Shown: in pieces, positions 1-64,000 of the stretch | Layout: every line of letters starts with the position of its first letter | How positions within the stretch are numbered: the first letter of the stretch is position 1 | Assembly: GCA_964016885.1 (NCBI GenBank) | Contig: OZ024743.1 | Coordinates: 81,840,001 to 81,904,000 of the forward strand | Length of the DNA: 64,000 nucleotides | Direction: 5' to 3' | From: Eledone cirrhosa | Lineage: Eukaryota | Notes under the pieces: generated by a model | Database searches by the model: none | What the model was told of the DNA's origin: nothing | Seen by the model: only the letters and a program-made list of their open reading frames with translations | Made by a program: the position numbers and the translations under genes

Positions 1-66
1 GAGCCAATTTCGGCACTGCACACTCCATTAAAGGTAACCACAACTATTCTAGTGGTGGTAGTGGCT

Positions 67-67
<1 letters not shown>

Positions 68-162
<95 letters not shown>

Positions 163-165
163 CAG
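68..165. repeat. (AGT)n microsatellite
   Basis: Pure trinucleotide tract; explains poly-Leu ORF 49..246. Confidence 0.95.
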
Positions 166-1004
166 TGGTATTGTGAAACAGATTCTGGTTCCAGTTTGTA
201 AAACACTGAAAGCAGTGTACCACCTTTCAATTGTAAACCAACTCACACTCTATTTCCAATAGTAATTGGACTCAGGCCACGCTGGAGCTTCACTGTTCAT
301 TAGATTGTCGCCATGTTGGGACCTCATCAGTCAATGTATTGTGGCCACGCTGCAGCACTACTCATCAATGGACTATTGCCAGGTTGGTATACCAGCAGTC
401 ACTGAAGGGGCCGGGGTTTAAGAGAATCTTAAGCGAGAAGAAATATAATGGATCCTAAAACTTAAGCTCATCATCAGGTCTTACGACGTAGTCACCTCCA
501 TCCAATTGACCCAACTAGAAATGCAAGTACTTGGGCATATCCTCGGTGTAGTAACCTCAAGTCGTACAACATAGTCACCTTCATCGAGGGGACACAACTA
601 CAGGTGTAGGTTCTTGTCAGTTGTGTACCCTGGAGTCACTGGGTGTTTCAGGCCTTACATCTTACACCTTCCTCCAGATGACCCAACAACCGATGTAAAC
701 TTACACCCATCGTCAATATCGTATCCTGTAGTCTGTGGGTGGTCAGGATCTTCAACAAACAAGCTTCACCAAACCTCAATCTGTGCCCAACTGTGATCCA
801 TACTACTGACACCATCGGTTAATTCAATTCCGCCATCAGCCTCTATATACCCTCCCAGTTGTACAAGGAGCCATCTAGATATCCTCTGCGTTGGTTCCAG
901 GTTCTTCACCATTCAATCTCCTCTGGTCACTGTCGTTGTCTAAAGAAGAAAGAAAAAACATTCGGTTGAGTTGAAAGTAAAGAGAAACTGTGTGTACGTA
1001 CGCA

Positions 1005-1198
<194 letters not shown>

Positions 1199-1379
1199 AA
1201 TGAGTAACACAACAATTATTCCGAAACCTTGAGTAATGGAATAATTATATTGTGTTATTTATTACATAATTAAATAGCTCTGTACTATACATGGAGCACT
1301 CTTCTTTCCTTTACCATTTCCACGGAAATACTAAACACTAAACACACACGCACACATATATATGTATGTGTGTGTCTGA

Positions 1380-2517
1380 TGTGTGTGTGTTGAAAAGTTC
1401 CTATCTTTGGGTAAAAGAAAATACAGGAGGATCAGTTAAATATGATTTTATTCAACATATTCTCCTCTCAGATTCACACACTTATTGCAGTGGTCCTTCA
1501 GTTTTTCTAAGCCCTGTATAAAGAACGTGGAAGGTTGGTCCTCGAGCCAGGCCTTTGTAGCAGCGTTCTCTTGAGTTGTTTCTTCAGTTGTGGGAAGGTG
1601 ACTAAGGACGGTGGTCTACCAATTCGAAGCGAAAGTCCTGTATTTTCCATAGAGTTTCATGTGTTGTGTATGCTGGTGCATTGTCCTTCAAAAATAACAC
1701 ACCACAGCTCAGCGTCCCACGTCGTTTCTGCTCAAAGCTTCACAGAGACATGTAGTATTCTGTGTTGATGGTGTGACCTTTGGCATGTGTTTTATGAGTG
1801 TATTCCATCTTAGTCCCAGAACACTGAAGCCAGAGTCTTTCCAGCTGACATCTGAATCCTAGACGTGGTGAACTGTTGTGGGACACCCTCATTGTATACT
1901 GTTTAGTCTGGAGATCGTAATGACAAAGCCAAGTTTCATTCATGGTGACTAAATAACCCATAAAACCAGCCTCTCCCGCTCCAAACCGGCCCCAAATCAC
2001 TTTTAATTACGTCACTGTGATGCGCTTCTGATCTGCGTTCAGGCGTTTCGGCACCCATTTTGCAGAAAGCTTTCTTCTGTTTCAGCTATGATTTTAGCTG
2101 AAATACGGTGATCCTCGTGAATCAAGACGTACAGAGCGTCCGCTTTACCCTCTCTGGTCACAGAAGTTGGCCGCCCAGTCCAGGATTCATCTGTGACCTT
2201 AAAATGACCAGTCCAAAACCTTGGCACCCAGATTTTCATGGTGGGGTGAGACTTGTTTTATCTCGCCATGGAATTCCGCCGCACTTTGCCTTACGGAAAG
2301 AGGAACTTTATGACGCGCCTGTGTTCAAATTTGAACAAATCCACTGTAGTAGCTGTTATCCTGCGTTTAATCTGCAAAACAGAAATCTTAATTGTATACC
2401 ATCAGGATTTTTTTTTTCATATCTCTTCTTAAATAATTGTCCTACCCTCCCTGTAAAGGTAACAGCTCTACACTTTCACAATAACCTTAAAGCCAGGAAC
2501 ATTTCAACACCGCCTCG
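1380..2517 (-). mobile_element. Decayed Mariner (Tc1/mariner) DNA transposon
   Basis: Minus-strand remnants WVPRF..GHFKVTDE..TGRPTSV and VTMNETWLCHYD.QTKQ, plus C-terminus CNKCVNLRGEYVE* near 1450-1490. Imperfect TIRs gtgttgaaaagttcctatcttt (1387-1408) and aaagccaggaacatttcaacaccgcctcg (2489-2517), followed by TA. Confidence 0.85.
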
Positions 2518-2570
2518 TATACATATATAGATATATGAAATATATATGTATATTATATATATATATATTC

Positions 2571-2621
<51 letters not shown>

Positions 2622-2645
2622 TTTCTCTGTATGTATGTATGTATG

Positions 2646-2710
<65 letters not shown>

Positions 2711-2975
2711 TGTATATATATATATATATACAATATATATACAGATATAGATATATGATATATATATATATATATATACATATCATATATATATATATAT
2801 CTGTATATATATTGTGTATATATATATATATACATACAAAGAAAGTGAGAGAGAGAGGGAAATATATATATATATATATCAATCATATATACGCCTATAT
2901 ATAGATATATGTATGCATACATACATATGTGTGTAATATATATATATATATATAAATGTATATATATATATGTAT

Positions 2976-3067
<92 letters not shown>

Positions 3068-3074
3068 TAGATAA

Positions 3075-3113
<39 letters not shown>

Positions 3114-3451
3114 CACATACCCACACGTATAAATATATATACATATATATATTCTCCTTATAGATATATACATATATACACACACACATAGATACATACA
3201 TAAACACACACACACTCACACATGATATCCGCACTATAAGTACAAGGACGCAGAGATACATGTGTCTAAAATCGTATACACATGAATGCATTAAATATAG
3301 TTCTAGTGGAAAGTTGCCAGGCTGTGACCCATGCCTGACCTAGCTGTGAGACCAATAAAATTATGAACTATATTGACCAGTAGCGGTCACTACTGGTCAC
3401 TGATAACGCTGAAACAGTTAAAACTTCCATCAGGTCAATTCTAGTTGAAGA

Positions 3452-3490
<39 letters not shown>

Positions 3491-3599
3491 TGTCCTCCTG
3501 TGTGTATTATATATAAATATATGTATATATATATATAGGTATCCTCCTGTGTGTATTATATATATATATATATATATATTGTCGTTCCTGGGACATTTA

Positions 3600-3706
3600 G
3601 CCCTAGGAAGGGAAAATGCTTCTCTGATGAGCTTTGGTTTTCCATCATAAATCCATCGGATTTATGAGGTTTTACAAAGCGAAACTGATCAGTAAGGGCC
3701 ACTAGG
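3600..3706 (+). ncRNA. Type I hammerhead ribozyme (canonical core)
   Basis: CTGATGA 3624-3630; stem II GCTTTG/CAAAGC extended by TCATAAATCC/GGATTTATGA; GAAA 3681-3684; palindromic stem III ACTGATCAGT; GTA triplet 3692-3694; stem I TTCT/AGGG plus distal CCTAG/CTAGG. Confidence 0.85.
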
Positions 3707-3779
3707 AGAGGTAAACATTTATATTATATTTTTTAATGTATTTTGAAAAATTGATTGAATTTTACTTGTTCTGCTTATC

Positions 3780-3845
<66 letters not shown>

Positions 3846-3846
<1 letters not shown>

Positions 3847-4572
3847 CAGTGAAAATTTTAGTAAGTAAGTTAATTTTTTTGATTTTTTAAAATTTTCTTA
3901 TTTTACGTCTTTTATATTATTGTTCTGCATCCTCCTGCATCGAACCACCTAGGTACTATGACATAACCTGTGTATTTGCTGGCATTAGCGTACATCTGTA
4001 CGCATATGTTAGTAGATATACTAAATTCTCTATATTTATCTCCAAATTACTTATTTGTCGAGCAAACCTGCCAAAACCACTACTAATTTATTGGTGTGAT
4101 AGTAGGCTTCTGTCATCTTACCATCCCACTCCTACCGACTAGCCTCAGTGTCACGTGATTGATTCTTTAGAATCTGCCATTTGACCAGAGGCAGCGAGGA
4201 TTTCAGTGCATGGAATTCAGTCCCCGCTAGCTGTTCCATCTACCGAATTATTATTATTTTTATATGAGTCCCCCGGTGTCCGCGCATTGCCTGGAGACTT
4301 AGCTGAGAATAGACTCCCTGATGACGTAATGAATTCTCGAGAGTTAGATTACGTAACTGTCTTTATCCCATTGCAGAAACTAATTAGTTGGAGTGAAAAT
4401 TTTAGTAAGTAAGTTAATTTTTTTAATTTTTTAAAATTTTCTTATTTTACGTCTTTTATATTATTGTTCTGCATCCTCCTGCGTCGAACCACCTAGGTAC
4501 TATGACATAACCTGTGTATTTGCTGGCATTAGCGTACATCTGTACGCATATGTTAGTAGATATACTAAATTC
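3846..4572 (+). mobile_element. Retrozyme-like non-coding element, ~1.3 tandem units of 544 nt, between (TA)n tracts
   Basis: Near-identical ~180-bp direct repeat 3848-4030 / 4392-4572, with a hammerhead fold at the unit junction. Confidence 0.75.
4313..4394 (+). ncRNA. Type I hammerhead ribozyme with insertion between stem II and GAAA
   Basis: Stem I ACTCC/GGAGT; CTGATGA 4318-4324; CGTAAT/ATTACG stem; 22-nt insert; GAAA 4376-4379; palindromic ACTAATTAGT; GTT triplet 4387-4389. Confidence 0.7.
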
Positions 4573-4602
4573 TATATATATATATATATATATATAGATA
4601 TG

Positions 4603-7600
4603 TTTCTTTTATTTGCCACCAGGGCATCAAAAGTGGGACAAGTACAAGGGGGGAGTTTACACAAAAAGGCGTCCTCAATAAGGAGGAGGCAATAACAATA
4701 TATAAAAATAATATGTAACAAAAAATAAAATTTATAACAAAATCCTCAATAGAGAGGAGGCGCCTTGGGGGGTCGCACACACCCCCGAAAAAAGTGTGCA
4801 ACCCTTTTCCTCAGGAGCACAGAGAGAGGGTGCTCCCTCGTTCCTTCCTCTTTTCCACCTACAGGCTTATGTAAAGAGAAGGCCCATTCACACGGGCCAT
4901 TCTCACCACTTTCACCCACCTTTCATAAAAACGACTGGGGTGGAGCACCTCTCTCTCCATCCTGATCCTTCTTCCGAAATGATATCGGAAGAAACGGACC
5001 AGTTGTTGGCCAGAGAGAAAGGTGCCTGACCTCAGTCCTTTCAGACGCGTCCACCATACAACCTCTTTCGCCATGGCTATTACGCACAGAAACACCGCCT
5101 CTGCTTCATCTTTGAAGGGGGGAGGCGGCTTGATCATTACAATAGACTCGGTGGTCAACCGGATCGGTCCCACCCTTGACAGCAGTTGTTCGACATAGCC
5201 CCACAGATCGGCTACGCCCGAGCAGTGTACCAATGCGTGTGCAACGGTTTCCTCGTCGCACACGCATCTGGGACAGATCTTTTTGGCGGGGTCCCTACCC
5301 GGGCGCCCGTGTCTGTAGAGCTTTTCTCGAACGGGTAGAGCCCCTCGGTAGCACTGCCAGGCCAGGGACTTCTGGAAGTTGTCCATAGGTCCCGGGCTGA
5401 ATGTCCTACCGAACAGGCTGGCCAGTTCGTCCTCCTCCATGTCTAGGGCTTCTCCGAGGGCGTCGTCGCACCTGCTGCGTACCAGCCCTCTATAGAATGT
5501 TTCGGTGGAGTCTCCACTGATAACCGGATCCGCCTGCCAGAGGGCGGTGAGCGCCTGGGCACACTCAGTGTGCCAGGCGCCCAGTTTTCTCGGTCTTTGC
5601 TTGACCCAGGATTGCAGCTCGGTGAGTGAGACGAGTCTGGGAAAGGTTCGTCTCACAAACGAGGCCCACACCGGTTGACCGGTGAGGAATACGTAGAGGT
5701 GCCGTAGCCTTAATGCGTGTTTACGCATCATTAGCCACGGCATCCCCAGCCCTCCTTTCGAAGGGTGTTGACAGCAGATGGATCTCCTCACCATAGGAGC
5801 CCGCCTCTTCCAAAGGAATTGGAAGAGCGCGCGCTCCATCTTGGCGAGGGTTTCCCTTGGGCAGGGCACTACGGTCAGGCGGTAGTAGATGACGGACGCT
5901 ATATAAGTGTTCGCCACCTCCGCCCGACCTTTCAGGGATAGTTTGCAACTGGCCCACTTCTGGGTCAGTGCAAACACCCTGTTCGTAACCTCCGCCCAGT
6001 TCTTCTCCACCTGGAGGTCCGGTCCGAACCAGACCCCGAGCAACTTCACCGGGCCCTCCGTCCAGCGTCCGACGACGCCATCGGAGGGCATCGGTCTGCC
6101 CCTCCACGTGCCGATTTGCAAACCGATCGACTTGTCCCGGTTCAGCTTAGCCCCTGTGAACCTTTCGTACTCCTCCAGTAAGGTGCCGACCGCCTCGATT
6201 TCGGAGGCCGTCGACACCATTACTGTCACGTCATCGGCGTAGGCCGACACCGCTTTCCGCAATCCCAGTTCCAAAGGGATGCCCTGCAACAACTCCAACT
6301 TCCGCAGTAGTGGCTCGAGAGTCAACACCTACAGACGGGAGGAGAGAGGGCACCCTTGTCGGATGGACCCCGCGATTTTGAACGGCTCCGAGAGGTAGCC
6401 GTTCACCTTGACCCTAGAGCAGATGCGGCTGCTGTGCATAGCAGTGATCCAGCCCCTGAAAACGGGTCCGAAGCCTGCCGCCGCTAGCACCGCATCCAGG
6501 TAACCACGGTCGACCCTATCGAACGCCTTAGATTGATCCAAGTTGATCAGAGCCACACCAAAGCCGGGTTAGTTCCCAACCCTCTCTATGATGTATCGCA
6601 TTAGATGGAGGTTGTCATGGATGGATCTGGACGGGATAGCACATGTCTGCGCATCTCCCACCAGGTTGCCCACGACAAGCGCCAACCTCTTTGCTAGCAC
6701 CTTGGCCAAAATCTGTAACTCTGTATTTAGCAGAGTTATGGGCCTGAAGTTACTTATTTCGTCACCCTTGTTCTCGTCCTTCCTCACTAGCGTGACTACG
6801 CCCTTGGTCACTGCACAGGGAATTCTCCCGTTCTGTTGCCAGTTGCAGTAGACCGCCTCGAGGAGATCGGGGAACAAGTCCGGCATAGCTAGATACAGTT
6901 CGTATGGAAGACCATCAGGACCCGGGGATTTGCGTTTGCCGCATTGGCTCAGCATGTCCTCTATCTCAGCGGCTGAAATCGGCTCCTCGCAGGACTTCGC
7001 CTCCCTGTCCGAGAGACGCGGCAGGCCGTCGAGGTATGGACCGTAGTCCACATCCCCAACCGGCTCCCCGCCCCTTCCGAACAATCGGGCAAAGTGCTTT
7101 TGAAAGGCCTCACACATCTGCTTAGGTTCAAGGATCGCCCGTCCATCCTGGTCTCGCAAAGACCGGATGGTGGATTTAGTTCCACTCTTGGCTTCTGTCA
7201 CGCGGGCCCAGGTAACAGCTTTGGTCCCCTCGTTCCCTAGAGCACGTATTTTACTTCGGACAACGCAGCCTTCGTGCTTCGCGTCGAAAAACTGGCTCAA
7301 AGCCGTTCTCGACGCTAACACTCTGGCCACGTCGCCGCTTCTAATTGCCTCTTCTACTCTATCTATCAGCTTCCTTTCCTTCCTATTCCTATCCGCAGCT
7401 AGAACCTTACTAAATTCTATCGAGACTAATCTAATCTCTCTCTTTAGAGATACCCACCACCTGCTGTTGACGATCGCTCCAGTCAACCGTTCCTTAACTA
7501 ACGTACTAATCCAGTCCCTGTAAGCTTTACTAGCCGGTAAGGACAAGTTCAGCTTCCAGTAACCGGGGCCCTGTCTATGCGTTCTATCAAGGTTGACCAT

Positions 7601-8745
7601 GCAGGTCACCAACTTGTGGTCTGAATAGCCAACCATGAGCATTACTGGACAACTTAAAAGTCCCTGTCCTTATTTCTAACTAAAAACCTATCTAGGTACG
7701 ACCTAGATGATCCGCTGCGATTTGACCAAGACCAGGTTGGCACCGTCGGAAAATCTAGTCGAAATCTATCTGCCAGGTCAAATCGGCCGAGTAACCCCTT
7801 GAGGCTGTTGCACCCCTCTCTATCGGGACATGCCCCTGCATAGTCCCAACGTGCATCCAGGATACCATTCCAGTCCCCCACTAAAAGCAGGGAACGGGAC
7901 GTCCCTAGAAAAGACTCCAGACGCTGGAAAAAGTCGGGCCGCTCTGACCCAAAAGGGGCATATGCGGCTACCAGCCTAAAGGCTTCACCTTCACCACTGC
8001 CAAGGTCCAGCACCACCAGTCGACCCCCTGGGTCCAAGTGAACTATCTGTGTGGCAAGACCCAGATGTTTTTGCAGCAGAACGACAACCCCACCCCCACC
8101 TCCGGGCTGACAGAGAGATGTGTGCATCTCAAAGTCGTCAAAGGTGGGGGCTAGCTGTCGCATGCTGTTGATCCGGGCCTCGCAGATAACCATCACATTT
8201 ATAGATCGCGACCTGAGGTCATTTAGAAGCATTGCTTGCTTCCAAGATGAGCCCAGGCCACGCGCATTTAGACACCCTACTCTTAGCACAGCCATGTTGG
8301 TGGTAAAGAGAAAAGGCACTTACATCTCTGCGTCCCGGGAAGCGGGCCGCTCAATTTCCATGCTGGTTGGGGATGGGTTATTGGGTGGGGTGGTGGTTTG
8401 TGGAAGTGAAGGGGCATCGGTGTGTTGTGGGGTTGGGGTGTTTGTGGTTGAGTGGGTGTCTGGGTGGGGGGTGGGGAATTTTTTTAGGAGGACGCGGTTG
8501 ATTGGCTTGGCGGGGGGGGGGGGGGGGCATGTCCTCCGCGAAATTTATTTTCAACGTTTTATATAAGTTCATTGGGACTTTAATCATTTGTAAATGAGGT
8601 AGTCCCACAGCAGTTATAGAGTTAGGCCCTTCAGTTTGGACCGAAGGATTTGACGAAATTGTGTTCATTAGTTCTTTGTTGTTTGTGTTCATGTATGTAT
8701 ATTGTAAAGTCTTTTTTTGCATAGCAGTTAGTGTTGTGTGACGGG
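4603..8745 (-). mobile_element. Tx1/L1-clade LINE, copy 1 (ORF1 C-terminus plus frameshifted ORF2)
   Basis: APE endonuclease (LNARGL, LVGDWN, SYLDR, SDHKLV), RT (NFRPITLLNTE, LDQSKAFDRVD, RQGCPLS, AYADD), C-terminal CPRC..ETVAHALVHC; AATAAA near 4607-4612 on minus. Confidence 0.93.
4859..8295 (-). pseudogene. ORF2 (endonuclease-reverse transcriptase) of Tx1 copy 1, split by about three frameshifts
   Basis: Consecutive ORFs 7654-8319, 6569-7642, 6329-6556 and 4859-6328 form one colinear protein. Confidence 0.9.
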
Positions 8746-9384
8746 GAGGGGTGGTTTGTATATAGTTAGTGTTCTCTTGGGGAGGGTTATGCAGTAAGCA
8801 ACTGAAGTATATTACCAATTCATAGACGTAGAAACAATACAGTTTTATACCTGAAGCTACAGCGAGATGTATCTATCTAATATTTCAGTGTTTCTGCGTA
8901 TATTTCACTAGTCCTTAGATGTCTGATAGGTTTATAAAGCTTTTCGTTACATATTTCCTCTTGGATTGGTGGGTAGTTTCTGAGGAAGATCTCCACGAAA
9001 ATAAAACCTCCAGTCTAGCTGTTCATACTTTTTCATTATATATGTATACGTGAATAAGTGATATTCACATCTCTAAATATCAATATATCTATCATCACAT
9101 ACATCTCACTGCTTCTGTTAAAACACCTGTACACTTCGTACATAAACGCCCTCGCTTCTGCTGAACTCCACTAGACGGCGCTGAACATCAGTCTTCTATT
9201 CATAGCTGAGACTTTCAAAATGTTTATTTATCAAACATACCATATATCTTTAGAAATACGAAATTCACATACTACTACTACTACTACTACTACTACTGCT
9301 ACTACTGTTTTGCTGCTATGTATGTGTGTATACATATACATATATATATATAAATATAAATTCAGCGAGAGTCGCATTTCGGCG

Positions 9385-9442
<58 letters not shown>

Positions 9443-9447
<5 letters not shown>

Positions 9448-12212
9448 TTGCCACAGGGGCGTACAAAAATGGGACATTACAAGACGTGACGGTGGAGGTT
9501 TTACATAAAAATAACTTTAACATTATTATTACATATAGTTTAAATAACAATAAACTATATATAATAAAATAACAATTTAAATCCCCAATAGGGGGAAACG
9601 TTACTGCAGGGTTGTTTTACACCACGTGGATAGAACAACCCTCAACACCAGGAACACGTTTTGTAGGTGTTCCTGTCTTCCCTCTGTTTATCTTCCTCAA
9701 CCTACAGGTTTATATACAGAGAAGGCCCATTCACTCTGGCCATTTTTTCCACATTCACCCACCTTTCAGCGAATTTACTGGGATGTAGCACCCCTCTCTC
9801 CACTCTCACCTTCCTTCTGAAGTGATACTTAAAGAAGGGGATAAATTGTTGTCCGGAGAGAAAGGTGTTTGCTCTCACTCCTTTTAACCTCGTCCACCAT
9901 ATTACCTCTTTCGCCATAGCCACCAGACAGAGGAAAACTGCCTCTCCTTCGTTCTTAAATGAAGGCGGCGGGGTGATCCTCACGATGGACTCGGCTGACA
10001 AATGGATGCGTCCCACACATGACAGCAGCTGTTCGACATAATTCCACAGGTCGGTCACTCCTGGGCACTGAACATGCAGACGGTTTCGATGTCCTGCTCG
10101 CATCTTGGAACAGGTCCTTTTGGCAGGATCTCTGCCAGGGCGTCCGTGCCTGTAGATTTTGTCTCGAACTGGTAGAGCTCCTCGGTAGCACTGCCAGTCC
10201 AGAGACCTCTGGAAGTTATCCATAGGCCCTGGACGGAAAGTCCTCCCGAACAGACTGGTCATTTCGTCCTCCTCGATGCCTAGAGTTTCCCCGAGAACGT
10301 CGTCGCACTTATCCTCCACTAATCCCCTATAGAATGTAGAAGTGGAGTCTCCGCTGATTGCCGTTTCCGCTTGGTAGAGGGCTGTGAGCGCCTGTAGGCA
10401 TTCGAGGTGCCAGACACCCATTTTCGGTCTTTGCTTGACCCAGGACTGCAGCTCTGTTAGTGAGGCGAGTTGTGGAAGAGCTTGTCTCACAAACGACAGC
10501 CACACCGGTTCGCCGGTCAGGAATACCTGGAGATGGCGTAGCCTCAGCACATGTTTGCGCATCATCAACCACGGAATGCCCAGCCCTCCGTTAGAAGGGT
10601 GTTGACAACAGATGGATCTCCTCACCAATGGAGCCTGTTTCTTCCAGAGGAACTTGAAGAGTAGGCGTTCCATTTTGGTAAAGTATTCGCAGGGGCAAGG
10701 CTCGACTGTCAAGCGGTAGTAGATGACGGACGCTATGTAAGTGTTCGCCACCTCCGCTTGACCTTTCAAGGAGAGTTTGCACTCATCCCACTTCTGGGTG
10801 AGTGCAAACACCTTATCCGTCACCCCGGAAGTCTCGACCGAACCAGACCCCGAGCAATTTCACCGGTCCTTCCATCAAGCGTCCAACGACACTATCGGAA
10901 GGCATGGGTTTGCCTCTCCATGTGCCGAGTTGCAAACCGACAGGCTTGTTTGGGTTTAGTCTTGCTCCTGTCAAAGTTTCGTATTCCTGTAATAGGTTGC
11001 CGATTACCCTGATTTCCGAGGTTTTCCACACCATTACCGTCATGTCGTCGGCATAGGCCGACGCTGCTTTCCGCAGTCCTGGTTCGATCGGGATGCCCTG
11101 CAACAGCTCCAACTTCCGCAGTAACGGCTCGAGAGTCAGTACATACAGAATGGAGGAGAGAGGCCATCCCTGACGGATGGAAGGCATGATTTGGAATGGC
11201 TCTGATAGGTAGCCATTCACCTTGACTGCCGAGTAGATGCTGGTGTGCATGGCAGCGATCCAGCCTCTGAAGACGGGACCGAAGCCGGCCGCCTTGAGAA
11301 CTGCTTCCAAGTATTGATGGTCGACCCTATCAAATGCCTTAGACTGATCTAAATTGATCAGAGCCCCAGCGAAGCCAGGTTTACACCCTACCCTCTCTAT
11401 GATGTATCGCATGCGGTGGAGGTTGTCGTGTATGGACCTGGTCGGGATTGCACACGTTTGGGCTTCCCCTACCAGGTTCTCGACGACAAGTGCCAGCCTT
11501 GCTGCTAACAACTTGGCCAAAATCTTTAACTCTGTGTTGAGCAGAGTTATGGGCTTAAAATTGCTTATCTTCTCCCCCTTTTTCTCATCTTTCCTGATCA
11601 GCGTTACTACGCCTCTGCCTACAGAACTGGGAATCCTCCCGTTCTGCTGCCAGTTGCAGTAGACCGCTTCGAGGACGCCAGAGAACAAGTCTGACAAACC
11701 TATGTAAAATTCATAGGGTAGACAATCTAAACCGGGTGATTTGCGTTTCCCGCAGCGGCGTAGGGCATCTTCTATTTCACCCGCTGTGATCGGCCTTTCG
11801 CAGCTCTCCGCATCCGTGCTCGAGTGTCGCGGTACGCCGTCGAGGTAGGAGCTTAAGTCCATCACCTCGCTCGATGTACCGCTTTGTCTGAACAGTTGTG
11901 TAAAATGCTGCTGGAAGGCCGTGCACATCTGCTTGGATTCAAGTATAATGCGTCCATCTTTGTCTTGCAAAGACCGAATTGTGCTTTTGTGCCACTTTTC
12001 GCTTCTGCCACTCGGGCCCAGCTAACAGCTTTGGCTCCCTCGTTTCTTAGAGCACGTGTTCTACTTCTGACAATACAACCTTCGTGTTTCACGTTGAAGA
12101 ACTGGTCTAGTGCCGTTCTCGCCGCTAGCACGTCAGCTGTACTGCCATTCCTAAGTGCCTCTTCTATTTTAGCTACCAGTTCCTTTTCATTTTTTTTTTT
12201 TCTAAAGCTACT
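9443..12212 (-). mobile_element. Tx1/L1-clade LINE, copy 2, 5'-truncated
   Basis: ORFs 10813-11970 (RT, AYADD) and 9702-10823 are homologous to copy 1; 3' UTR ends in AATAAA next to (TA)n. Confidence 0.93.
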
Positions 12213-12286
12213 TCCTGGTAGAGATATAGATATATAGATAGATAGATCGATAAATATATAGATATATAGATATACACACACATACA

Positions 12287-12357
<71 letters not shown>

Positions 12358-12581
12358 AAAAACCGGGAGGTTATATGAAATGTTGGTAGAGCACTCAGTC
12401 CAAAGGACGAGCCCGGTATAGAGTTAGTTCCACAACAAATTAACAAATTATACTTTAGAACACATGTTTCACCGAAAGGATTCTTCAACTCGGAACTGAA
12501 CCCAAAACATTTGTTAGTGAAATCCTTAACTCCACCCATGCCTATATCTATAATTTGGGGTTATTATATTCTTATGTATTG

Positions 12582-12770
12582 GATTGGCAGTATCGGTAGA
12601 GGGTCGGACGTCATGCTTTGACGCATAGAGTTACGGCCCTTTCCATTCTGAGTTCAATCCCTCCGCGGTCAACTTTGCCTTTCATCCTTACGGGATCGAT
12701 AAAATAACGTACCAATAATGCACTGGGATAATTGCTGGCCTTGTGCCAAAAATAGACACAATTATATTAT
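12582..12770 (+). mobile_element. tRNA-derived SINE (octopus-type)
   Basis: A-box-like tggcagtatcgg, B-box gagttcaatcc, body ggtcaactttgcctttcatcc..gatcgataaaat; same family recurs on minus elsewhere in the window. Confidence 0.8.
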
Positions 12771-13198
12771 GTATTTTTGTAATCTTTTGTTTGTATTTTT
12801 TCTTACTGTCGTTGTTCTAATTGCTGTCGTTATTTATATTTTTGTTGTGTTCTTTTAATTAGCCTTATAGTTTATGTTGTTGTTATACGTGTATCACTGT
12901 TTGTTTATTCTTTCCTTCCCTCTTTCCTTCAAGTATTATTCTTCAATAGAAGAAACACAAAAGATGCTGAAGATTGTGAGAAGATGCTAGCAATAAAACT
13001 GTGCTTAAACCCCATTAGAAGGTAATATATGAAGTAGAAGGGGTGGAGGGAGGGAGGATTATATCAACAATGAAATAATCAAGAATTATTTGTGTGTGCG
13101 GCGGGGAGTTGTCTTTTAATAACAATAGCTTACATGGCCTATAAAATGACAGACCAATGAAAAAACAATAAGAGCCAGGTAACGTGAACGATGTGGAG

Positions 13199-15850
13199 CA
13201 GCGCTGTACGTTTTGCTCACAATGTTGATGTGCTGTACGTTCGGACGAATTTGCTGTAGGTTTTAGTGGTCTTGCCATCGGTTTATAAAATTCATGTTTT
13301 GACGCATTGATTGAGTGCATTTTCATATACCCGCGTTTTGGAGCTTCACAAAAATAAAAGCACGTGAGAATGCAGACGAGACTTGTGCATGCAAGCGCGC
13401 GTTGACTTATGAGGTCAAGGGCGTCTGTAAATTTGGGGGAAGTATATGTCCAGTTTACCACGCCATATCTGTCATAACGCAGGAATTTTTCTCACAAACT
13501 GGTGTAAAAGGTGCGTGAATTATTTTTCAAAAGTTTGATAGATTAGATTTAATTTTACAGAGCTAATTTATACAACCACGCTGTATCAGTCTGAACACAA
13601 AAGCAGAACTCTTATAACCTACAATGTAAACGGTATGTGATGTTTTTAATAGTTTAATTAATTCAAATAAATCTTATAGAACTAACTTGAACCAGATATG
13701 AGTGATAGAACTGTGAAACGAGAACATTCTTCAGATAACGAACGTGAAGCAGCAGATAAGAAGAAGGCTAGATGGGCATCGTATGAAAGGAAGCTTCCGT
13801 CCAAATTGTTGTACGAAGAAAAATGTTCTTCTTGGTTGGAAATGAGCAAGAACGATACAACTAAAGGCAAATGCATATTTTGCAAATGTGAAATTGCCGG
13901 CAGTTTGAGTCAAATTTTACGACATGAACAGACAGAAAAGCACCGCAAGAATGCAAAAGAAGCGAACAAAGCAACGAAATAGACAAATTTTATCCAAGCC
14001 TCTTCGTTTTCTTCACACTCCAGGAAAGTAGTATCTGCTGAATTAAAGTACTGTGCATTTGTTGCTAAGCATAATCTACGCATCTCTATTTTGGTCCACT
14101 TGCCTGGCCTTGTTGTAAACGCCTGTCCTGATTCTAAAATCGCCCAGGATGTGAAGTGTGCCAGAACAAAGGGCACATCCATCTTTTCAAACGTCATCGG
14201 CCCCTATGGCTTCAACACTTTATTAAAGAAGCTTCATTCGTCAAAATTCTCCCCCATCATCGATGAAACAATTGATGTTTCAACACAAACAACTCGTCCT
14301 TGTATCCAGATATTACGACGTTGAAATTCAAAAGACTGTCGACGATTTTCTAACGCTTATAGAAATAAATGATTGCAGTGCTGTGGGTATTTACAACTGT
14401 CTTCTATCGTTTTTCAACGAACACGCTATTGCTTTGGAAAATTTGATAGGTTTCGCCTGTGATAATGCGAGTTTTATGATGGGCAGCAAAGGAGGCGTCC
14501 AGCATTTGTTGAAGCACACGAGACCAGATCTACTTGTGCAAGCCTGTGTTTGTCATTCATTACATTTATGTTCATCAAAAGCGTGCAATGAATTACCAAA
14601 TTCCGTGGAAGAATTGACAAGAAGTATTTATGCATACTTTAGTCACAGTCCTAAGCGGATCAATGAATACAAAGTTCTGCATAAAATAGCTTCAATTGAT
14701 CCTCACAAAATCCTGCATGCAAGCTGCACGAGGTGGCTGTCTCTCAAGCAAGTTATGGAGCGCATTTTAGAGCAGTGGCCCGCATTGCTGGCATATTTCA
14801 CCCAAGCAACATTAGAGGATGGGTGTCCGTCTACGGCTCGAAGAATTCTCACTGAAATGAAGAATCCTCTTACAAAGATGTATTTTGCATTTCTATCTTT
14901 TATTTTAAACGACGTCAACAAACTTAATCTGGAATTCCAGGCCGAAAGCTATCAGATGCATAAACTCAAAAGAGCAATCAACGCTGGAATGAAGGGAATT
15001 TTGAGCAATTTCATTAAACCTGATTTACTTTCTATCATCAATGTGTGTGAGATTAATGTCAACGATTCAACGGCACACCAACCATTAGATCGTATCTACT
15101 TTGCTGCTGTAGCTGAGAGCATTTTACACGACAATTCTACCACCATTGTCCTTAATGAATTGCTGACCTTCCGACAGAATATACTACGATTCTTTGTTTG
15201 TCTTTCAAACCAAATGCTAATGCGGTTTCTGTCTTGCAATATGCAGAACAATTTGGAACTACTTGAGGCGTTAGACCCGACCAACGTGATGGAGGGAAGG
15301 CCGAGGTCAATAATTCCACTTGTTATGCGATTTCCAAGTCTTTGTGATGAGAAAGATTACGAAGAGATAAATCAGGAATGGCGCTACCTGACGATTCAAG
15401 GTTCTTCCTTCATCCCGCACAACGATCCAGAAAAATTGTGGTTTGCTGTATGCTTAGTCTTCTTTCTTTACCCCACTCCTCCGCAGCGGCTGAAAGAATT
15501 TTCTCTGTTCTCCACTCTATTAAAACAAAGAATCGAAATTGTTTGAAAACTTCCACTATTAACGCTCTTGTTAGGTCGAAATATTTGTTACGACATGTCA
15601 ACTGCACGACGTGGGAGCCCGATGAACATCGTTGCAAAGCATTATTTGAAAAAAATTGGTACAAAAGAGCATCTGCTCAGGAAGATGACGTTTCTTTTTT
15701 ATGCCCTTATGTTTAAATTGTCAATAAATGTTGTTAATTTCAAATATATGTATAAAAAGAATGTTTTTTATTGTAATTGGGGGATTTAGTAAAATTCTGT
15801 ACGTTTGGTCAGATTCTGTACGTTTTGAAAAAAAACTTTCGGCAGCGCTG
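13199..15850 (+). mobile_element. hAT-superfamily DNA transposon, full length (2652 bp), transposase disrupted
   Basis: Termini CAGCGCTG (13199-13206, 15843-15850); perfect 8-bp TSD ATGTGGAG (13191-13198, 15851-15858); subterminal CTGTACGTT repeats at both ends. Confidence 0.92.
13698..15716 (+). pseudogene. hAT transposase with N-terminal BED-like zinc finger
   Basis: CIFCKC..LRHEQTEKH; IIDETID; ACDNA; CVCHSLHL; TRWLS; LPHSSAAAERIFS dimerisation motif. One stop and about two frameshifts. Confidence 0.88.
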
Positions 15851-16045
15851 ATGTGGAGACGTATGTACCAGATGTACTTGTGTAAGTAACCACATCGTCT
15901 TGGAAAAGCATCATGCCAGTTACTAATTGAACCTACAAACCAGCAATTCAAAATATAGTATATCGTAAATGGTGTACTCAAACATGCTTATATACGATAT
16001 ATATATATTAAAATAACACCTCTAGGGTGGTTATATATTTGATAT

Positions 16046-16090
16046 ATATTTATCCTTATCGAGCCCTCTTTGGATTTTAGTCTTCACATT

Positions 16091-16148
<58 letters not shown>

Positions 16149-16199
16149 GTCATAATAAATGTGAAGACTAAAATGCAAAGAGGGCTCGATAAGGATAAA
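16046..16199. repeat. ~50-bp inverted repeat enclosing a (TA)n tract
   Basis: tttatccttatcgagccctctttggattttagtcttcacatttattat versus its reverse complement at ~16151-16199 (one mismatch). Confidence 0.85.
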
Positions 16200-16213
16200 A
16201 ACTATAGAGCAAA

Positions 16214-16352
16214 TATTTATTAAAATAACAAATTGGAGTTTAAGCAAAGATCGCTGTTTCACCCTTAACGGGATCTTCTGAGTTTCAGAAGATCCCGTTA
16301 ATGGTGAAAGCACCGATTCTTTGCTTAACTTTAATCTGTTATTTTAATAAGT
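16214..16352. mobile_element. Head-to-head palindrome of the Penelope 3' terminus with variant (CAGAAGA) hammerhead in each arm
   Basis: Both arms match 53381-53450. Confidence 0.8.
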
Positions 16353-16730
16353 ATATATATACATATATATACATATATATATATGTATATATATACAAAC
16401 GGCGGACAACAGAGGTCACGTACCGTTCCTCTCCGACAGATAACTTTCCCCCTCGGAAAACCCCCAGTTGATGGATGCGAAATCCGAAATATAGGGACAA
16501 TTAAATCTCTCCAAAGGTAACACTATCTCGTGTTATTATTTTTATTTTTTACGCTCTTTTCTACACACTATACATCTCATTCTACATTTCCTCTCTCTTC
16601 ACCACCGGATTCTGTTACCCGGAGATTTACCCATCTGCATTGTTGAGGCTTCCAAAACGACCAAAATTTTATATATATATATATATGTTGTATATGTATA
16701 TATATATGTTGTATATGTATATATATATAT

Positions 16731-16764
<34 letters not shown>

Positions 16765-16765
16765 A

Positions 16766-16796
<31 letters not shown>

Positions 16797-16827
16797 GTGT
16801 ATATATATATATATGTATATATGTATG

Positions 16828-17010
16828 TCAGGTCACTCTTGAGTAAACCAGTACAACCTGTCACATGGTCGGGTTGTCGGCGACTAAACTGGCAACCCCA
16901 CCAAGTTTACTTGGTGAGGTGGGTGATTTCGAACACCCTGCAGGACAAAAAACAAAACCAGACAAAGGGCGGAAGAACTCATAAGAGTCAACGGCTATCC
17001 AAAAATGTGT
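16828..17010 (+). mobile_element. Short interspersed element fragment, probably RTE 5'-related
   Basis: 16864-16930 recurs inverted at 24895-24963, joined to an RTE-like 3' end. Confidence 0.5.
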
Positions 17011-17067
17011 AAATATGTATATACACATGTACATATGTATGTGTATGTACATGCCTGTGTATATGCC

Positions 17068-18084
<1,017 letters not shown>

Positions 18085-18470
18085 ACAAACTGATGTCGTT
18101 TGAGTCAATATGTTACAGGCGGCCTCTGCACATCAGCTCGATGGACCTCAAAAGTAATGAGACGAGCTTGGAGGAGTTGAAAACAGAGAAGCAGGGGATG
18201 ATGACTATAAAGAAGGTACTCTGGTCATGTAATCAGGGCCTAGAATCTCTCAATTCATATCCTGGTTAGACGTATCGATGGCAGAAGACCGAGAGGAAAA
18301 CCAAGGAGATGTTGGAGTGATAAGATCACGATATGAACAGGAAGAACGCTGGGGGTGTATACAGTTGTGACGAAGGAGATGAACCGGTTGTGAGCATTAG
18401 TGCAATTGTCGATGGTCCCTGACGATGGAAAAGGAAGAACACCATCAGAGACGTTTCAATTGTGTGCAGT
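18085..18470 (+). mobile_element. Decayed RTE-clade LINE 3' fragment
   Basis: [25 protein letters not shown] resembles the RTE motif L.AFE.WCYRR.L.ISW.D...NE. Confidence 0.6.
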
Positions 18471-18489
18471 GACACTGAAATACAAACAA

Positions 18490-18710
18490 CACATTGGGTA
18501 ACAATGGGCAACAAAAGTTTCTGATTTCGGCACAAGGCCAACAATTTGGGGGCGTTGGAGGGGGATGTGTGTTTCTAGTACTTTATTTTATTGACCCTGT
18601 AAGGCAATGCTAACCTCGATGGTATTTGAACTCAGAACGTAAAGGGGTGTATCTCAATTCCGCAATGTATGTTGTCCGATGCTCTACCGATACAACCAAT
18701 CCACCACTCT
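18490..18710 (-). mobile_element. tRNA-derived SINE
   Basis: Reverse-complement homologue of 12582-12770 (atttgaactcagaacgtaaag, ctctaccgatac). Confidence 0.75.
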
Positions 18711-18812
18711 AGAGTTGGTAAAGATGAAATAATATAAAGTAAGTCAAAGATATATTCAAGATTACGACTAACGACGTCTGGCGAATTCTCAAATTCGTAT
18801 CAAGACTGCATG

Positions 18813-18969
18813 AAACTTCGGTAAAGTCTCGGGAAGGTCTCGGGAAAGTCTCGGGAAAGTCTCGGTAAAGTCTCGGGAAAGTCTCGGTAATGTTTCGGGA
18901 AAGTCTCGGTAATGTCTCGGGAAAGTCTCGGTAATGTCTCGGGAAAGTCTCGGTAATGTCTCGGGAAAG
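18813..18969. repeat. 11-bp minisatellite (aaagtctcggg / aatgtctcggg / aaagtctcggt)
   Basis: About 14 tandem units. Confidence 0.9.
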
Positions 18970-19371
18970 GAGTACTATTTATATCTAGTATAACTAGTAT
19001 ACATATATTCGCATTCCACATTGTATTTAGTACTCACAAATTATGTATCAATGCTTATGTGTGCGTAAAATATGTGTATATATGTCTACATATTACACTA
19101 TATATAGTATGAATATGTATATATAAATAAATATTACACTATATATAGTGTAATATGTATATATATGTCTACATATTACACCATATATAGTATATATTCG
19201 ATAACAATATGTGGGGCTATGGTATGTATATATGTGTGTATATATGTGAGTATATAATTTTTGTGTGTATGTGTATATATGTGTGTATATAATGTTTACA
19301 AATGTCGTCTCCTGTATACAACCTATGTTACTATACAACACGTAATCTATAATTACATATACATGTGCTGA

Positions 19372-19807
19372 TGTGTGTGTGTGTGTGTGTTAGCCTGTAT
19401 GTGTGTTTTAGACTGTGTGTGTGTTAGCCTGTATGTGTGTGTTAGCCTGTATGTGTGTGTTAGCCTGTGTGTGTGTGATAGACTGTGTGTGTGTGTTAGC
19501 CTGTGTGTGTGTGTTAGACTGTGTGTGTTAGACTGTGTGTTAGGCTGTGTGTGTGTGTTAGACTGTGTGTGTGTGTTAGACTGTGTGTGTGTTAGCCTGT
19601 GTGTGTGTGTTAGACAGTGTGGGTGTTAGCCTGTGTGTGTGTGTATTAGACTGTGTGTGTGTGTTTGACTGTGTGTGTGTGTTAGCATGTGTGTGTGTGT
19701 GTGTGTTAGCCTGTGTTTGTGTGTTAGCCTGTATGTGTGTGTTAGCCTGTGTGTGTGCGTGTGTGTGTGTTAGACTGTGTGTGTGTGTTAGCATATGTGT
19801 GCGTTAG

Positions 19808-19842
<35 letters not shown>

Positions 19843-21138
19843 GCCTGTGTGTCTGTGTTAGACTGTGTGTGTGTGTTAGCCTGTGTGTGTGTGTTAGCCT
19901 GTGTGTATGTTAGCCTGTGTGTGTGCGTTAGACTGTGTGTGTGTGTTAGAATATGTGTGTGTGTGTGTGTGTTAGACTGTATGTGTGTGTGTTAGACGGT
20001 GTGTGTGTTAGCCTGTGTGTGTGTGTTAGACTGTCTGTGTGTTAGCCTGTATGTGTGTGTTAGCCGATGTGTATGTGTGTGTATTAGCCGGTGTGTGTGT
20101 GTTAGACTGTGTGTGTGTATGTGTGTGTTAGCCTGTGTGTGTGTGTTAGCGCGTGTGTGTGTGTTAGCCTGTGTGTGTGTGTTAGACTGTGTGTGTGTGT
20201 GTGTTTGAGTGTTTTAGACTGTGTGTGTGTTAGTCTGTGTGTGTGTGTTAGCCTGTGTGTATGTGTGTGTGTTAGCCTGTGTGAGTGTGTTAGACTGTAT
20301 GTGTGTGTTAGACTGTGTGTGTGTGTTAGACTGTGTGTGTGTGTTAGACTGTGTGTGAGTGTTAGACTGTGTGTATATTACACTGTGTGTGTGTGTTAGC
20401 CTGTGTGTGTGTGTTAGCCTGTATGTGTGTGTTAGACTGTATGCGTGTGTTAGACTGTGTGTGTGTGTTAGACTGTGTGTGTGTGTTAGCCTGTGTGTGT
20501 TAGACTGTGTGTGTGTTAGCCTGTGTGTGTTAGACTGTGTGTGTTAGATTGTGTTTGTGTGTTAGCCTATGCGTGTGTGTTAGACTGTGTGTGTTAGATT
20601 GTGTGTGTGTGTGTGTGTTAGCCTGTATGTGTGTATTAGACTGTATGTGTGTGTTAGACTGTGTGTGTGTGTTAGACTGTGTGTGTGCGTTAGACTGTGT
20701 GTGTGTGTGTTAGACTGTGTGTGTGTGTTAGCCTGTGTGTGTGTTAGACTGTGTGTGTGTTAGCCTGTGGGTGTGTTAGACTGTGTGTGTGTTAGATTGT
20801 GTTTGTGTGTTAGCCTATGTGTGTGTGTTAGATTGTGTGTGTGTGTGTGTGTGTGTGTTAGCCTGTGTGTGTGTGGTAGACTGTGTGTGTGTTAGACTGT
20901 GTGTGTGTGTGTTAGACTGTGTGTGTGTGTGTTAGACTGTGTGTGTGTGTTAGACTGTGTGTGTGTTAGACTGTGTGTGTGTGTATGTGTATGTATGTGT
21001 GTGTATGTATGTATGTGTGTGTTAGACTATATGTGTGTATGTGTATGTGTATGTATGTGTGTGTGTGTGTATATGTGTTAGCCTGTGTGTATATGTAGGT
21101 ATGTATGTGTGTATGTGTGTGTATATGTGTGTGTGTGT
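19372..21138. repeat. Cryptic satellite (GT)n-TAGAC/TAGCC
   Basis: 1.7 kb of variable (GT)n runs punctuated by ttagac or ttagcc. Confidence 0.9.
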
Positions 21139-21300
21139 TTAACCCGTCAAAATATTCCCATTTATCGTCAGTTTTCCACATAACTATTCGATATTGTGTA
21201 ATTACTACATGTTTTATACAAAGCTCACAATGTGAGTACATGTAAGTATATGTGTGAGTGTATATGTATATGTATATATATGTGTGAGTGTATATGTATA

Positions 21301-21331
<31 letters not shown>

Positions 21332-21617
21332 GTGTGTGTGTGAATGCATATATATATATATATATGTGTGTGTGTGTATATATGTATATATATATGTGTG
21401 TGAGTGTATATGTATATATATATATATATGTGTATATATATGTGTACATATATATATATATATATATGCGTGTGAGTGCATATATATATATGTGTGTGTG
21501 TGTGTATATATATATATATGTGTGTGTGTGTGTATATGTATATATGAATGTTTATGTATATTTATGTATATGTATGAGTGTATATGTATATATATATATA
21601 TGTATGAGTGTATATGC

Positions 21618-21648
<31 letters not shown>

Positions 21649-22163
21649 TATAGATATATATATACACACATATATATATATGTATGAGTGTATATGTATA
21701 TGTATATATATATATATGTGAGTATATCTATATATATATATGTATGAGTGTATATGTATATATATATATATATATATATGTATGAGAGTATATGTATATA
21801 TATATATATATATATGTATGAGTGTATATGTATGTATATATATAAATATGTGTGTATATGTATATATATATATGTGTGTATATGTATATATATATATGTC
21901 TGTATATGTATATATATATATATGTCTGTATATGTATATATATATGTATATATATGTATGAGTGTGTGTGTATATGTATATTTGTGGGCACCTATGCACA
22001 CAATCTCTCTGTCTCACACACACACAAACACACACATATATATATATATATAATCATGCATGAAAATATAAACATATGTGGTATATATATATATATATAT
22101 ATATAAGAATCCCTTTCTACATTACCGTGTACATTTACATGTATATATAATTTTGTGTGAGTG

Positions 22164-22195
<32 letters not shown>

Positions 22196-22370
22196 GGAGG
22201 AGAAGTTTATGAAATGGAAATGCGGGTATACAGAATTTATTAGGTAACAATTGTTTCTATAGTGTATGGGTTACCTATACCTCGCTATTTGAATAATATA
22301 AAAATATTATCATGACGTCGGTTGACTCCATCCAATGCAACTACTTAGTAACATTGGAATACAAATTTAC

Positions 22371-22425
<55 letters not shown>

Positions 22426-22639
22426 CACCGGGAGAGATGACCCCTTAGCAGAATTCTAGAAGGAAAACTCTCATATAACACCTGCAACCCTAATGGTATC
22501 CAATGATGTTTACTTGTTCTTCTTTTTGGTAAATATCATCTTGGTTAAGATAGTGGGACTGGCTTTGTGCAATGCCTTTGCTCACTATAAAAGCTTCATG
22601 GCACAGGCATTGCTTTATATCTGGAGATCTCTCTGCACT

Positions 22640-24842
<2,203 letters not shown>

Positions 24843-24894
24843 ACTGATATATATATATATTTATGTATGTATATATATATATATATATATATGT

Positions 24895-25143
24895 CCAAAG
24901 TCACCCTCCTCACCAAGAAACCTTGGTGGGGTTGCCAGTTTAGTCGCCAACGACCCGACCATGTCGTCACATGGTACCATGGGCCCAGCACTATGTGTCA
25001 ATAATTGTCACAAGTGTAGTGTTTGTACCAGAGTTTTCAAGTCGCTGGCTGGACTAAAATGTCACACTCGTTCAGCGCATCGGTAGGGGTTCTCCTACAT
25101 GGATATAAAGTAGTGGCCGTACTCGAAAACGAGTTGACAGCCA

Positions 25144-25146
<3 letters not shown>
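24895..25146 (+). mobile_element. RTE-like 3' end copy B, preceded by an inverted 5' segment
   Basis: 24962-25146 matches copy A; 24895-24963 is the reverse complement of 16864-16930. Confidence 0.7.
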
Positions 25147-25199
<53 letters not shown>

Positions 25200-25213
25200 T
25201 ATATATATATATG

Positions 25214-25366
<153 letters not shown>

Positions 25367-25379
25367 TATATATATATAT

Positions 25380-25504
<125 letters not shown>

Positions 25505-25791
25505 TATACGTTTATGAATGTCGTGTGCATATTAGTGGCTATATGCACGTCATTTCCCAGCCTCGATGTGCTGCAGCAACCTGTAAAAGCTGTAATTAGA
25601 AGTGATATAGTGAGGGAGAAGGCTGCATTCTCACAGTTTTTACCTGACAGCGATGTGTTTCCTCTGCCATTTCACTGCCTTCCATTTATAACACTCTACC
25701 CTTGTTTAGCTTTACTTTTTGTTGTGTTATTGTTTTATGTAAGTATGAGGTTACATGTATGTAAATGTATATATATATATATATATATATA

Positions 25792-25998
25792 TAACGAAGG
25801 AAATGTGGTAAGGAACCAGGTGGACCATAACGCACCAAAGTACTCAATACTTGAGGTAGTAGAGTGGGTAATAAGAACCAGTAAGACCCCGACAGCTGAG
25901 CTCAAGCCGTTTCGACGGCTAATTCTGGACGGCTAATTCTGTCCAGAATTAGCCGTCGAAACGGCTTGAGCTCAGCTGTCGGGGTCTTACTGGTTCCT
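25792..25998 (-). mobile_element. Penelope/retrozyme-type short insertion with 5' inversion; 3' half of a hammerhead
   Basis: Inverted repeat 25873-25998; stem II gacggctaattctg/cagaattagccgtc, GAAAC, near-palindromic stem III, GTC; CTGANGA is missing. Second family member at 42747-42865. Confidence 0.65.
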
Positions 25999-26027
25999 AT
26001 ATATATATATATATATATGCGCATACA

Positions 26028-26071
<44 letters not shown>

Positions 26072-26266
26072 TGATATATATATATACATATATATATATA
26101 TACATATGTACACATATGTACACCCACAAACAATCATATATATATATATATATATATATAATGTTCGTAGAATAATTAATAAATTGTCTTATGTATATCT
26201 TTGTGTTTAAATATACATATGCATATATATATATATATATATATGTGTATGTATATATATTTATGT

Positions 26267-26298
<32 letters not shown>

Positions 26299-26357
26299 GT
26301 ATATATATGTATATATGTATATATATATGTATGTATGTATATATTTGTGTATATATG

Positions 26358-26392
<35 letters not shown>

Positions 26393-26445
26393 CTGTATAT
26401 ATTTGTGTGTATATTTATGTATATATATATATGTATGCATATATT

Positions 26446-26516
<71 letters not shown>

Positions 26517-26712
26517 GTATATATATCTATATGTATGTATATATAGCTATATATATGTATATATAGATTTTGAGTTTATGTTGGTTGTATACTAACACCC
26601 AGTCTGCAGGCTGCAGCACTCGACGAAGTGCGCAGGTTGGTTTGGTTACTCCGGAGTAGTGTAAAATAAAGTTAAATAAAAGTCAAATGATTAAAATTTA
26701 GCTTCGTTTATT

Positions 26713-26768
26713 ACTGCTATATATATTTCAGTGACAGCCATCTTTGGCTGTGACCTCTTCAAGGCAGT
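26713..26768 (-). ncRNA. Variant hammerhead ribozyme
   Basis: Minus: ACTGC c TTGAAGA GG tca CAGCC aaagat GGCTG tca CT GAAA TATATA TA GCAGT. Confidence 0.55.
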
Positions 26769-27689
26769 TTGAATTAGTATGGTATAGACAAGTACATATG
26801 TTGTTTAGGTGTATGATATTGTCAATACTCTGATATGCCCAGTTCCTTGTTGGGCTGTTAATTCACTGGGGAACTGGAGTCATATGAATTCAAACAAACG
26901 AATTTTCGTGTCACAGGTCCCCTTCTCCTCTCATTGGTCAGTTATTAGAACATTCCTCATTCTAAGTGTTGTTATTGTTGGAGTTAGCTTAAAAATTGAT
27001 AAAATGGTAGAAGGGACAAGGTGTTAAAGGAACAAAATAACAAAAAAAGTGTCAAACTTCCCATTGTTCAGTTCTGAGAGCATTCCTCAGTCAGAAGTCT
27101 ATAGAATTCTTTCTGGGGTGAGGCTCCCTGTAATGTTTTTGCCTGCTATTGTTCAGTACATTTGACCTCCACCATTATTTTGGTACTGTTGTTGTTGTAG
27201 TGGTCAGCTTATATCTTGCTGCTGCTAACAATTTAGAAGTATCCAGTTTGTGTTTTCTCTTCATCCCTCCCGCCACCATCGTAGTGGTGGTGTGGGGGGG
27301 GGGGGGGTTCTTTCATGTATATGAAGAAATATAAGGCAATAAATGAAGAAAACAGAAAATAAATAAATAATATAATAAAATAAAATAATTAATATAATTT
27401 GTGTAATTTGAAAATAAATAAATAAATAGAGAATAAAGAATAAAGAGTAAATGAGAGATTGGTGAAAAAGTAATGATAATGTATATGGAGAAGTGAGAAA
27501 TAATGTAGGATAAAGTGTGTGTGTGTGTGCTATAACCAATCTCAAGGTCAGAATATGTTGGATAGATTGGTATGATACAAGATGTTAAGATGAGATATTC
27601 AATGTGTTTGTGTTATAATCTGTCTCAACTTAAAATAAATATAAGGTTATACAGTGAAGAGGGCAGAAAACAAATAACAAATTAATAAA

Positions 27690-27800
27690 GAGAAATCAAG
27701 ATTTAAGATTGGAACTTGAAAGTCAGAAATCTGGTAAATTAAAAGTGTTTGTGTTATAGATGTTGGCCAAATTATTATGGCTGTGTCCGATTCTATCTCT
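27690..27800 (-). pseudogene. Possible highly decayed Penelope GIY-YIG C-terminal remnant
   Basis: With a frameshift reads PTSITQ-HFNLPD, like the P.A.HFNLP.H motif of Penelope endonucleases. Confidence 0.3.
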
Positions 27801-28334
27801 AGGCTATCATGGTGTCTGCTCCTGGGGTTGTTCCCTATGGCTTGAGGGGAGTTCACAACCTAGGGTGTTGTTATTGCCCATATAGCTTGAGGGAGGTCTG
27901 GCCGAGAGGTGTTTTCATGTTCTGTAGAAGTCCCTATAGCTTGAGGGGAGTTCACATCTTCTTGTGTTGCTACTGTCCATATATTTTGAGAAAGGTCCCG
28001 GCTCTAAGGTGTCTGCATGTCCCGAAGAAGTCGGTTCTGAGGTTTATCAGGCCGCTTCCACCTCTTAGTATCTATGTATATATACATATATATATATATG
28101 TGTGTGTGTGTGTGCGTGCATACAGGATATATAATTAAATTTGGTTTACAGAAGTGCTTTCTTTTGCAGTAAATTCTTACTGACACTCATACACATATAT
28201 GCTTATATATATATATATATATATATTTGTGAATGCATATATGTAGTAAAAATTATCTTTACATTATATATATGTATGTATATATATATTTATATATATA
28301 TGTATATATATATATATATGTGTGTGTGTGTCTA

Positions 28335-28522
28335 TGTCTGTGGGGGTAAAGTACACATATATGTGTGTGTATGTCTGTGGAGGTGAGGTACAGATATTCA
28401 TGTCTGAGGGGGGTGAGGTACAGATATATATGTCTGTGGGGGGTGAGGTACAGATATATATGTCTGAGGGGGGGGTATAGATATATATGTATGTGGGGGG
28501 GGTGAGGTACAGATATTTATGT
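28335..28522. repeat. ~30-bp minisatellite tgtctgtggggggtgaggtacagatatata
   Basis: About 6 degenerate units. Confidence 0.8.
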
Positions 28523-28988
28523 GCAAAACTTAATTGGTATTTTCAGGTATGGAGAGAAAAATATGATACATTTTGTCTCCGTTTTCTCGGGACTTCTCTT
28601 ATAGGGTGAATGGTTGCCAGGTGTTACAGGTACAGCTAAGTGGAAGGGTAGATATGCTGGTCAATAGGTGGCTAGATTTGTGCATATGTGAGGTATATAG
28701 GTAGTCATGTTGCCCCAGTATGACCGTAGTCCTTTGAGTGAAACCTGTAAAAGAATGCAAATTTGTGAACAATAACGTCGTTGTTTACAAGTTTCTAGCG
28801 AATTGATCCCTGCTTGATATTATTTCTGGTTGCAAGGGTTAAAAAGGAATATCTCAGTGTTACAGAACGTTCAGAAGGCACCCTATGGCATTCTGAAATA
28901 TTAACTGTGAACTTCTAAAAGAAGACAAACCTTCATATTGTAGCATATTTTTCTGATTTGATTTCATTTAATATCTATCTTCTTCGTT

Positions 28989-29400
28989 CACATATTCCTG
29001 AGAGGGTCGTGGGCGCCGTCCACATAGTCCTGAGAGGGTCGTGGGCGCCGTCCACATAGTCCTGAGAGGGTCGTGGGCGCCGCCACATAGTCCTGAGAGG
29101 GTTGTGGCTGCCGTCCACATAGTCCTGAGAGGGTCGTGGGCGCCGCCACATAGTCCTGAGAGGGTTGTGGCTGCACTCCACATAGTCCTGAGAGGGTCGT
29201 GGGCGCCATCAAACATAGTCCTGAGAGGGTCGTGGGCGCCGTCAAACATAGTCCTGAGAGGGTTGTGGCCGCCGTCCACATAGTCCTGAGAGGGTCGTGG
29301 GCGCTGTCCACATAGTCCTGAGAGGGTCGTGGGCGCCGTCCACATAGTCCTGAGAGGGTCGTGGGCGCCGGCCACATAGTCCTGAGAGGGTCGTGGGCGC
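28989..29400. repeat. 31-32-bp minisatellite cacatagtcctgagagggtcgtgggcgccgtc
   Basis: About 13 tandem units. Confidence 0.92.
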
Positions 29401-29525
29401 AGACTCCTGAAATACTCCTTCCAACAGGTCCTGTCAGAAGCAACCGTTTTCAAATCATCCGGCTGGATCCCTAATCGAGAGCAGCCAAGCTCATGGGTGT
29501 TATCCAATCATCTTACTCGGGCTCT
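29370..29525 (-). mobile_element. RTE-like LINE C-terminal fragment contiguous with the minisatellite
   Basis: LDNTHELGCSRLGIQPDDLKTVASDRTCWKEYFRSLRPRPSQ; homologous to 47660-47800. Confidence 0.65.
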
Positions 29526-29682
29526 TTACAATGGACTCTCTATTAAAAACACCTTATTCCGGTGACATCCATAAATATACGTGATATAAGGGAATCAGGG
29601 ACAGAGATCAATAATTAATTTTGTTATTGTCTCTGATCTCTTCGATTATGAGGTGAATCTTCGTGTTAAGAGAGGTGCTGTC

Positions 29683-30413
29683 AACTGATCCCCTCCTAGT
29701 TGTCTGACCACCTTCTAGTTGTCTGATCATCTTGTCTGACCACCTTCTAGTTGTCTGACCACTTCCTAGTTGTCTGATCATCTTGTCTGACCACCTTCTA
29801 GTTGTCTGGCCACCTTCTAGTTGTCTGAGCACCTCCTAGTTGTCTGATCACCTTGTCTGACCACCTTCTAGTTGTCTGACCACCTCCTAGTTGTTTGACC
29901 ATCTCCTAGTTGTCTGATCACCTCCTAGTTGTCTGATCACCTTGTCTGACCACCTTCTAGTTGTCTGACCATCTCCTAGTTGTCTGAGACCTCCTAGTTA
30001 TCTGATCACCTCTTAGTTGTCTGATCACCTTGTCTGATCACCTTGTCTGACCACCTTCTAGTTGTCTGACTACCTCCTAGTTGTCTGATCACCTTGTCTG
30101 ACCACCTACTAGTTGTCTGATCCCCTTGTCTGACCACCTCCTAGTTGTCTGATCACCTTGTCTGACCACCTTGTCTGACCACCTTCTAGTTGTCTGACCA
30201 TCTCCTAGTTGTCTGATCACCTCCTAGTTATCTGATCACCTCTTAGTTGTCTGATCACATTGTCTGATCACCTTGTCTGACCACCTTCTAGTTGTCTGAC
30301 TACCTCCTAGTTGTCTGATCACCTTGTCTGACCACCTACTAGTTGTCTGATCCCCTTATCTGACCACCTCCTAGTTGTCTGATCACCTTGTCTGACCACC
30401 TTCTAGCTGTCTG
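29683..30413. repeat. Composite minisatellite of ~19-bp (cacctcctagttgtctgat) and 13-bp (caccttgtctgac) units
   Basis: Direct inspection; includes a higher-order duplicated block. Confidence 0.9.
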
Positions 30414-31049
30414 CAACGTAAGACTATCAGACGCCAAAGAAGACTAAAACAACTTCTATATTTCGGAAAAGAACTGGCTTAGCGAGGCAATATGTTGTTC
30501 AGGTTGACACTTCATTGGATGTCTACAATTTCAATGTGGCCTCTTAGCAAGGAACATCTTTCGTAAAACGCATTTTTTCGGTGTCTTTATATCCTTCCTG
30601 TAATTTAAAGAAATGCCGTTGCTATTTCATGCAGTCAAAGCGATCATATAGAGGCTCCCTCGTATTTTGTTGTTGTTTTTCTGTTTTACTTGTGCAAGTT
30701 TAGAATCCACTTAAAATAACAAAGACTTTCTGTAAGGATATGAAAAAGACATTAGAATATTTCCCATATTGAAAACACTGCAGCCACACTTATTGCTATA
30801 ACATAATGACACAGTTGTAAGATTTGTTCAGATAGACAACATATTGTGTTGCTCCTACATAGAATAGAGGGCGTTGTTTCTAGTGGAAGAAGCAATCTAT
30901 TGAATTGACACCAAGATATTACAGTTATCTTATCTTGGAACAAGTAGAGCATACTCAATTGGCACCAGAGTATAACAGATACCCTCGAAAAAGTAGGGTG
31001 TATTCAATTCACACGAGAATATATATATTTACATACTCATATGGACATA

Positions 31050-31148
<99 letters not shown>

Positions 31149-31852
31149 TCATTCAGTTATGAGTGCCAGTGACGGGTGAAGGTACCTAACGTTTTAGTTA
31201 ATGAAGTGTTCTGTTCAAGATTGAAAGATCGTGGGTTCCATTTGTATTTTCAAATAAGTTCTGTAATCGAGAGGACCTTTCATACAACACTGACTCATCC
31301 TGAGAACTAAGTCAAGAGTGCACGTGTTTGTGGAACACACAACCACGTACGTGTACATTATTTTGATGATTAGACTGTTGTGTTGTTGGAACAAGTAGAA
31401 GACTGATCGTCAGCACCGACGGAGGTCCAAAACACACACACACACATATACACAGATGATGGCGTTCGTGTATGTGTTCTATTCGCAAACAAGTGGTCCT
31501 GGGTTGAGTCACATCATACATCTTGGACGTCTTCTGTACCTTGTCAGTTGTAAACAGAAACTACAGAAATCCGGCCATGTCCCGTGTATAACTCGCATTT
31601 GTCGTCTTCCTTGTCCTCGTACCGCACACACTCAACATACGCACACATATATATGTGTGTGTGTTTATATACATATATATGTGTGTGTGTTTATATATGT
31701 ATGTGTGTGTGTGTGTGTATCTATATATATATATATGTATATAGCCGACTGAAAACGCTCGTAAGTTTTTTCCCCACAATTAATTTTCTCATTTTCCCCG
31801 ATCCTTTCTCTCATCACTTTTTTCCTTTCTATATATTTTCTATTTCTAACTC

Positions 31853-31892
31853 TATCTCTGATAAAGGACTAGTGTCCAAAACGTTAACATTC
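31853..31892 (+). ncRNA. Degenerate minimal Penelope-type hammerhead
   Basis: atct CTGATAA aGGAC tagt GTCC AAAAC GTTA; two G>A changes from CTGATGA..GAAAC. Confidence 0.45.
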
Positions 31893-31980
31893 TCTTCCTG
31901 CTATTTCAAGCGTTAAACAAATATATTTCTTCAGTGTTCTGTGCCGTTTGTTTTGTTATTTTTGTTATTATTTTACAAAC

Positions 31981-32106
<126 letters not shown>

Positions 32107-32275
32107 ATTGCTGTTGAAGAACCTAAAAAGTGAGGTGTTTCGTGAAACTCAGTAAGACAATGTTTTGTTAGAGAAATAAACATTCTTTCGGGCCATAACT
32201 TCATTTTAACTGATTTTATTACACCTTTGGTTTCTTGTTATATTTTCAGCTATTTTGTTTATATGCAAAAGTATG

Positions 32276-32355
<80 letters not shown>

Positions 32356-32416
32356 CCTCTCTCTCTCTATCTATCTATCTCTCTCTCTGTATATGTATAT
32401 ATATATATATATATAT

Positions 32417-33433
<1,017 letters not shown>

Positions 33434-33593
33434 TATATATATATATGGATATATATATATATATGTATATATGTATATATATATACGTGTGTGTGTATAA
33501 ATGTATATATGTATTTATATATATGTATATATACATTTATGTATGTATATATATATGTATATATATATGTATATATATATATATATGTATGTA

Positions 33594-33688
<95 letters not shown>

Positions 33689-33975
33689 ATATATATATGT
33701 ATATATATATATATGTATATGTATATATATATGTATGTATATATATATGCGTATATATATATATATGGACATATATATAAGATTTATACATGTATAAATG
33801 TTTATACATGTATATATATGTACATATACATAAATATATATGTATACATATATAAACAGACATACATACACATATGTATATATAAATATACATATATATT
33901 ATGTATATATATACGTAATATATACGTATATTTATATATACATATGTGTATGTATGTATGTATATATATGTATAA

Positions 33976-34049
<74 letters not shown>

Positions 34050-34073
34050 TATGAAGACTAGTAAAATGAGGTA

Positions 34074-34161
34074 TCCTCTTGATAAGTTGGCAGACCTCGC
34101 AAGGACTCTATATCTTTGATATATTGTTTTTGTTTATGCCACGAAACTACGTAGTCGAGGA
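34074..34161 (+). ncRNA. Type I hammerhead with UUGAUAA core variant
   Basis: TCCTC TTGATAA GT(t)GGCA..TGCCAC GAAAC TACGTA GTC GAGGA; palindromic stem III ACTACGTAGT. Confidence 0.7.
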
Positions 34162-34395
34162 ATTTAGGAACAGTTTAGGTATGATACATTTTATTACTAA
34201 TTATATCTAAATGTTTCTTCTCTCTTCATAATGTATTTTTAACTCTGATACTGGTTCAGTCTGGTTCAAACTGAATTGGTCTGTCCCAGTCATTCATTGA
34301 GCAACATCGGTGAAGTTGGCACCCTTAACTCACAGTTGGGTGCGGATGCATTCATGTATATATGTGTGTGTCCGCATGTATCTGTGTGTTTTTAA

Positions 34396-34464
<69 letters not shown>

Positions 34465-34627
34465 GTGCATTTTAACTTTAATTTATAATGCACCGCTTCG
34501 TTGCCATTATATAATAGGGTTTTTGTTAATGGTAAGTCTGTGAGTTTTGAAAGTATTGTGTTGTACGAATATACATACATGTACATCCTCACACACATAC
34601 ACTCATATATATATATATGTGTATCTA

Positions 34628-34675
<48 letters not shown>

Positions 34676-34701
34676 TAGATAGATAGATAGATAGATACAT
34701 A

Positions 34702-34763
<62 letters not shown>

Positions 34764-34767
34764 TATG

Positions 34768-34802
<35 letters not shown>

Positions 34803-34958
34803 ATATATATATATATATATATAACCCATGTGCAACCACGCAGTATTCTTCTTTCTTCTCATGTTTTATATATATATATATATCAGTTTATTTTATATCA
34901 TATCGAAATGACTTCTACGGGACTAGGAGAGACAGCCCGCTATCTCTCTCTCTCTCTC

Positions 34959-35000
<42 letters not shown>

Positions 35001-35404
35001 ACTCTCTCTCTCTATATATATATAACTACTTGCATATGGGGAACAGTTTTTTCACTTTTATATACACTGTCTACATAACTGTGTATAGCAACAACAGCAA
35101 TATAAATAACAATATTGTTTGTGGTTTCCAAATTCGAGAGAAGTTCAACAATTTGAGTACGAGATCAACACAAGTATTTGATAGGGAGTTTATTTTCTCG
35201 AGCTGAGAATGTTGAAAATAAAGTTGACATCAGTGAGACACGAACTCAGAAGATAATGGTTCGTAAGTTGAGCAAGGTAAGCTGTCCGACACTCTACCGG
35301 TTATGTTGATCTACTGCTTTGATAACTATAGAATAAAGATAGCAATAATCTAACAAGAACATGATGAGTGATAATAATGATAATAATAATAATAATAATG
35401 AGTC

Positions 35405-38400
35405 ATTTATTAGCCACAAGTTCCGACATGTAGGGGACAGTACAAAGACAGGGACAGTGGGGGTTTACAATAAGGTCGAGTAAACGTACACAATGGCAAA
35501 ACTAATTTAACAATGAAGATATGAAAAATATAAAATAAATGATGCATAAATATAACAAAATAAATTCCCCGATAGGGGGTGGACGACCCTGGGGTGACTC
35601 GGGTATCCACCAATCCTGAACCACCCTATGCTTCTAGGGCACCCAGGGAGAGCACCCCTCTCAAGTTAGCTAGCCTATAGGCGCATGGTCAGAGTAGGCC
35701 CATTCACACGGGCCATTCTCGCCACATTCATCCACCTTTTAACAAATGTACTGGGGGTGGGGGTGGGGGCAGCATTTCTCTCTCCACCCTCACCTTCCTT
35801 TCCAGGTGAAACTTGAAGAAGTTGATGAGGGATTGGCCGAAGAGAAAAGTGTCTGTCTTCAGTCCTTTTAATCTGGTCCACCATATAACCTCTTTCGCAA
35901 CTGCCACCAGACAGAGGGAAATTTCCTGCTCTTCCTGACCTAAGGAAGGCGGCGGGTCGATCTTCTCTATGGACTCGGCCGATAGCCGAATTCGTTCCAC
36001 ACGCGACAGTGGCTGTTCGACATAACTCCACAAGTCAGTAATGCATGGACATTGGACAAGTGCGTGCAGAACGGTTTCGTCGTTCTGTGCGCATCTTGGG
36101 CAGGTCCGTCTGACAGCACTTCCGTGCCTGTAGAGTTCATCCCGAACCGGCAGTGCCCTCGGTAGCACTGCCAATTTCTGGAAATTGTCCATCGTCCTTG
36201 GCTCGAAAGTCCTCCGGTACAGACTGGTCAGTTCGACTTCGTCGAGGCCCAGCTTCTCCGAGTGCGTCATCGCACTTGCCCACCACTAATCCTCTATAGA
36301 ACTCGAGAGTGGAAGTTCCACTGATCGCATTGCCCGCTTGGTAGAGGGCAGTGAGTGCCTGGCAACATTCCAGGTGCCAGTCACCCAGTCTCGGTCTCTT
36401 CTTGACCCAGGTCTGCAGCTCAGTCAAAGAAACGAGCTGCGGAAAGGCTCGTCTGATAAACGGCGACCACACCTGTTCACCGTTTAGGCAGAATATCTGG
36501 AAATGTCGCAGCCTTAACGCATGTCTGCGCATCATTAGCGTAGAGGGTGCTGGCAGCAGATGGACCGCCTCACCAACAGAACTTGTCCCCTCCACAAGAA
36601 TTTGAAGAGGAGCCGTTCCAACTTGACGAGGCACGGACGGGGGCAAGACACGACGGTCAGGCGGTAGTAGATGACGGACGCGATGTACGCATTCGCCTCC
36701 TCCGCGCGACCTTTCAGTGATAGCTTCCTCCCAGTCCGTTTTTGGGTGGCACTGGCTACTCTGCTCGTTACCTCGTCCCAATTCTTTTCCACCTGGAGGT
36801 CTGGTCTGAACCAAACCCCGAGCAACTTTACCGGTCCGTCCGTCCAGCGCCCCACGACGCTGTTGGGCGGCATAGGCTTGCCTCTCCATGTTCCGACTGC
36901 AAGCCCACCGACTTTTCAATAAGGTGCCGACTACCTCGATTTCTGAGGTGTCCGACACCATTACGGTGATGTCGTCCGCATAAGCCGACACCGCCTTTCC
37001 ACGTCCCGGTTCGAGCGGGATGCCCTGCAACAGCTCCAGCTTCCGCAGTAAAGGCTCGAGAGTCAATACGTACATAAGGGAAGAGAGAGGGCACTCTTGA
37101 CGGACCGATCGGGAGAGCCAAAATGGTTCCGAGAGGTGGCCATTAACCTTGACCACCGAGCGTGTACGGCTGTGCATTGCAGCGATCCAGCTTCTGAAGA
37201 CAGGGCCGAAGCCAGCTGCTTTGAGGACAAACTCCAGATACCGATGGTCGACCCTATCGAATGCTTTCAATTGATCTGAATTGATCAGTGCCCCACCGAA
37301 GCCAGGTTTACACCCTACCCTCTCTATGATGTATCGCATGAGGTGGAGATTGTCGTGTATGGACCTGGTTGGGATTGCGCAAGTTTGCGCCTCCTCAACC
37401 AAATCCTCGACGACAAGCGCCAATCTCTTTGCTAACACCTTGGCCAAAATCTTAAACTCTGTGTTGAGCAGAGTTATGGGCCTGAAGTTGTCTAATGTAT
37501 CCCTCTTGTTCTCGTCTTTCCTTATCAGCGTCACCACTCCCCTGCTCACAGAACTGGGAATACTCCCATTCTGCTGCCAGTTGCAGTAGAGTGCTTCGAG
37601 GAGATCGGAGAACAAGTCTAGCATATTTACGTAAAGCTCGTAGGGCAGGCCATCCAAACCGGGCTTCCTGAATTTCGGCTGAAGTAATCGGCCTTTCGCA
37701 GCGCTCAGCGTCGACCGTTGAGATGCGCGGCAAGCCGTCAAGGTAGGGACTGAAATCCGCTACTCTCTCTGACTCGCCACTCTCCCTGAACAACCGAGCA
37801 AAGTGCTGACGAAAGGCTTCACACATCCGCTTGGAATCGCTTATCTCGTGTCCATCTCGGTCCGCCAAAGACCGAATTGTGGTTTTATTACCACGCTGCG
37901 CCTCCGCCACGCGGGCCCATCGAACAGCTTTGGTTCCCTCATTTCTCAGCGCACGCGCCTTAGCTCTGACAATGTAACCTGAAGAAATGGTCTAATGCCA
38001 TTCTAGCCGCTAGCACGTTAGTTACAATGCCACTACAAATAGCCTCGTTTAACTTATCTACCAGCTCTCCCTCCTTTCTATTTTTCTCTAACGCTAGTTC
38101 TTTGCTGAACTCTATCGAAGTTACTCTAATCTCTCTTTTGTGAGCCCCCCACCATCTGTTGTTGATGATCCCCCCTGTCAACTTTTGCTTAACTAAATTG
38201 TTGACTCGGTCCCTGTAAGCCTTATGTGCCAGAAATGACATGTTCAGCTTCCAGTAACCCGGTCCTAACCTACGCGTTTTATCTAGGTCGACCATACAGA
38301 TCACAAATTTGTTATCTGAATAAGCGACCGTTTTAAAAATTGGGCAGCCTACACTATTTCTATCTATTTTCCTAATGAAGATCTTGTCTATATACGATCT

Positions 38401-40403
38401 AGATGACCCCATTCGGTTGGTCCATGTCCATACTGGCACATTGGGGAAATCTAGTCGATACCTGTCAGACAGTTGGAACTGGATGAGTAGGTGCTTGAGG
38501 CTTTTGCACCCCCCGCTCCTATCAGCCACTCCCATACAATCCCAGCGTGCGTCTAAGATGCCATTCCAGTCCCCCGCTAACAGTAAAGGGCGAGACGTAC
38601 CCAGAAAGGTCTCCAGGCGCCTAAAGAAGTCCGGTCGTCCGGCCCTGTAGGGGCGTAGACGGCCAACAGTCTAAAGGCAACACCTTCGCTACATCTCACA
38701 TCCAAGACCACGAACTTACCGTCCGGGTCCCGGAAGATCGACCTTACCTCGAGATCCAGTCCTTTCCTGATCAGCACTGTCACCCCATCCCCTATTCCCG
38801 ACCTGCTAACAAATGCGAAGATCTGATAGTCGTCGAAAATGGGGGCTAGTTCACGCGTGTCGGAAATTCTGGTCTCGCTGACGGCTATCACATCCATTTC
38901 CAGCGACCTGAGGTTGTTGAGCAGGCGACCCTGCTTCCAGGGTGACCCAGGGCCGCGAACATTTAAACTTCCTACTCTTAATATGGCCATGTTTGCAAGC
39001 TAAAAGAGAGAGGGAAGGTTACTTACCTCCCGGGGTCTTGTGAAGGTCGGGTGGTTCGACCTCCATAGTTGGTGGGGTTTCTTTTGGGAACCCCTTTAAA
39101 AGTCGATGTGGGTTTCACATTCGGGGTTCCTACGTCTTGAGGAAAGCTTTCCCGAATTTCTTTGAAGGAATCGAGTGACATTCTGACCAGAAGCAAATCT
39201 TCTGGCACGCAAAATGTGCTCATTTCAAAAATCTTCCCCTCTGTTTGAATGTCCTCGCTTCGTGCTAAGAGGGCCATCAGTTTATCGTTGGCCCTTCTGG
39301 CAAGCACGAAGTTTTTAACATTTTGTTGGTGTGGTGTCTGCAATTTCAGGTATTTGTGTGTTTATTTGTACTTGTGTTTGTTTAGGTTGTTTGCGTTTCG
39401 GGGATTGTGTCGATGTTGCTGTTGGTGCTGATGTTATTGGGGAAGTGTTTGCGTTAGTGGTGTCTGTATTTTTTGTTGTGTATGTTTTTGTTTTGTTGGG
39501 GCATTTTGTTTTTGTGAGTTTTCTCTGTTTTTTTGCACTTTTGGGTTTTCCCTCATCTTCGCTGCTGGAAGACAAAGGGTCTGTGGCTGTGAGTGTCTCT
39601 GTGTCTGTGTGTGCGTTTATTGTTTCATCTATTGGGGCGGTAGGGGAGTGGGAGAGCTTTCCTCGTTTTCCCCTTGGATTGGTTTCGGTGTTGGTGGTGG
39701 TCCGGCTGTTTTTGATGTTGGTGTCCGTGTCTTTGTTGGTGTTGTTTTTGGTGGTGGTGGTGCAGCTTTCCGTGCTTGACACTAGCGTTGGCAACAAAGG
39801 AGGTTTGCGACACCCTGCATTTTTGCGCTGCGGGCAGAAGGCTTGCAGATGCGTTGCTTCCCCGCAGACGAAGCAGTGTGGCCTTCTTCCCTCAGTGATT
39901 ATTTGGATTGTTGTCTCGTCCTGCAGGCGGGCAAAATCCGGAATGTTATTCATGTCCTCCGGTTTCATTTGGAGAAGAATCTCCAAATCCATTCCGGACC
40001 AGTCTTCTCTCTCTGTCCTTTTGATATCCAGCAATGTAGTGTCTGTCCCCTCCTCGATTACGCATCCCAGCAGCCACCATATGTTCACTCCTGGTGGGAT
40101 GCTGGGAATGCGAACCTTTACTGTCCTTTTACCCATGTAGGTTGGGTGCATGATAATGCGTTCCGTTTTTCAGGGGGTCACCGAGTGCTTAATAGCAAGG
40201 GCCTCGGTTTTGAACAGTACCGAGATGGTACCGAACTGTTTGGCTCTTGCTTTATACTCTATGTCACTGCCGATGCACTCCAAAGCAGCCTCGACCTCTG
40301 CTTGGCTGGCAAGTTCCACTTTTCGTGTCTGCACCGAAATGCATCGAAAGTACACCGTCCTCCTTTGCATGGCCGCTATTGCCCCGTCCAGGGTGTCATT
40401 TTC
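35405..40403 (-). mobile_element. Tx1/L1-clade LINE, copy 3, nearly full length
   Basis: ORF1 with zinc knuckle CFVCGEATHLQAFC (39315-40151); ORF2 from MAILRVGSLNVRG (38990) to stop at 35675, many frameshifts; (AAT)/(GAT) repeats on both flanks. Confidence 0.93.
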
Positions 40404-41464
40404 AGATGATAATAAGGATGATAATAATGATGATGATAATAACAACAAAGTCCAAATATAATTAGTTGCATTTTTATTTGCATTTTATTCAAAGTTTAAT
40501 ATGTACATTGTGTGGTTTGATTTATCACATGAGGTTGAGGAGGGGGTGAAGAGGGGGGTGAGAGGAGGGGGTGGATGGTGAGGATGTGGGGAGGAGGAAA
40601 AGAAGTTTAAGAACAGAAGGTGGAGGAAAAGGAAAATGGTTGGTGATTGTTTCTATTGCAAGAACATCAACTGAGAGATTACAAATAGAAATTATTTAAG
40701 AAAGTTGGAAGCATTAATCGTGTAAGAGAGACGTGTGTATCAAACGATGGTATCTTTATTAAATAGCAATACAAACAATAGTGATGGTGGCACTGAAACT
40801 CCTTCAATCTGATCCATAAGTAAAGGAAACTATATTTCAATGTCCCAGAATGTATGGAGTGTGAAAAGAAATAAATCAATCATACAATCATCGAAACCAC
40901 AGCCGATTATGTCAACGGATCAAGACCATGCCTGTTATGTCTCACATAAAAATATAACATTCGTATGAAAACATTTTAAATACTGAATAAACGACAAAAA
41001 GTTATTTCTTTTACTCCCGAGAGGATTATTTAGAACGAGGCTCTACAAAAAAAGAGAAATAAATAAAGTGAAATAGGTTAACTAAAAACCAAGTCTTCAG
41101 CCTAGACACGGTTTGCAAAGATTTTACAATTAATCTCCAGTAACTCTAAGACGTCATGTTATATAATATCATATAAGGTTTATTGCATCATATATGTCCT
41201 ACGACTATACTATTTTATTTCATAACTGTTCATTGGCTGCAAGGGATCGGCAGGAGTATAGTGAATTGACGTAATAATTTGACGGGTACATTACCTACAT
41301 TACAGCTACTTATTGAGTGCACCCTCATCTGGAGGAAATAAAAAATGCATAAATATGTCATTAAAAACACATAAATATACTTAACGTCATTAATTGTTTA
41401 ATGTGAATCCGTTTTACTTTTTATAGCTCGGTTATTATCAAGATAAGTTTACACCATGTTCTGC

Positions 41465-41547
41465 AGCGGTCTAATGTGGTCTAGTGAAGTCTGGTGTGGT
41501 GTGGTCTAGTGGGGTCTGCTGGGACCTGGTGGGGTCCGGTGGGGTCT
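41465..41547. repeat. Degenerate 10-bp tandem repeat (ggtctggtgg)
   Basis: About 8 units. Confidence 0.6.
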
Positions 41548-41780
41548 TTTGAAAGGTGAGATTTATCAAGTTTAATACAGTTTTTACGTAATGACACGCG
41601 ATCCTCGCCACTGCATTGGTCCTAGTGAGAATTTAACTGAATTCAAAATGGCCTACCTGCCGCTTCTCTCATAAACATTGTATTGCAAACAGCAATTAAC
41701 AGGAATATTAACGTATTAAAAGAAAGATTTATAATTAAACATAATTTTCTGGGGAGTAACCACAGACCACAAAATGGTTT

Positions 41781-41886
<106 letters not shown>

Positions 41887-42181
41887 GCATATAAGTAGAG
41901 AGATAGTTAATACGAAGCATAGTGAGATATAATGTGTGTGTGTATATGTGCGTGTGTAGAAAGTATAGATGTCGATATGCATATGTGTGAGTATGTGAGT
42001 GTGTGCATGTATTTCTATATATCTGTGTATAAATATACATATATATGTTAAAATATTAAGATGTGTATGTGTACAGAGGTATGAATGTGGGTGTGCTAAG
42101 ACATCACAGCTATGTGGGATGGATGTGAGTATATCGAGTTATACATTCTCTCATGTGATCAACTAAGGCCAGAATGTCGGA

Positions 42182-42217
<36 letters not shown>

Positions 42218-42296
42218 TATATATAAGTTATTCCGGATTGAATCGGAGGTAACCGTATTTATATATATATATGTATATTTATATATATAATAATAT

Positions 42297-42409
<113 letters not shown>

Positions 42410-42466
42410 TAAATATATATATATATAGTATATATATATATATATAAATATATATATATATAAATA

Positions 42467-42610
<144 letters not shown>

Positions 42611-42614
42611 ATAT

Positions 42615-42659
<45 letters not shown>

Positions 42660-42691
42660 CAGATATATATATGTATTTATATATATACATA

Positions 42692-42746
<55 letters not shown>

Positions 42747-42749
<3 letters not shown>

Positions 42750-42860
42750 AACGAGTAGGACCCGACGGCTGAGCTCAAGCCGTTTCAACGGCTAATTCTG
42801 GACTGAATTTGGTTATGGTCCACGTTATGGTCCACCTGGTTCCTTACCACATTTCCTCCG

Positions 42861-42865
<5 letters not shown>
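42747..42865. mobile_element. Second copy of the 25792-25998 family with internal inversion
   Basis: Shares gacggctgagctcaagccgtttc and gttatggtccacctggttccttaccacatttcc. Confidence 0.7.
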
Positions 42866-42900
<35 letters not shown>

Positions 42901-42901
42901 A

Positions 42902-43270
42902 TACTTTGGGAGGGTCATGTTGCCAATAAGAAACACACGCACCAGTTGCTTTCACTTCAATTTAATAAATAAATTTATAAATTTAAGAATTTATAAATTT
43001 CCGGTTGGTTGGTTGGTTCCACAACCAGATGGTTGTTTATATAGTGTGAAAGTTCTTTCGTCACATATACTTTCACCTCTTCAGTGACTGGGGATTCTTT
43101 TCTTTGTTTTTTGTGCCTTTCCTTTGTTCTCTCCTATGCCATCTGAAGATGGAAACAACCAACCAACCAGAAATTTATAAATTCCTAAATTTATAAATTT
43201 ATTATAATAAATTGAAGTGAAAGCAACTGGTGCGTGTGTTTCTTATTGGCAACATGGCCCTCCCAAAGTA
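42902..43270. repeat. ~130-bp inverted repeat with ~110-bp spacer; decayed hammerhead-like motif at 43143-43200
   Basis: tactttgggagggtcatgttgcc.. versus ..ggcaacatggccctcccaaagta; CTGAAGA TGG..CCA GAAA with AT-rich stem III, but no stem I. Confidence 0.8.
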
Positions 43271-43361
43271 GAACAATATCGGTTTCAACACACGTTTTCA
43301 GATAAAGAATCTTGCTAAACAAATTCAGAAACGATATATATATAAATAATACATATATGTA

Positions 43362-43471
<110 letters not shown>

Positions 43472-43486
43472 AATACGTATATATAT

Positions 43487-43548
<62 letters not shown>

Positions 43549-43552
43549 ATAT

Positions 43553-43613
<61 letters not shown>

Positions 43614-43618
43614 CATAT

Positions 43619-43737
<119 letters not shown>

Positions 43738-43803
43738 TATATATATATATGTATTTATATAAATATATGTATATATATATATATATATATACATATATAT
43801 ATG

Positions 43804-43836
<33 letters not shown>

Positions 43837-43838
43837 TT

Positions 43839-43945
<107 letters not shown>

Positions 43946-44007
43946 TACATATATATATACATATGTATATATAAATACATATATATATATCTGTATATAT
44001 ATATATA

Positions 44008-44051
<44 letters not shown>

Positions 44052-44064
44052 CATATATATATCT

Positions 44065-44104
<40 letters not shown>

Positions 44105-44114
44105 ATATATATAT

Positions 44115-44145
<31 letters not shown>

Positions 44146-44189
44146 TTTACAGATATATATATATGTATTTATATATATATATATACATA

Positions 44190-44237
<48 letters not shown>

Positions 44238-44253
44238 TATACATATATATATG

Positions 44254-44363
<110 letters not shown>

Positions 44364-44509
44364 GCACTGAAAAATATTTCAAAATATCTCCCGTTAGTAA
44401 AACGAAATTAAGAATATGAAACTTCGAGTCACGATGCATTAGCACTAATAGATTGTACGTGTAAACATTTATAAGTGTATGCACCTGTGTAAGTTAATAT
44501 GAATATATG

Positions 44510-44588
<79 letters not shown>

Positions 44589-44679
44589 TTATATACATGT
44601 ATGTGTGTGTGTATTTATATATATGCATATAAACATTAACCTATACCAATTAATATATATAAACCTATATGTGGATGTA

Positions 44680-44721
<42 letters not shown>

Positions 44722-44800
44722 TATATATTGCATATAGATGCGTGTGTAGATAAAAAGCTATACTAATACATACTTTCACTTCTATTTCACGTACCTGTTC

Positions 44801-44836
<36 letters not shown>

Positions 44837-44842
44837 TATATA

Positions 44843-44950
<108 letters not shown>

Positions 44951-45117
44951 GGAGGGGGGGGGGATGAAGGAAGAAAAAGACGATCCTGTCATTGTGATTT
45001 ATATAGTTTGCAGTTTAATGAAACTAACATTATAAAAATAATTATATTACATGTTCAGTTAATTGCAAGCATAGGTTTTATACGGTATGTGGCAACAGGT
45101 AAAAGTGCATATATATT

Positions 45118-45184
<67 letters not shown>

Positions 45185-45438
45185 TAGGTACACGTACATT
45201 AAAATATGTATATTTATATGTATATATATGTATATATATATATTTATATATATATATGTATATATATATATATGAGTGTGTGTGTGTATAGTCTGTATAC
45301 ATGTATATTTAAATATGCACATGTGTATATATATATATATTTAGTATGTATACAGGCATATTTAAATATGTATGCCTATATATGTATATATATAGGTATA
45401 TATATATATGTATATATGCATGTGTATATATATATATA

Positions 45439-45503
<65 letters not shown>

Positions 45504-45719
45504 ATGCATATATAAATATATATAAATACATCTATCATGCATATATATATATAAGGTATATACGTGTGAATCTGTATATAAACCTTCTAATTATATCATA
45601 TTTCAGTACATTTCCACACCAAGTAATTGCCTTTGCAGTTCCTTTCATCACGGCCGTCTCAATAAACTCAGCCTTGCAGCGGAATTTCAAATCAGAACAC
45701 CAATATATTTGCCCATATA

Positions 45720-45809
<90 letters not shown>

Positions 45810-45946
45810 AGTGTGTTAGAGAGAGTGCGTGTATGTGTGAATGTATACATATATATATCTACATATCTATGTATGTGTATATAATATGTGTATACATTTA
45901 TATGCATTGATATATATACACGTATTTATGCATATATATATATAAT

Positions 45947-46029
<83 letters not shown>

Positions 46030-46053
46030 TAATGCGTATATATATATATATAT

Positions 46054-46302
46054 CGAAATGTAGACGAGGATTAATATTAAAATATTTAATAGACTTACGA
46101 ACGTTTCGTTAGACTAACAAGAATAAAAACTTCATTCCAGTAACAATAGCTCATCAGAGTCAATTGAATACAAATAATTGTCAGTATTTAATTGACTGAG
46201 ATGAGCTAATCTCACTGGAATGAATTCTTCATTCTTGTCAGTTAAGCTAAACTTGCGTAAGTCTAGTAAATGTTTCAATAACAATCCTTGACAAAACTTT
46301 CG

Positions 46303-46305
<3 letters not shown>
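46054..46305. repeat. Diverged palindrome with a hammerhead in each arm
   Basis: Arms 46054-46171 and 46184-46305. Confidence 0.7.
46092..46161 (-). ncRNA. Type I hammerhead ribozyme
   Basis: Minus: GACT CTGATGA gcta..taac GAAAC GTTC GTA AGTC; decayed mirror copy at 46194-46263 on plus. Confidence 0.7.
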
Positions 46306-46344
<39 letters not shown>

Positions 46345-46501
46345 CCCGGACAGGGCGATGCGTTGTATCCTTGAGCAAGGCACTTTATTTCACGTTGCTC
46401 CTTCTACCTGGAGTTGCGACCGATAGATAGTACTAGCAATTGGTGGAAATACCAATGGAAACAATTTTTCCTCGGTCCGATTTGACGAAATTCGATCGAT
46501 A

Positions 46502-46546
<45 letters not shown>

Positions 46547-47022
46547 ACATAAACGGAGAAAGCTAATAGCGATACTCCGACCAATTTCCAACTCACTCAA
46601 CAAACCTTAGGAAATACCGGAGTATATTCCCAATTTAACGTTTGGAATGCTAACTATATTCTATTGTGTGGATAATTGGCTGTATTATTTTGTATGAGAT
46701 ATATTAAAGATCTCATCTCCCAAACGAATCGTTTCATTGTAAGATTTCTACACGGTGGGTGAAATTATACCAAGTTATGTAGAATCGATGGATTCTCATG
46801 CAAGTGGGCTCGTACAAATCTTCAGTGGGTGCCCAAATAGTATTAATATTAATAACTAAATCAACATCAATATTTAGCGATAATCTCCACCAGTGCTAGA
46901 AAGAGCTGCTAAGTTGTAAGTCAAGCAGCTCGAAAGAAAATCTCACACTGTCCCCAAAATGGAAGGAGGGGGCTACCGTGAAAAATAATACACACGCAGG
47001 TCATATATATATATATATATAC

Positions 47023-47412
47023 AGAATAAGGAAATACGAAGTAGTTTCAGATGTTAAAGTCGTTTAATGATAATGCTGTGATACATATTTCAATGACGAC
47101 AGTGGCCACACGATTCCGTGTACCCAGTGCCGTGACATCATCAGACAGCTTCTTATATAATAAGGTTACGTTCCCAAGGCAATCCAAATTGAATCGAACG
47201 GGCGAAGGATTCAAGAACACGCGCCTTTGTCCGTTCCATTGACGTTTCTGTTTGGATTGCCTTGGGAACGTAACCTTATTATATAGCTGTCTGATGATAT
47301 CACGGCACTGGGTACACGGAATTGTGTGGCCACTGTCGTCATTAAAATATGTATCACAGCTTTATCATTAAAGGACTTTAACATCTGAAACTACTCCGCA
47401 TTTTCTTATTCT
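47023..47412. repeat. ~165-bp inverted repeat with 62-bp spacer, hammerhead in each arm
   Basis: Arms 47023-47188 and 47251-47412. Confidence 0.9.
47075..47150 (-). ncRNA. Type I hammerhead with long stem II
   Basis: Minus: GCTGT CTGATGA tgtca CGGCA..ACACG gaat CGTGT..TGTCG tcatt GAAA TATGTA TC ACAGC. The plus copy 47285-47361 has GAAA>AAAA. Confidence 0.7.
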
Positions 47413-47482
47413 AAATATACTCCGTCATTCCTATGTGGAAAAAGTACGTTGAGTGCTTGAATTACATCAATGTTTACCGCAA

Positions 47483-47539
<57 letters not shown>

Positions 47540-47654
47540 ACACTACTGTGATTAGTTTTACCCATTGGATTAATCTTTGAACTGTTAATTACCTATTTTT
47601 TGTTAATTATAAAATCATATTTATCTGTAAATGTTTTTCCCGTCTATACTATTG

Positions 47655-48450
47655 TATTATCTTCTTTGCCCACTTATTCTTCAGAGGGTCATGGGGCTGA
47701 GTCCTCAAACACTCCTGTCAGAAGCAACCAACTCCAATCTGAGATTGATGTTATCCAATCAACTTGCATGGGGTGTATCCCTGGGTCCCCTGCCAGTTGG
47801 CTTTGCCCGTAAAATCTGTCCTGCGATTCTTTCCTGAGACCATATACCCATAGTATCAGAGCTGTGATCTCTTAATTAGGATAAGTAGTGGCTCTACCTG
47901 GGGTGACTCTCTCACCGCCAAGCTACGCACTTTATCGAGTAACTTTACTCCAAGCACCCTTCAGAGGAACCCCACTTCAGCCACTTGTATTCGTGATCGT
48001 CTTTTTTTTTCGGTCATGACTCAAGATTCGTGACCATAGGTAAGGGTTGGCACGAAACCTGAATTGAAATAAGCGTGTTTGGCTTTTTACACCAACCTCC
48101 CTTCTTCTGAAGACTGAAGGTGGCGCATTGTTGCACCAATTCCTCCAATTCTTGCACTTAATTCAGCCTCCTGCCTTACATCACTCGTGAAATCAGTCCC
48201 AAGATACTTGAACAGTGGAAATATATTCACATGTAAAGTGCACTGCGCAGGCTTCCTTGAGGGCACGAGAGTCTCAGCTTTCGCAGCACTGATTCTCATT
48301 CGTTCCATGTAGCACTCGCCATCAAACCTATCGAGTGCATGTCTGAGACCACCTTCTGTCGAGTTAAGTAACACCATGTTGTCTGCAAATTCCAACCGAC
48401 TGATTTTGCACCCGCCAGTCATGATAGCACCTCCAACCCAACTGCGCATA
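47655..48450 (-). mobile_element. Decayed RTE-like LINE fragment
   Basis: ISRLEFADNMVLL (FADD), MRISAAKAETLV, FKYLG. Confidence 0.78.
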
Positions 48451-48586
48451 TCAATCTTTTTTTTTTTTTAATTACATTAACATGAGATTAAAATTCCAAA
48501 TTTTCCAACGCTTTCTGAATTACCCGGTTGTACGCACAGAACTACTCACACAAACACACACACATATACACACGCATACATACATA

Positions 48587-48774
<188 letters not shown>

Positions 48775-48790
48775 ACCAACATATATATAC

Positions 48791-48885
<95 letters not shown>

Positions 48886-48889
<4 letters not shown>

Positions 48890-49470
48890 TTAAGCAAAGA
48901 ATCGCTGCTTTCACCCTTAACGGGATCTTCTGAAACTAACAAAGTCAATATGTGAACTCAGAAGTAAATATTTCAAAAAACATTGCAACCGAAGGAAGAC
49001 AGGAAGAAGATACTTTGGTTCGTGGAAACGTTCCCTGGCAAAGAACGGGAAAAAAACGAACATAATACGTCATTATTTGGTGTGGCAAAGACAAAACCAC
49101 GTTTATGGTATAAAAGAATTCGTAGACTGATATTCTATTAGGTGGTTCATGGAGACGTTCTCTGGCAATGAACGTAAAAAACAAACATAATACGTCATAT
49201 GTGGAGCAATCAGGACAATTGCACGCAAAGACAAAATCATGTAAATGGTATAATTGAAGTCGTAGACTAAAATTCTATTTAGGAAACCGAACTCGGCTTC
49301 AGAGTTAAGAATAAAGTAAATAAAATACAGAGGTAATTGAAATTAAATATATATATACACGCATCCATATACGTACATACACAAGCATACGCGAAAACAC
49401 ACATGCACGTATTTGCATACCCATGGTGGGTGTTTTCGCGTATGCTTGTGTATGTAAGTATATGGATGAG
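48886..49470 (-). mobile_element. Solo Penelope pseudo-LTR with 5' inversion; variant hammerhead at 48887-48937
   Basis: 48886-49400 is the reverse complement of ~52890-53433; 49408-49470 is a short forward copy. Confidence 0.82.
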
Positions 49471-49530
49471 TGCTCTACCACTACGGATATTACCTTCCAA
49501 TGTTCTACCACTATATATATTAATATATTA

Positions 49531-49626
<96 letters not shown>

Positions 49627-49655
49627 TATATATATATAATATATATATATAATAT

Positions 49656-49702
<47 letters not shown>

Positions 49703-49835
49703 GAAAACACAGGTAAGCATTAAGAGAAGGATTTTATCCAGGTATTTACGACCGTACTAACCGTACGTTGAAACCATCCATGAAACTGGGTTTCTTAACC
49801 ACGAACTGGATCACAAAAAGCAATTTTCTGCTTCC

Positions 49836-49969
<134 letters not shown>

Positions 49970-49978
49970 GTATATATA

Positions 49979-50149
49979 CAGTGTGGCGCAAAAGTCCCGC
50001 GCCATCTAATAAACGATTACAAGAGACATTTTTTTAAATTTACTTTTCTTTTGTTAACTAAACTAAAAATACTCATCATTTTAAGACAAATAATCAAGAT
50101 ATTATGGCCAAGTGTTATTTTACATGTGTGTCATTTTAGAGCCACCCTC
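49979..50149. mobile_element. Tc1/mariner-type MITE
   Basis: TA-cagtgtggcgcaaaag ... ttttagagccaccctc-TA, degenerate TIRs. Confidence 0.5.
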
Positions 50150-50157
50150 TATGTTTA

Positions 50158-50422
<265 letters not shown>

Positions 50423-50703
50423 AAGGTTCAGTAAGTCCGAAGAAAACTGGTGACAGCAGTACCAAAGTCAACACTCGATACACAGTAGAGTGTTGATAAT
50501 AAGAACAAAGTGGAGTTAATAAGAGATTTATTGTTCAATCCTGGTTACAGATGTTACACTATTCTAAGGATCAGGCAGATTTGGAATCTTGCCTGATCGT
50601 TAACACGGATCATATATTTATATATTTATATATATATATATATATATATATAGTGAAAGAAAGAATAATAACATGATCGGCTATACCAAAAGGGTTTTAT
50701 TCA

Positions 50704-50818
50704 CAGTATTAACAATTGTTTCATTGATCAGGCGAGTCTAAAGGCCGCTAATCACTCGAAGTTGCGTCACTCGACCTTAAATACAGTGTGTGTCTCTGAT
50801 CAAATCATCGGAATACTG
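50704..50818 (-). ncRNA. Type I hammerhead (U4C variant) with ~70-nt stem II domain; left arm of palindrome 50704-50930
   Basis: Minus: CAGTATT CCGATGA tTTGATCA..TGATCAAt GAAAC AATT GTT AATACTG; 7-bp stem I; palindromic ACAATTGT. Confidence 0.75.
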
Positions 50819-51214
50819 TATTCCGATGATTTGATCAAAGACACACACTGTATTTAAGGTCGAGTTACTCAACTTCGAGTGATTAGCGGCCTTTAGACTC
50901 GCCTGATCAATCAAATAATTATTATTACCGTATGTATATATGTAAAAGATCGAAAATGCAACTGGATTCTTTTTAAGAATATTTATTTGTTTCCTTTACC
51001 GGTTTCACAGTTCTTATGCTTTTCAAAAGTAGAATTGAGAAGGAGGGTTTGTGGTTTTTCTCGCATATATATATATATATATATAAAGGATCGATCGACT
51101 TTCGTCAAATCGGACCGAGGAAACAACGTTGGTCTTTCCAATTTCTACTACTATCTACCGGTTGCAACTCCAGGTAGAGGGAGCAACGTGATTTGTTTTA
51201 TATATATTTTTTAC

Positions 51215-51410
51215 CTGACTAGAACAGTTTCATTGGTACAGCAATTGGACCAGCAATTATCCCAGTGCAGTACTGGTACTTTAGTTTATCGACCCCGTAA
51301 GGATGAAAGGTAAAGTTAATCTCGGCGGGATTTTAACTCAGAGAGTAAAGGGCCGTAACTCTATGCTGTAAAACATGGCGTCCGACTCTCAACCGAAACT
51401 GCCAATACAC
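51215..51410 (-). mobile_element. tRNA-derived SINE
   Basis: Reverse-complement homologue of 12582-12770. Confidence 0.8.
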
Positions 51411-51720
51411 TATAATGGATCTGAAATGGTTCAGTATTACAATTTACTATTGTAATCGTCAGCTGTTTCACGGTTGTTTCATCATTCTGTCTCTATATTC
51501 CTCAACTCACCAGAAGTCAATGATTTGTACTCATTGTTATGGGAAACATTTCTACAGAGATCGATATAGAGCGACATCCTGGTGATCCCCAGTGGGCAGC
51601 CATGGTGTAGAGATGGCTCTGTCCTACTTCCTACCACTTTCACTCTTCTCATCTTGTTAGCTCAGATTTTGACATGCATATATGTACATAAATATATATA
51701 CATACATATATAAATGTACA

Positions 51721-51754
<34 letters not shown>

Positions 51755-51758
<4 letters not shown>

Positions 51759-52364
51759 TAATATCATTTCCCCACCAGCACATAAATATAGTAAAATTTT
51801 TAATAGAAATACCATTAAAATGTCTTACTCTACGACTCCTAACCTTGCACATAACATCACAGCTTCAAATTTAGCTAAATTACCTAGCCGTAGGAACACG
51901 TGCATCCCTGTAGCTTGTACTAACTGTAATTGTAAGAATCGGGTTGACTGCCCCTATCCGGGAAATGCCTCTCTAGTAACATTGTCTACAAATGTAAGGT
52001 TGAAACACCCACGTCCCGTAGGGCCTACATAGGGTTAACCGCCAATAGATTCAAGCAGCGTCTTTACATGCATACCCATTCTTTTCTTAACCCTTTAAGA
52101 AGGAATATGACGTCACTTTCAGCTCATATCGGGAGTCTAAAACTTAACCACACCCAATATAAGTTACACTGGGAGATCCTAGCTAGGGCTAGATCGTATA
52201 ACGGAAATAAAAGACCATGTGACCTCTGCGCCGCTGAGGCCCTGGAAATACTCTACGCCAAAGACCACATCTTAAACAAAAAATCTGAGGCAATTTCGGC
52301 TTGTAAACATAAATTGCACAAAACTTTCCTGTATTACAGCCCCACATTATACCCTAACGGATAG
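51755..52364 (+). pseudogene. Penelope linker plus GIY-YIG endonuclease, one frameshift near 51962
   Basis: ORFs 51682-52032 and 52068-52364 joined through the shifted frame. Confidence 0.85.
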
Positions 52365-53365
52365 TACGAACTATACGCGGATATTTTACATCTTGATGTG
52401 GTAGCTAAGTATATGTTATGTTAATACCATTACTTATTCGTATATGTATGTATATATTACCTGTATGTTTTGTGAAGGTACGTATACTTTCTCGTACGTA
52501 TATTTGATTGTATATGTTATTGGCGCATATATTATACATACTGGTACATGTGCATTTGGTTATGTGCATACGTGAGTTTTGCGTCTGTGTGAGTGTGTGG
52601 GTACGTCCGCGAACATATGTGTATTTACATGTGGGTGTGTGTGTGTGCGCGCGTTATATACGTATGTATGTGTGTATATTTATATACGTTTATTTAATTA
52701 TGTATACACGCGCACACACACACACACATGTATGTATATATATATATATGTTTTTATATATATATTTTTATGTGTATTTGGTGTATACGTTTGTATGTGT
52801 GCGGGTTCAGGCGTTGCGTGGGTTCTGTATGTGTGAGCGTGTTTTTTTTGGGTTTTTTTGTGTACGTGCTTGTATTTGCATACCCATGGCGAGTGTTTTC
52901 GCGTATGCTTGTGTTTGCACGTATATGGATGCGTGTATGTATATATTTAATTTCAATTACCTCGGTATGTTATTTACTTTATTCTTAACTCTGAAGCCGA
53001 GAATCATACGGTTTCCTAAATAGAATGTTATTCTACGACTTCGGTTATACCATTTACGTGGTTTTGTCTTTGCGTGTAATTGTTCTCGTTGCTCCACATA
53101 ATGACGTATTATGTTTGTTTTTTTCCGTTCATTGCCAGAGAACGTCTCCATGAACCACCTAATAGATTATTAGTCTACGACTTCATTTATACCATAAACG
53201 TGGTTTTGTCTTTGCGTGTAATTGTTTTCACCGCACCAAATAATGACGTATTAACTTCGTTTTTTTTCCGTTCTTTTCCAGCGAACGTTTCCACGAACAA
53301 ATGTATCGTCTTCCTGCCTTCCTTCGGTTGCAACGTTTTTTTTTAAATATTTACTTCTGCGTTGA

Positions 53366-53439
53366 CAGATTGACTTTTTTAGTTTCAGAAGATCCCGTTA
53401 AGGGTGAAAGCAGCGATTCTTTGCTTAAACTTTAATCTG
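53366..53439 (+). ncRNA. Type I hammerhead with CAGAAGA (U4A) core at the Penelope 3' end
   Basis: AGTTT CAGAAGA tCCC gttaa GGGt GAAA GCAG cgattct TTGC TT AAACT; distal stem I CAGATTGA/TTAATCTG. Confidence 0.68.
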
Positions 53440-53447
53440 TTATTTTA

Positions 53448-53613
<166 letters not shown>

Positions 53614-53754
53614 GCACACATATATATATATGTACGTATGGGTTTACCGAACATTTATTATAATGTTCGGCTTGTTTGTAAACAAACATCCCGAATTATG
53701 CCGTACAGTGCTCAGCAACCATCGTCGCCCTTTTGTTCAACACTGTCACAGGAA

Positions 53755-53795
53755 CGATGTACTAGTTTCAAGCGTATTAGCTATCGTCAGCATCG
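53755..53795 (-). ncRNA. Minimal type I hammerhead (canonical core)
   Basis: Minus: CGATG CTGACGA tAGC taatac GCTt GAAAC TA GTA CATCG. Confidence 0.82.
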
Positions 53796-54022
53796 TATAC
53801 CTTTCTGTCAGATGATTGAATGTTTGAAAGTATATACTTTCCTTTTGCATATTAACGCCTGAGCAGCCTAATTTTCATATCGAGTGAGTTAGTCGGCCGG
53901 GCAACCGAAAACGATAAATGGAAAAGAATGAAGCAACATTTCATTTCTCACTCTCAGTATGGCTCATACCTAAATATAAGTATGTATACGTACATACATA
54001 TATGGGTACAGACGTACAGTAG

Positions 54023-54060
<38 letters not shown>

Positions 54061-54202
54061 CATGCACACATATATATATGTACGTATGGGTTTACCGAAC
54101 ATTTATTATAATGTTTGGTTTGTTTGTAAACAAACAGCCCGAATTACGCCGTACAGTGCTCGGCAACCATCGTCGCCCTTTTGTTCAACACTGACACAGG
54201 AA

Positions 54203-54242
54203 CGATGTACTAGTTTCAAACTTATTAGCTACCGTCAGCATC
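54203..54242 (-). ncRNA. Minimal type I hammerhead, second copy (A9G change)
   Basis: Minus: GATG CTGACGG tAGC taataa GTTt GAAAC TA GTA CATC. Confidence 0.68.
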
Positions 54243-54635
54243 TTTCTATCTCATAATATTAATATTGTTTCTCTCTCTCTTTCTTCCATATCTTTCCCCA
54301 GCGTCATTTAAATAAACGGTTGTTTCTTCAATTATTTACACATTCATTTGCATATTCATACATAACTTTGAATATTCCCTAATATGTTTCCGACCGATAA
54401 GGTTGAATCTTCATGGGTACGTCTTTATTTATAAAACAAACTTTGTATTTTATCTGATGAAAGCGAACCAATGTTGTCTTGGTTACCCTTCAAATATATA
54501 TAATAAAATATGGTTTTATAAATATAGTTTCCATTTATTTAATATCATGGATTATTTACTCCACAAACTGTTGAGTGCTCTAAATCAGTTATAAACATTT
54601 GTTTGTCGGAATTCCAACAAATTAAATACAGCTTC

Positions 54636-54683
<48 letters not shown>

Positions 54684-54902
54684 TTTCAACGGGGATCGGC
54701 TTTTCGTTGCTGTTACTGTTCCCCCCTTTTTTTTGTTCTCTTTTACAATGTTCTATTTATTTAATGACAACTTTATATGTTTTCCCTCTTAGTTAAAGAT
54801 CTCCCGTATTCATCCAAGGCAGACAACTGGCGCCGACATTTTCCATATATATGGGTCGCCGTCCTTAGCTATTGTAATGGACCTGAAATTGGAGGAGCAA
54901 AA

Positions 54903-54947
54903 TGATGGCATCCTAATACTACTACTACTACTACTACTGATGGCACC

Positions 54948-54978
<31 letters not shown>

Positions 54979-55104
54979 TGATGGCACCCTAATACTACTG
55001 CTGCTACTACTACTACTACTGATGGCACCCTAATACTACTGCTGCTGCTACTACTACTACTACTACTGATGCCACCCTAATACTACTGCTGCTACTACTG
55101 TTGC
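54903..55104. repeat. Five-copy minisatellite tgatggcaccctaa(tac/tgc)n
   Basis: Constant 14-mer separated by lengthening trinucleotide runs. Confidence 0.85.
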
Positions 55105-55568
<464 letters not shown>

Positions 55569-55569
55569 T

Positions 55570-58500
55570 TTCTTTATTAACCACAAGGGTTTACATAAAG
55601 TAGACATTAAGGACAGTACAGGACAATACAGGACGGTTCAAATGGGCATTTCTGCGTGTAAAAAACAAAAACAGAGGATGTAACAAAAAAAATAACAATG
55701 AAAAATTCCCCAATAGGGGGAAACCTCCGAGGGTTACTCGTGGCGAAAACCACACAAAAGACCACGGCCACCCTGACCACCAGGGCAAGCGCCCTCTCTC
55801 AATTTTTCCATCTCTCAAACTACAGACATATATTCAGAGTGGTCCCGTTCACTCGGACCATTCTCGCTACATTCACCCACCTTTCAACAAACTTGCTGGA
55901 AGGCAGTACTTGCCTCTCCACCCTGATTTTCCTCTTCAAGTGAAACTTGAAAAAGTTAATTAGAGATTCGCCGAAGAGGAAAGTGTCTGTTTTTAACCCT
56001 TTCAACCTTGTCCACCACACAATCTCTTTCGCCATGGCCACCAGGCAGATGAAAACCGCCTGCCCTTCCTCCTCGGAGGAAGACGACGAGACCATCTGCA
56101 CAATGGACTCAGTCGATAACCGGATCAGTCCTACACGCGACAGCAACTGTTCGACATAGCTCCACAAGTCATCAATGCTCGGGCACTGAACGAGTGCGTT
56201 CATTACGTACAAGAGGGACAGAGGGGACAACCCTGGCGGACCGAGCACATGATGCTGAACGGCTGCAACAAGTGACAATTCATCCTCACAACTGAGCAGA
56301 TGTCGCTGTACATCGCAGCGATTCAACCCCTGAAAACGGGCCCGAAACCGGCTGCTTCGAGGACAGCCGCCAGGTACCGATGGTCGACCCTATCGAATGC
56401 TTTGGATTGATCCAAGTTGATCAGGGCCAGGTTCATTAACCACCCTCTCTATGATGTATCGCATGAAGTGGAGGTTGTCGTGTATTGGTCTGTCCGGAAT
56501 GGCGCATATCTACGCCTCTCCCACCAGACCCTTGACAACAAGCGCCCACCTCGTTGCTAAGACCTTGGCTCAAATCATGAACTCTGCGTTTAGCAGGGTT
56601 ATGGGCCTGAAATTATCGATAACATCCCCCTTGTTCGGGTCTTTTCTCAGCAGCGCCACCGATCCCCGGCTCACAAAACTGGGAATGCTCCCGTTCTGCT
56701 GCCAGTTGCAGTAGACGTCTGCCAAGAAGTCACCGAACAAGTCTGGCATAAATGCATAAAGCTCGTAGGGCAGAGCATCCAAACCTGGCGATTTACCCCT
56801 CGTGCAGTTAGCCATCGCTTCCCGTATTTCACCGGCTGTTATTGGCTTTTCGTAACACTGTGCTGCGGTCGTCGAGAGCCGAGGCAGTCCGTCGAGGTAT
56901 GCACTGAAGTCCATGCCCCGATCCAGCCCGCCGCTGCTCCCGAACAGTTCAGCAAAGTGCTGCTGAAAAGCTTCACACATCTGCTCGGATTCGAGCAACA
57001 CGCACCCGTTTGGGTCATACAAAGACCGAATTGTGACTTTCTTTCCACGTCACGCCTCTGCCACCCGTGCCCATTGGACGGCTTTTGTCCCCTCGTGTTT
57101 CAGAGCACGTGTTCTAGCTCTGACAACGCAGCCTTCGTTGAAGAATTGGTCGAGTGCCAATCTCCCGTCAACGCCCGCTTAACTAATACGCTAATCCGGT
57201 CTCTGTAAGCTTTGCGTGCCGAGAAAGACGCGTTCAGCTTCCAGTAACCGGGCCCTTGTCTATGAAGTCTGTCTATATCGATCTCACAGATCACAAATTT
57301 GTGGTCTGTGTAGTCGACTATTTTAAATTGTGGACAACTTATACTAGCCTTATCTAGTTCTCTGGAGAATACCCAATCGAGATAAGATCTGGATGACCCG
57401 ATGCGGTTTGTCCATGTCCACATTGGCACATTCAGGTGATCCAGTCGATACCTGTTAGACAGTTCAAAACGTCTGAGCAGGTTGGTGAGGCTCTTGCACC
57501 CTCCTCCCCTATCTACTAGCCCCACACAATCCCAGCGTGCATCCAATATACCGTTCCAGTCGCCCACTAACACTAAAGAGCGGGACGTTCCAAGAAAGGT
57601 CTCTAGACGTCTGAAGAAATCTGGCCGTCCTGCCCCAGTTGGGGCGTAGATGGCTACTAGCCTGAACGCATTGCCTTCGATGCCGGTCACGTCCAGCACC
57701 ACCGACTTACCTTCTGGGTCTAGGAAGATGGCCCGTATGGCGAGATCCAAGCCTCTCCGAAAAAGGACGGCAACCCCTCCCCTCCCGATCCTGGACGGCT
57801 TGCAGATGCGTATACATCGTAGCCACCGAAGATCGGTGCGAAGGCTTGTGCTTCGGAGATTCTGGTCTCACTGATGGCCACCACATCTATGTTTAGTGAC
57901 CTGAGGTCGTTGAGCAGGTGACCCTGCTTCCAAGATGATCCCAGGCACGTGCATTTATACTGCCTATTCTGAGTACGGCCATGTTGGATGAGAAACGGGG
58001 CAAGTGAGAAAGGGTCACTTACCTTGATCGTGTGGTGAAGGGACAGTAGAACCTTCCCTTTGGCTGGTCATGGGTGTTTCCAAGAGGATGTCAGTGTATA
58101 ACCTCTTGGTAACCAACCCTCTGAAGTCTCCAACTGCGTTGGGGAATTTTTGCTTTAAAGGTTTGTACTGTTCTATTGAGATTTCAATGATGCTTATGTT
58201 TGTCGGGAGAGTTCTTGGTGTTGGTTGGGTGTAGAAGTTTTTTTCTGTGATGTCTGTGTGCTGCTTCATATATTGTATGAGTTCTTTTTTTGCCATGTTT
58301 ATGGCTGTGTACTTTTTGGGGGGAGGGGTGATTTTGTTGCTGTTTGGTGTGTGTGTTTTGTTTGCGTTGTTGGTGTTTTTGGTGATGCTGGTGGTGGTGT
58401 GGTTGTTGTTGGCGGTGGTGCTTGTAGTTGTAATGGTGATGGTGGTGGTGTTGCTTCAAGTTTCCTTGCTGCCTTTACCCCTCTTTGTGTGCCTTCGCTT

Positions 58501-59490
58501 TTGGAGGGTGAATCTAAGGGTTTTTTCTTTTTTCTTTTTTTGTGGCAGACCGTTTGCCACTTCACTCCCGGCTCAAACTCCATGTCGTATTCCGTGGCGT
58601 CTAATGGTGGTAGTGGAGCCCTCTCCGGCAATTTTGTTGCTGGTGCAGCTACTTCAAATGTAGCCATTGGTGTTGCCGCCACTGATGCTGCTGCTTTAGT
58701 TGTCCGTGGCCTTTGTACGGGTGCCTCGGACGTTGCCCTCCTACTCACCGTGGAAGGGGCTTCTGCGTTGTTTGCCTGCCCTGCTCTTGGTAGGAGTGCA
58801 CCAGGTATTGGAAGGAGAGGGGCCTTCTTCTTCGCTGTCTTCTGCGGGCAAAAGGCCCTGAGGTGACTCTTCGACTCACAGAGATAACATTTTGAACGTT
58901 TCCTTCTGCGCTTATAGGGAGTTGGAGTCTTTCCTCGATGTCTATGATAAAAGGGGATAGCGTCGATTCGATTCCAACAAGGACAGACGCTGCCAGCCAA
59001 GGTATGGGCACGTCCGGTGGGACCTGGGTCACTTTGACCCTCACAATTTTCTGCCTGCAGTAGGAGGGCACCAAGACTATCTCCTCACTCTTTAGGGTTT
59101 CCAAAGAATGAGACTTCGATTCTTGGAGGGTGGCGAATAGTACTTCTACTGTGGCGTACTTTCTGTCTCGGGTGATGTGAGTTTTGCGTGCCCAGACGCA
59201 CCCCAAGGCCTTTGGGATTTGAGCTTCCGTGGCTCTCTCCACCCGATGTGAGATTTTGCTTCCGGTGCGGTAAGTCACCGTCCGTAGCTGCTGGTCCTTG
59301 AAAAAATCGGGTGGAGGTTTCAGGGAGACTCTATTGGTGCTTCTTGTCACCATGGCCCTTGCGACTGCTATCTCCTCCTTTGTGACTAACACTGTCTCGA
59401 TATTTCGGGCGACACCTGCAAAATAAGTGGTCCCCTTTTCAGCAGAACCACTATTGCTGCCGCTACTGGGGGTTTTGAGCAAAAAAATTT
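55570..59490 (-). mobile_element. Tx1/L1-clade LINE, copy 4, ORF1 present, large internal ORF2 deletion
   Basis: ORF1 with CYLCESKSHLRAFC; ORF2 ATG at 57982; RT jumps from the GFGPVFRG region (~56330) to ALVQCP (~56200). Confidence 0.9.
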
Positions 59491-59989
59491 CAAATTATTT
59501 AGTCCTAGGGATCGAATTAGTGAAGTGGCCAATGTCTGTACATAAAGAGGGAGTGAGATGGGAGAGAAAGAAACGGAGAGGCGAAGTGACGAAGTGGCTC
59601 TCTACTCCTCCTCCTCCTCCATCTCCCCATTCGTCACAGCGTTTTTCGATAGAGGGGAGAAATGTGAGTGAGTTATAAAGAGAAAGAGTGAGAGTGAAAG
59701 AAACAGACAGACTAAAAGAGGGGGATAGCGGGAGAGAGAGAGAGCGACAGACGCTGTTTGATACATGACAGTGGAGGAGGGAAAGGAAAGCTATAACTAA
59801 TTAACATGTGTGCGTGTGTGTGTGTGCGTGTGCGCGTGTGTGTGTGTTCGTGCAGCGTTCCACTAAGAGTTAAATCTATTAACATGTGTGTGCGTGTACG
59901 TGCACACGTGCGTGCGTGAGTTTGCATGCGTTTGTGCGTTTGCGTACGTGAATGTGTGTGTACGTGCGTGTGGCGTTTGCCCTCATATG

Positions 59990-62218
59990 GTCTGCCCTAA
60001 ACAACCCATACAGGATCAAACGTACTTCCTACAGCTCTTCACCGAGAAACGTCCTACGACGTCGATGCTCTTACCAAGTACGTCCTTGAAACTGAACCAC
60101 AACTTCTTCCGGACCAACGTCCTGCTTACACCATTGTTGCCGACCATGTGCGCCACAGAAAATGAGGTATGTTCTTTCTGGATGCTCCTGCAGGGACGGG
60201 CAAAACATTTTTAATGAGACTCCTTGCAAAAGTCAGGATACACAAGGACATTGCGGTTGCTGTTGCCTCTTCTGGAATTGCTGACACTTTGTTGCCCGGT
60301 GGCAGGACCGCACACTCCAGTTTTAAATTGCCTCTCAATTTAACAACGTCAGAAACGCCTACTTGCAGCATCAGCAAGACCTCCGACCAGAGCCAAGTCC
60401 TAAAACAATGTTAGCTCATTGTGTGGGATGAATGCACGATGGCCCATAAGGGAGCTCTGGACGCATTAAACAGAGCTCTAAAGGACATCAGAGGCTGCCA
60501 GGCTCCCATGGGAGGTGTTACGCTTTTGCTTTCGGGTGACTTCAGGCAGACTCTTCCCGTCATTCCCAAAGGCACAAGAGCAGATGAGGTCCAAGCATAC
60601 CTAAAGTCCTCTCCTCTGTGGTGCCATGTCAGTACACTGATTCCTACAACCAACATGAGAGCTCAATTACACGGCGACCAAACGTCCGCGGAATTTTCAC
60701 AGGACATTTTGAAACTTGGCGACGGCAAAATACCTCTGGACGCTGCAGGAGAGCTGGAAGTGTGGCCATTTTCGACCTCAGTTAATTCTGCGGGGGGGGG
60801 GGGGGGGGGGGATGAAAGACAAAGTGTTTCCAGATTTGAGAGACAATTATCGGAACCACGTATGGTTGTGTGAAAGAGCAGTGCTAGCTCCAAAAATACG
60901 TTGCTGGTAACAAAACCAACGACCAACTACTGCACTCCCTTCCTGGTGTTCTTCACATTTACAAATCTGTTTACACGATGCTAGATCCCAATGAAGTGGT
61001 GAACTTTCCGCCGGAGTTCCTCAATTCTTTGGAGCCCCCAGGACTACCGCTTCACATGCTTCTCCTTAAAGTTGGCACCACTGTAATGCTGCTGCGGAAT
61101 TTGGAACCACCAAGACTGTGCAACGGGACACGGCTGGCTGTAAAAAAATTGATGGCACATGTAATCGAGGCAACAATCATTTCTGGGTGCGGAAAAGGTG
61201 ATGATGTCTTCATTCCGAGAATTCCTCTCATTCCCTCGGGAGCAGAAATTCCGTTCACCTTCCGAAGTCTCCAATTTCCGCTTCGGGTCAGTTTTGCTAT
61301 GTCCATCAACAAGTTCCAGGGCCAGACTCTTTCTGTGGCCGGACTTCTTCTGGAAGAACCGTGTTTCTCCCACGGACAATTGTACGTTGGGTGCTCTAGA
61401 GTGGGCAGCAGGGAAAGTCTTTTCGCATTTGCACGCCGAGGAAAAACAAGAAACATCGTTTACAACGAGGTGTTGTAAATGCAATAGCGAGGAGATACGT
61501 CCGTAATCACCATTTCTTTAGCCAGCCTGATGAGCTTTTAAACAGTCTCTTAACTAAAACGTATGTTTCCCTCGGTTTAAGGTGATCGCCTTCAGAGAGG
61601 AACCAGCTTGACAATCGGCGCGGCAATTTAAGGCGGCTGAACAAATCGTGAACGCATACAGAGTCATTCTAATGGCTGCCAATGAACGCAATTGAAGTCC
61701 TTTTTGCGACCGTTGGAGAACGCAGTCAAAGTCCTTTCAAGGGCTGCAAGTGAACGATCAAACGGCACTTTTTAGGGCCGAAATTGTTGATGGTGACCAA
61801 TCATTTTTAAAGCTGTCAGTGAACACACACACACAGCCTTATTTAAGGGGCCCTACTTGAAATTGTTTGACGGCTACCGCAATGGTAAATTCAAATCGAC
61901 CAGCATCCGCTAAAACAGTGTTATAATCGCTACAGTGGACAGACAGGTACGTTATAGCTCTTCTTAACAAGCCCGGTTTACCTTTACTTATTTTTCCTAA
62001 CAACATTTGCTTCCTTTGGTTAAAGGCGAACACACGCACGACCCTTTCTTAGCTCTCCCCCTTCCTCCATGAAATTGGAAATATATTTTGCTCACAACAA
62101 TTATTTTTTTTATGAACTCTGAATTGATTTCATCGTGTGTCCCGATTGAAGAATAAATTGAATTTAAAATAACACATTTCAATACAACATATTTTGCAAC
62201 GCCGGGTGCCTATGCTAG
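59990..62218 (+). mobile_element. Helitron: Pif1 helicase pseudogene and 3' terminus (5' boundary uncertain, may extend to ~59500)
   Basis: FFLDAPAGTGKT, GGRTAHS.FKLP, WDECTM, GDFRQTLPV, LCNGTRL, FAMSINK.QGQTL, FSHGQLYVGCSRV, TRNIVYNEVL*; 3' gcaacgccgggtgc..CTAG|T at 62215-62219. Confidence 0.92.
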
Positions 62219-62219
62219 T

Positions 62220-62388
62220 AGTTTCTATATTGGGCACAGTTCCAACAATCTGAAGAGGAACGTCAATATAATCGACCCCGTTACTGGTACTTTGTTTTAT
62301 CGACCCAGTTAATAATAATTTAATTTGTTTGTGACGTGTCGGATGAAGTGGATATAAGAAAGAAAGGTTAAAGTGTGTGTATACATGG

Positions 62389-62467
<79 letters not shown>

Positions 62468-63070
62468 ACATGGAAATCAGAAGATTAAAAACAACAATAA
62501 CAATGGTCTCCAATTAAGGAAGTTGGCCAACAATTTGGTGAGAAACCGATTAAATAATTGACTAATACTTTATTTATCGACCCCGGGAAGATGAAAATTT
62601 AAACTCGGCCGGATTTGAACTCAGGATCTAAAGTCCTGTGGCTAAATATCGTAAGACATCCGAATAACAATAATAATAATTGTTTCTACTTTAGGCACAA
62701 GGCCAGCAATTCGCCAGTGCATTACTGGTACTTTATTTTATCGACCCCGTAAGGATGAAAGGCAAAGTCAACCTCGGCGGGATTTGAAATCAGATCGCAA
62801 AGGGACATAACTATGCTGGAAAGCATGGCGTCCGACCCTCTACCGATACTGCCTATCCACTGATTTCTACTATAGACACAATGCCAGGGGGAAAGAGAAA
62901 GTCGATTAAATCGAATCCAGTGCATTACTGGTACTTTATTTTATCGACAGAGTCAGGATGAAAAGCTAAGCTAACCTCGGCGGGATTTGAAATCAGAATG
63001 GAAAGGACCAAAATAAATACAACATGGGATTTTTACCCAACGCTTCACAGGTTATACTAATCAACTGCCA
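62220..63070 (-). mobile_element. Cluster of about four tRNA-SINE fragments
   Basis: Repeated actggtactttattttatcgacccc..ggatgaaaggcaaagtcaacctcggcgggatttgaa at ~62282, 62565, 62722 and 62925. Confidence 0.8.
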
Positions 63071-63472
63071 AAGGATGATGACGCAGGGCAGGTGACAGGA
63101 GGAGGAGAAAGGAGGTAACATAGAGGAGGTTGTAGACAGGAAGACATACTTCAGAATATCATCCAATAACATTTACTAACATTTACAATGTCAGGCTCCA
63201 GCACACAACACGCCATAAACCTTAAAGACTAAGAAATTACTACTACTACCTTCGCTAGACCATAGTAGAATACTTAGCTTTACTCATAAAATACGTTACA
63301 CTTAAAGATCATAAAGGTAATATTTCAGTCACCCTAAAGGCAATTTAACCAACTCCGCCCAAACTCTAATAACTATAGTTAGCAAATATGTTTTACATTT
63401 AAAAAAATCAATTACAATTCCTCTCCCAATGTGGAAGAATAGACGTCTGCAATAGAATGATTTAATAGCAAG

Positions 63473-63720
63473 TGGAGAAACGTGGCTTAATGGTTAGGGA
63501 ATTTGACTCACTTGAGTTCGATTCTCGGAGACGCGTTGACTCTTTGGGGAAGACATTGTATTTCACGTCGCCCCAAGCAACTCAGTTAAAAAAATGAGGT
63601 CACCTTGTAATTCAAAGACCACTGAATCTCCCCGAGAACTACGTTAAGGGTACACGTGCATATGGGATAGTCACCAATTACACGTTAATATCATTAACAA
63701 GTCGATCTGTTGTTGAACCA
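63473..63720 (+). mobile_element. Second tRNA-SINE family, decayed (fragment also at 46343-46400)
   Basis: gtggcttaatggttaggg A-box, gagttcgattc B-box, shared tatttcacgt motif. Confidence 0.6.
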
Positions 63721-64000
63721 ACACGTCAACAACATTACAAGTTGATGTAATTTGATATTTTAAAATTCTACATTCCTATAACTAAAGCGACTCTTTTCAG
63801 ACTTAACTACCAACAATAATTAAGATACAAGCAGGGAAATCTCTTCAGTTTTTCAGTAACTTATCCAATTATATAAATGAGAGACGAATTGTTTGATATG
63901 TCCGTGAGGTCCCATTCTGACCCTTTTGCGTACGTTATTCCCTATATAGAGTTTTATACAGAGATGGTCTTCTAATCCCTGTCAATATAAAGACATCATG

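What the first reader, a model, noticed from the sequence alone, without database searches (positions are those of the whole stretch)
3846..4572. 544-nt retrozyme unit whose 5' end coincides with its ribozyme cleavage site
Seen: the insertion starts gcagtgaaaattttag (3846), matching ggagtgaaaattttag (4390) immediately 3' of the predicted GUU cleavage site (4389), and runs ~1.3 units. No ORF is present. Inference: reverse transcription of a self-cleaved, greater-than-unit-length (tandem or circular-derived) RNA, which would be a genomic footprint of in vivo cleavage.
Basis: partly seen in the sequence, partly recalled or inferred. Interest (0 to 1): 0.8.

Follow-up and report, generated by a model that had tools for sequence, protein, structure and literature searches.

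The report
Penelope-driven retrozyme records ribozyme cleavage
This is one of thousands of copies of a 544-base non-coding repeat that carries a predicted self-cutting hammerhead RNA and is likely pasted into TA runs by the enzymes of Penelope-like retrotransposons; about one in ten long copies, this one included, begins at the predicted cut site, a likely DNA record that the ribozyme cuts in living cells, while most copies run straight through it.

Summary
Observation largely confirmed: a 544-nt unit (3846-4389) plus a 183-nt repeat (4390-4572), a type I hammerhead supported by covariation, no meaningful ORF, (TA)n on both sides. The boundary is 3845/3846 (one extra T), and the 'c' at 3847 is a SNP. 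It is a family of thousands of copies with Penelope-like (PLE) insertion anatomy. 3' ends are fixed at two sites, 68 and 183 nt after the cut site (395 of 425 arms). All 129 classifiable head-to-head pairs have one end of each kind. Neptune-type PLEs in the genome show the same pattern.

5' ends are spread over the unit, and 300 of 343 arms keep an uncut junction. There is still a sharp peak at the cut site (11 observed, 2.65 expected, P=1e-4), mostly at the upstream ribozyme (11 of 113 arrivals versus 2 of 204). My first sample alone was not significant. RT stalling at helix III is not excluded, and no RNA data were available.

Verdict: a new member of a known kind (non-LTR retrozyme / non-autonomous PLE) with unusually informative junctions. 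The scan earlier noted only an unrelated rotifer hammerhead pair.

The parts
3783..3844 (.). (TA)31 microsatellite, left target flank
   Evidence: no target-site duplication can be discerned inside the run
3845..3845 (+). single extra T at the 5' junction (non-templated, or the base 5' of the scissile bond)
   Evidence: the same (TA)n-T-GGAGTG junction occurs in independent loci L305/L393 and L400
3846..4389 (+). complete 544-nt unit, from predicted cut site to predicted cut site (u1-u544)
   Evidence: units of 522-558 nt across subfamilies
3908..3918 (+). site A (about u68), one of two fixed 3' termini of the family; read through in this copy (second instance about 4457)
   Evidence: 200 of 425 arms end here
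3970..4021 (+). predicted long hairpin just 5' of site B (second instance about 4514-4565); candidate RT-binding element
   Evidence: RNAalifold on 31 copies: 3 pairs with changes on both sides, many G-U shifts; function inferred
4313..4394 (+). type I hammerhead: stem I 4313-4317/4390-4394, CUGAUGA 4318-4324, C4325 and A4375 unpaired, helix II 4326-4331/4369-4374 with an inner hairpin, GAAA 4376-4379, predicted cut after 4389
   Evidence: cleavage not assayed
4378..4389 (+). perfect 12-nt palindrome over helix III, predicted to allow a dimeric hammerhead
   Evidence: sequence; cofold of two copies -51.1 vs 2 x -17.5 kcal/mol
4390..4572 (+). partial second unit u1-u183, ending at site B (the PLE-type 'tail' end; inferred RT start)
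   Evidence: 195 of 425 arms end here
4573..4601 (.). (TA)n microsatellite, right target flank

Best explanation
The element is a high-copy, non-coding tandem repeat with a predicted hammerhead ribozyme and two fixed 3' ends in (TA)n; it is likely copied into DNA in trans by the reverse transcriptase and GIY-YIG endonuclease of a Neptune-type Penelope-like element, and this copy likely comes from a transcript whose upstream ribozyme had cut itself. Shown: family, copy number, covariation, two 3' termini, the one-A-one-B rule in inverted pairs, and the 5' peak at the cut site. Inferred steps: (1) tandem loci give multimeric RNA; (2) the PLE protein binds the last, uncut hammerhead plus tail; (3) it nicks (TA)n; (4) it primes at site A on one target strand and site B on the other, and the two cDNAs are joined head-to-head by microhomology, or only one arm is kept, as here; (5) most cDNAs stop at random or cross intact hammerheads, but about 10% of those that reach the upstream hammerhead run off exactly at its cut 5' end, and up to roughly a further fifth end 2-45 nt short of it, possibly trimmed during joining. 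Cleavage is therefore a side branch that sets the 5' end of some templates, not a required step.
For: Copy number and identity. Hammerhead covariation. 3' ends: A 200, B 195, other 30 of 425 unique arms. Head-to-head pairs: AB 129, AA 0, BB 0, and 23 with an unclassified end, of 152. 244 of 343 arms are in inverted pairs. Two internal RT start sites 3' of the hammerhead, giving the 'tail', were shown in vitro for a PLE (PMC11167929). G000 holds 10,596 GIY-YIG candidates, 150 scored. Fetched copies encode RT plus C-terminal GIY-YIG with a C-x4-C-x2-C linker, the type linked to Neptune microsatellite bias (PMC8557442). L213 and L224 show the same one-short-one-long termini in (TA)n. Cut-site peak: 11 vs 2.65 expected; 25.8 stops per 1000 nt at the upstream junction vs 1.67 in the preceding body and 4.85 just beyond it; 11 of 113 vs 2 of 204 arrivals (P=3e-4); 57 of 156 arms stop in u45-u543 on the second pass vs 18/174, 15/180, 13/140 and 11/121 in control windows. 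L119, L292 and L319 and two (TA)n junctions start at u1 with a non-T base before it, and L012 and L119 show a short duplicated start (u1-11, u1-16) followed by a second start at u1 (read by eye). Such starts occur in several subfamilies and at inverted junctions without a TA run, so a single master copy does not explain them.
Against: The first sample (about 200 arms) gave 3 vs 1.64 at the cut site, P=0.23; the signal comes from the mid-body samples (10 vs 1.19 before one alignment artefact, L003, was removed). The 3-nt window was chosen to allow for the ambiguous T. A broader peak at u7-15 (26 vs 8.3) is at least as strong and overlaps a self-complementary AAAATTTT, so structure or microhomology also shape 5' ends. 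Of the 11 genome-wide (TA)n junctions at the cut site, 6 are short first-junction copies, so the asymmetry is not absolute. No pLTR homologous to the element was found in 40 PLE loci, so the helper family is not identified. In the anole PLE, hammerhead mutants still insert and no reads end at the cut site (PMC11167929). PLE hammerheads cleave weakly in vitro (PMC4209133), and 8 of 9 Xenopus retrozyme dimers showed no cleavage (bioRxiv 2026.07.22.740005).
Confidence: 0.7

Rival explanations
1. Same PLE-driven family, but the peak at the cut site is an RT stall at the 3' base of helix III (a 12-bp duplex in the dimer fold) on uncut RNA, so it says nothing about cleavage.
For: The palindrome ends exactly at 4389 and the dimer fold is favoured. 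Seven of the 11 exact stops can be read with the preceding T. Other excesses at u7-15 and u474-476 show that non-cleavage stops exist.
Against: A stall should act at both junctions, but rates are 2 of 204 vs 11 of 113. Several starts are blunt at u1 after a non-T base, and two show repeated starts at u1. Stops fall to background just upstream (u534-542: 8 vs 7.7).
Confidence: 0.2
2. The classical retrozyme cycle: a self-cleaved monomer is ligated to a circle, PLE RT rolls round it, and the peak marks the ligation junction or a re-opened circle.
For: In-register multimers: 105 of 343 arms have at least 2 junctions and 16 have at least 3. L112 has two 4-mers with no substitutions between units. 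The neighbouring family has a roughly 20-unit array. The circular unit folds better than 40 shuffles (z -4.3). Circles are documented for coral, mussel and axolotl retrozymes (PMC7229834).
Against: On a monomeric circle the same junction is met each time, yet stop rates differ about tenfold. The hazard does not jump after 544 nt, where strand displacement would start (B arms, second pass, u73-183: 0.8-1.75 per 1000 nt). There is no excess of errors at the junction (u544 1/229, u1 4/229). This rival can coexist with the best explanation for the long arrays.
Confidence: 0.25
3. The match of this particular copy's 5' end to the cut site is coincidence within random 5' truncation.
For: Background expectation is 2.65 of the 11 exact stops, so about a quarter of such copies are chance. 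The copy has an extra T and a SNP at the junction.
Against: Family-wide enrichment. At the upstream junction the rate is 5 to 15 times the local background.
Confidence: 0.12

Closest known systems
Non-LTR retrozymes of animals (Cervera and de la Pena 2020, PMC7229834; Li et al. 2026, bioRxiv 10.64898/2026.07.22.740005)
   Same: Non-coding, low-GC tandem units, each with a type I hammerhead; dispersed monomers to multimers; co-occur with PLEs; proposed PLE mobilisation.
   Different: The unit is longer than the typical 150-450 nt, though inside the 51-972 nt range of Li et al. Helix II is long with an inner hairpin. Circular RNA is untested here. In the parts I read, neither paper maps insertion ends, fixed 3' termini, inversions or 5' ends against the cut site.
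Penelope-like elements, Neptune/Poseidon type: pLTR, inverted 5' arm, 'tail' (PMC8557442, PMC3846280, PMC11167929, PMC4209133)
   Same: [quoted passage not shown]
   Different: No ORF. The tail is about 115 nt instead of 30-40 nt. The literature calls the tail optional or often on one end, whereas here all 129 classifiable pairs have it on exactly one arm. There is an extra A before G12. There is no sequence homology to the pLTRs in 40 PLE loci tested.
R2 and related LINEs with 5' HDV-like ribozymes (existence cited in PMC4209133; that the ribozyme sets the 5' end is recalled, from no call)
   Same: A ribozyme cut can define the 5' end of inserted copies.
   Different: Different ribozyme and RT class; there it sets the full-length end, here only a minority class.

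Membership tests
Type I hammerhead ribozyme | Conserved core CUGANGA / GAAA / UH with three helices | tested here: met
   Core invariant in 40 distinct copies, helices covary; extra C and A flank helix II; no Rfam model match
Type I hammerhead ribozyme | Self-cleavage after H17 | not testable with these tools
   Indirect only: 5'-end peak
Non-LTR retrozyme | Short non-coding tandem unit with one type I hammerhead per unit, at least two consecutive in some loci | tested here: met
   46 stretches with two or more cut motifs among 120 loci; no long ORF
Non-LTR retrozyme | No LTR, PBS or PPT; dispersed high copy number; low GC | tested here: met
   Thousands of dispersed matches; ends set by sites A and B, not LTRs; no separate PBS/PPT search was run
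Non-LTR retrozyme | Expressed as linear and circular monomer RNA | not testable with these tools
   Needs RNA; none was available (see Tried and rejected)
Penelope-like element (non-autonomous) | Partial tandem and inverted 5'-truncated arm | tested here: met
   244 of 343 arms in head-to-head pairs
Penelope-like element (non-autonomous) | Two 3' termini (tail) downstream of the hammerhead | tested here: met
   395 of 425 arms; AB 129, AA 0, BB 0
Penelope-like element (non-autonomous) | Sequence homology to the pLTR of an autonomous PLE | tested here: inconclusive
   None in 40 of 150 scored GIY-YIG loci, of 10,596 candidates; junction chimeras with Neptune pLTRs in L190 and L067 may be nested insertions
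Penelope-like element (autonomous) | ORF with RT and GIY-YIG | tested here: not met
   No such ORF in the unit

The most novel reading that the evidence does not exclude
The insertion junctions of this family are a genomic record of two steps of the PLE/retrozyme cycle that I did not find described. First, hammerhead self-cleavage occurs in the germline and creates the 5' end of a minority of templates while the protein-bound 3' hammerhead stays uncut. Second, every double-armed insertion is made by obligate asymmetric dual priming, one target strand at each of the two RT start sites. This would be direct structural evidence that animal retrozymes are mobilised by PLE machinery.
Probability: 0.55. 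Interest if true: 0.72.

Novelty: new member of a known kind. Interest (0 to 1): 0.52.

Why it matters
The role of hammerheads in Penelope-like elements is called unclear in the literature (PMC8557442), and the one in vitro system found cleavage dispensable and no RNA ends at the cut site (PMC11167929). The helper of animal retrozymes has been proposed from co-occurrence and pLTR similarity. Here a short, young, high-copy family gives countable junctions that speak to both questions. It also supplies a compact substrate (hammerhead, two start sites, TA target) for testing dual priming in vitro. The class of element itself is known, and the cleavage signal is a minority class with a live rival.

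Tried and rejected
Rfam at two thresholds found no ribozyme family. No RNA holder was listed; the two runs laid were contigs of unknown kind and say nothing on expression. No exact pattern match in metagenome contigs. A search for a homologous autonomous pLTR in 40 PLE loci was negative. A Neptune ORF had no PDB sequence match. A ligation scar at the junction was not found. The A9>C hotspot (18 cases) first suggested an RNA modification; it is never shared between units of one insertion and is mirrored by T12>G across the AAAATTTT palindrome, so I read it as a DNA mutation hotspot. Recurrent unit-specific differences, meant to separate linear from circular templates, were uninformative. AT richness alone does not explain the stops (0.96 per 1000 nt in AT-rich windows elsewhere). 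A peak at u474-476 as a possible transcription start appeared in the first sample (8 vs 1.3), not in the second. The first breakpoint mapping was spoiled by a reference holding microsatellite and was redone. The top-score loci are biased to full units and entered the hazard test only where a motif list also held them. In the neighbouring family, 3 loci start at the cut site after (TA)n, but no control was run and TA microhomology blurs it. One paper search used a guessed host name; the host was not identified and nothing rests on that guess. PMC5850863 is not held.

Full report
Observation. The window holds, between two (TA)n runs, a 544-nt unit (3846-4389; positions u1-u544) and a second copy of its first 183 nt (4390-4572), 97% identical. 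A type I hammerhead core lies at 4313-4394 with a predicted cut after GUU at 4389. Rfam does not detect it, and one copy folds no better than shuffles, so I tested it on relatives. On 40 distinct copies, chosen by hand for diversity from 107, the core is invariant and helix II and its inner hairpin covary: 94.4% of 833 cells pair and 95 cells change on both sides; 0 of 500 shuffles reach this, and slid controls pair 38-47%. Related sequences inflate the shuffle test, so the slid control and the invariant core carry the weight. At the 5' junction the (AT)n run ends at 3844, 3845 is one extra T, and the C at 3847 is a variant also found in internal units of four other loci.

Family. G000 (3.0 Gb) gave 2232 candidates, of which 40 were scored; the listed full-unit matches are 95-100% identical. 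Exact motif counts are 3771, 1041, 48 and 474, reversed controls 0. Subfamilies differ by up to about 23%, with units of 522-558 nt. I sampled loci by motif: most of the first 100 listed places for three motifs, and all 48 places of the fourth. Arms were mapped to the nearest natural unit. Arms under 45 nt, under 90% identity or running off a locus were dropped, and 492 arms reduced to 425 unique. For the breakpoint test I also dropped arms with an unclassified 3' end, arms not linked to a sampling motif, and the window copy, leaving 343.

3' ends. 200 arms end at site A (about u68), 195 at site B (about u183) and 30 elsewhere. 244 of 343 arms are joined head-to-head to an inverted partner. 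Of 152 unique pairs, 129 are A+B, none A+A or B+B, and 23 have an unclassified end. The two arms usually come from one lineage (2.3% apart, versus a median of 9.8% between random loci). L162 and L185 are paired with a different hammerhead family. This is the Penelope 'tail' anatomy. Frangieh et al. (PMC11167929; main text parts 1-2 of 4 read, supplement text searched without hits, figures not seen) showed that a PLE protein nicks both strands of AT-rich DNA and starts RT at two internal sites 3' of the hammerhead. Craig et al. (PMC8557442, passages) and Arkhipova et al. (PMC3846280, passages) describe inverted arms with a tail optionally on one end. G000 has 10,596 GIY-YIG candidates (150 scored). 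Fetched copies encode RT plus C-terminal GIY-YIG with a C-x4-C-x2-C linker, and L213 and L224 have one short and one long terminus in (TA)n. The neighbouring 485-nt family shows A+B in 2 of 2 pairs. No homologous pLTR was found in 40 PLE loci, so the helper is inferred, not named. A conserved hairpin precedes site B. B arms show a small post hoc excess of stops near site A (7 in 1584 nt vs 5 in 6872 nt), as twin priming on one RNA would give; this is weak.

I counted stops per base at risk, starting the risk after the sampling motif. Ends are spread over the unit, and 300 of 343 arms cross at least one intact junction, 105 two and 16 three. The first two samples (about 200 arms) gave 3 stops at u543-u1 against 1.64 expected (P=0.23). 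The two mid-body samples (168 arms) gave 10 against 1.19. Combined, and after removing one alignment artefact (L003), there are 11 against 2.65 (P=1e-4). Just upstream the rate is background (8 vs 7.7). The stops sit mainly at the upstream hammerhead: 11 of 113 arrivals against 2 of 204 at the one nearest the RT start (P=3e-4). That is the architecture of the window copy, and L305, from another subfamily, repeats it with the same junction. A genome-wide pattern found 11 (TA)n junctions in the three positions at the cut site against 9 in nine control positions (P=0.004; two fold-back loci on C17 left out). Of these 11, six are short first-junction copies, four have one unit plus tail, and one is unclear. 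By eye, several junctions are blunt at u1 after a non-T base, and L012 and L119 start twice at u1, which suggests a physical RNA end. A broader excess lies at u7-45 (26 vs 8.3 and 46 vs 23.1), partly at a self-complementary octamer. On the second pass 57 of 156 arms stop within 47 nt of the cut site, against 8-10% in four control windows.

Mechanism. Most likely a multimeric transcript is bound by a Neptune-type PLE protein at its last, uncut hammerhead and tail. It is primed at A and at B from the two nicked strands of (TA)n and copied until random truncation or, in a minority, until the 5' end left by cleavage of the upstream hammerhead. Binding, priming, helper identity and cleavage are inferred; the end distributions are shown. 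The main rival for the peak is stalling at the palindromic helix III, which a dimer fold would strengthen. A circular template remains possible for the long arrays but does not explain the asymmetry, and no ligation scar was seen.

Comparison and novelty. It meets the sequence criteria of a non-LTR retrozyme (Cervera and de la Pena 2020, PMC7229834: passages and Discussion read; Li et al. 2026, bioRxiv 10.64898/2026.07.22.740005: parts 1-3 of 5 read, supplements closed and may list related families). The hammerhead has the PLE traits given by Cervera and de la Pena 2014 (PMC4209133, parts 1-2 of 4 read). The class is known. In six searches and the texts above I found no mapping of retrozyme insertion ends against the cut site and no count of a strict one-of-each tail rule. 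Subscription papers and Arkhipova 2006 and 2017 were not available and may hold such data.

Noticed in passing
window 3581-3782 (+), hammerhead 3619-3700: 5'-truncated copy of a second, younger retrozyme family: 485-nt unit, 1280 candidates, top 40 at 98-100% identity, two 3' termini (about u90 and u190), and a roughly 20-unit array at G000:C1:382.89 Mb in which three units share a four-SNP haplotype.
   Followed up: partly
window 4600-8870 and 9440-12021 (-): Two related, broken APE-RT non-LTR retrotransposon copies (Exo_endo_phos, RVT_1, zf-RVT), about 75% alike near their ends, both ending at (TA)n; a different RT class that shares the target.
   Followed up: partly
L190:1936-2765: Retrozyme arm fused without a TA run to the long terminus of a Neptune pLTR (family of L213), whose inverted arm ends at its short terminus; nested insertion or co-insertion.
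   Followed up: partly
L067:440-2057: Truncated Neptune copy (end of GIY-YIG plus pLTR) fused directly to a retrozyme arm; possible template switch.
   Followed up: partly
L162:1966-2600; L185:1541-3870: Head-to-head pairs between the retrozyme and a third, short-helix hammerhead family with 1560 candidates, suggesting one insertion event can use two RNAs.
   Followed up: partly
unit positions u9 and u12 (window 3854, 3857): Mirror-image A>C and T>G mutation hotspot in the AAAATTTT palindrome (18 and 7 cases), never shared between units of one insertion; the A/T tract at u30-46 flips between units.
   Followed up: partly
L213:6560-6620: The Neptune pLTR has a hammerhead-like motif with a changed core (UUGACAA/UUGACGA ... 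GAAAGGUC), resembling the U3-A8 variant of PMC4209133; helix I is weak and it was not tested.
   Followed up: no
flanks of L003-L117: At least five further hammerhead families with palindromic helix III lie near (TA)n runs; one shares the TAGTAAGT ... CTTATTT motif downstream of the cut site.
   Followed up: no
window 3222-3453: Another short element between microsatellites with an internal inverted repeat; no hammerhead core found; not identified.
   Followed up: no

What the first reader, a model, noticed from the sequence alone, without database searches (positions are those of the whole stretch)
4859..58022. Tx1 LINEs may hold the whole of ORF2 inside an intron: donor at the ORF1 stop, acceptor at the ORF2 stop
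Seen: all three copies retaining the ORF1/ORF2 junction have a perfect GTAAGT overlapping the ORF1 stop (minus strand 8318-8323, 39021-39026, 58017-58022), then a pyrimidine tract and (c/a)aacATGG, although the ORF1 C-termini barely align. All four ORF2s end in TAG within acceptor-like context (ccttctctttacataagcctgTAG|g 4859; cctgTAG|g 9702; cctaTAG|g 35675; tctgTAG|t 55820). In copies 1 and 3, splicing (AT|G, AG|G) would remove the stop and extend ORF1 in frame (..GAPSLCAPE.. vs ..GVLSLGALE..); copy 4 is one base out of phase. Inference: alternative splicing sets the ORF1:ORF2 ratio, analogous to copia gag splicing, or the donor is a U1 site preventing premature polyadenylation. I know of no report of this for Tx1 elements.
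Basis: partly seen in the sequence, partly recalled or inferred. Interest (0 to 1): 0.72.

Follow-up and report, generated by a model that had tools for sequence, protein, structure and literature searches.

The report
Splice-donor motif at LINE ORF1 stop
A group of young jumping genes (LINE retrotransposons) keeps a perfect splice-start signal exactly where its first gene ends, but the matching splice-end signal is not kept and no genomic copy examined has the second gene spliced out, so the signal likely works as a docking site for the U1 splicing particle and as one strand of a long RNA helix that closes the second gene into a loop, and is probably not the edge of a true intron.

Summary
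All three junctions carry GTAAGT at the stated places. In eight families or subfamilies of this genome the ORF1 end reads G|GTA(A/G)GT. Conservation stops sharply at -2 and +7, which is the footprint of a U1 snRNA site.

The intron reading is weak:
- The abundant F5 lineage ends ORF2 in TAA, not TAG.
- The "pyrimidine tract" is made of codons for a conserved GPSL/GPTL peptide.
- Better-looking acceptors lie inside ORF2.
- No copy has the donor joined to anything other than the spacer plus ORF2. This is 0 of 1517 F1 copies for any acceptor, and 0 of 1078 F5a copies for the predicted one.
- No RNA run exists for this organism.

Both "splice sites" are the two feet of a long-range RNA helix of -38 to -54 kcal/mol. 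It pairs the ORF1 stop, the spacer and the ORF2 AUG with the ORF2 stop and the start of the 3'UTR. Each family's own partner fits best: the true pairing is the single best of 720 permutations.

Best reading (0.4): a U1 docking motif, masked by an ORF2-closing helix, that acts without ORF2-wide splicing.

The scan had already noted this idea at least eight times on other DNA of this genome and once in another genome. The retrocopy census and the F5 TAA counter-example are new here.

The parts
8318..8323 (-). Copy 1 (family F1): GTAAGT at the ORF1 end. The window copy has T at -1 (8324); the family has G.
8296..8317 (-). Copy 1: pyrimidine-rich inter-ORF spacer up to the ORF2 ATG (8293-8295). 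In F1, ORF2 is in the same frame as ORF1, 24 nt after the TAA.
4859..8295 (-). Copy 1: ORF2, broken by frameshifts, with stop TAG at 4859-4861. In L033, an intact family member, ORF2 has Exo_endo_phos, RVT_1 and a below-cut-off zf-RVT match.
8282..8326 (-). Copy 1: 5' strand of the long-range helix (donor motif, spacer, ORF2 AUG and first codons).
   Evidence: -37.3 kcal/mol; 1 of 500 shuffles as low; for the family
4814..4877 (-). Copy 1: 3' strand of the long-range helix (last ORF2 codons, TAG, first ~45 nt of the 3'UTR).
4608..4858 (-). Copy 1: 3'UTR with AATAAA at 4608-4613, followed by a (TA)n tail.
9702..12560 (-). Copy 2: 5'-truncated ORF2 with stop TAG at 9702-9704 and no ORF1/ORF2 junction. 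Its (TA)n tail (about 9400-9450) abuts the truncated 5' end of copy 1.
39021..39026 (-). Copy 3 (F3b-like): GTAAGT in GAG|GTAAGTAA. The TAA at 39023-39025 ends the last ORF1 piece.
38977..39029 (-). Copy 3: 5' strand of the long-range helix, including the ORF2 ATG at 38988-38990.
   Evidence: -34.7 kcal/mol; 1 of 500 shuffles as low
35630..35693 (-). Copy 3: 3' strand of the helix, including the ORF2 stop TAG at 35675-35677.
58015..58022 (-). Copy 4 (F4): GTAAGTGA. The ORF1 stop is the TGA at 58015-58017, register GGT AAG TGA.
57969..58025 (-). Copy 4: 5' strand of the helix. Here GGTAAGTG itself pairs with CGCTTGCC in the 3'UTR. ORF2 ATG at 57980-57982.
   Evidence: -53.2 kcal/mol; 0 of 500 shuffles as low
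55775..55838 (-). Copy 4: 3' strand of the helix, including the ORF2 stop TAG at 55820-55822.

Best explanation
The G|GTA(A/G)GT at the ORF1 stop is a conserved U1-snRNA-complementary (5' splice-site) motif, and it likely works as a U1 snRNP docking site rather than as the donor of an ORF2-sized intron.

Shown:
- The motif is conserved across eight families.
- It forms one foot of a family-specific long-range RNA helix. The other foot spans the ORF2 stop and the first ~45 nt of the 3'UTR.
- No genomic copy examined has this donor spliced.

Inferred:
- U1 would bind the nascent RNA at the end of the ORF1 region, which is rich in poly(A)-signal hexamers. This would favour synthesis of the full-length RNA, as the U1 site of the EVD copia element does.
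- Once the 3'UTR is transcribed, the helix would mask the motif. In F4 and F5 it does so with a U1-like C(A/G)CTTGCC.
- The helix would also enclose the ORF2 AUG and stop, so that the finished RNA is neither spliced nor held back.
For: 1. Footprint. In the motif-anchored comparison of 8 families, the number of different letters per column is 3,2,1|1,1,1,2,1,1,3 for -3..+7. The flanks have 2-4 letters. ORF1 tails of different lineages are only 48-58% identical.
2. In F4 the ORF1 frame reads GGT AAG TGA, so the TAA is not the stop, yet the motif is intact.
3. F6 and F7 have GTAGGT. This keeps a stop (TAG), and the +4 G can still wobble-pair with U1. That pairing rests on my knowledge of the U1 5' end, not on a call.
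4. Donor use was never copied into the genome. The 15 nt upstream of the F1 donor are followed by GTA at 1490 places and by anything else at 27. All 27 are point mutants or small indels still followed by spacer and ORF2. For F5a, 1077 places are unspliced and 1 variant is an inverted duplication.
5. Helix. Duplex energies between own strands are -38.5 to -53.8 kcal/mol. The true assignment is the single best of 720 permutations of 6 families. The ORF2-stop window is the best of 485 downstream partner windows in 5 of 6 families. In F4 and F5, GGTAAGTG pairs with C(G/A)CTTGCC.
6. Poly(A) hexamers lie within 500 nt upstream of the motif in 6 of 8 families. They are rare in ORF2, at 0-2 per 3.4 kb.
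7. Precedent. [quoted passage not shown]
Against: - No RNA data of any kind. U1 binding, RNA 3' ends and the helix are all unobserved.
- The poly(A)-hexamer pattern is weak. F4 and F6 have none near the motif, and ORF1 is simply A-rich.
- In register-1 families, five of the seven motif positions are an Arg codon's last two bases plus a stop codon, so part of the conservation could be coding.
- F4's retention of TAA could be inertia, since it is only about 10% diverged from F5 in ORF2.
- The second GGTAAGT, in the F1 5' head, is not kept in F5a or F4, so a general 'U1-site strategy' is not shown.
- Preference of the LINE's proteins for copying the RNA that encodes them could hide spliced ORF1-only RNAs from the retrocopy census.
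- Telescripting as described protects downstream sequence, whereas most of the hexamers here lie upstream.
Confidence: 0.4

Rival explanations
1. Translational coupling. The long-range helix encloses the ORF1 stop, the spacer, the ORF2 AUG and the ORF2 stop. [quoted passage not shown] The GTAAGT look is then a by-product of stop codon, Arg codon and helix constraints, with no role for U1.
For: - The helix is family-specific, and it places the ORF2 AUG opposite the last ORF2 codon and the stop.
- The ORF2 frame relative to ORF1 is 0 in F1, -1 in F5b and +1 in F5a. This rules out uniform readthrough or frameshifting and requires separate initiation.
- AACATGG/A is a good start context with no other AUG in the spacer.
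- SART1 needs a downstream structure for termination-reinitiation, and L1 ORF2 uses an unconventional reinitiation (PMC5972666, passages seen).
Against: - It does not explain why +5 G and +6 T (non-coding) and the third base of the Arg codon are invariant while the pairing partner differs between lineages.
- It does not explain why the conservation edges match a U1 footprint.
- No 18S rRNA complementarity was tested.
Confidence: 0.25
2. Alternative splicing from the ORF1-stop donor to an AG at or just after the ORF2 stop removes ORF2 and yields an ORF1-only mRNA, as in copia and EVD. The helix would bring the two sites together or set the ratio.
For: - The donor is a perfect match.
- An AG sits immediately before the 3' helix strand in every family, even in F5, where the stop is TAA (A(T/C)TAAAG|GTGG).
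- The copia/EVD precedent (PMC5580714, abstract, section 8).
Against: - 0 of 1517 F1 copies (any acceptor) and 0 of 1078 F5a copies (predicted acceptor) are spliced. By comparison, 116 of 6609 (1.8%) human full-length L1s are spliced retrocopies (PMC5860796, passages).
- The F5 acceptor has A at -3 and 9 of 17 pyrimidines, with 24-27 better sites.
- A better acceptor lies 441-458 nt past the donor in F1, F3b, F6 and F7.
- The AG and the donor would be buried in a stable duplex.
- The C-terminal extension is not conserved.
- A spliced RNA would keep the whole 3'UTR and so compete as a template.
Confidence: 0.12
3. No function. The motif is an inherited accident of a common ancestor, kept by the stop codon and a C-terminal Arg.
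For: The families fall into only three deep lineages. The -2 change A>C in F5b is synonymous for Arg.
Against: - The spacer from +7 on, and the ORF1 tail, have diverged beyond alignment, while -1..+6 are fixed or vary only in ways that keep both a stop and 5' splice-site likeness.
- Arg codons other than NGG are never seen.
Confidence: 0.1

Closest known systems
Ty1/copia EVD (Arabidopsis) and Drosophila copia: a U1 site and splice at the end of GAG
   Same: A conserved U1-type donor sits where the structural-protein gene ends. [quoted passage not shown]
   Different: EVD is an LTR element with a short intron around the protease and a dedicated terminator, and its splicing has been shown experimentally. 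Here the element is a LINE, no spliced product is seen in RNA or DNA, the putative intron would be the whole 3.4-kb ORF2, and the site is embedded in a long-range helix. The copia details are recalled, not read.
Human L1 splice donors and SpIREs
   Same: A LINE keeps functional-looking donor sites although the full-length unspliced RNA is the template. Those authors discuss masking of the donor by structure or proteins (PMC5860796, abstract and passages).
   Different: Human donors lie in the 5'UTR and leave 1.8% spliced retrocopies (116 of 6609). Here the donor is at the ORF1 stop and leaves none in 1517.
Tx1-group target-specific LINEs (Kibi, Koshi, crocodilian Tx1 in microsatellites)
   Same: L1-type ORF2 and insertion into microsatellites. 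Copies here sit head-to-tail in (TATC)n, (TA)n and (ATT)n. Compare PMC4494074, passages seen.
   Different: The targets are other repeat units. Clade membership was not tested by phylogeny. No report of a donor motif or an ORF2-closing helix turned up in my searches.
Termination-reinitiation signals (calicivirus/influenza B TURBS; SART1; L1)
   Same: Short distance between the ORF1 stop and the ORF2 AUG, and structure near the stop (PMC5972666, passages).
   Different: The structure here is closed by a strand 3.4 kb away, and the conserved motif matches U1, not the known 18S helix-26 motif.
Long-distance RNA-RNA pairing between a recoding site and the 3'UTR in tombusviruses and luteoviruses (recalled, not read)
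   Same: A site next to the stop of the first ORF pairs with the 3'UTR kilobases away, which could couple polymerase synthesis to events at the 3' end.
   Different: Those are RNA viruses that use readthrough or frameshifting. Here the ORF2 frame varies (0, +1, -1), so recoding is excluded.

Membership tests
L1/Tx1-type LINE | ORF2 with apurinic-type endonuclease and reverse transcriptase | tested here: met
   L033 ORF2: Exo_endo_phos 7e-07 and RVT_1 5.2e-26, both above their cut-offs. zf-RVT scores 25.1 bits against a 27.5 cut-off, so it is below.
L1/Tx1-type LINE | ORF1 with CCHC knuckle | tested here: inconclusive
   One CX2CX4HX4C is visible. Pfam zf-CCHC scores 17.8 bits, below the 20.8 cut-off.
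L1/Tx1-type LINE | Sequence-specific insertion (here into microsatellites) | tested here: met
   Full copies start right after (TATC)n or (ATT)n and end in AATAAA plus the same repeat. Elements lie head-to-tail.
L1/Tx1-type LINE | RT phylogeny places it inside the Tx1 clade | not tested
   No reference RT set was available.
Spliceosomal intron spanning ORF2 | Consensus 5' splice site | tested here: met
   G|GTAAGT or G|GTAGGT in 8 of 8 families.
Spliceosomal intron spanning ORF2 | Conserved 3' splice site (pyrimidine tract plus YAG) at the ORF2 stop | tested here: not met
   F5a and F5b use TAA. The nearest AG has A at -3 and 9 of 17 pyrimidines. 2-27 better sites exist per family.
Spliceosomal intron spanning ORF2 | Spliced RNA | not testable with these tools
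   No RNA run is on record. Contigs of runs of unknown kind show no such joint.
Spliced retrocopies (SpIRE-like) | Genomic copies with the donor joined to an acceptor | tested here: not met
   0 of 1517 for F1 with any acceptor. 0 of 1078 for F5a with acceptors starting GTB.
Termination-reinitiation element (TURBS-like) | Complementarity to 18S rRNA upstream of the stop | not tested
   The 18S rRNA of this genome was not fetched.
Stop-codon readthrough or frameshift (gag-pol style) | Fixed frame relation between ORF1 and ORF2 | tested here: not met
   The frame relation is 0 in F1, -1 in F5b and +1 in F5a.

The most novel reading that the evidence does not exclude
These LINEs wrap their whole reverse-transcriptase gene in a 3.4-kb RNA loop. 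The loop is closed by one long helix in which the ORF1 stop with its 5' splice site, the ORF2 AUG and the ORF2 stop are all paired. A U1-snRNA look-alike in the 3'UTR competes with U1 for the donor. This would be a kinetic switch. The nascent RNA is U1-bound, and so protected or occasionally spliced. The finished RNA is closed, which sets export, ORF2 translation and template use.
Probability: 0.25. Interest if true: 0.8.

Novelty: new variant of a known kind. Interest (0 to 1): 0.55.

Why it matters
How LINEs make much ORF1 protein and little ORF2 protein, and how intron-less retroelement RNAs survive the host's splicing and polyadenylation surveillance, are open questions outside mammals.

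This group offers a good test case. It has thousands of near-identical copies, many with an intact ORF2 and some with both ORFs intact. It has a perfectly conserved U1 site at the ORF1 stop. It also has a family-specific helix that joins the two ends of ORF2. Reporters and structure probing could use it to ask whether a LINE uses U1 binding without splicing, as the copia element EVD does, and whether long-range RNA pairing controls ORF2.

The retrocopy census also shows that a 'perfect' splice site in a retroelement is no evidence of an intron.

Tried and rejected
- **RNA evidence.** The look-up of sequencing runs listed 6 runs and no RNA holder.
- **Contigs laid on a full F1 copy.** Four runs together gave 15 listed joints, with 89 more not shown. 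Run X4 alone gave all 11 of its joints. None links the donor to the ORF2 stop, and none of X4's joints is GT..AG. One X4 contig crosses the donor unspliced. The kind of these runs is unknown, so this counts neither for nor against.
- **Protein search.** The ORF1 tail found no hit at E<=1e-10, so no gene models could be checked for spliced forms.
- **A coding extension of ORF1 into the 3'UTR after splicing.** Rejected. The extension is 0, 0, 0, 3, 35 or 64-78 codons depending on family. The GAPSLCAPE/GVLSLGALE likeness lies over a 3'UTR hairpin region.
- **Readthrough or frameshift.** Rejected because the frame relation varies.
- **General enrichment of donor-like motifs on the sense strand.** Not found apart from the two specific GGTAAGT sites.
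- **The 68-nt GGTAAGT...TTTTGTAG module in the F1 5' head as a real intron.** 256 copies keep it. The 1 variant reads C, not the A that a spliced copy would show, and its sequence beyond the match was not read.
- **Rfam.** No family matches the 5' head or any part of a full copy.
- **Helix test restricted to the 18 nt next to the AUG.** Not significant on its own: 89 of 720 permutations do as well.
- **Earlier-findings look-up for look-alikes in other genomes.** Nothing.
- **Octopus LINE paper (PMC9115989, passages).** It deals with RTE elements and has no bearing here.
- **Other ORFs in the window.** Pfam gives no family for five other long ORFs or for the ORF1 pieces of copies 3 and 4.
- **Not done.** A check of 18S rRNA complementarity, a formal covariation count with the count of structure pairs (the two strands lie 3.4 kb apart, beyond the alignment tool's 3000-base limit), and a proper splice-site score (no MaxEnt available).


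Full report
**What is in the window**

Four minus-strand copies of related LINEs lie in the window.
- Copy 1 runs from about 4600 to 9400 and is 5'-truncated inside ORF1.
- Copy 2 runs from 9460 to about 12560 and has ORF2 only.
- Copies 3 and 4 keep the ORF1/ORF2 junction.

Each ends in AATAAA followed by a (TA)n or (ATT)n tail. The 5' end of copy 1 abuts the tail of copy 2. All four are broken by frameshifts.

The window is C4:81840001-81904000 of a 3.0-Gb genome.

Copy 1 belongs to a very young family, which I call F1.
- A search with its ORF2 N-terminus gave 33,555 first-look candidates. The 150 places scored are 95-100% identical, and most have an open frame of 1153 codons.
- Eight full copies that I fetched are 98.6-99.6% identical over about 5.9 kb.
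- In L033, ORF1 is 617 aa with one CCHC-like knuckle and long Asn-rich stretches.
- ORF2 follows 24 nt later in the same frame. It has Exo_endo_phos and RVT_1, and a zf-RVT match just below its cut-off.
- The elements start directly after (TATC)n or (ATT)n, which is the habit of target-specific Tx1-group LINEs (PMC4494074, passages). I did not test clade membership by phylogeny.

**The observation**

GTAAGT is at the three stated places. The motif is not enriched in the window as a whole: 30 matches against 40.3 expected.
- In copy 3, the TAA inside the motif ends the last ORF1 piece.
- In copy 4, the frame reads GGT AAG TGA.
- Copy 1 has ATGTAAGT, but all 8 full F1 copies read GAG|GTAAGT. Its T at -1 is therefore a decay mutation.
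- All four ORF2s in the window end in TAG.

**The donor motif is conserved beyond chance**

A pattern anchored in the ORF2 5' part of non-F1 families has 6366 matches. I read the first 30 loci in genome order. Of these, 28 have GGTAAGT, one has TGTAAGT and one has an internal deletion. Longer stretches gave representatives of F3a, F3b, F4, F5a, F5b, F6 and F7.

Aligned on the motif, the eight families show this many different letters per column:

| Position | -3 | -2 | -1 | +1 | +2 | +3 | +4 | +5 | +6 | +7 |
|---|---|---|---|---|---|---|---|---|---|---|
| Different letters | 3 | 2 | 1 | 1 | 1 | 1 | 2 | 1 | 1 | 3 |

- The flanks have 2-4 letters per column.
- The last 240 nt of ORF1 are only 48-58% identical between the three deep lineages {F1, F6, F7}, {F3a, F3b} and {F4, F5a, F5b}. 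The first 600 nt of ORF2 are 66-76% identical between them.
- The only change inside the motif is +4 A>G in F6 and F7 (GTAGGT). This keeps a stop (TAG) and, from what is known of U1, a G.U pair.
- F4 keeps the motif although its stop is the following TGA.

This profile is that of a U1 site. Two caveats apply. In register-1 families the positions -2..+4 are an Arg codon plus a stop. And F4 is only about 10% diverged from F5 in ORF2.

**The acceptor is not supported**
- F5a and F5b made up 18 of the 30 sampled loci. They end ORF2 in CTGTAA followed by A(T/C)TAAAG|GTGG. L099 (F5b) has both ORFs intact. TAG is therefore not general.
- The 'pyrimidine tract' CCTTCTCT encodes the conserved GPSL/GPTL near the C-terminus.
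- On a crude score (pyrimidines at -20..-4, Y at -3, no nearby upstream AG), the AG at or after the stop is good but not best in F1, F6 and F7. It is poor in F5: 9 of 17 pyrimidines, A at -3, and 24-27 better sites.
- A better-looking site lies 441-458 nt past the donor in F1, F3b, F6 and F7.
- After the hypothetical splice, ORF1 would run on for 78 (F1), 35 or 0 (F3b), 0 (F4), 64 (F5a), 66-71 (F5b), 0 (F6) or 3 (F7) codons. No product is conserved.

**Census of spliced retrocopies**

- The 15 nt just upstream of the F1 donor are followed by GTA at 1490 places, GTB at 7, GV at 6 and H at 14.
- I read all 27 exceptions. Each is a point mutant, a one-base insertion or a 4-nt deletion, and each is still followed by the spacer and the ORF2 start.
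- So 0 of 1517 copies have this donor joined to any acceptor.
- For F5a, 1077 places carry the unspliced 22-mer. The single GTB variant is an inverted duplication. Only acceptors beginning GTB, which includes the predicted GTGG, were covered for F5a.
- For scale, 116 of 6609 (1.8%) human full-length L1s are spliced retrocopies (PMC5860796, passages).
- A spliced ORF1-plus-3'UTR RNA would keep the full 3' tail. Its absence therefore argues against frequent germline splicing. The tendency of LINE proteins to copy the RNA that encodes them could hide rare events.

**RNA**

No RNA run is on record. Contigs of runs of unknown kind show no such joint. These results are listed under Tried and rejected only.

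**What the two 'splice sites' are part of**

I tested this.
- I took the segment from donor -3 to ATG +14 and the segment from stop -16 to stop +48. In six families (F1, F3b, F4, F5a, F6, F7) these form duplexes of -38.5 to -53.8 kcal/mol.
- The true assignment of partners is the single best of 720 permutations. The own partner is the best in 5 of 6 rows and in 5 of 6 columns.
- In a scan of 485 windows downstream of the donor, the ORF2-stop window is the best partner in 5 of 6 families. It comes second in F3b.
- Spacer-only segments give the same direction: 2 of 720 permutations, and 0 of 265 derangements, do as well.
- The 18 nt next to the AUG alone are not significant: 89 of 720.
- The three window copies give -37.3, -34.7 and -53.2 kcal/mol. 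Of 500 shuffles, 1, 1 and 0 are as low.

The helix next to the AUG changes sequence between families while staying complementary:

| Family | 5' strand | 3' strand |
|---|---|---|
| F1 | ACCACC | GGTGG |
| F5 | TTTTCCAC | GTGGAAAA |
| F3 | TTAGCT.GCC | GGC.AGCTAA |
| F4 | CCGTTTCTC | GAGAGATGG |
| F7 | TTCCCC | GGGGAA |

- The first ORF2 codons pair with the last ones, so the AUG and the stop face each other.
- In F4 and F5, the motif GGTAAGTG itself pairs with C(G/A)CTTGCC about 30 nt past the stop. That sequence resembles the 5' end of U1.
- In F1 and F7, the bases flanking the stop are paired and TA(A) is looped out.
- This helix accounts for the conserved aacATGG and CTGTAG|G contexts. If it forms, it would bury both putative splice sites.

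**Mechanism**

Shown:
- A motif with a U1 footprint at the ORF1 end.
- A family-specific ORF2-closing helix.
- No donor use recorded in DNA.
- A variable ORF1/ORF2 frame relation: 0, -1 and +1.

Inferred: U1 snRNP docks on the nascent RNA without completing ORF2-wide splicing.
- Poly(A) hexamers lie within 500 nt upstream of the motif in 6 of 8 families and are scarce in ORF2.
- The helix would later mask the site. I put this reading at 0.4.

Rivals:
- Helix-controlled termination-reinitiation with no U1 role: 0.25 (compare SART1 and L1 in PMC5972666, passages).
- True ORF2 splicing: 0.12.
- Inherited accident: 0.1.

**Novelty**

My four literature searches listed no paper on a donor motif at a Tx1 or L1 ORF1 stop, or on an ORF2-closing helix. 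Introns or splice sites in non-LTR elements are known for L1, Tad, TART antisense RNA and Penelope (PMC1636488, passages). I saw no supplements.

The scan itself had noted the same idea at least eight times on other DNA of this genome and once in another genome. None of those notes, as shown to me, reported RNA evidence.

Noticed in passing
L033:411-509; L109 and L110 (G000:C1:211902000-211911999, 212381000-212386000): The first ~100 nt of F1 elements hold a second perfect GGTAAGT, 22 nt from the 5' end, followed 68 nt later by TTTTGTAG. This head is shared at 87-91% identity with the ~0.9-2.2-kb repeat units (mostly ~970 bp) of head-to-tail arrays in (TATC)n that share nothing else with the LINE. 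256 genomic copies keep the module; the 1 variant (C, not the A a splice would give) was not read beyond the match. There is no Rfam match.
   Followed up: partly
window 4740-4850, 9580-9690, 35560-35670, 55700-55810 (minus strand): The 3'UTRs carry a hairpin with compensatory differences (copy 1 GGAGCAC...GTGCTCC; copy 2 CAGGAACAC...GTGTTCCTG). All four copies also have a conserved CCCCCTAT(T/C)GGGGA-like motif. These are likely recognition signals for the element's reverse transcriptase.
   Followed up: no
window 9400-9460; L033:300-410; L117-L121: Elements lie head-to-tail inside (TA)n, (TATC)n or (ATT)n. The 5' end of one copy starts directly after the tail repeat of the next, which indicates microsatellite-targeted insertion.
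   Followed up: partly
L099 (F5b) 3'UTR, about 5680-5900 in element orientation: The F5b 3'UTR has no TAA, TAG or TGA in any of the three frames for more than 70 codons after the ORF2 stop region.
   Followed up: no
L097, L099, L104 (last 240 nt of ORF1): ORF1 tails look mosaic. F5a and F5b are 97% identical in ORF2 but 63% in the ORF1 tail, whereas F4 and F5b are 80% identical in the tail. This suggests exchange of ORF1 modules between lineages.
   Followed up: no
L033 and seven other family representatives: Poly(A) hexamers (AATAAA/ATTAAA) are frequent in ORF1 and nearly absent from ORF2, at 0-2 per 3.4 kb.
   Followed up: partly
L116 (G000:C4:167570563-167573581): In one F5a copy the ORF1 end is followed by the reverse complement of the preceding ORF1 sequence. 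This is an inverted duplication at the junction, not a splice.
   Followed up: partly
L033:623-2473: ORF1 protein of F1 has long Asn-rich and Pro/Gln-rich low-complexity stretches. Its C-terminal part (residues 380-617, the part searched) found no relatives at E<=1e-10 in the large protein collection.
   Followed up: no
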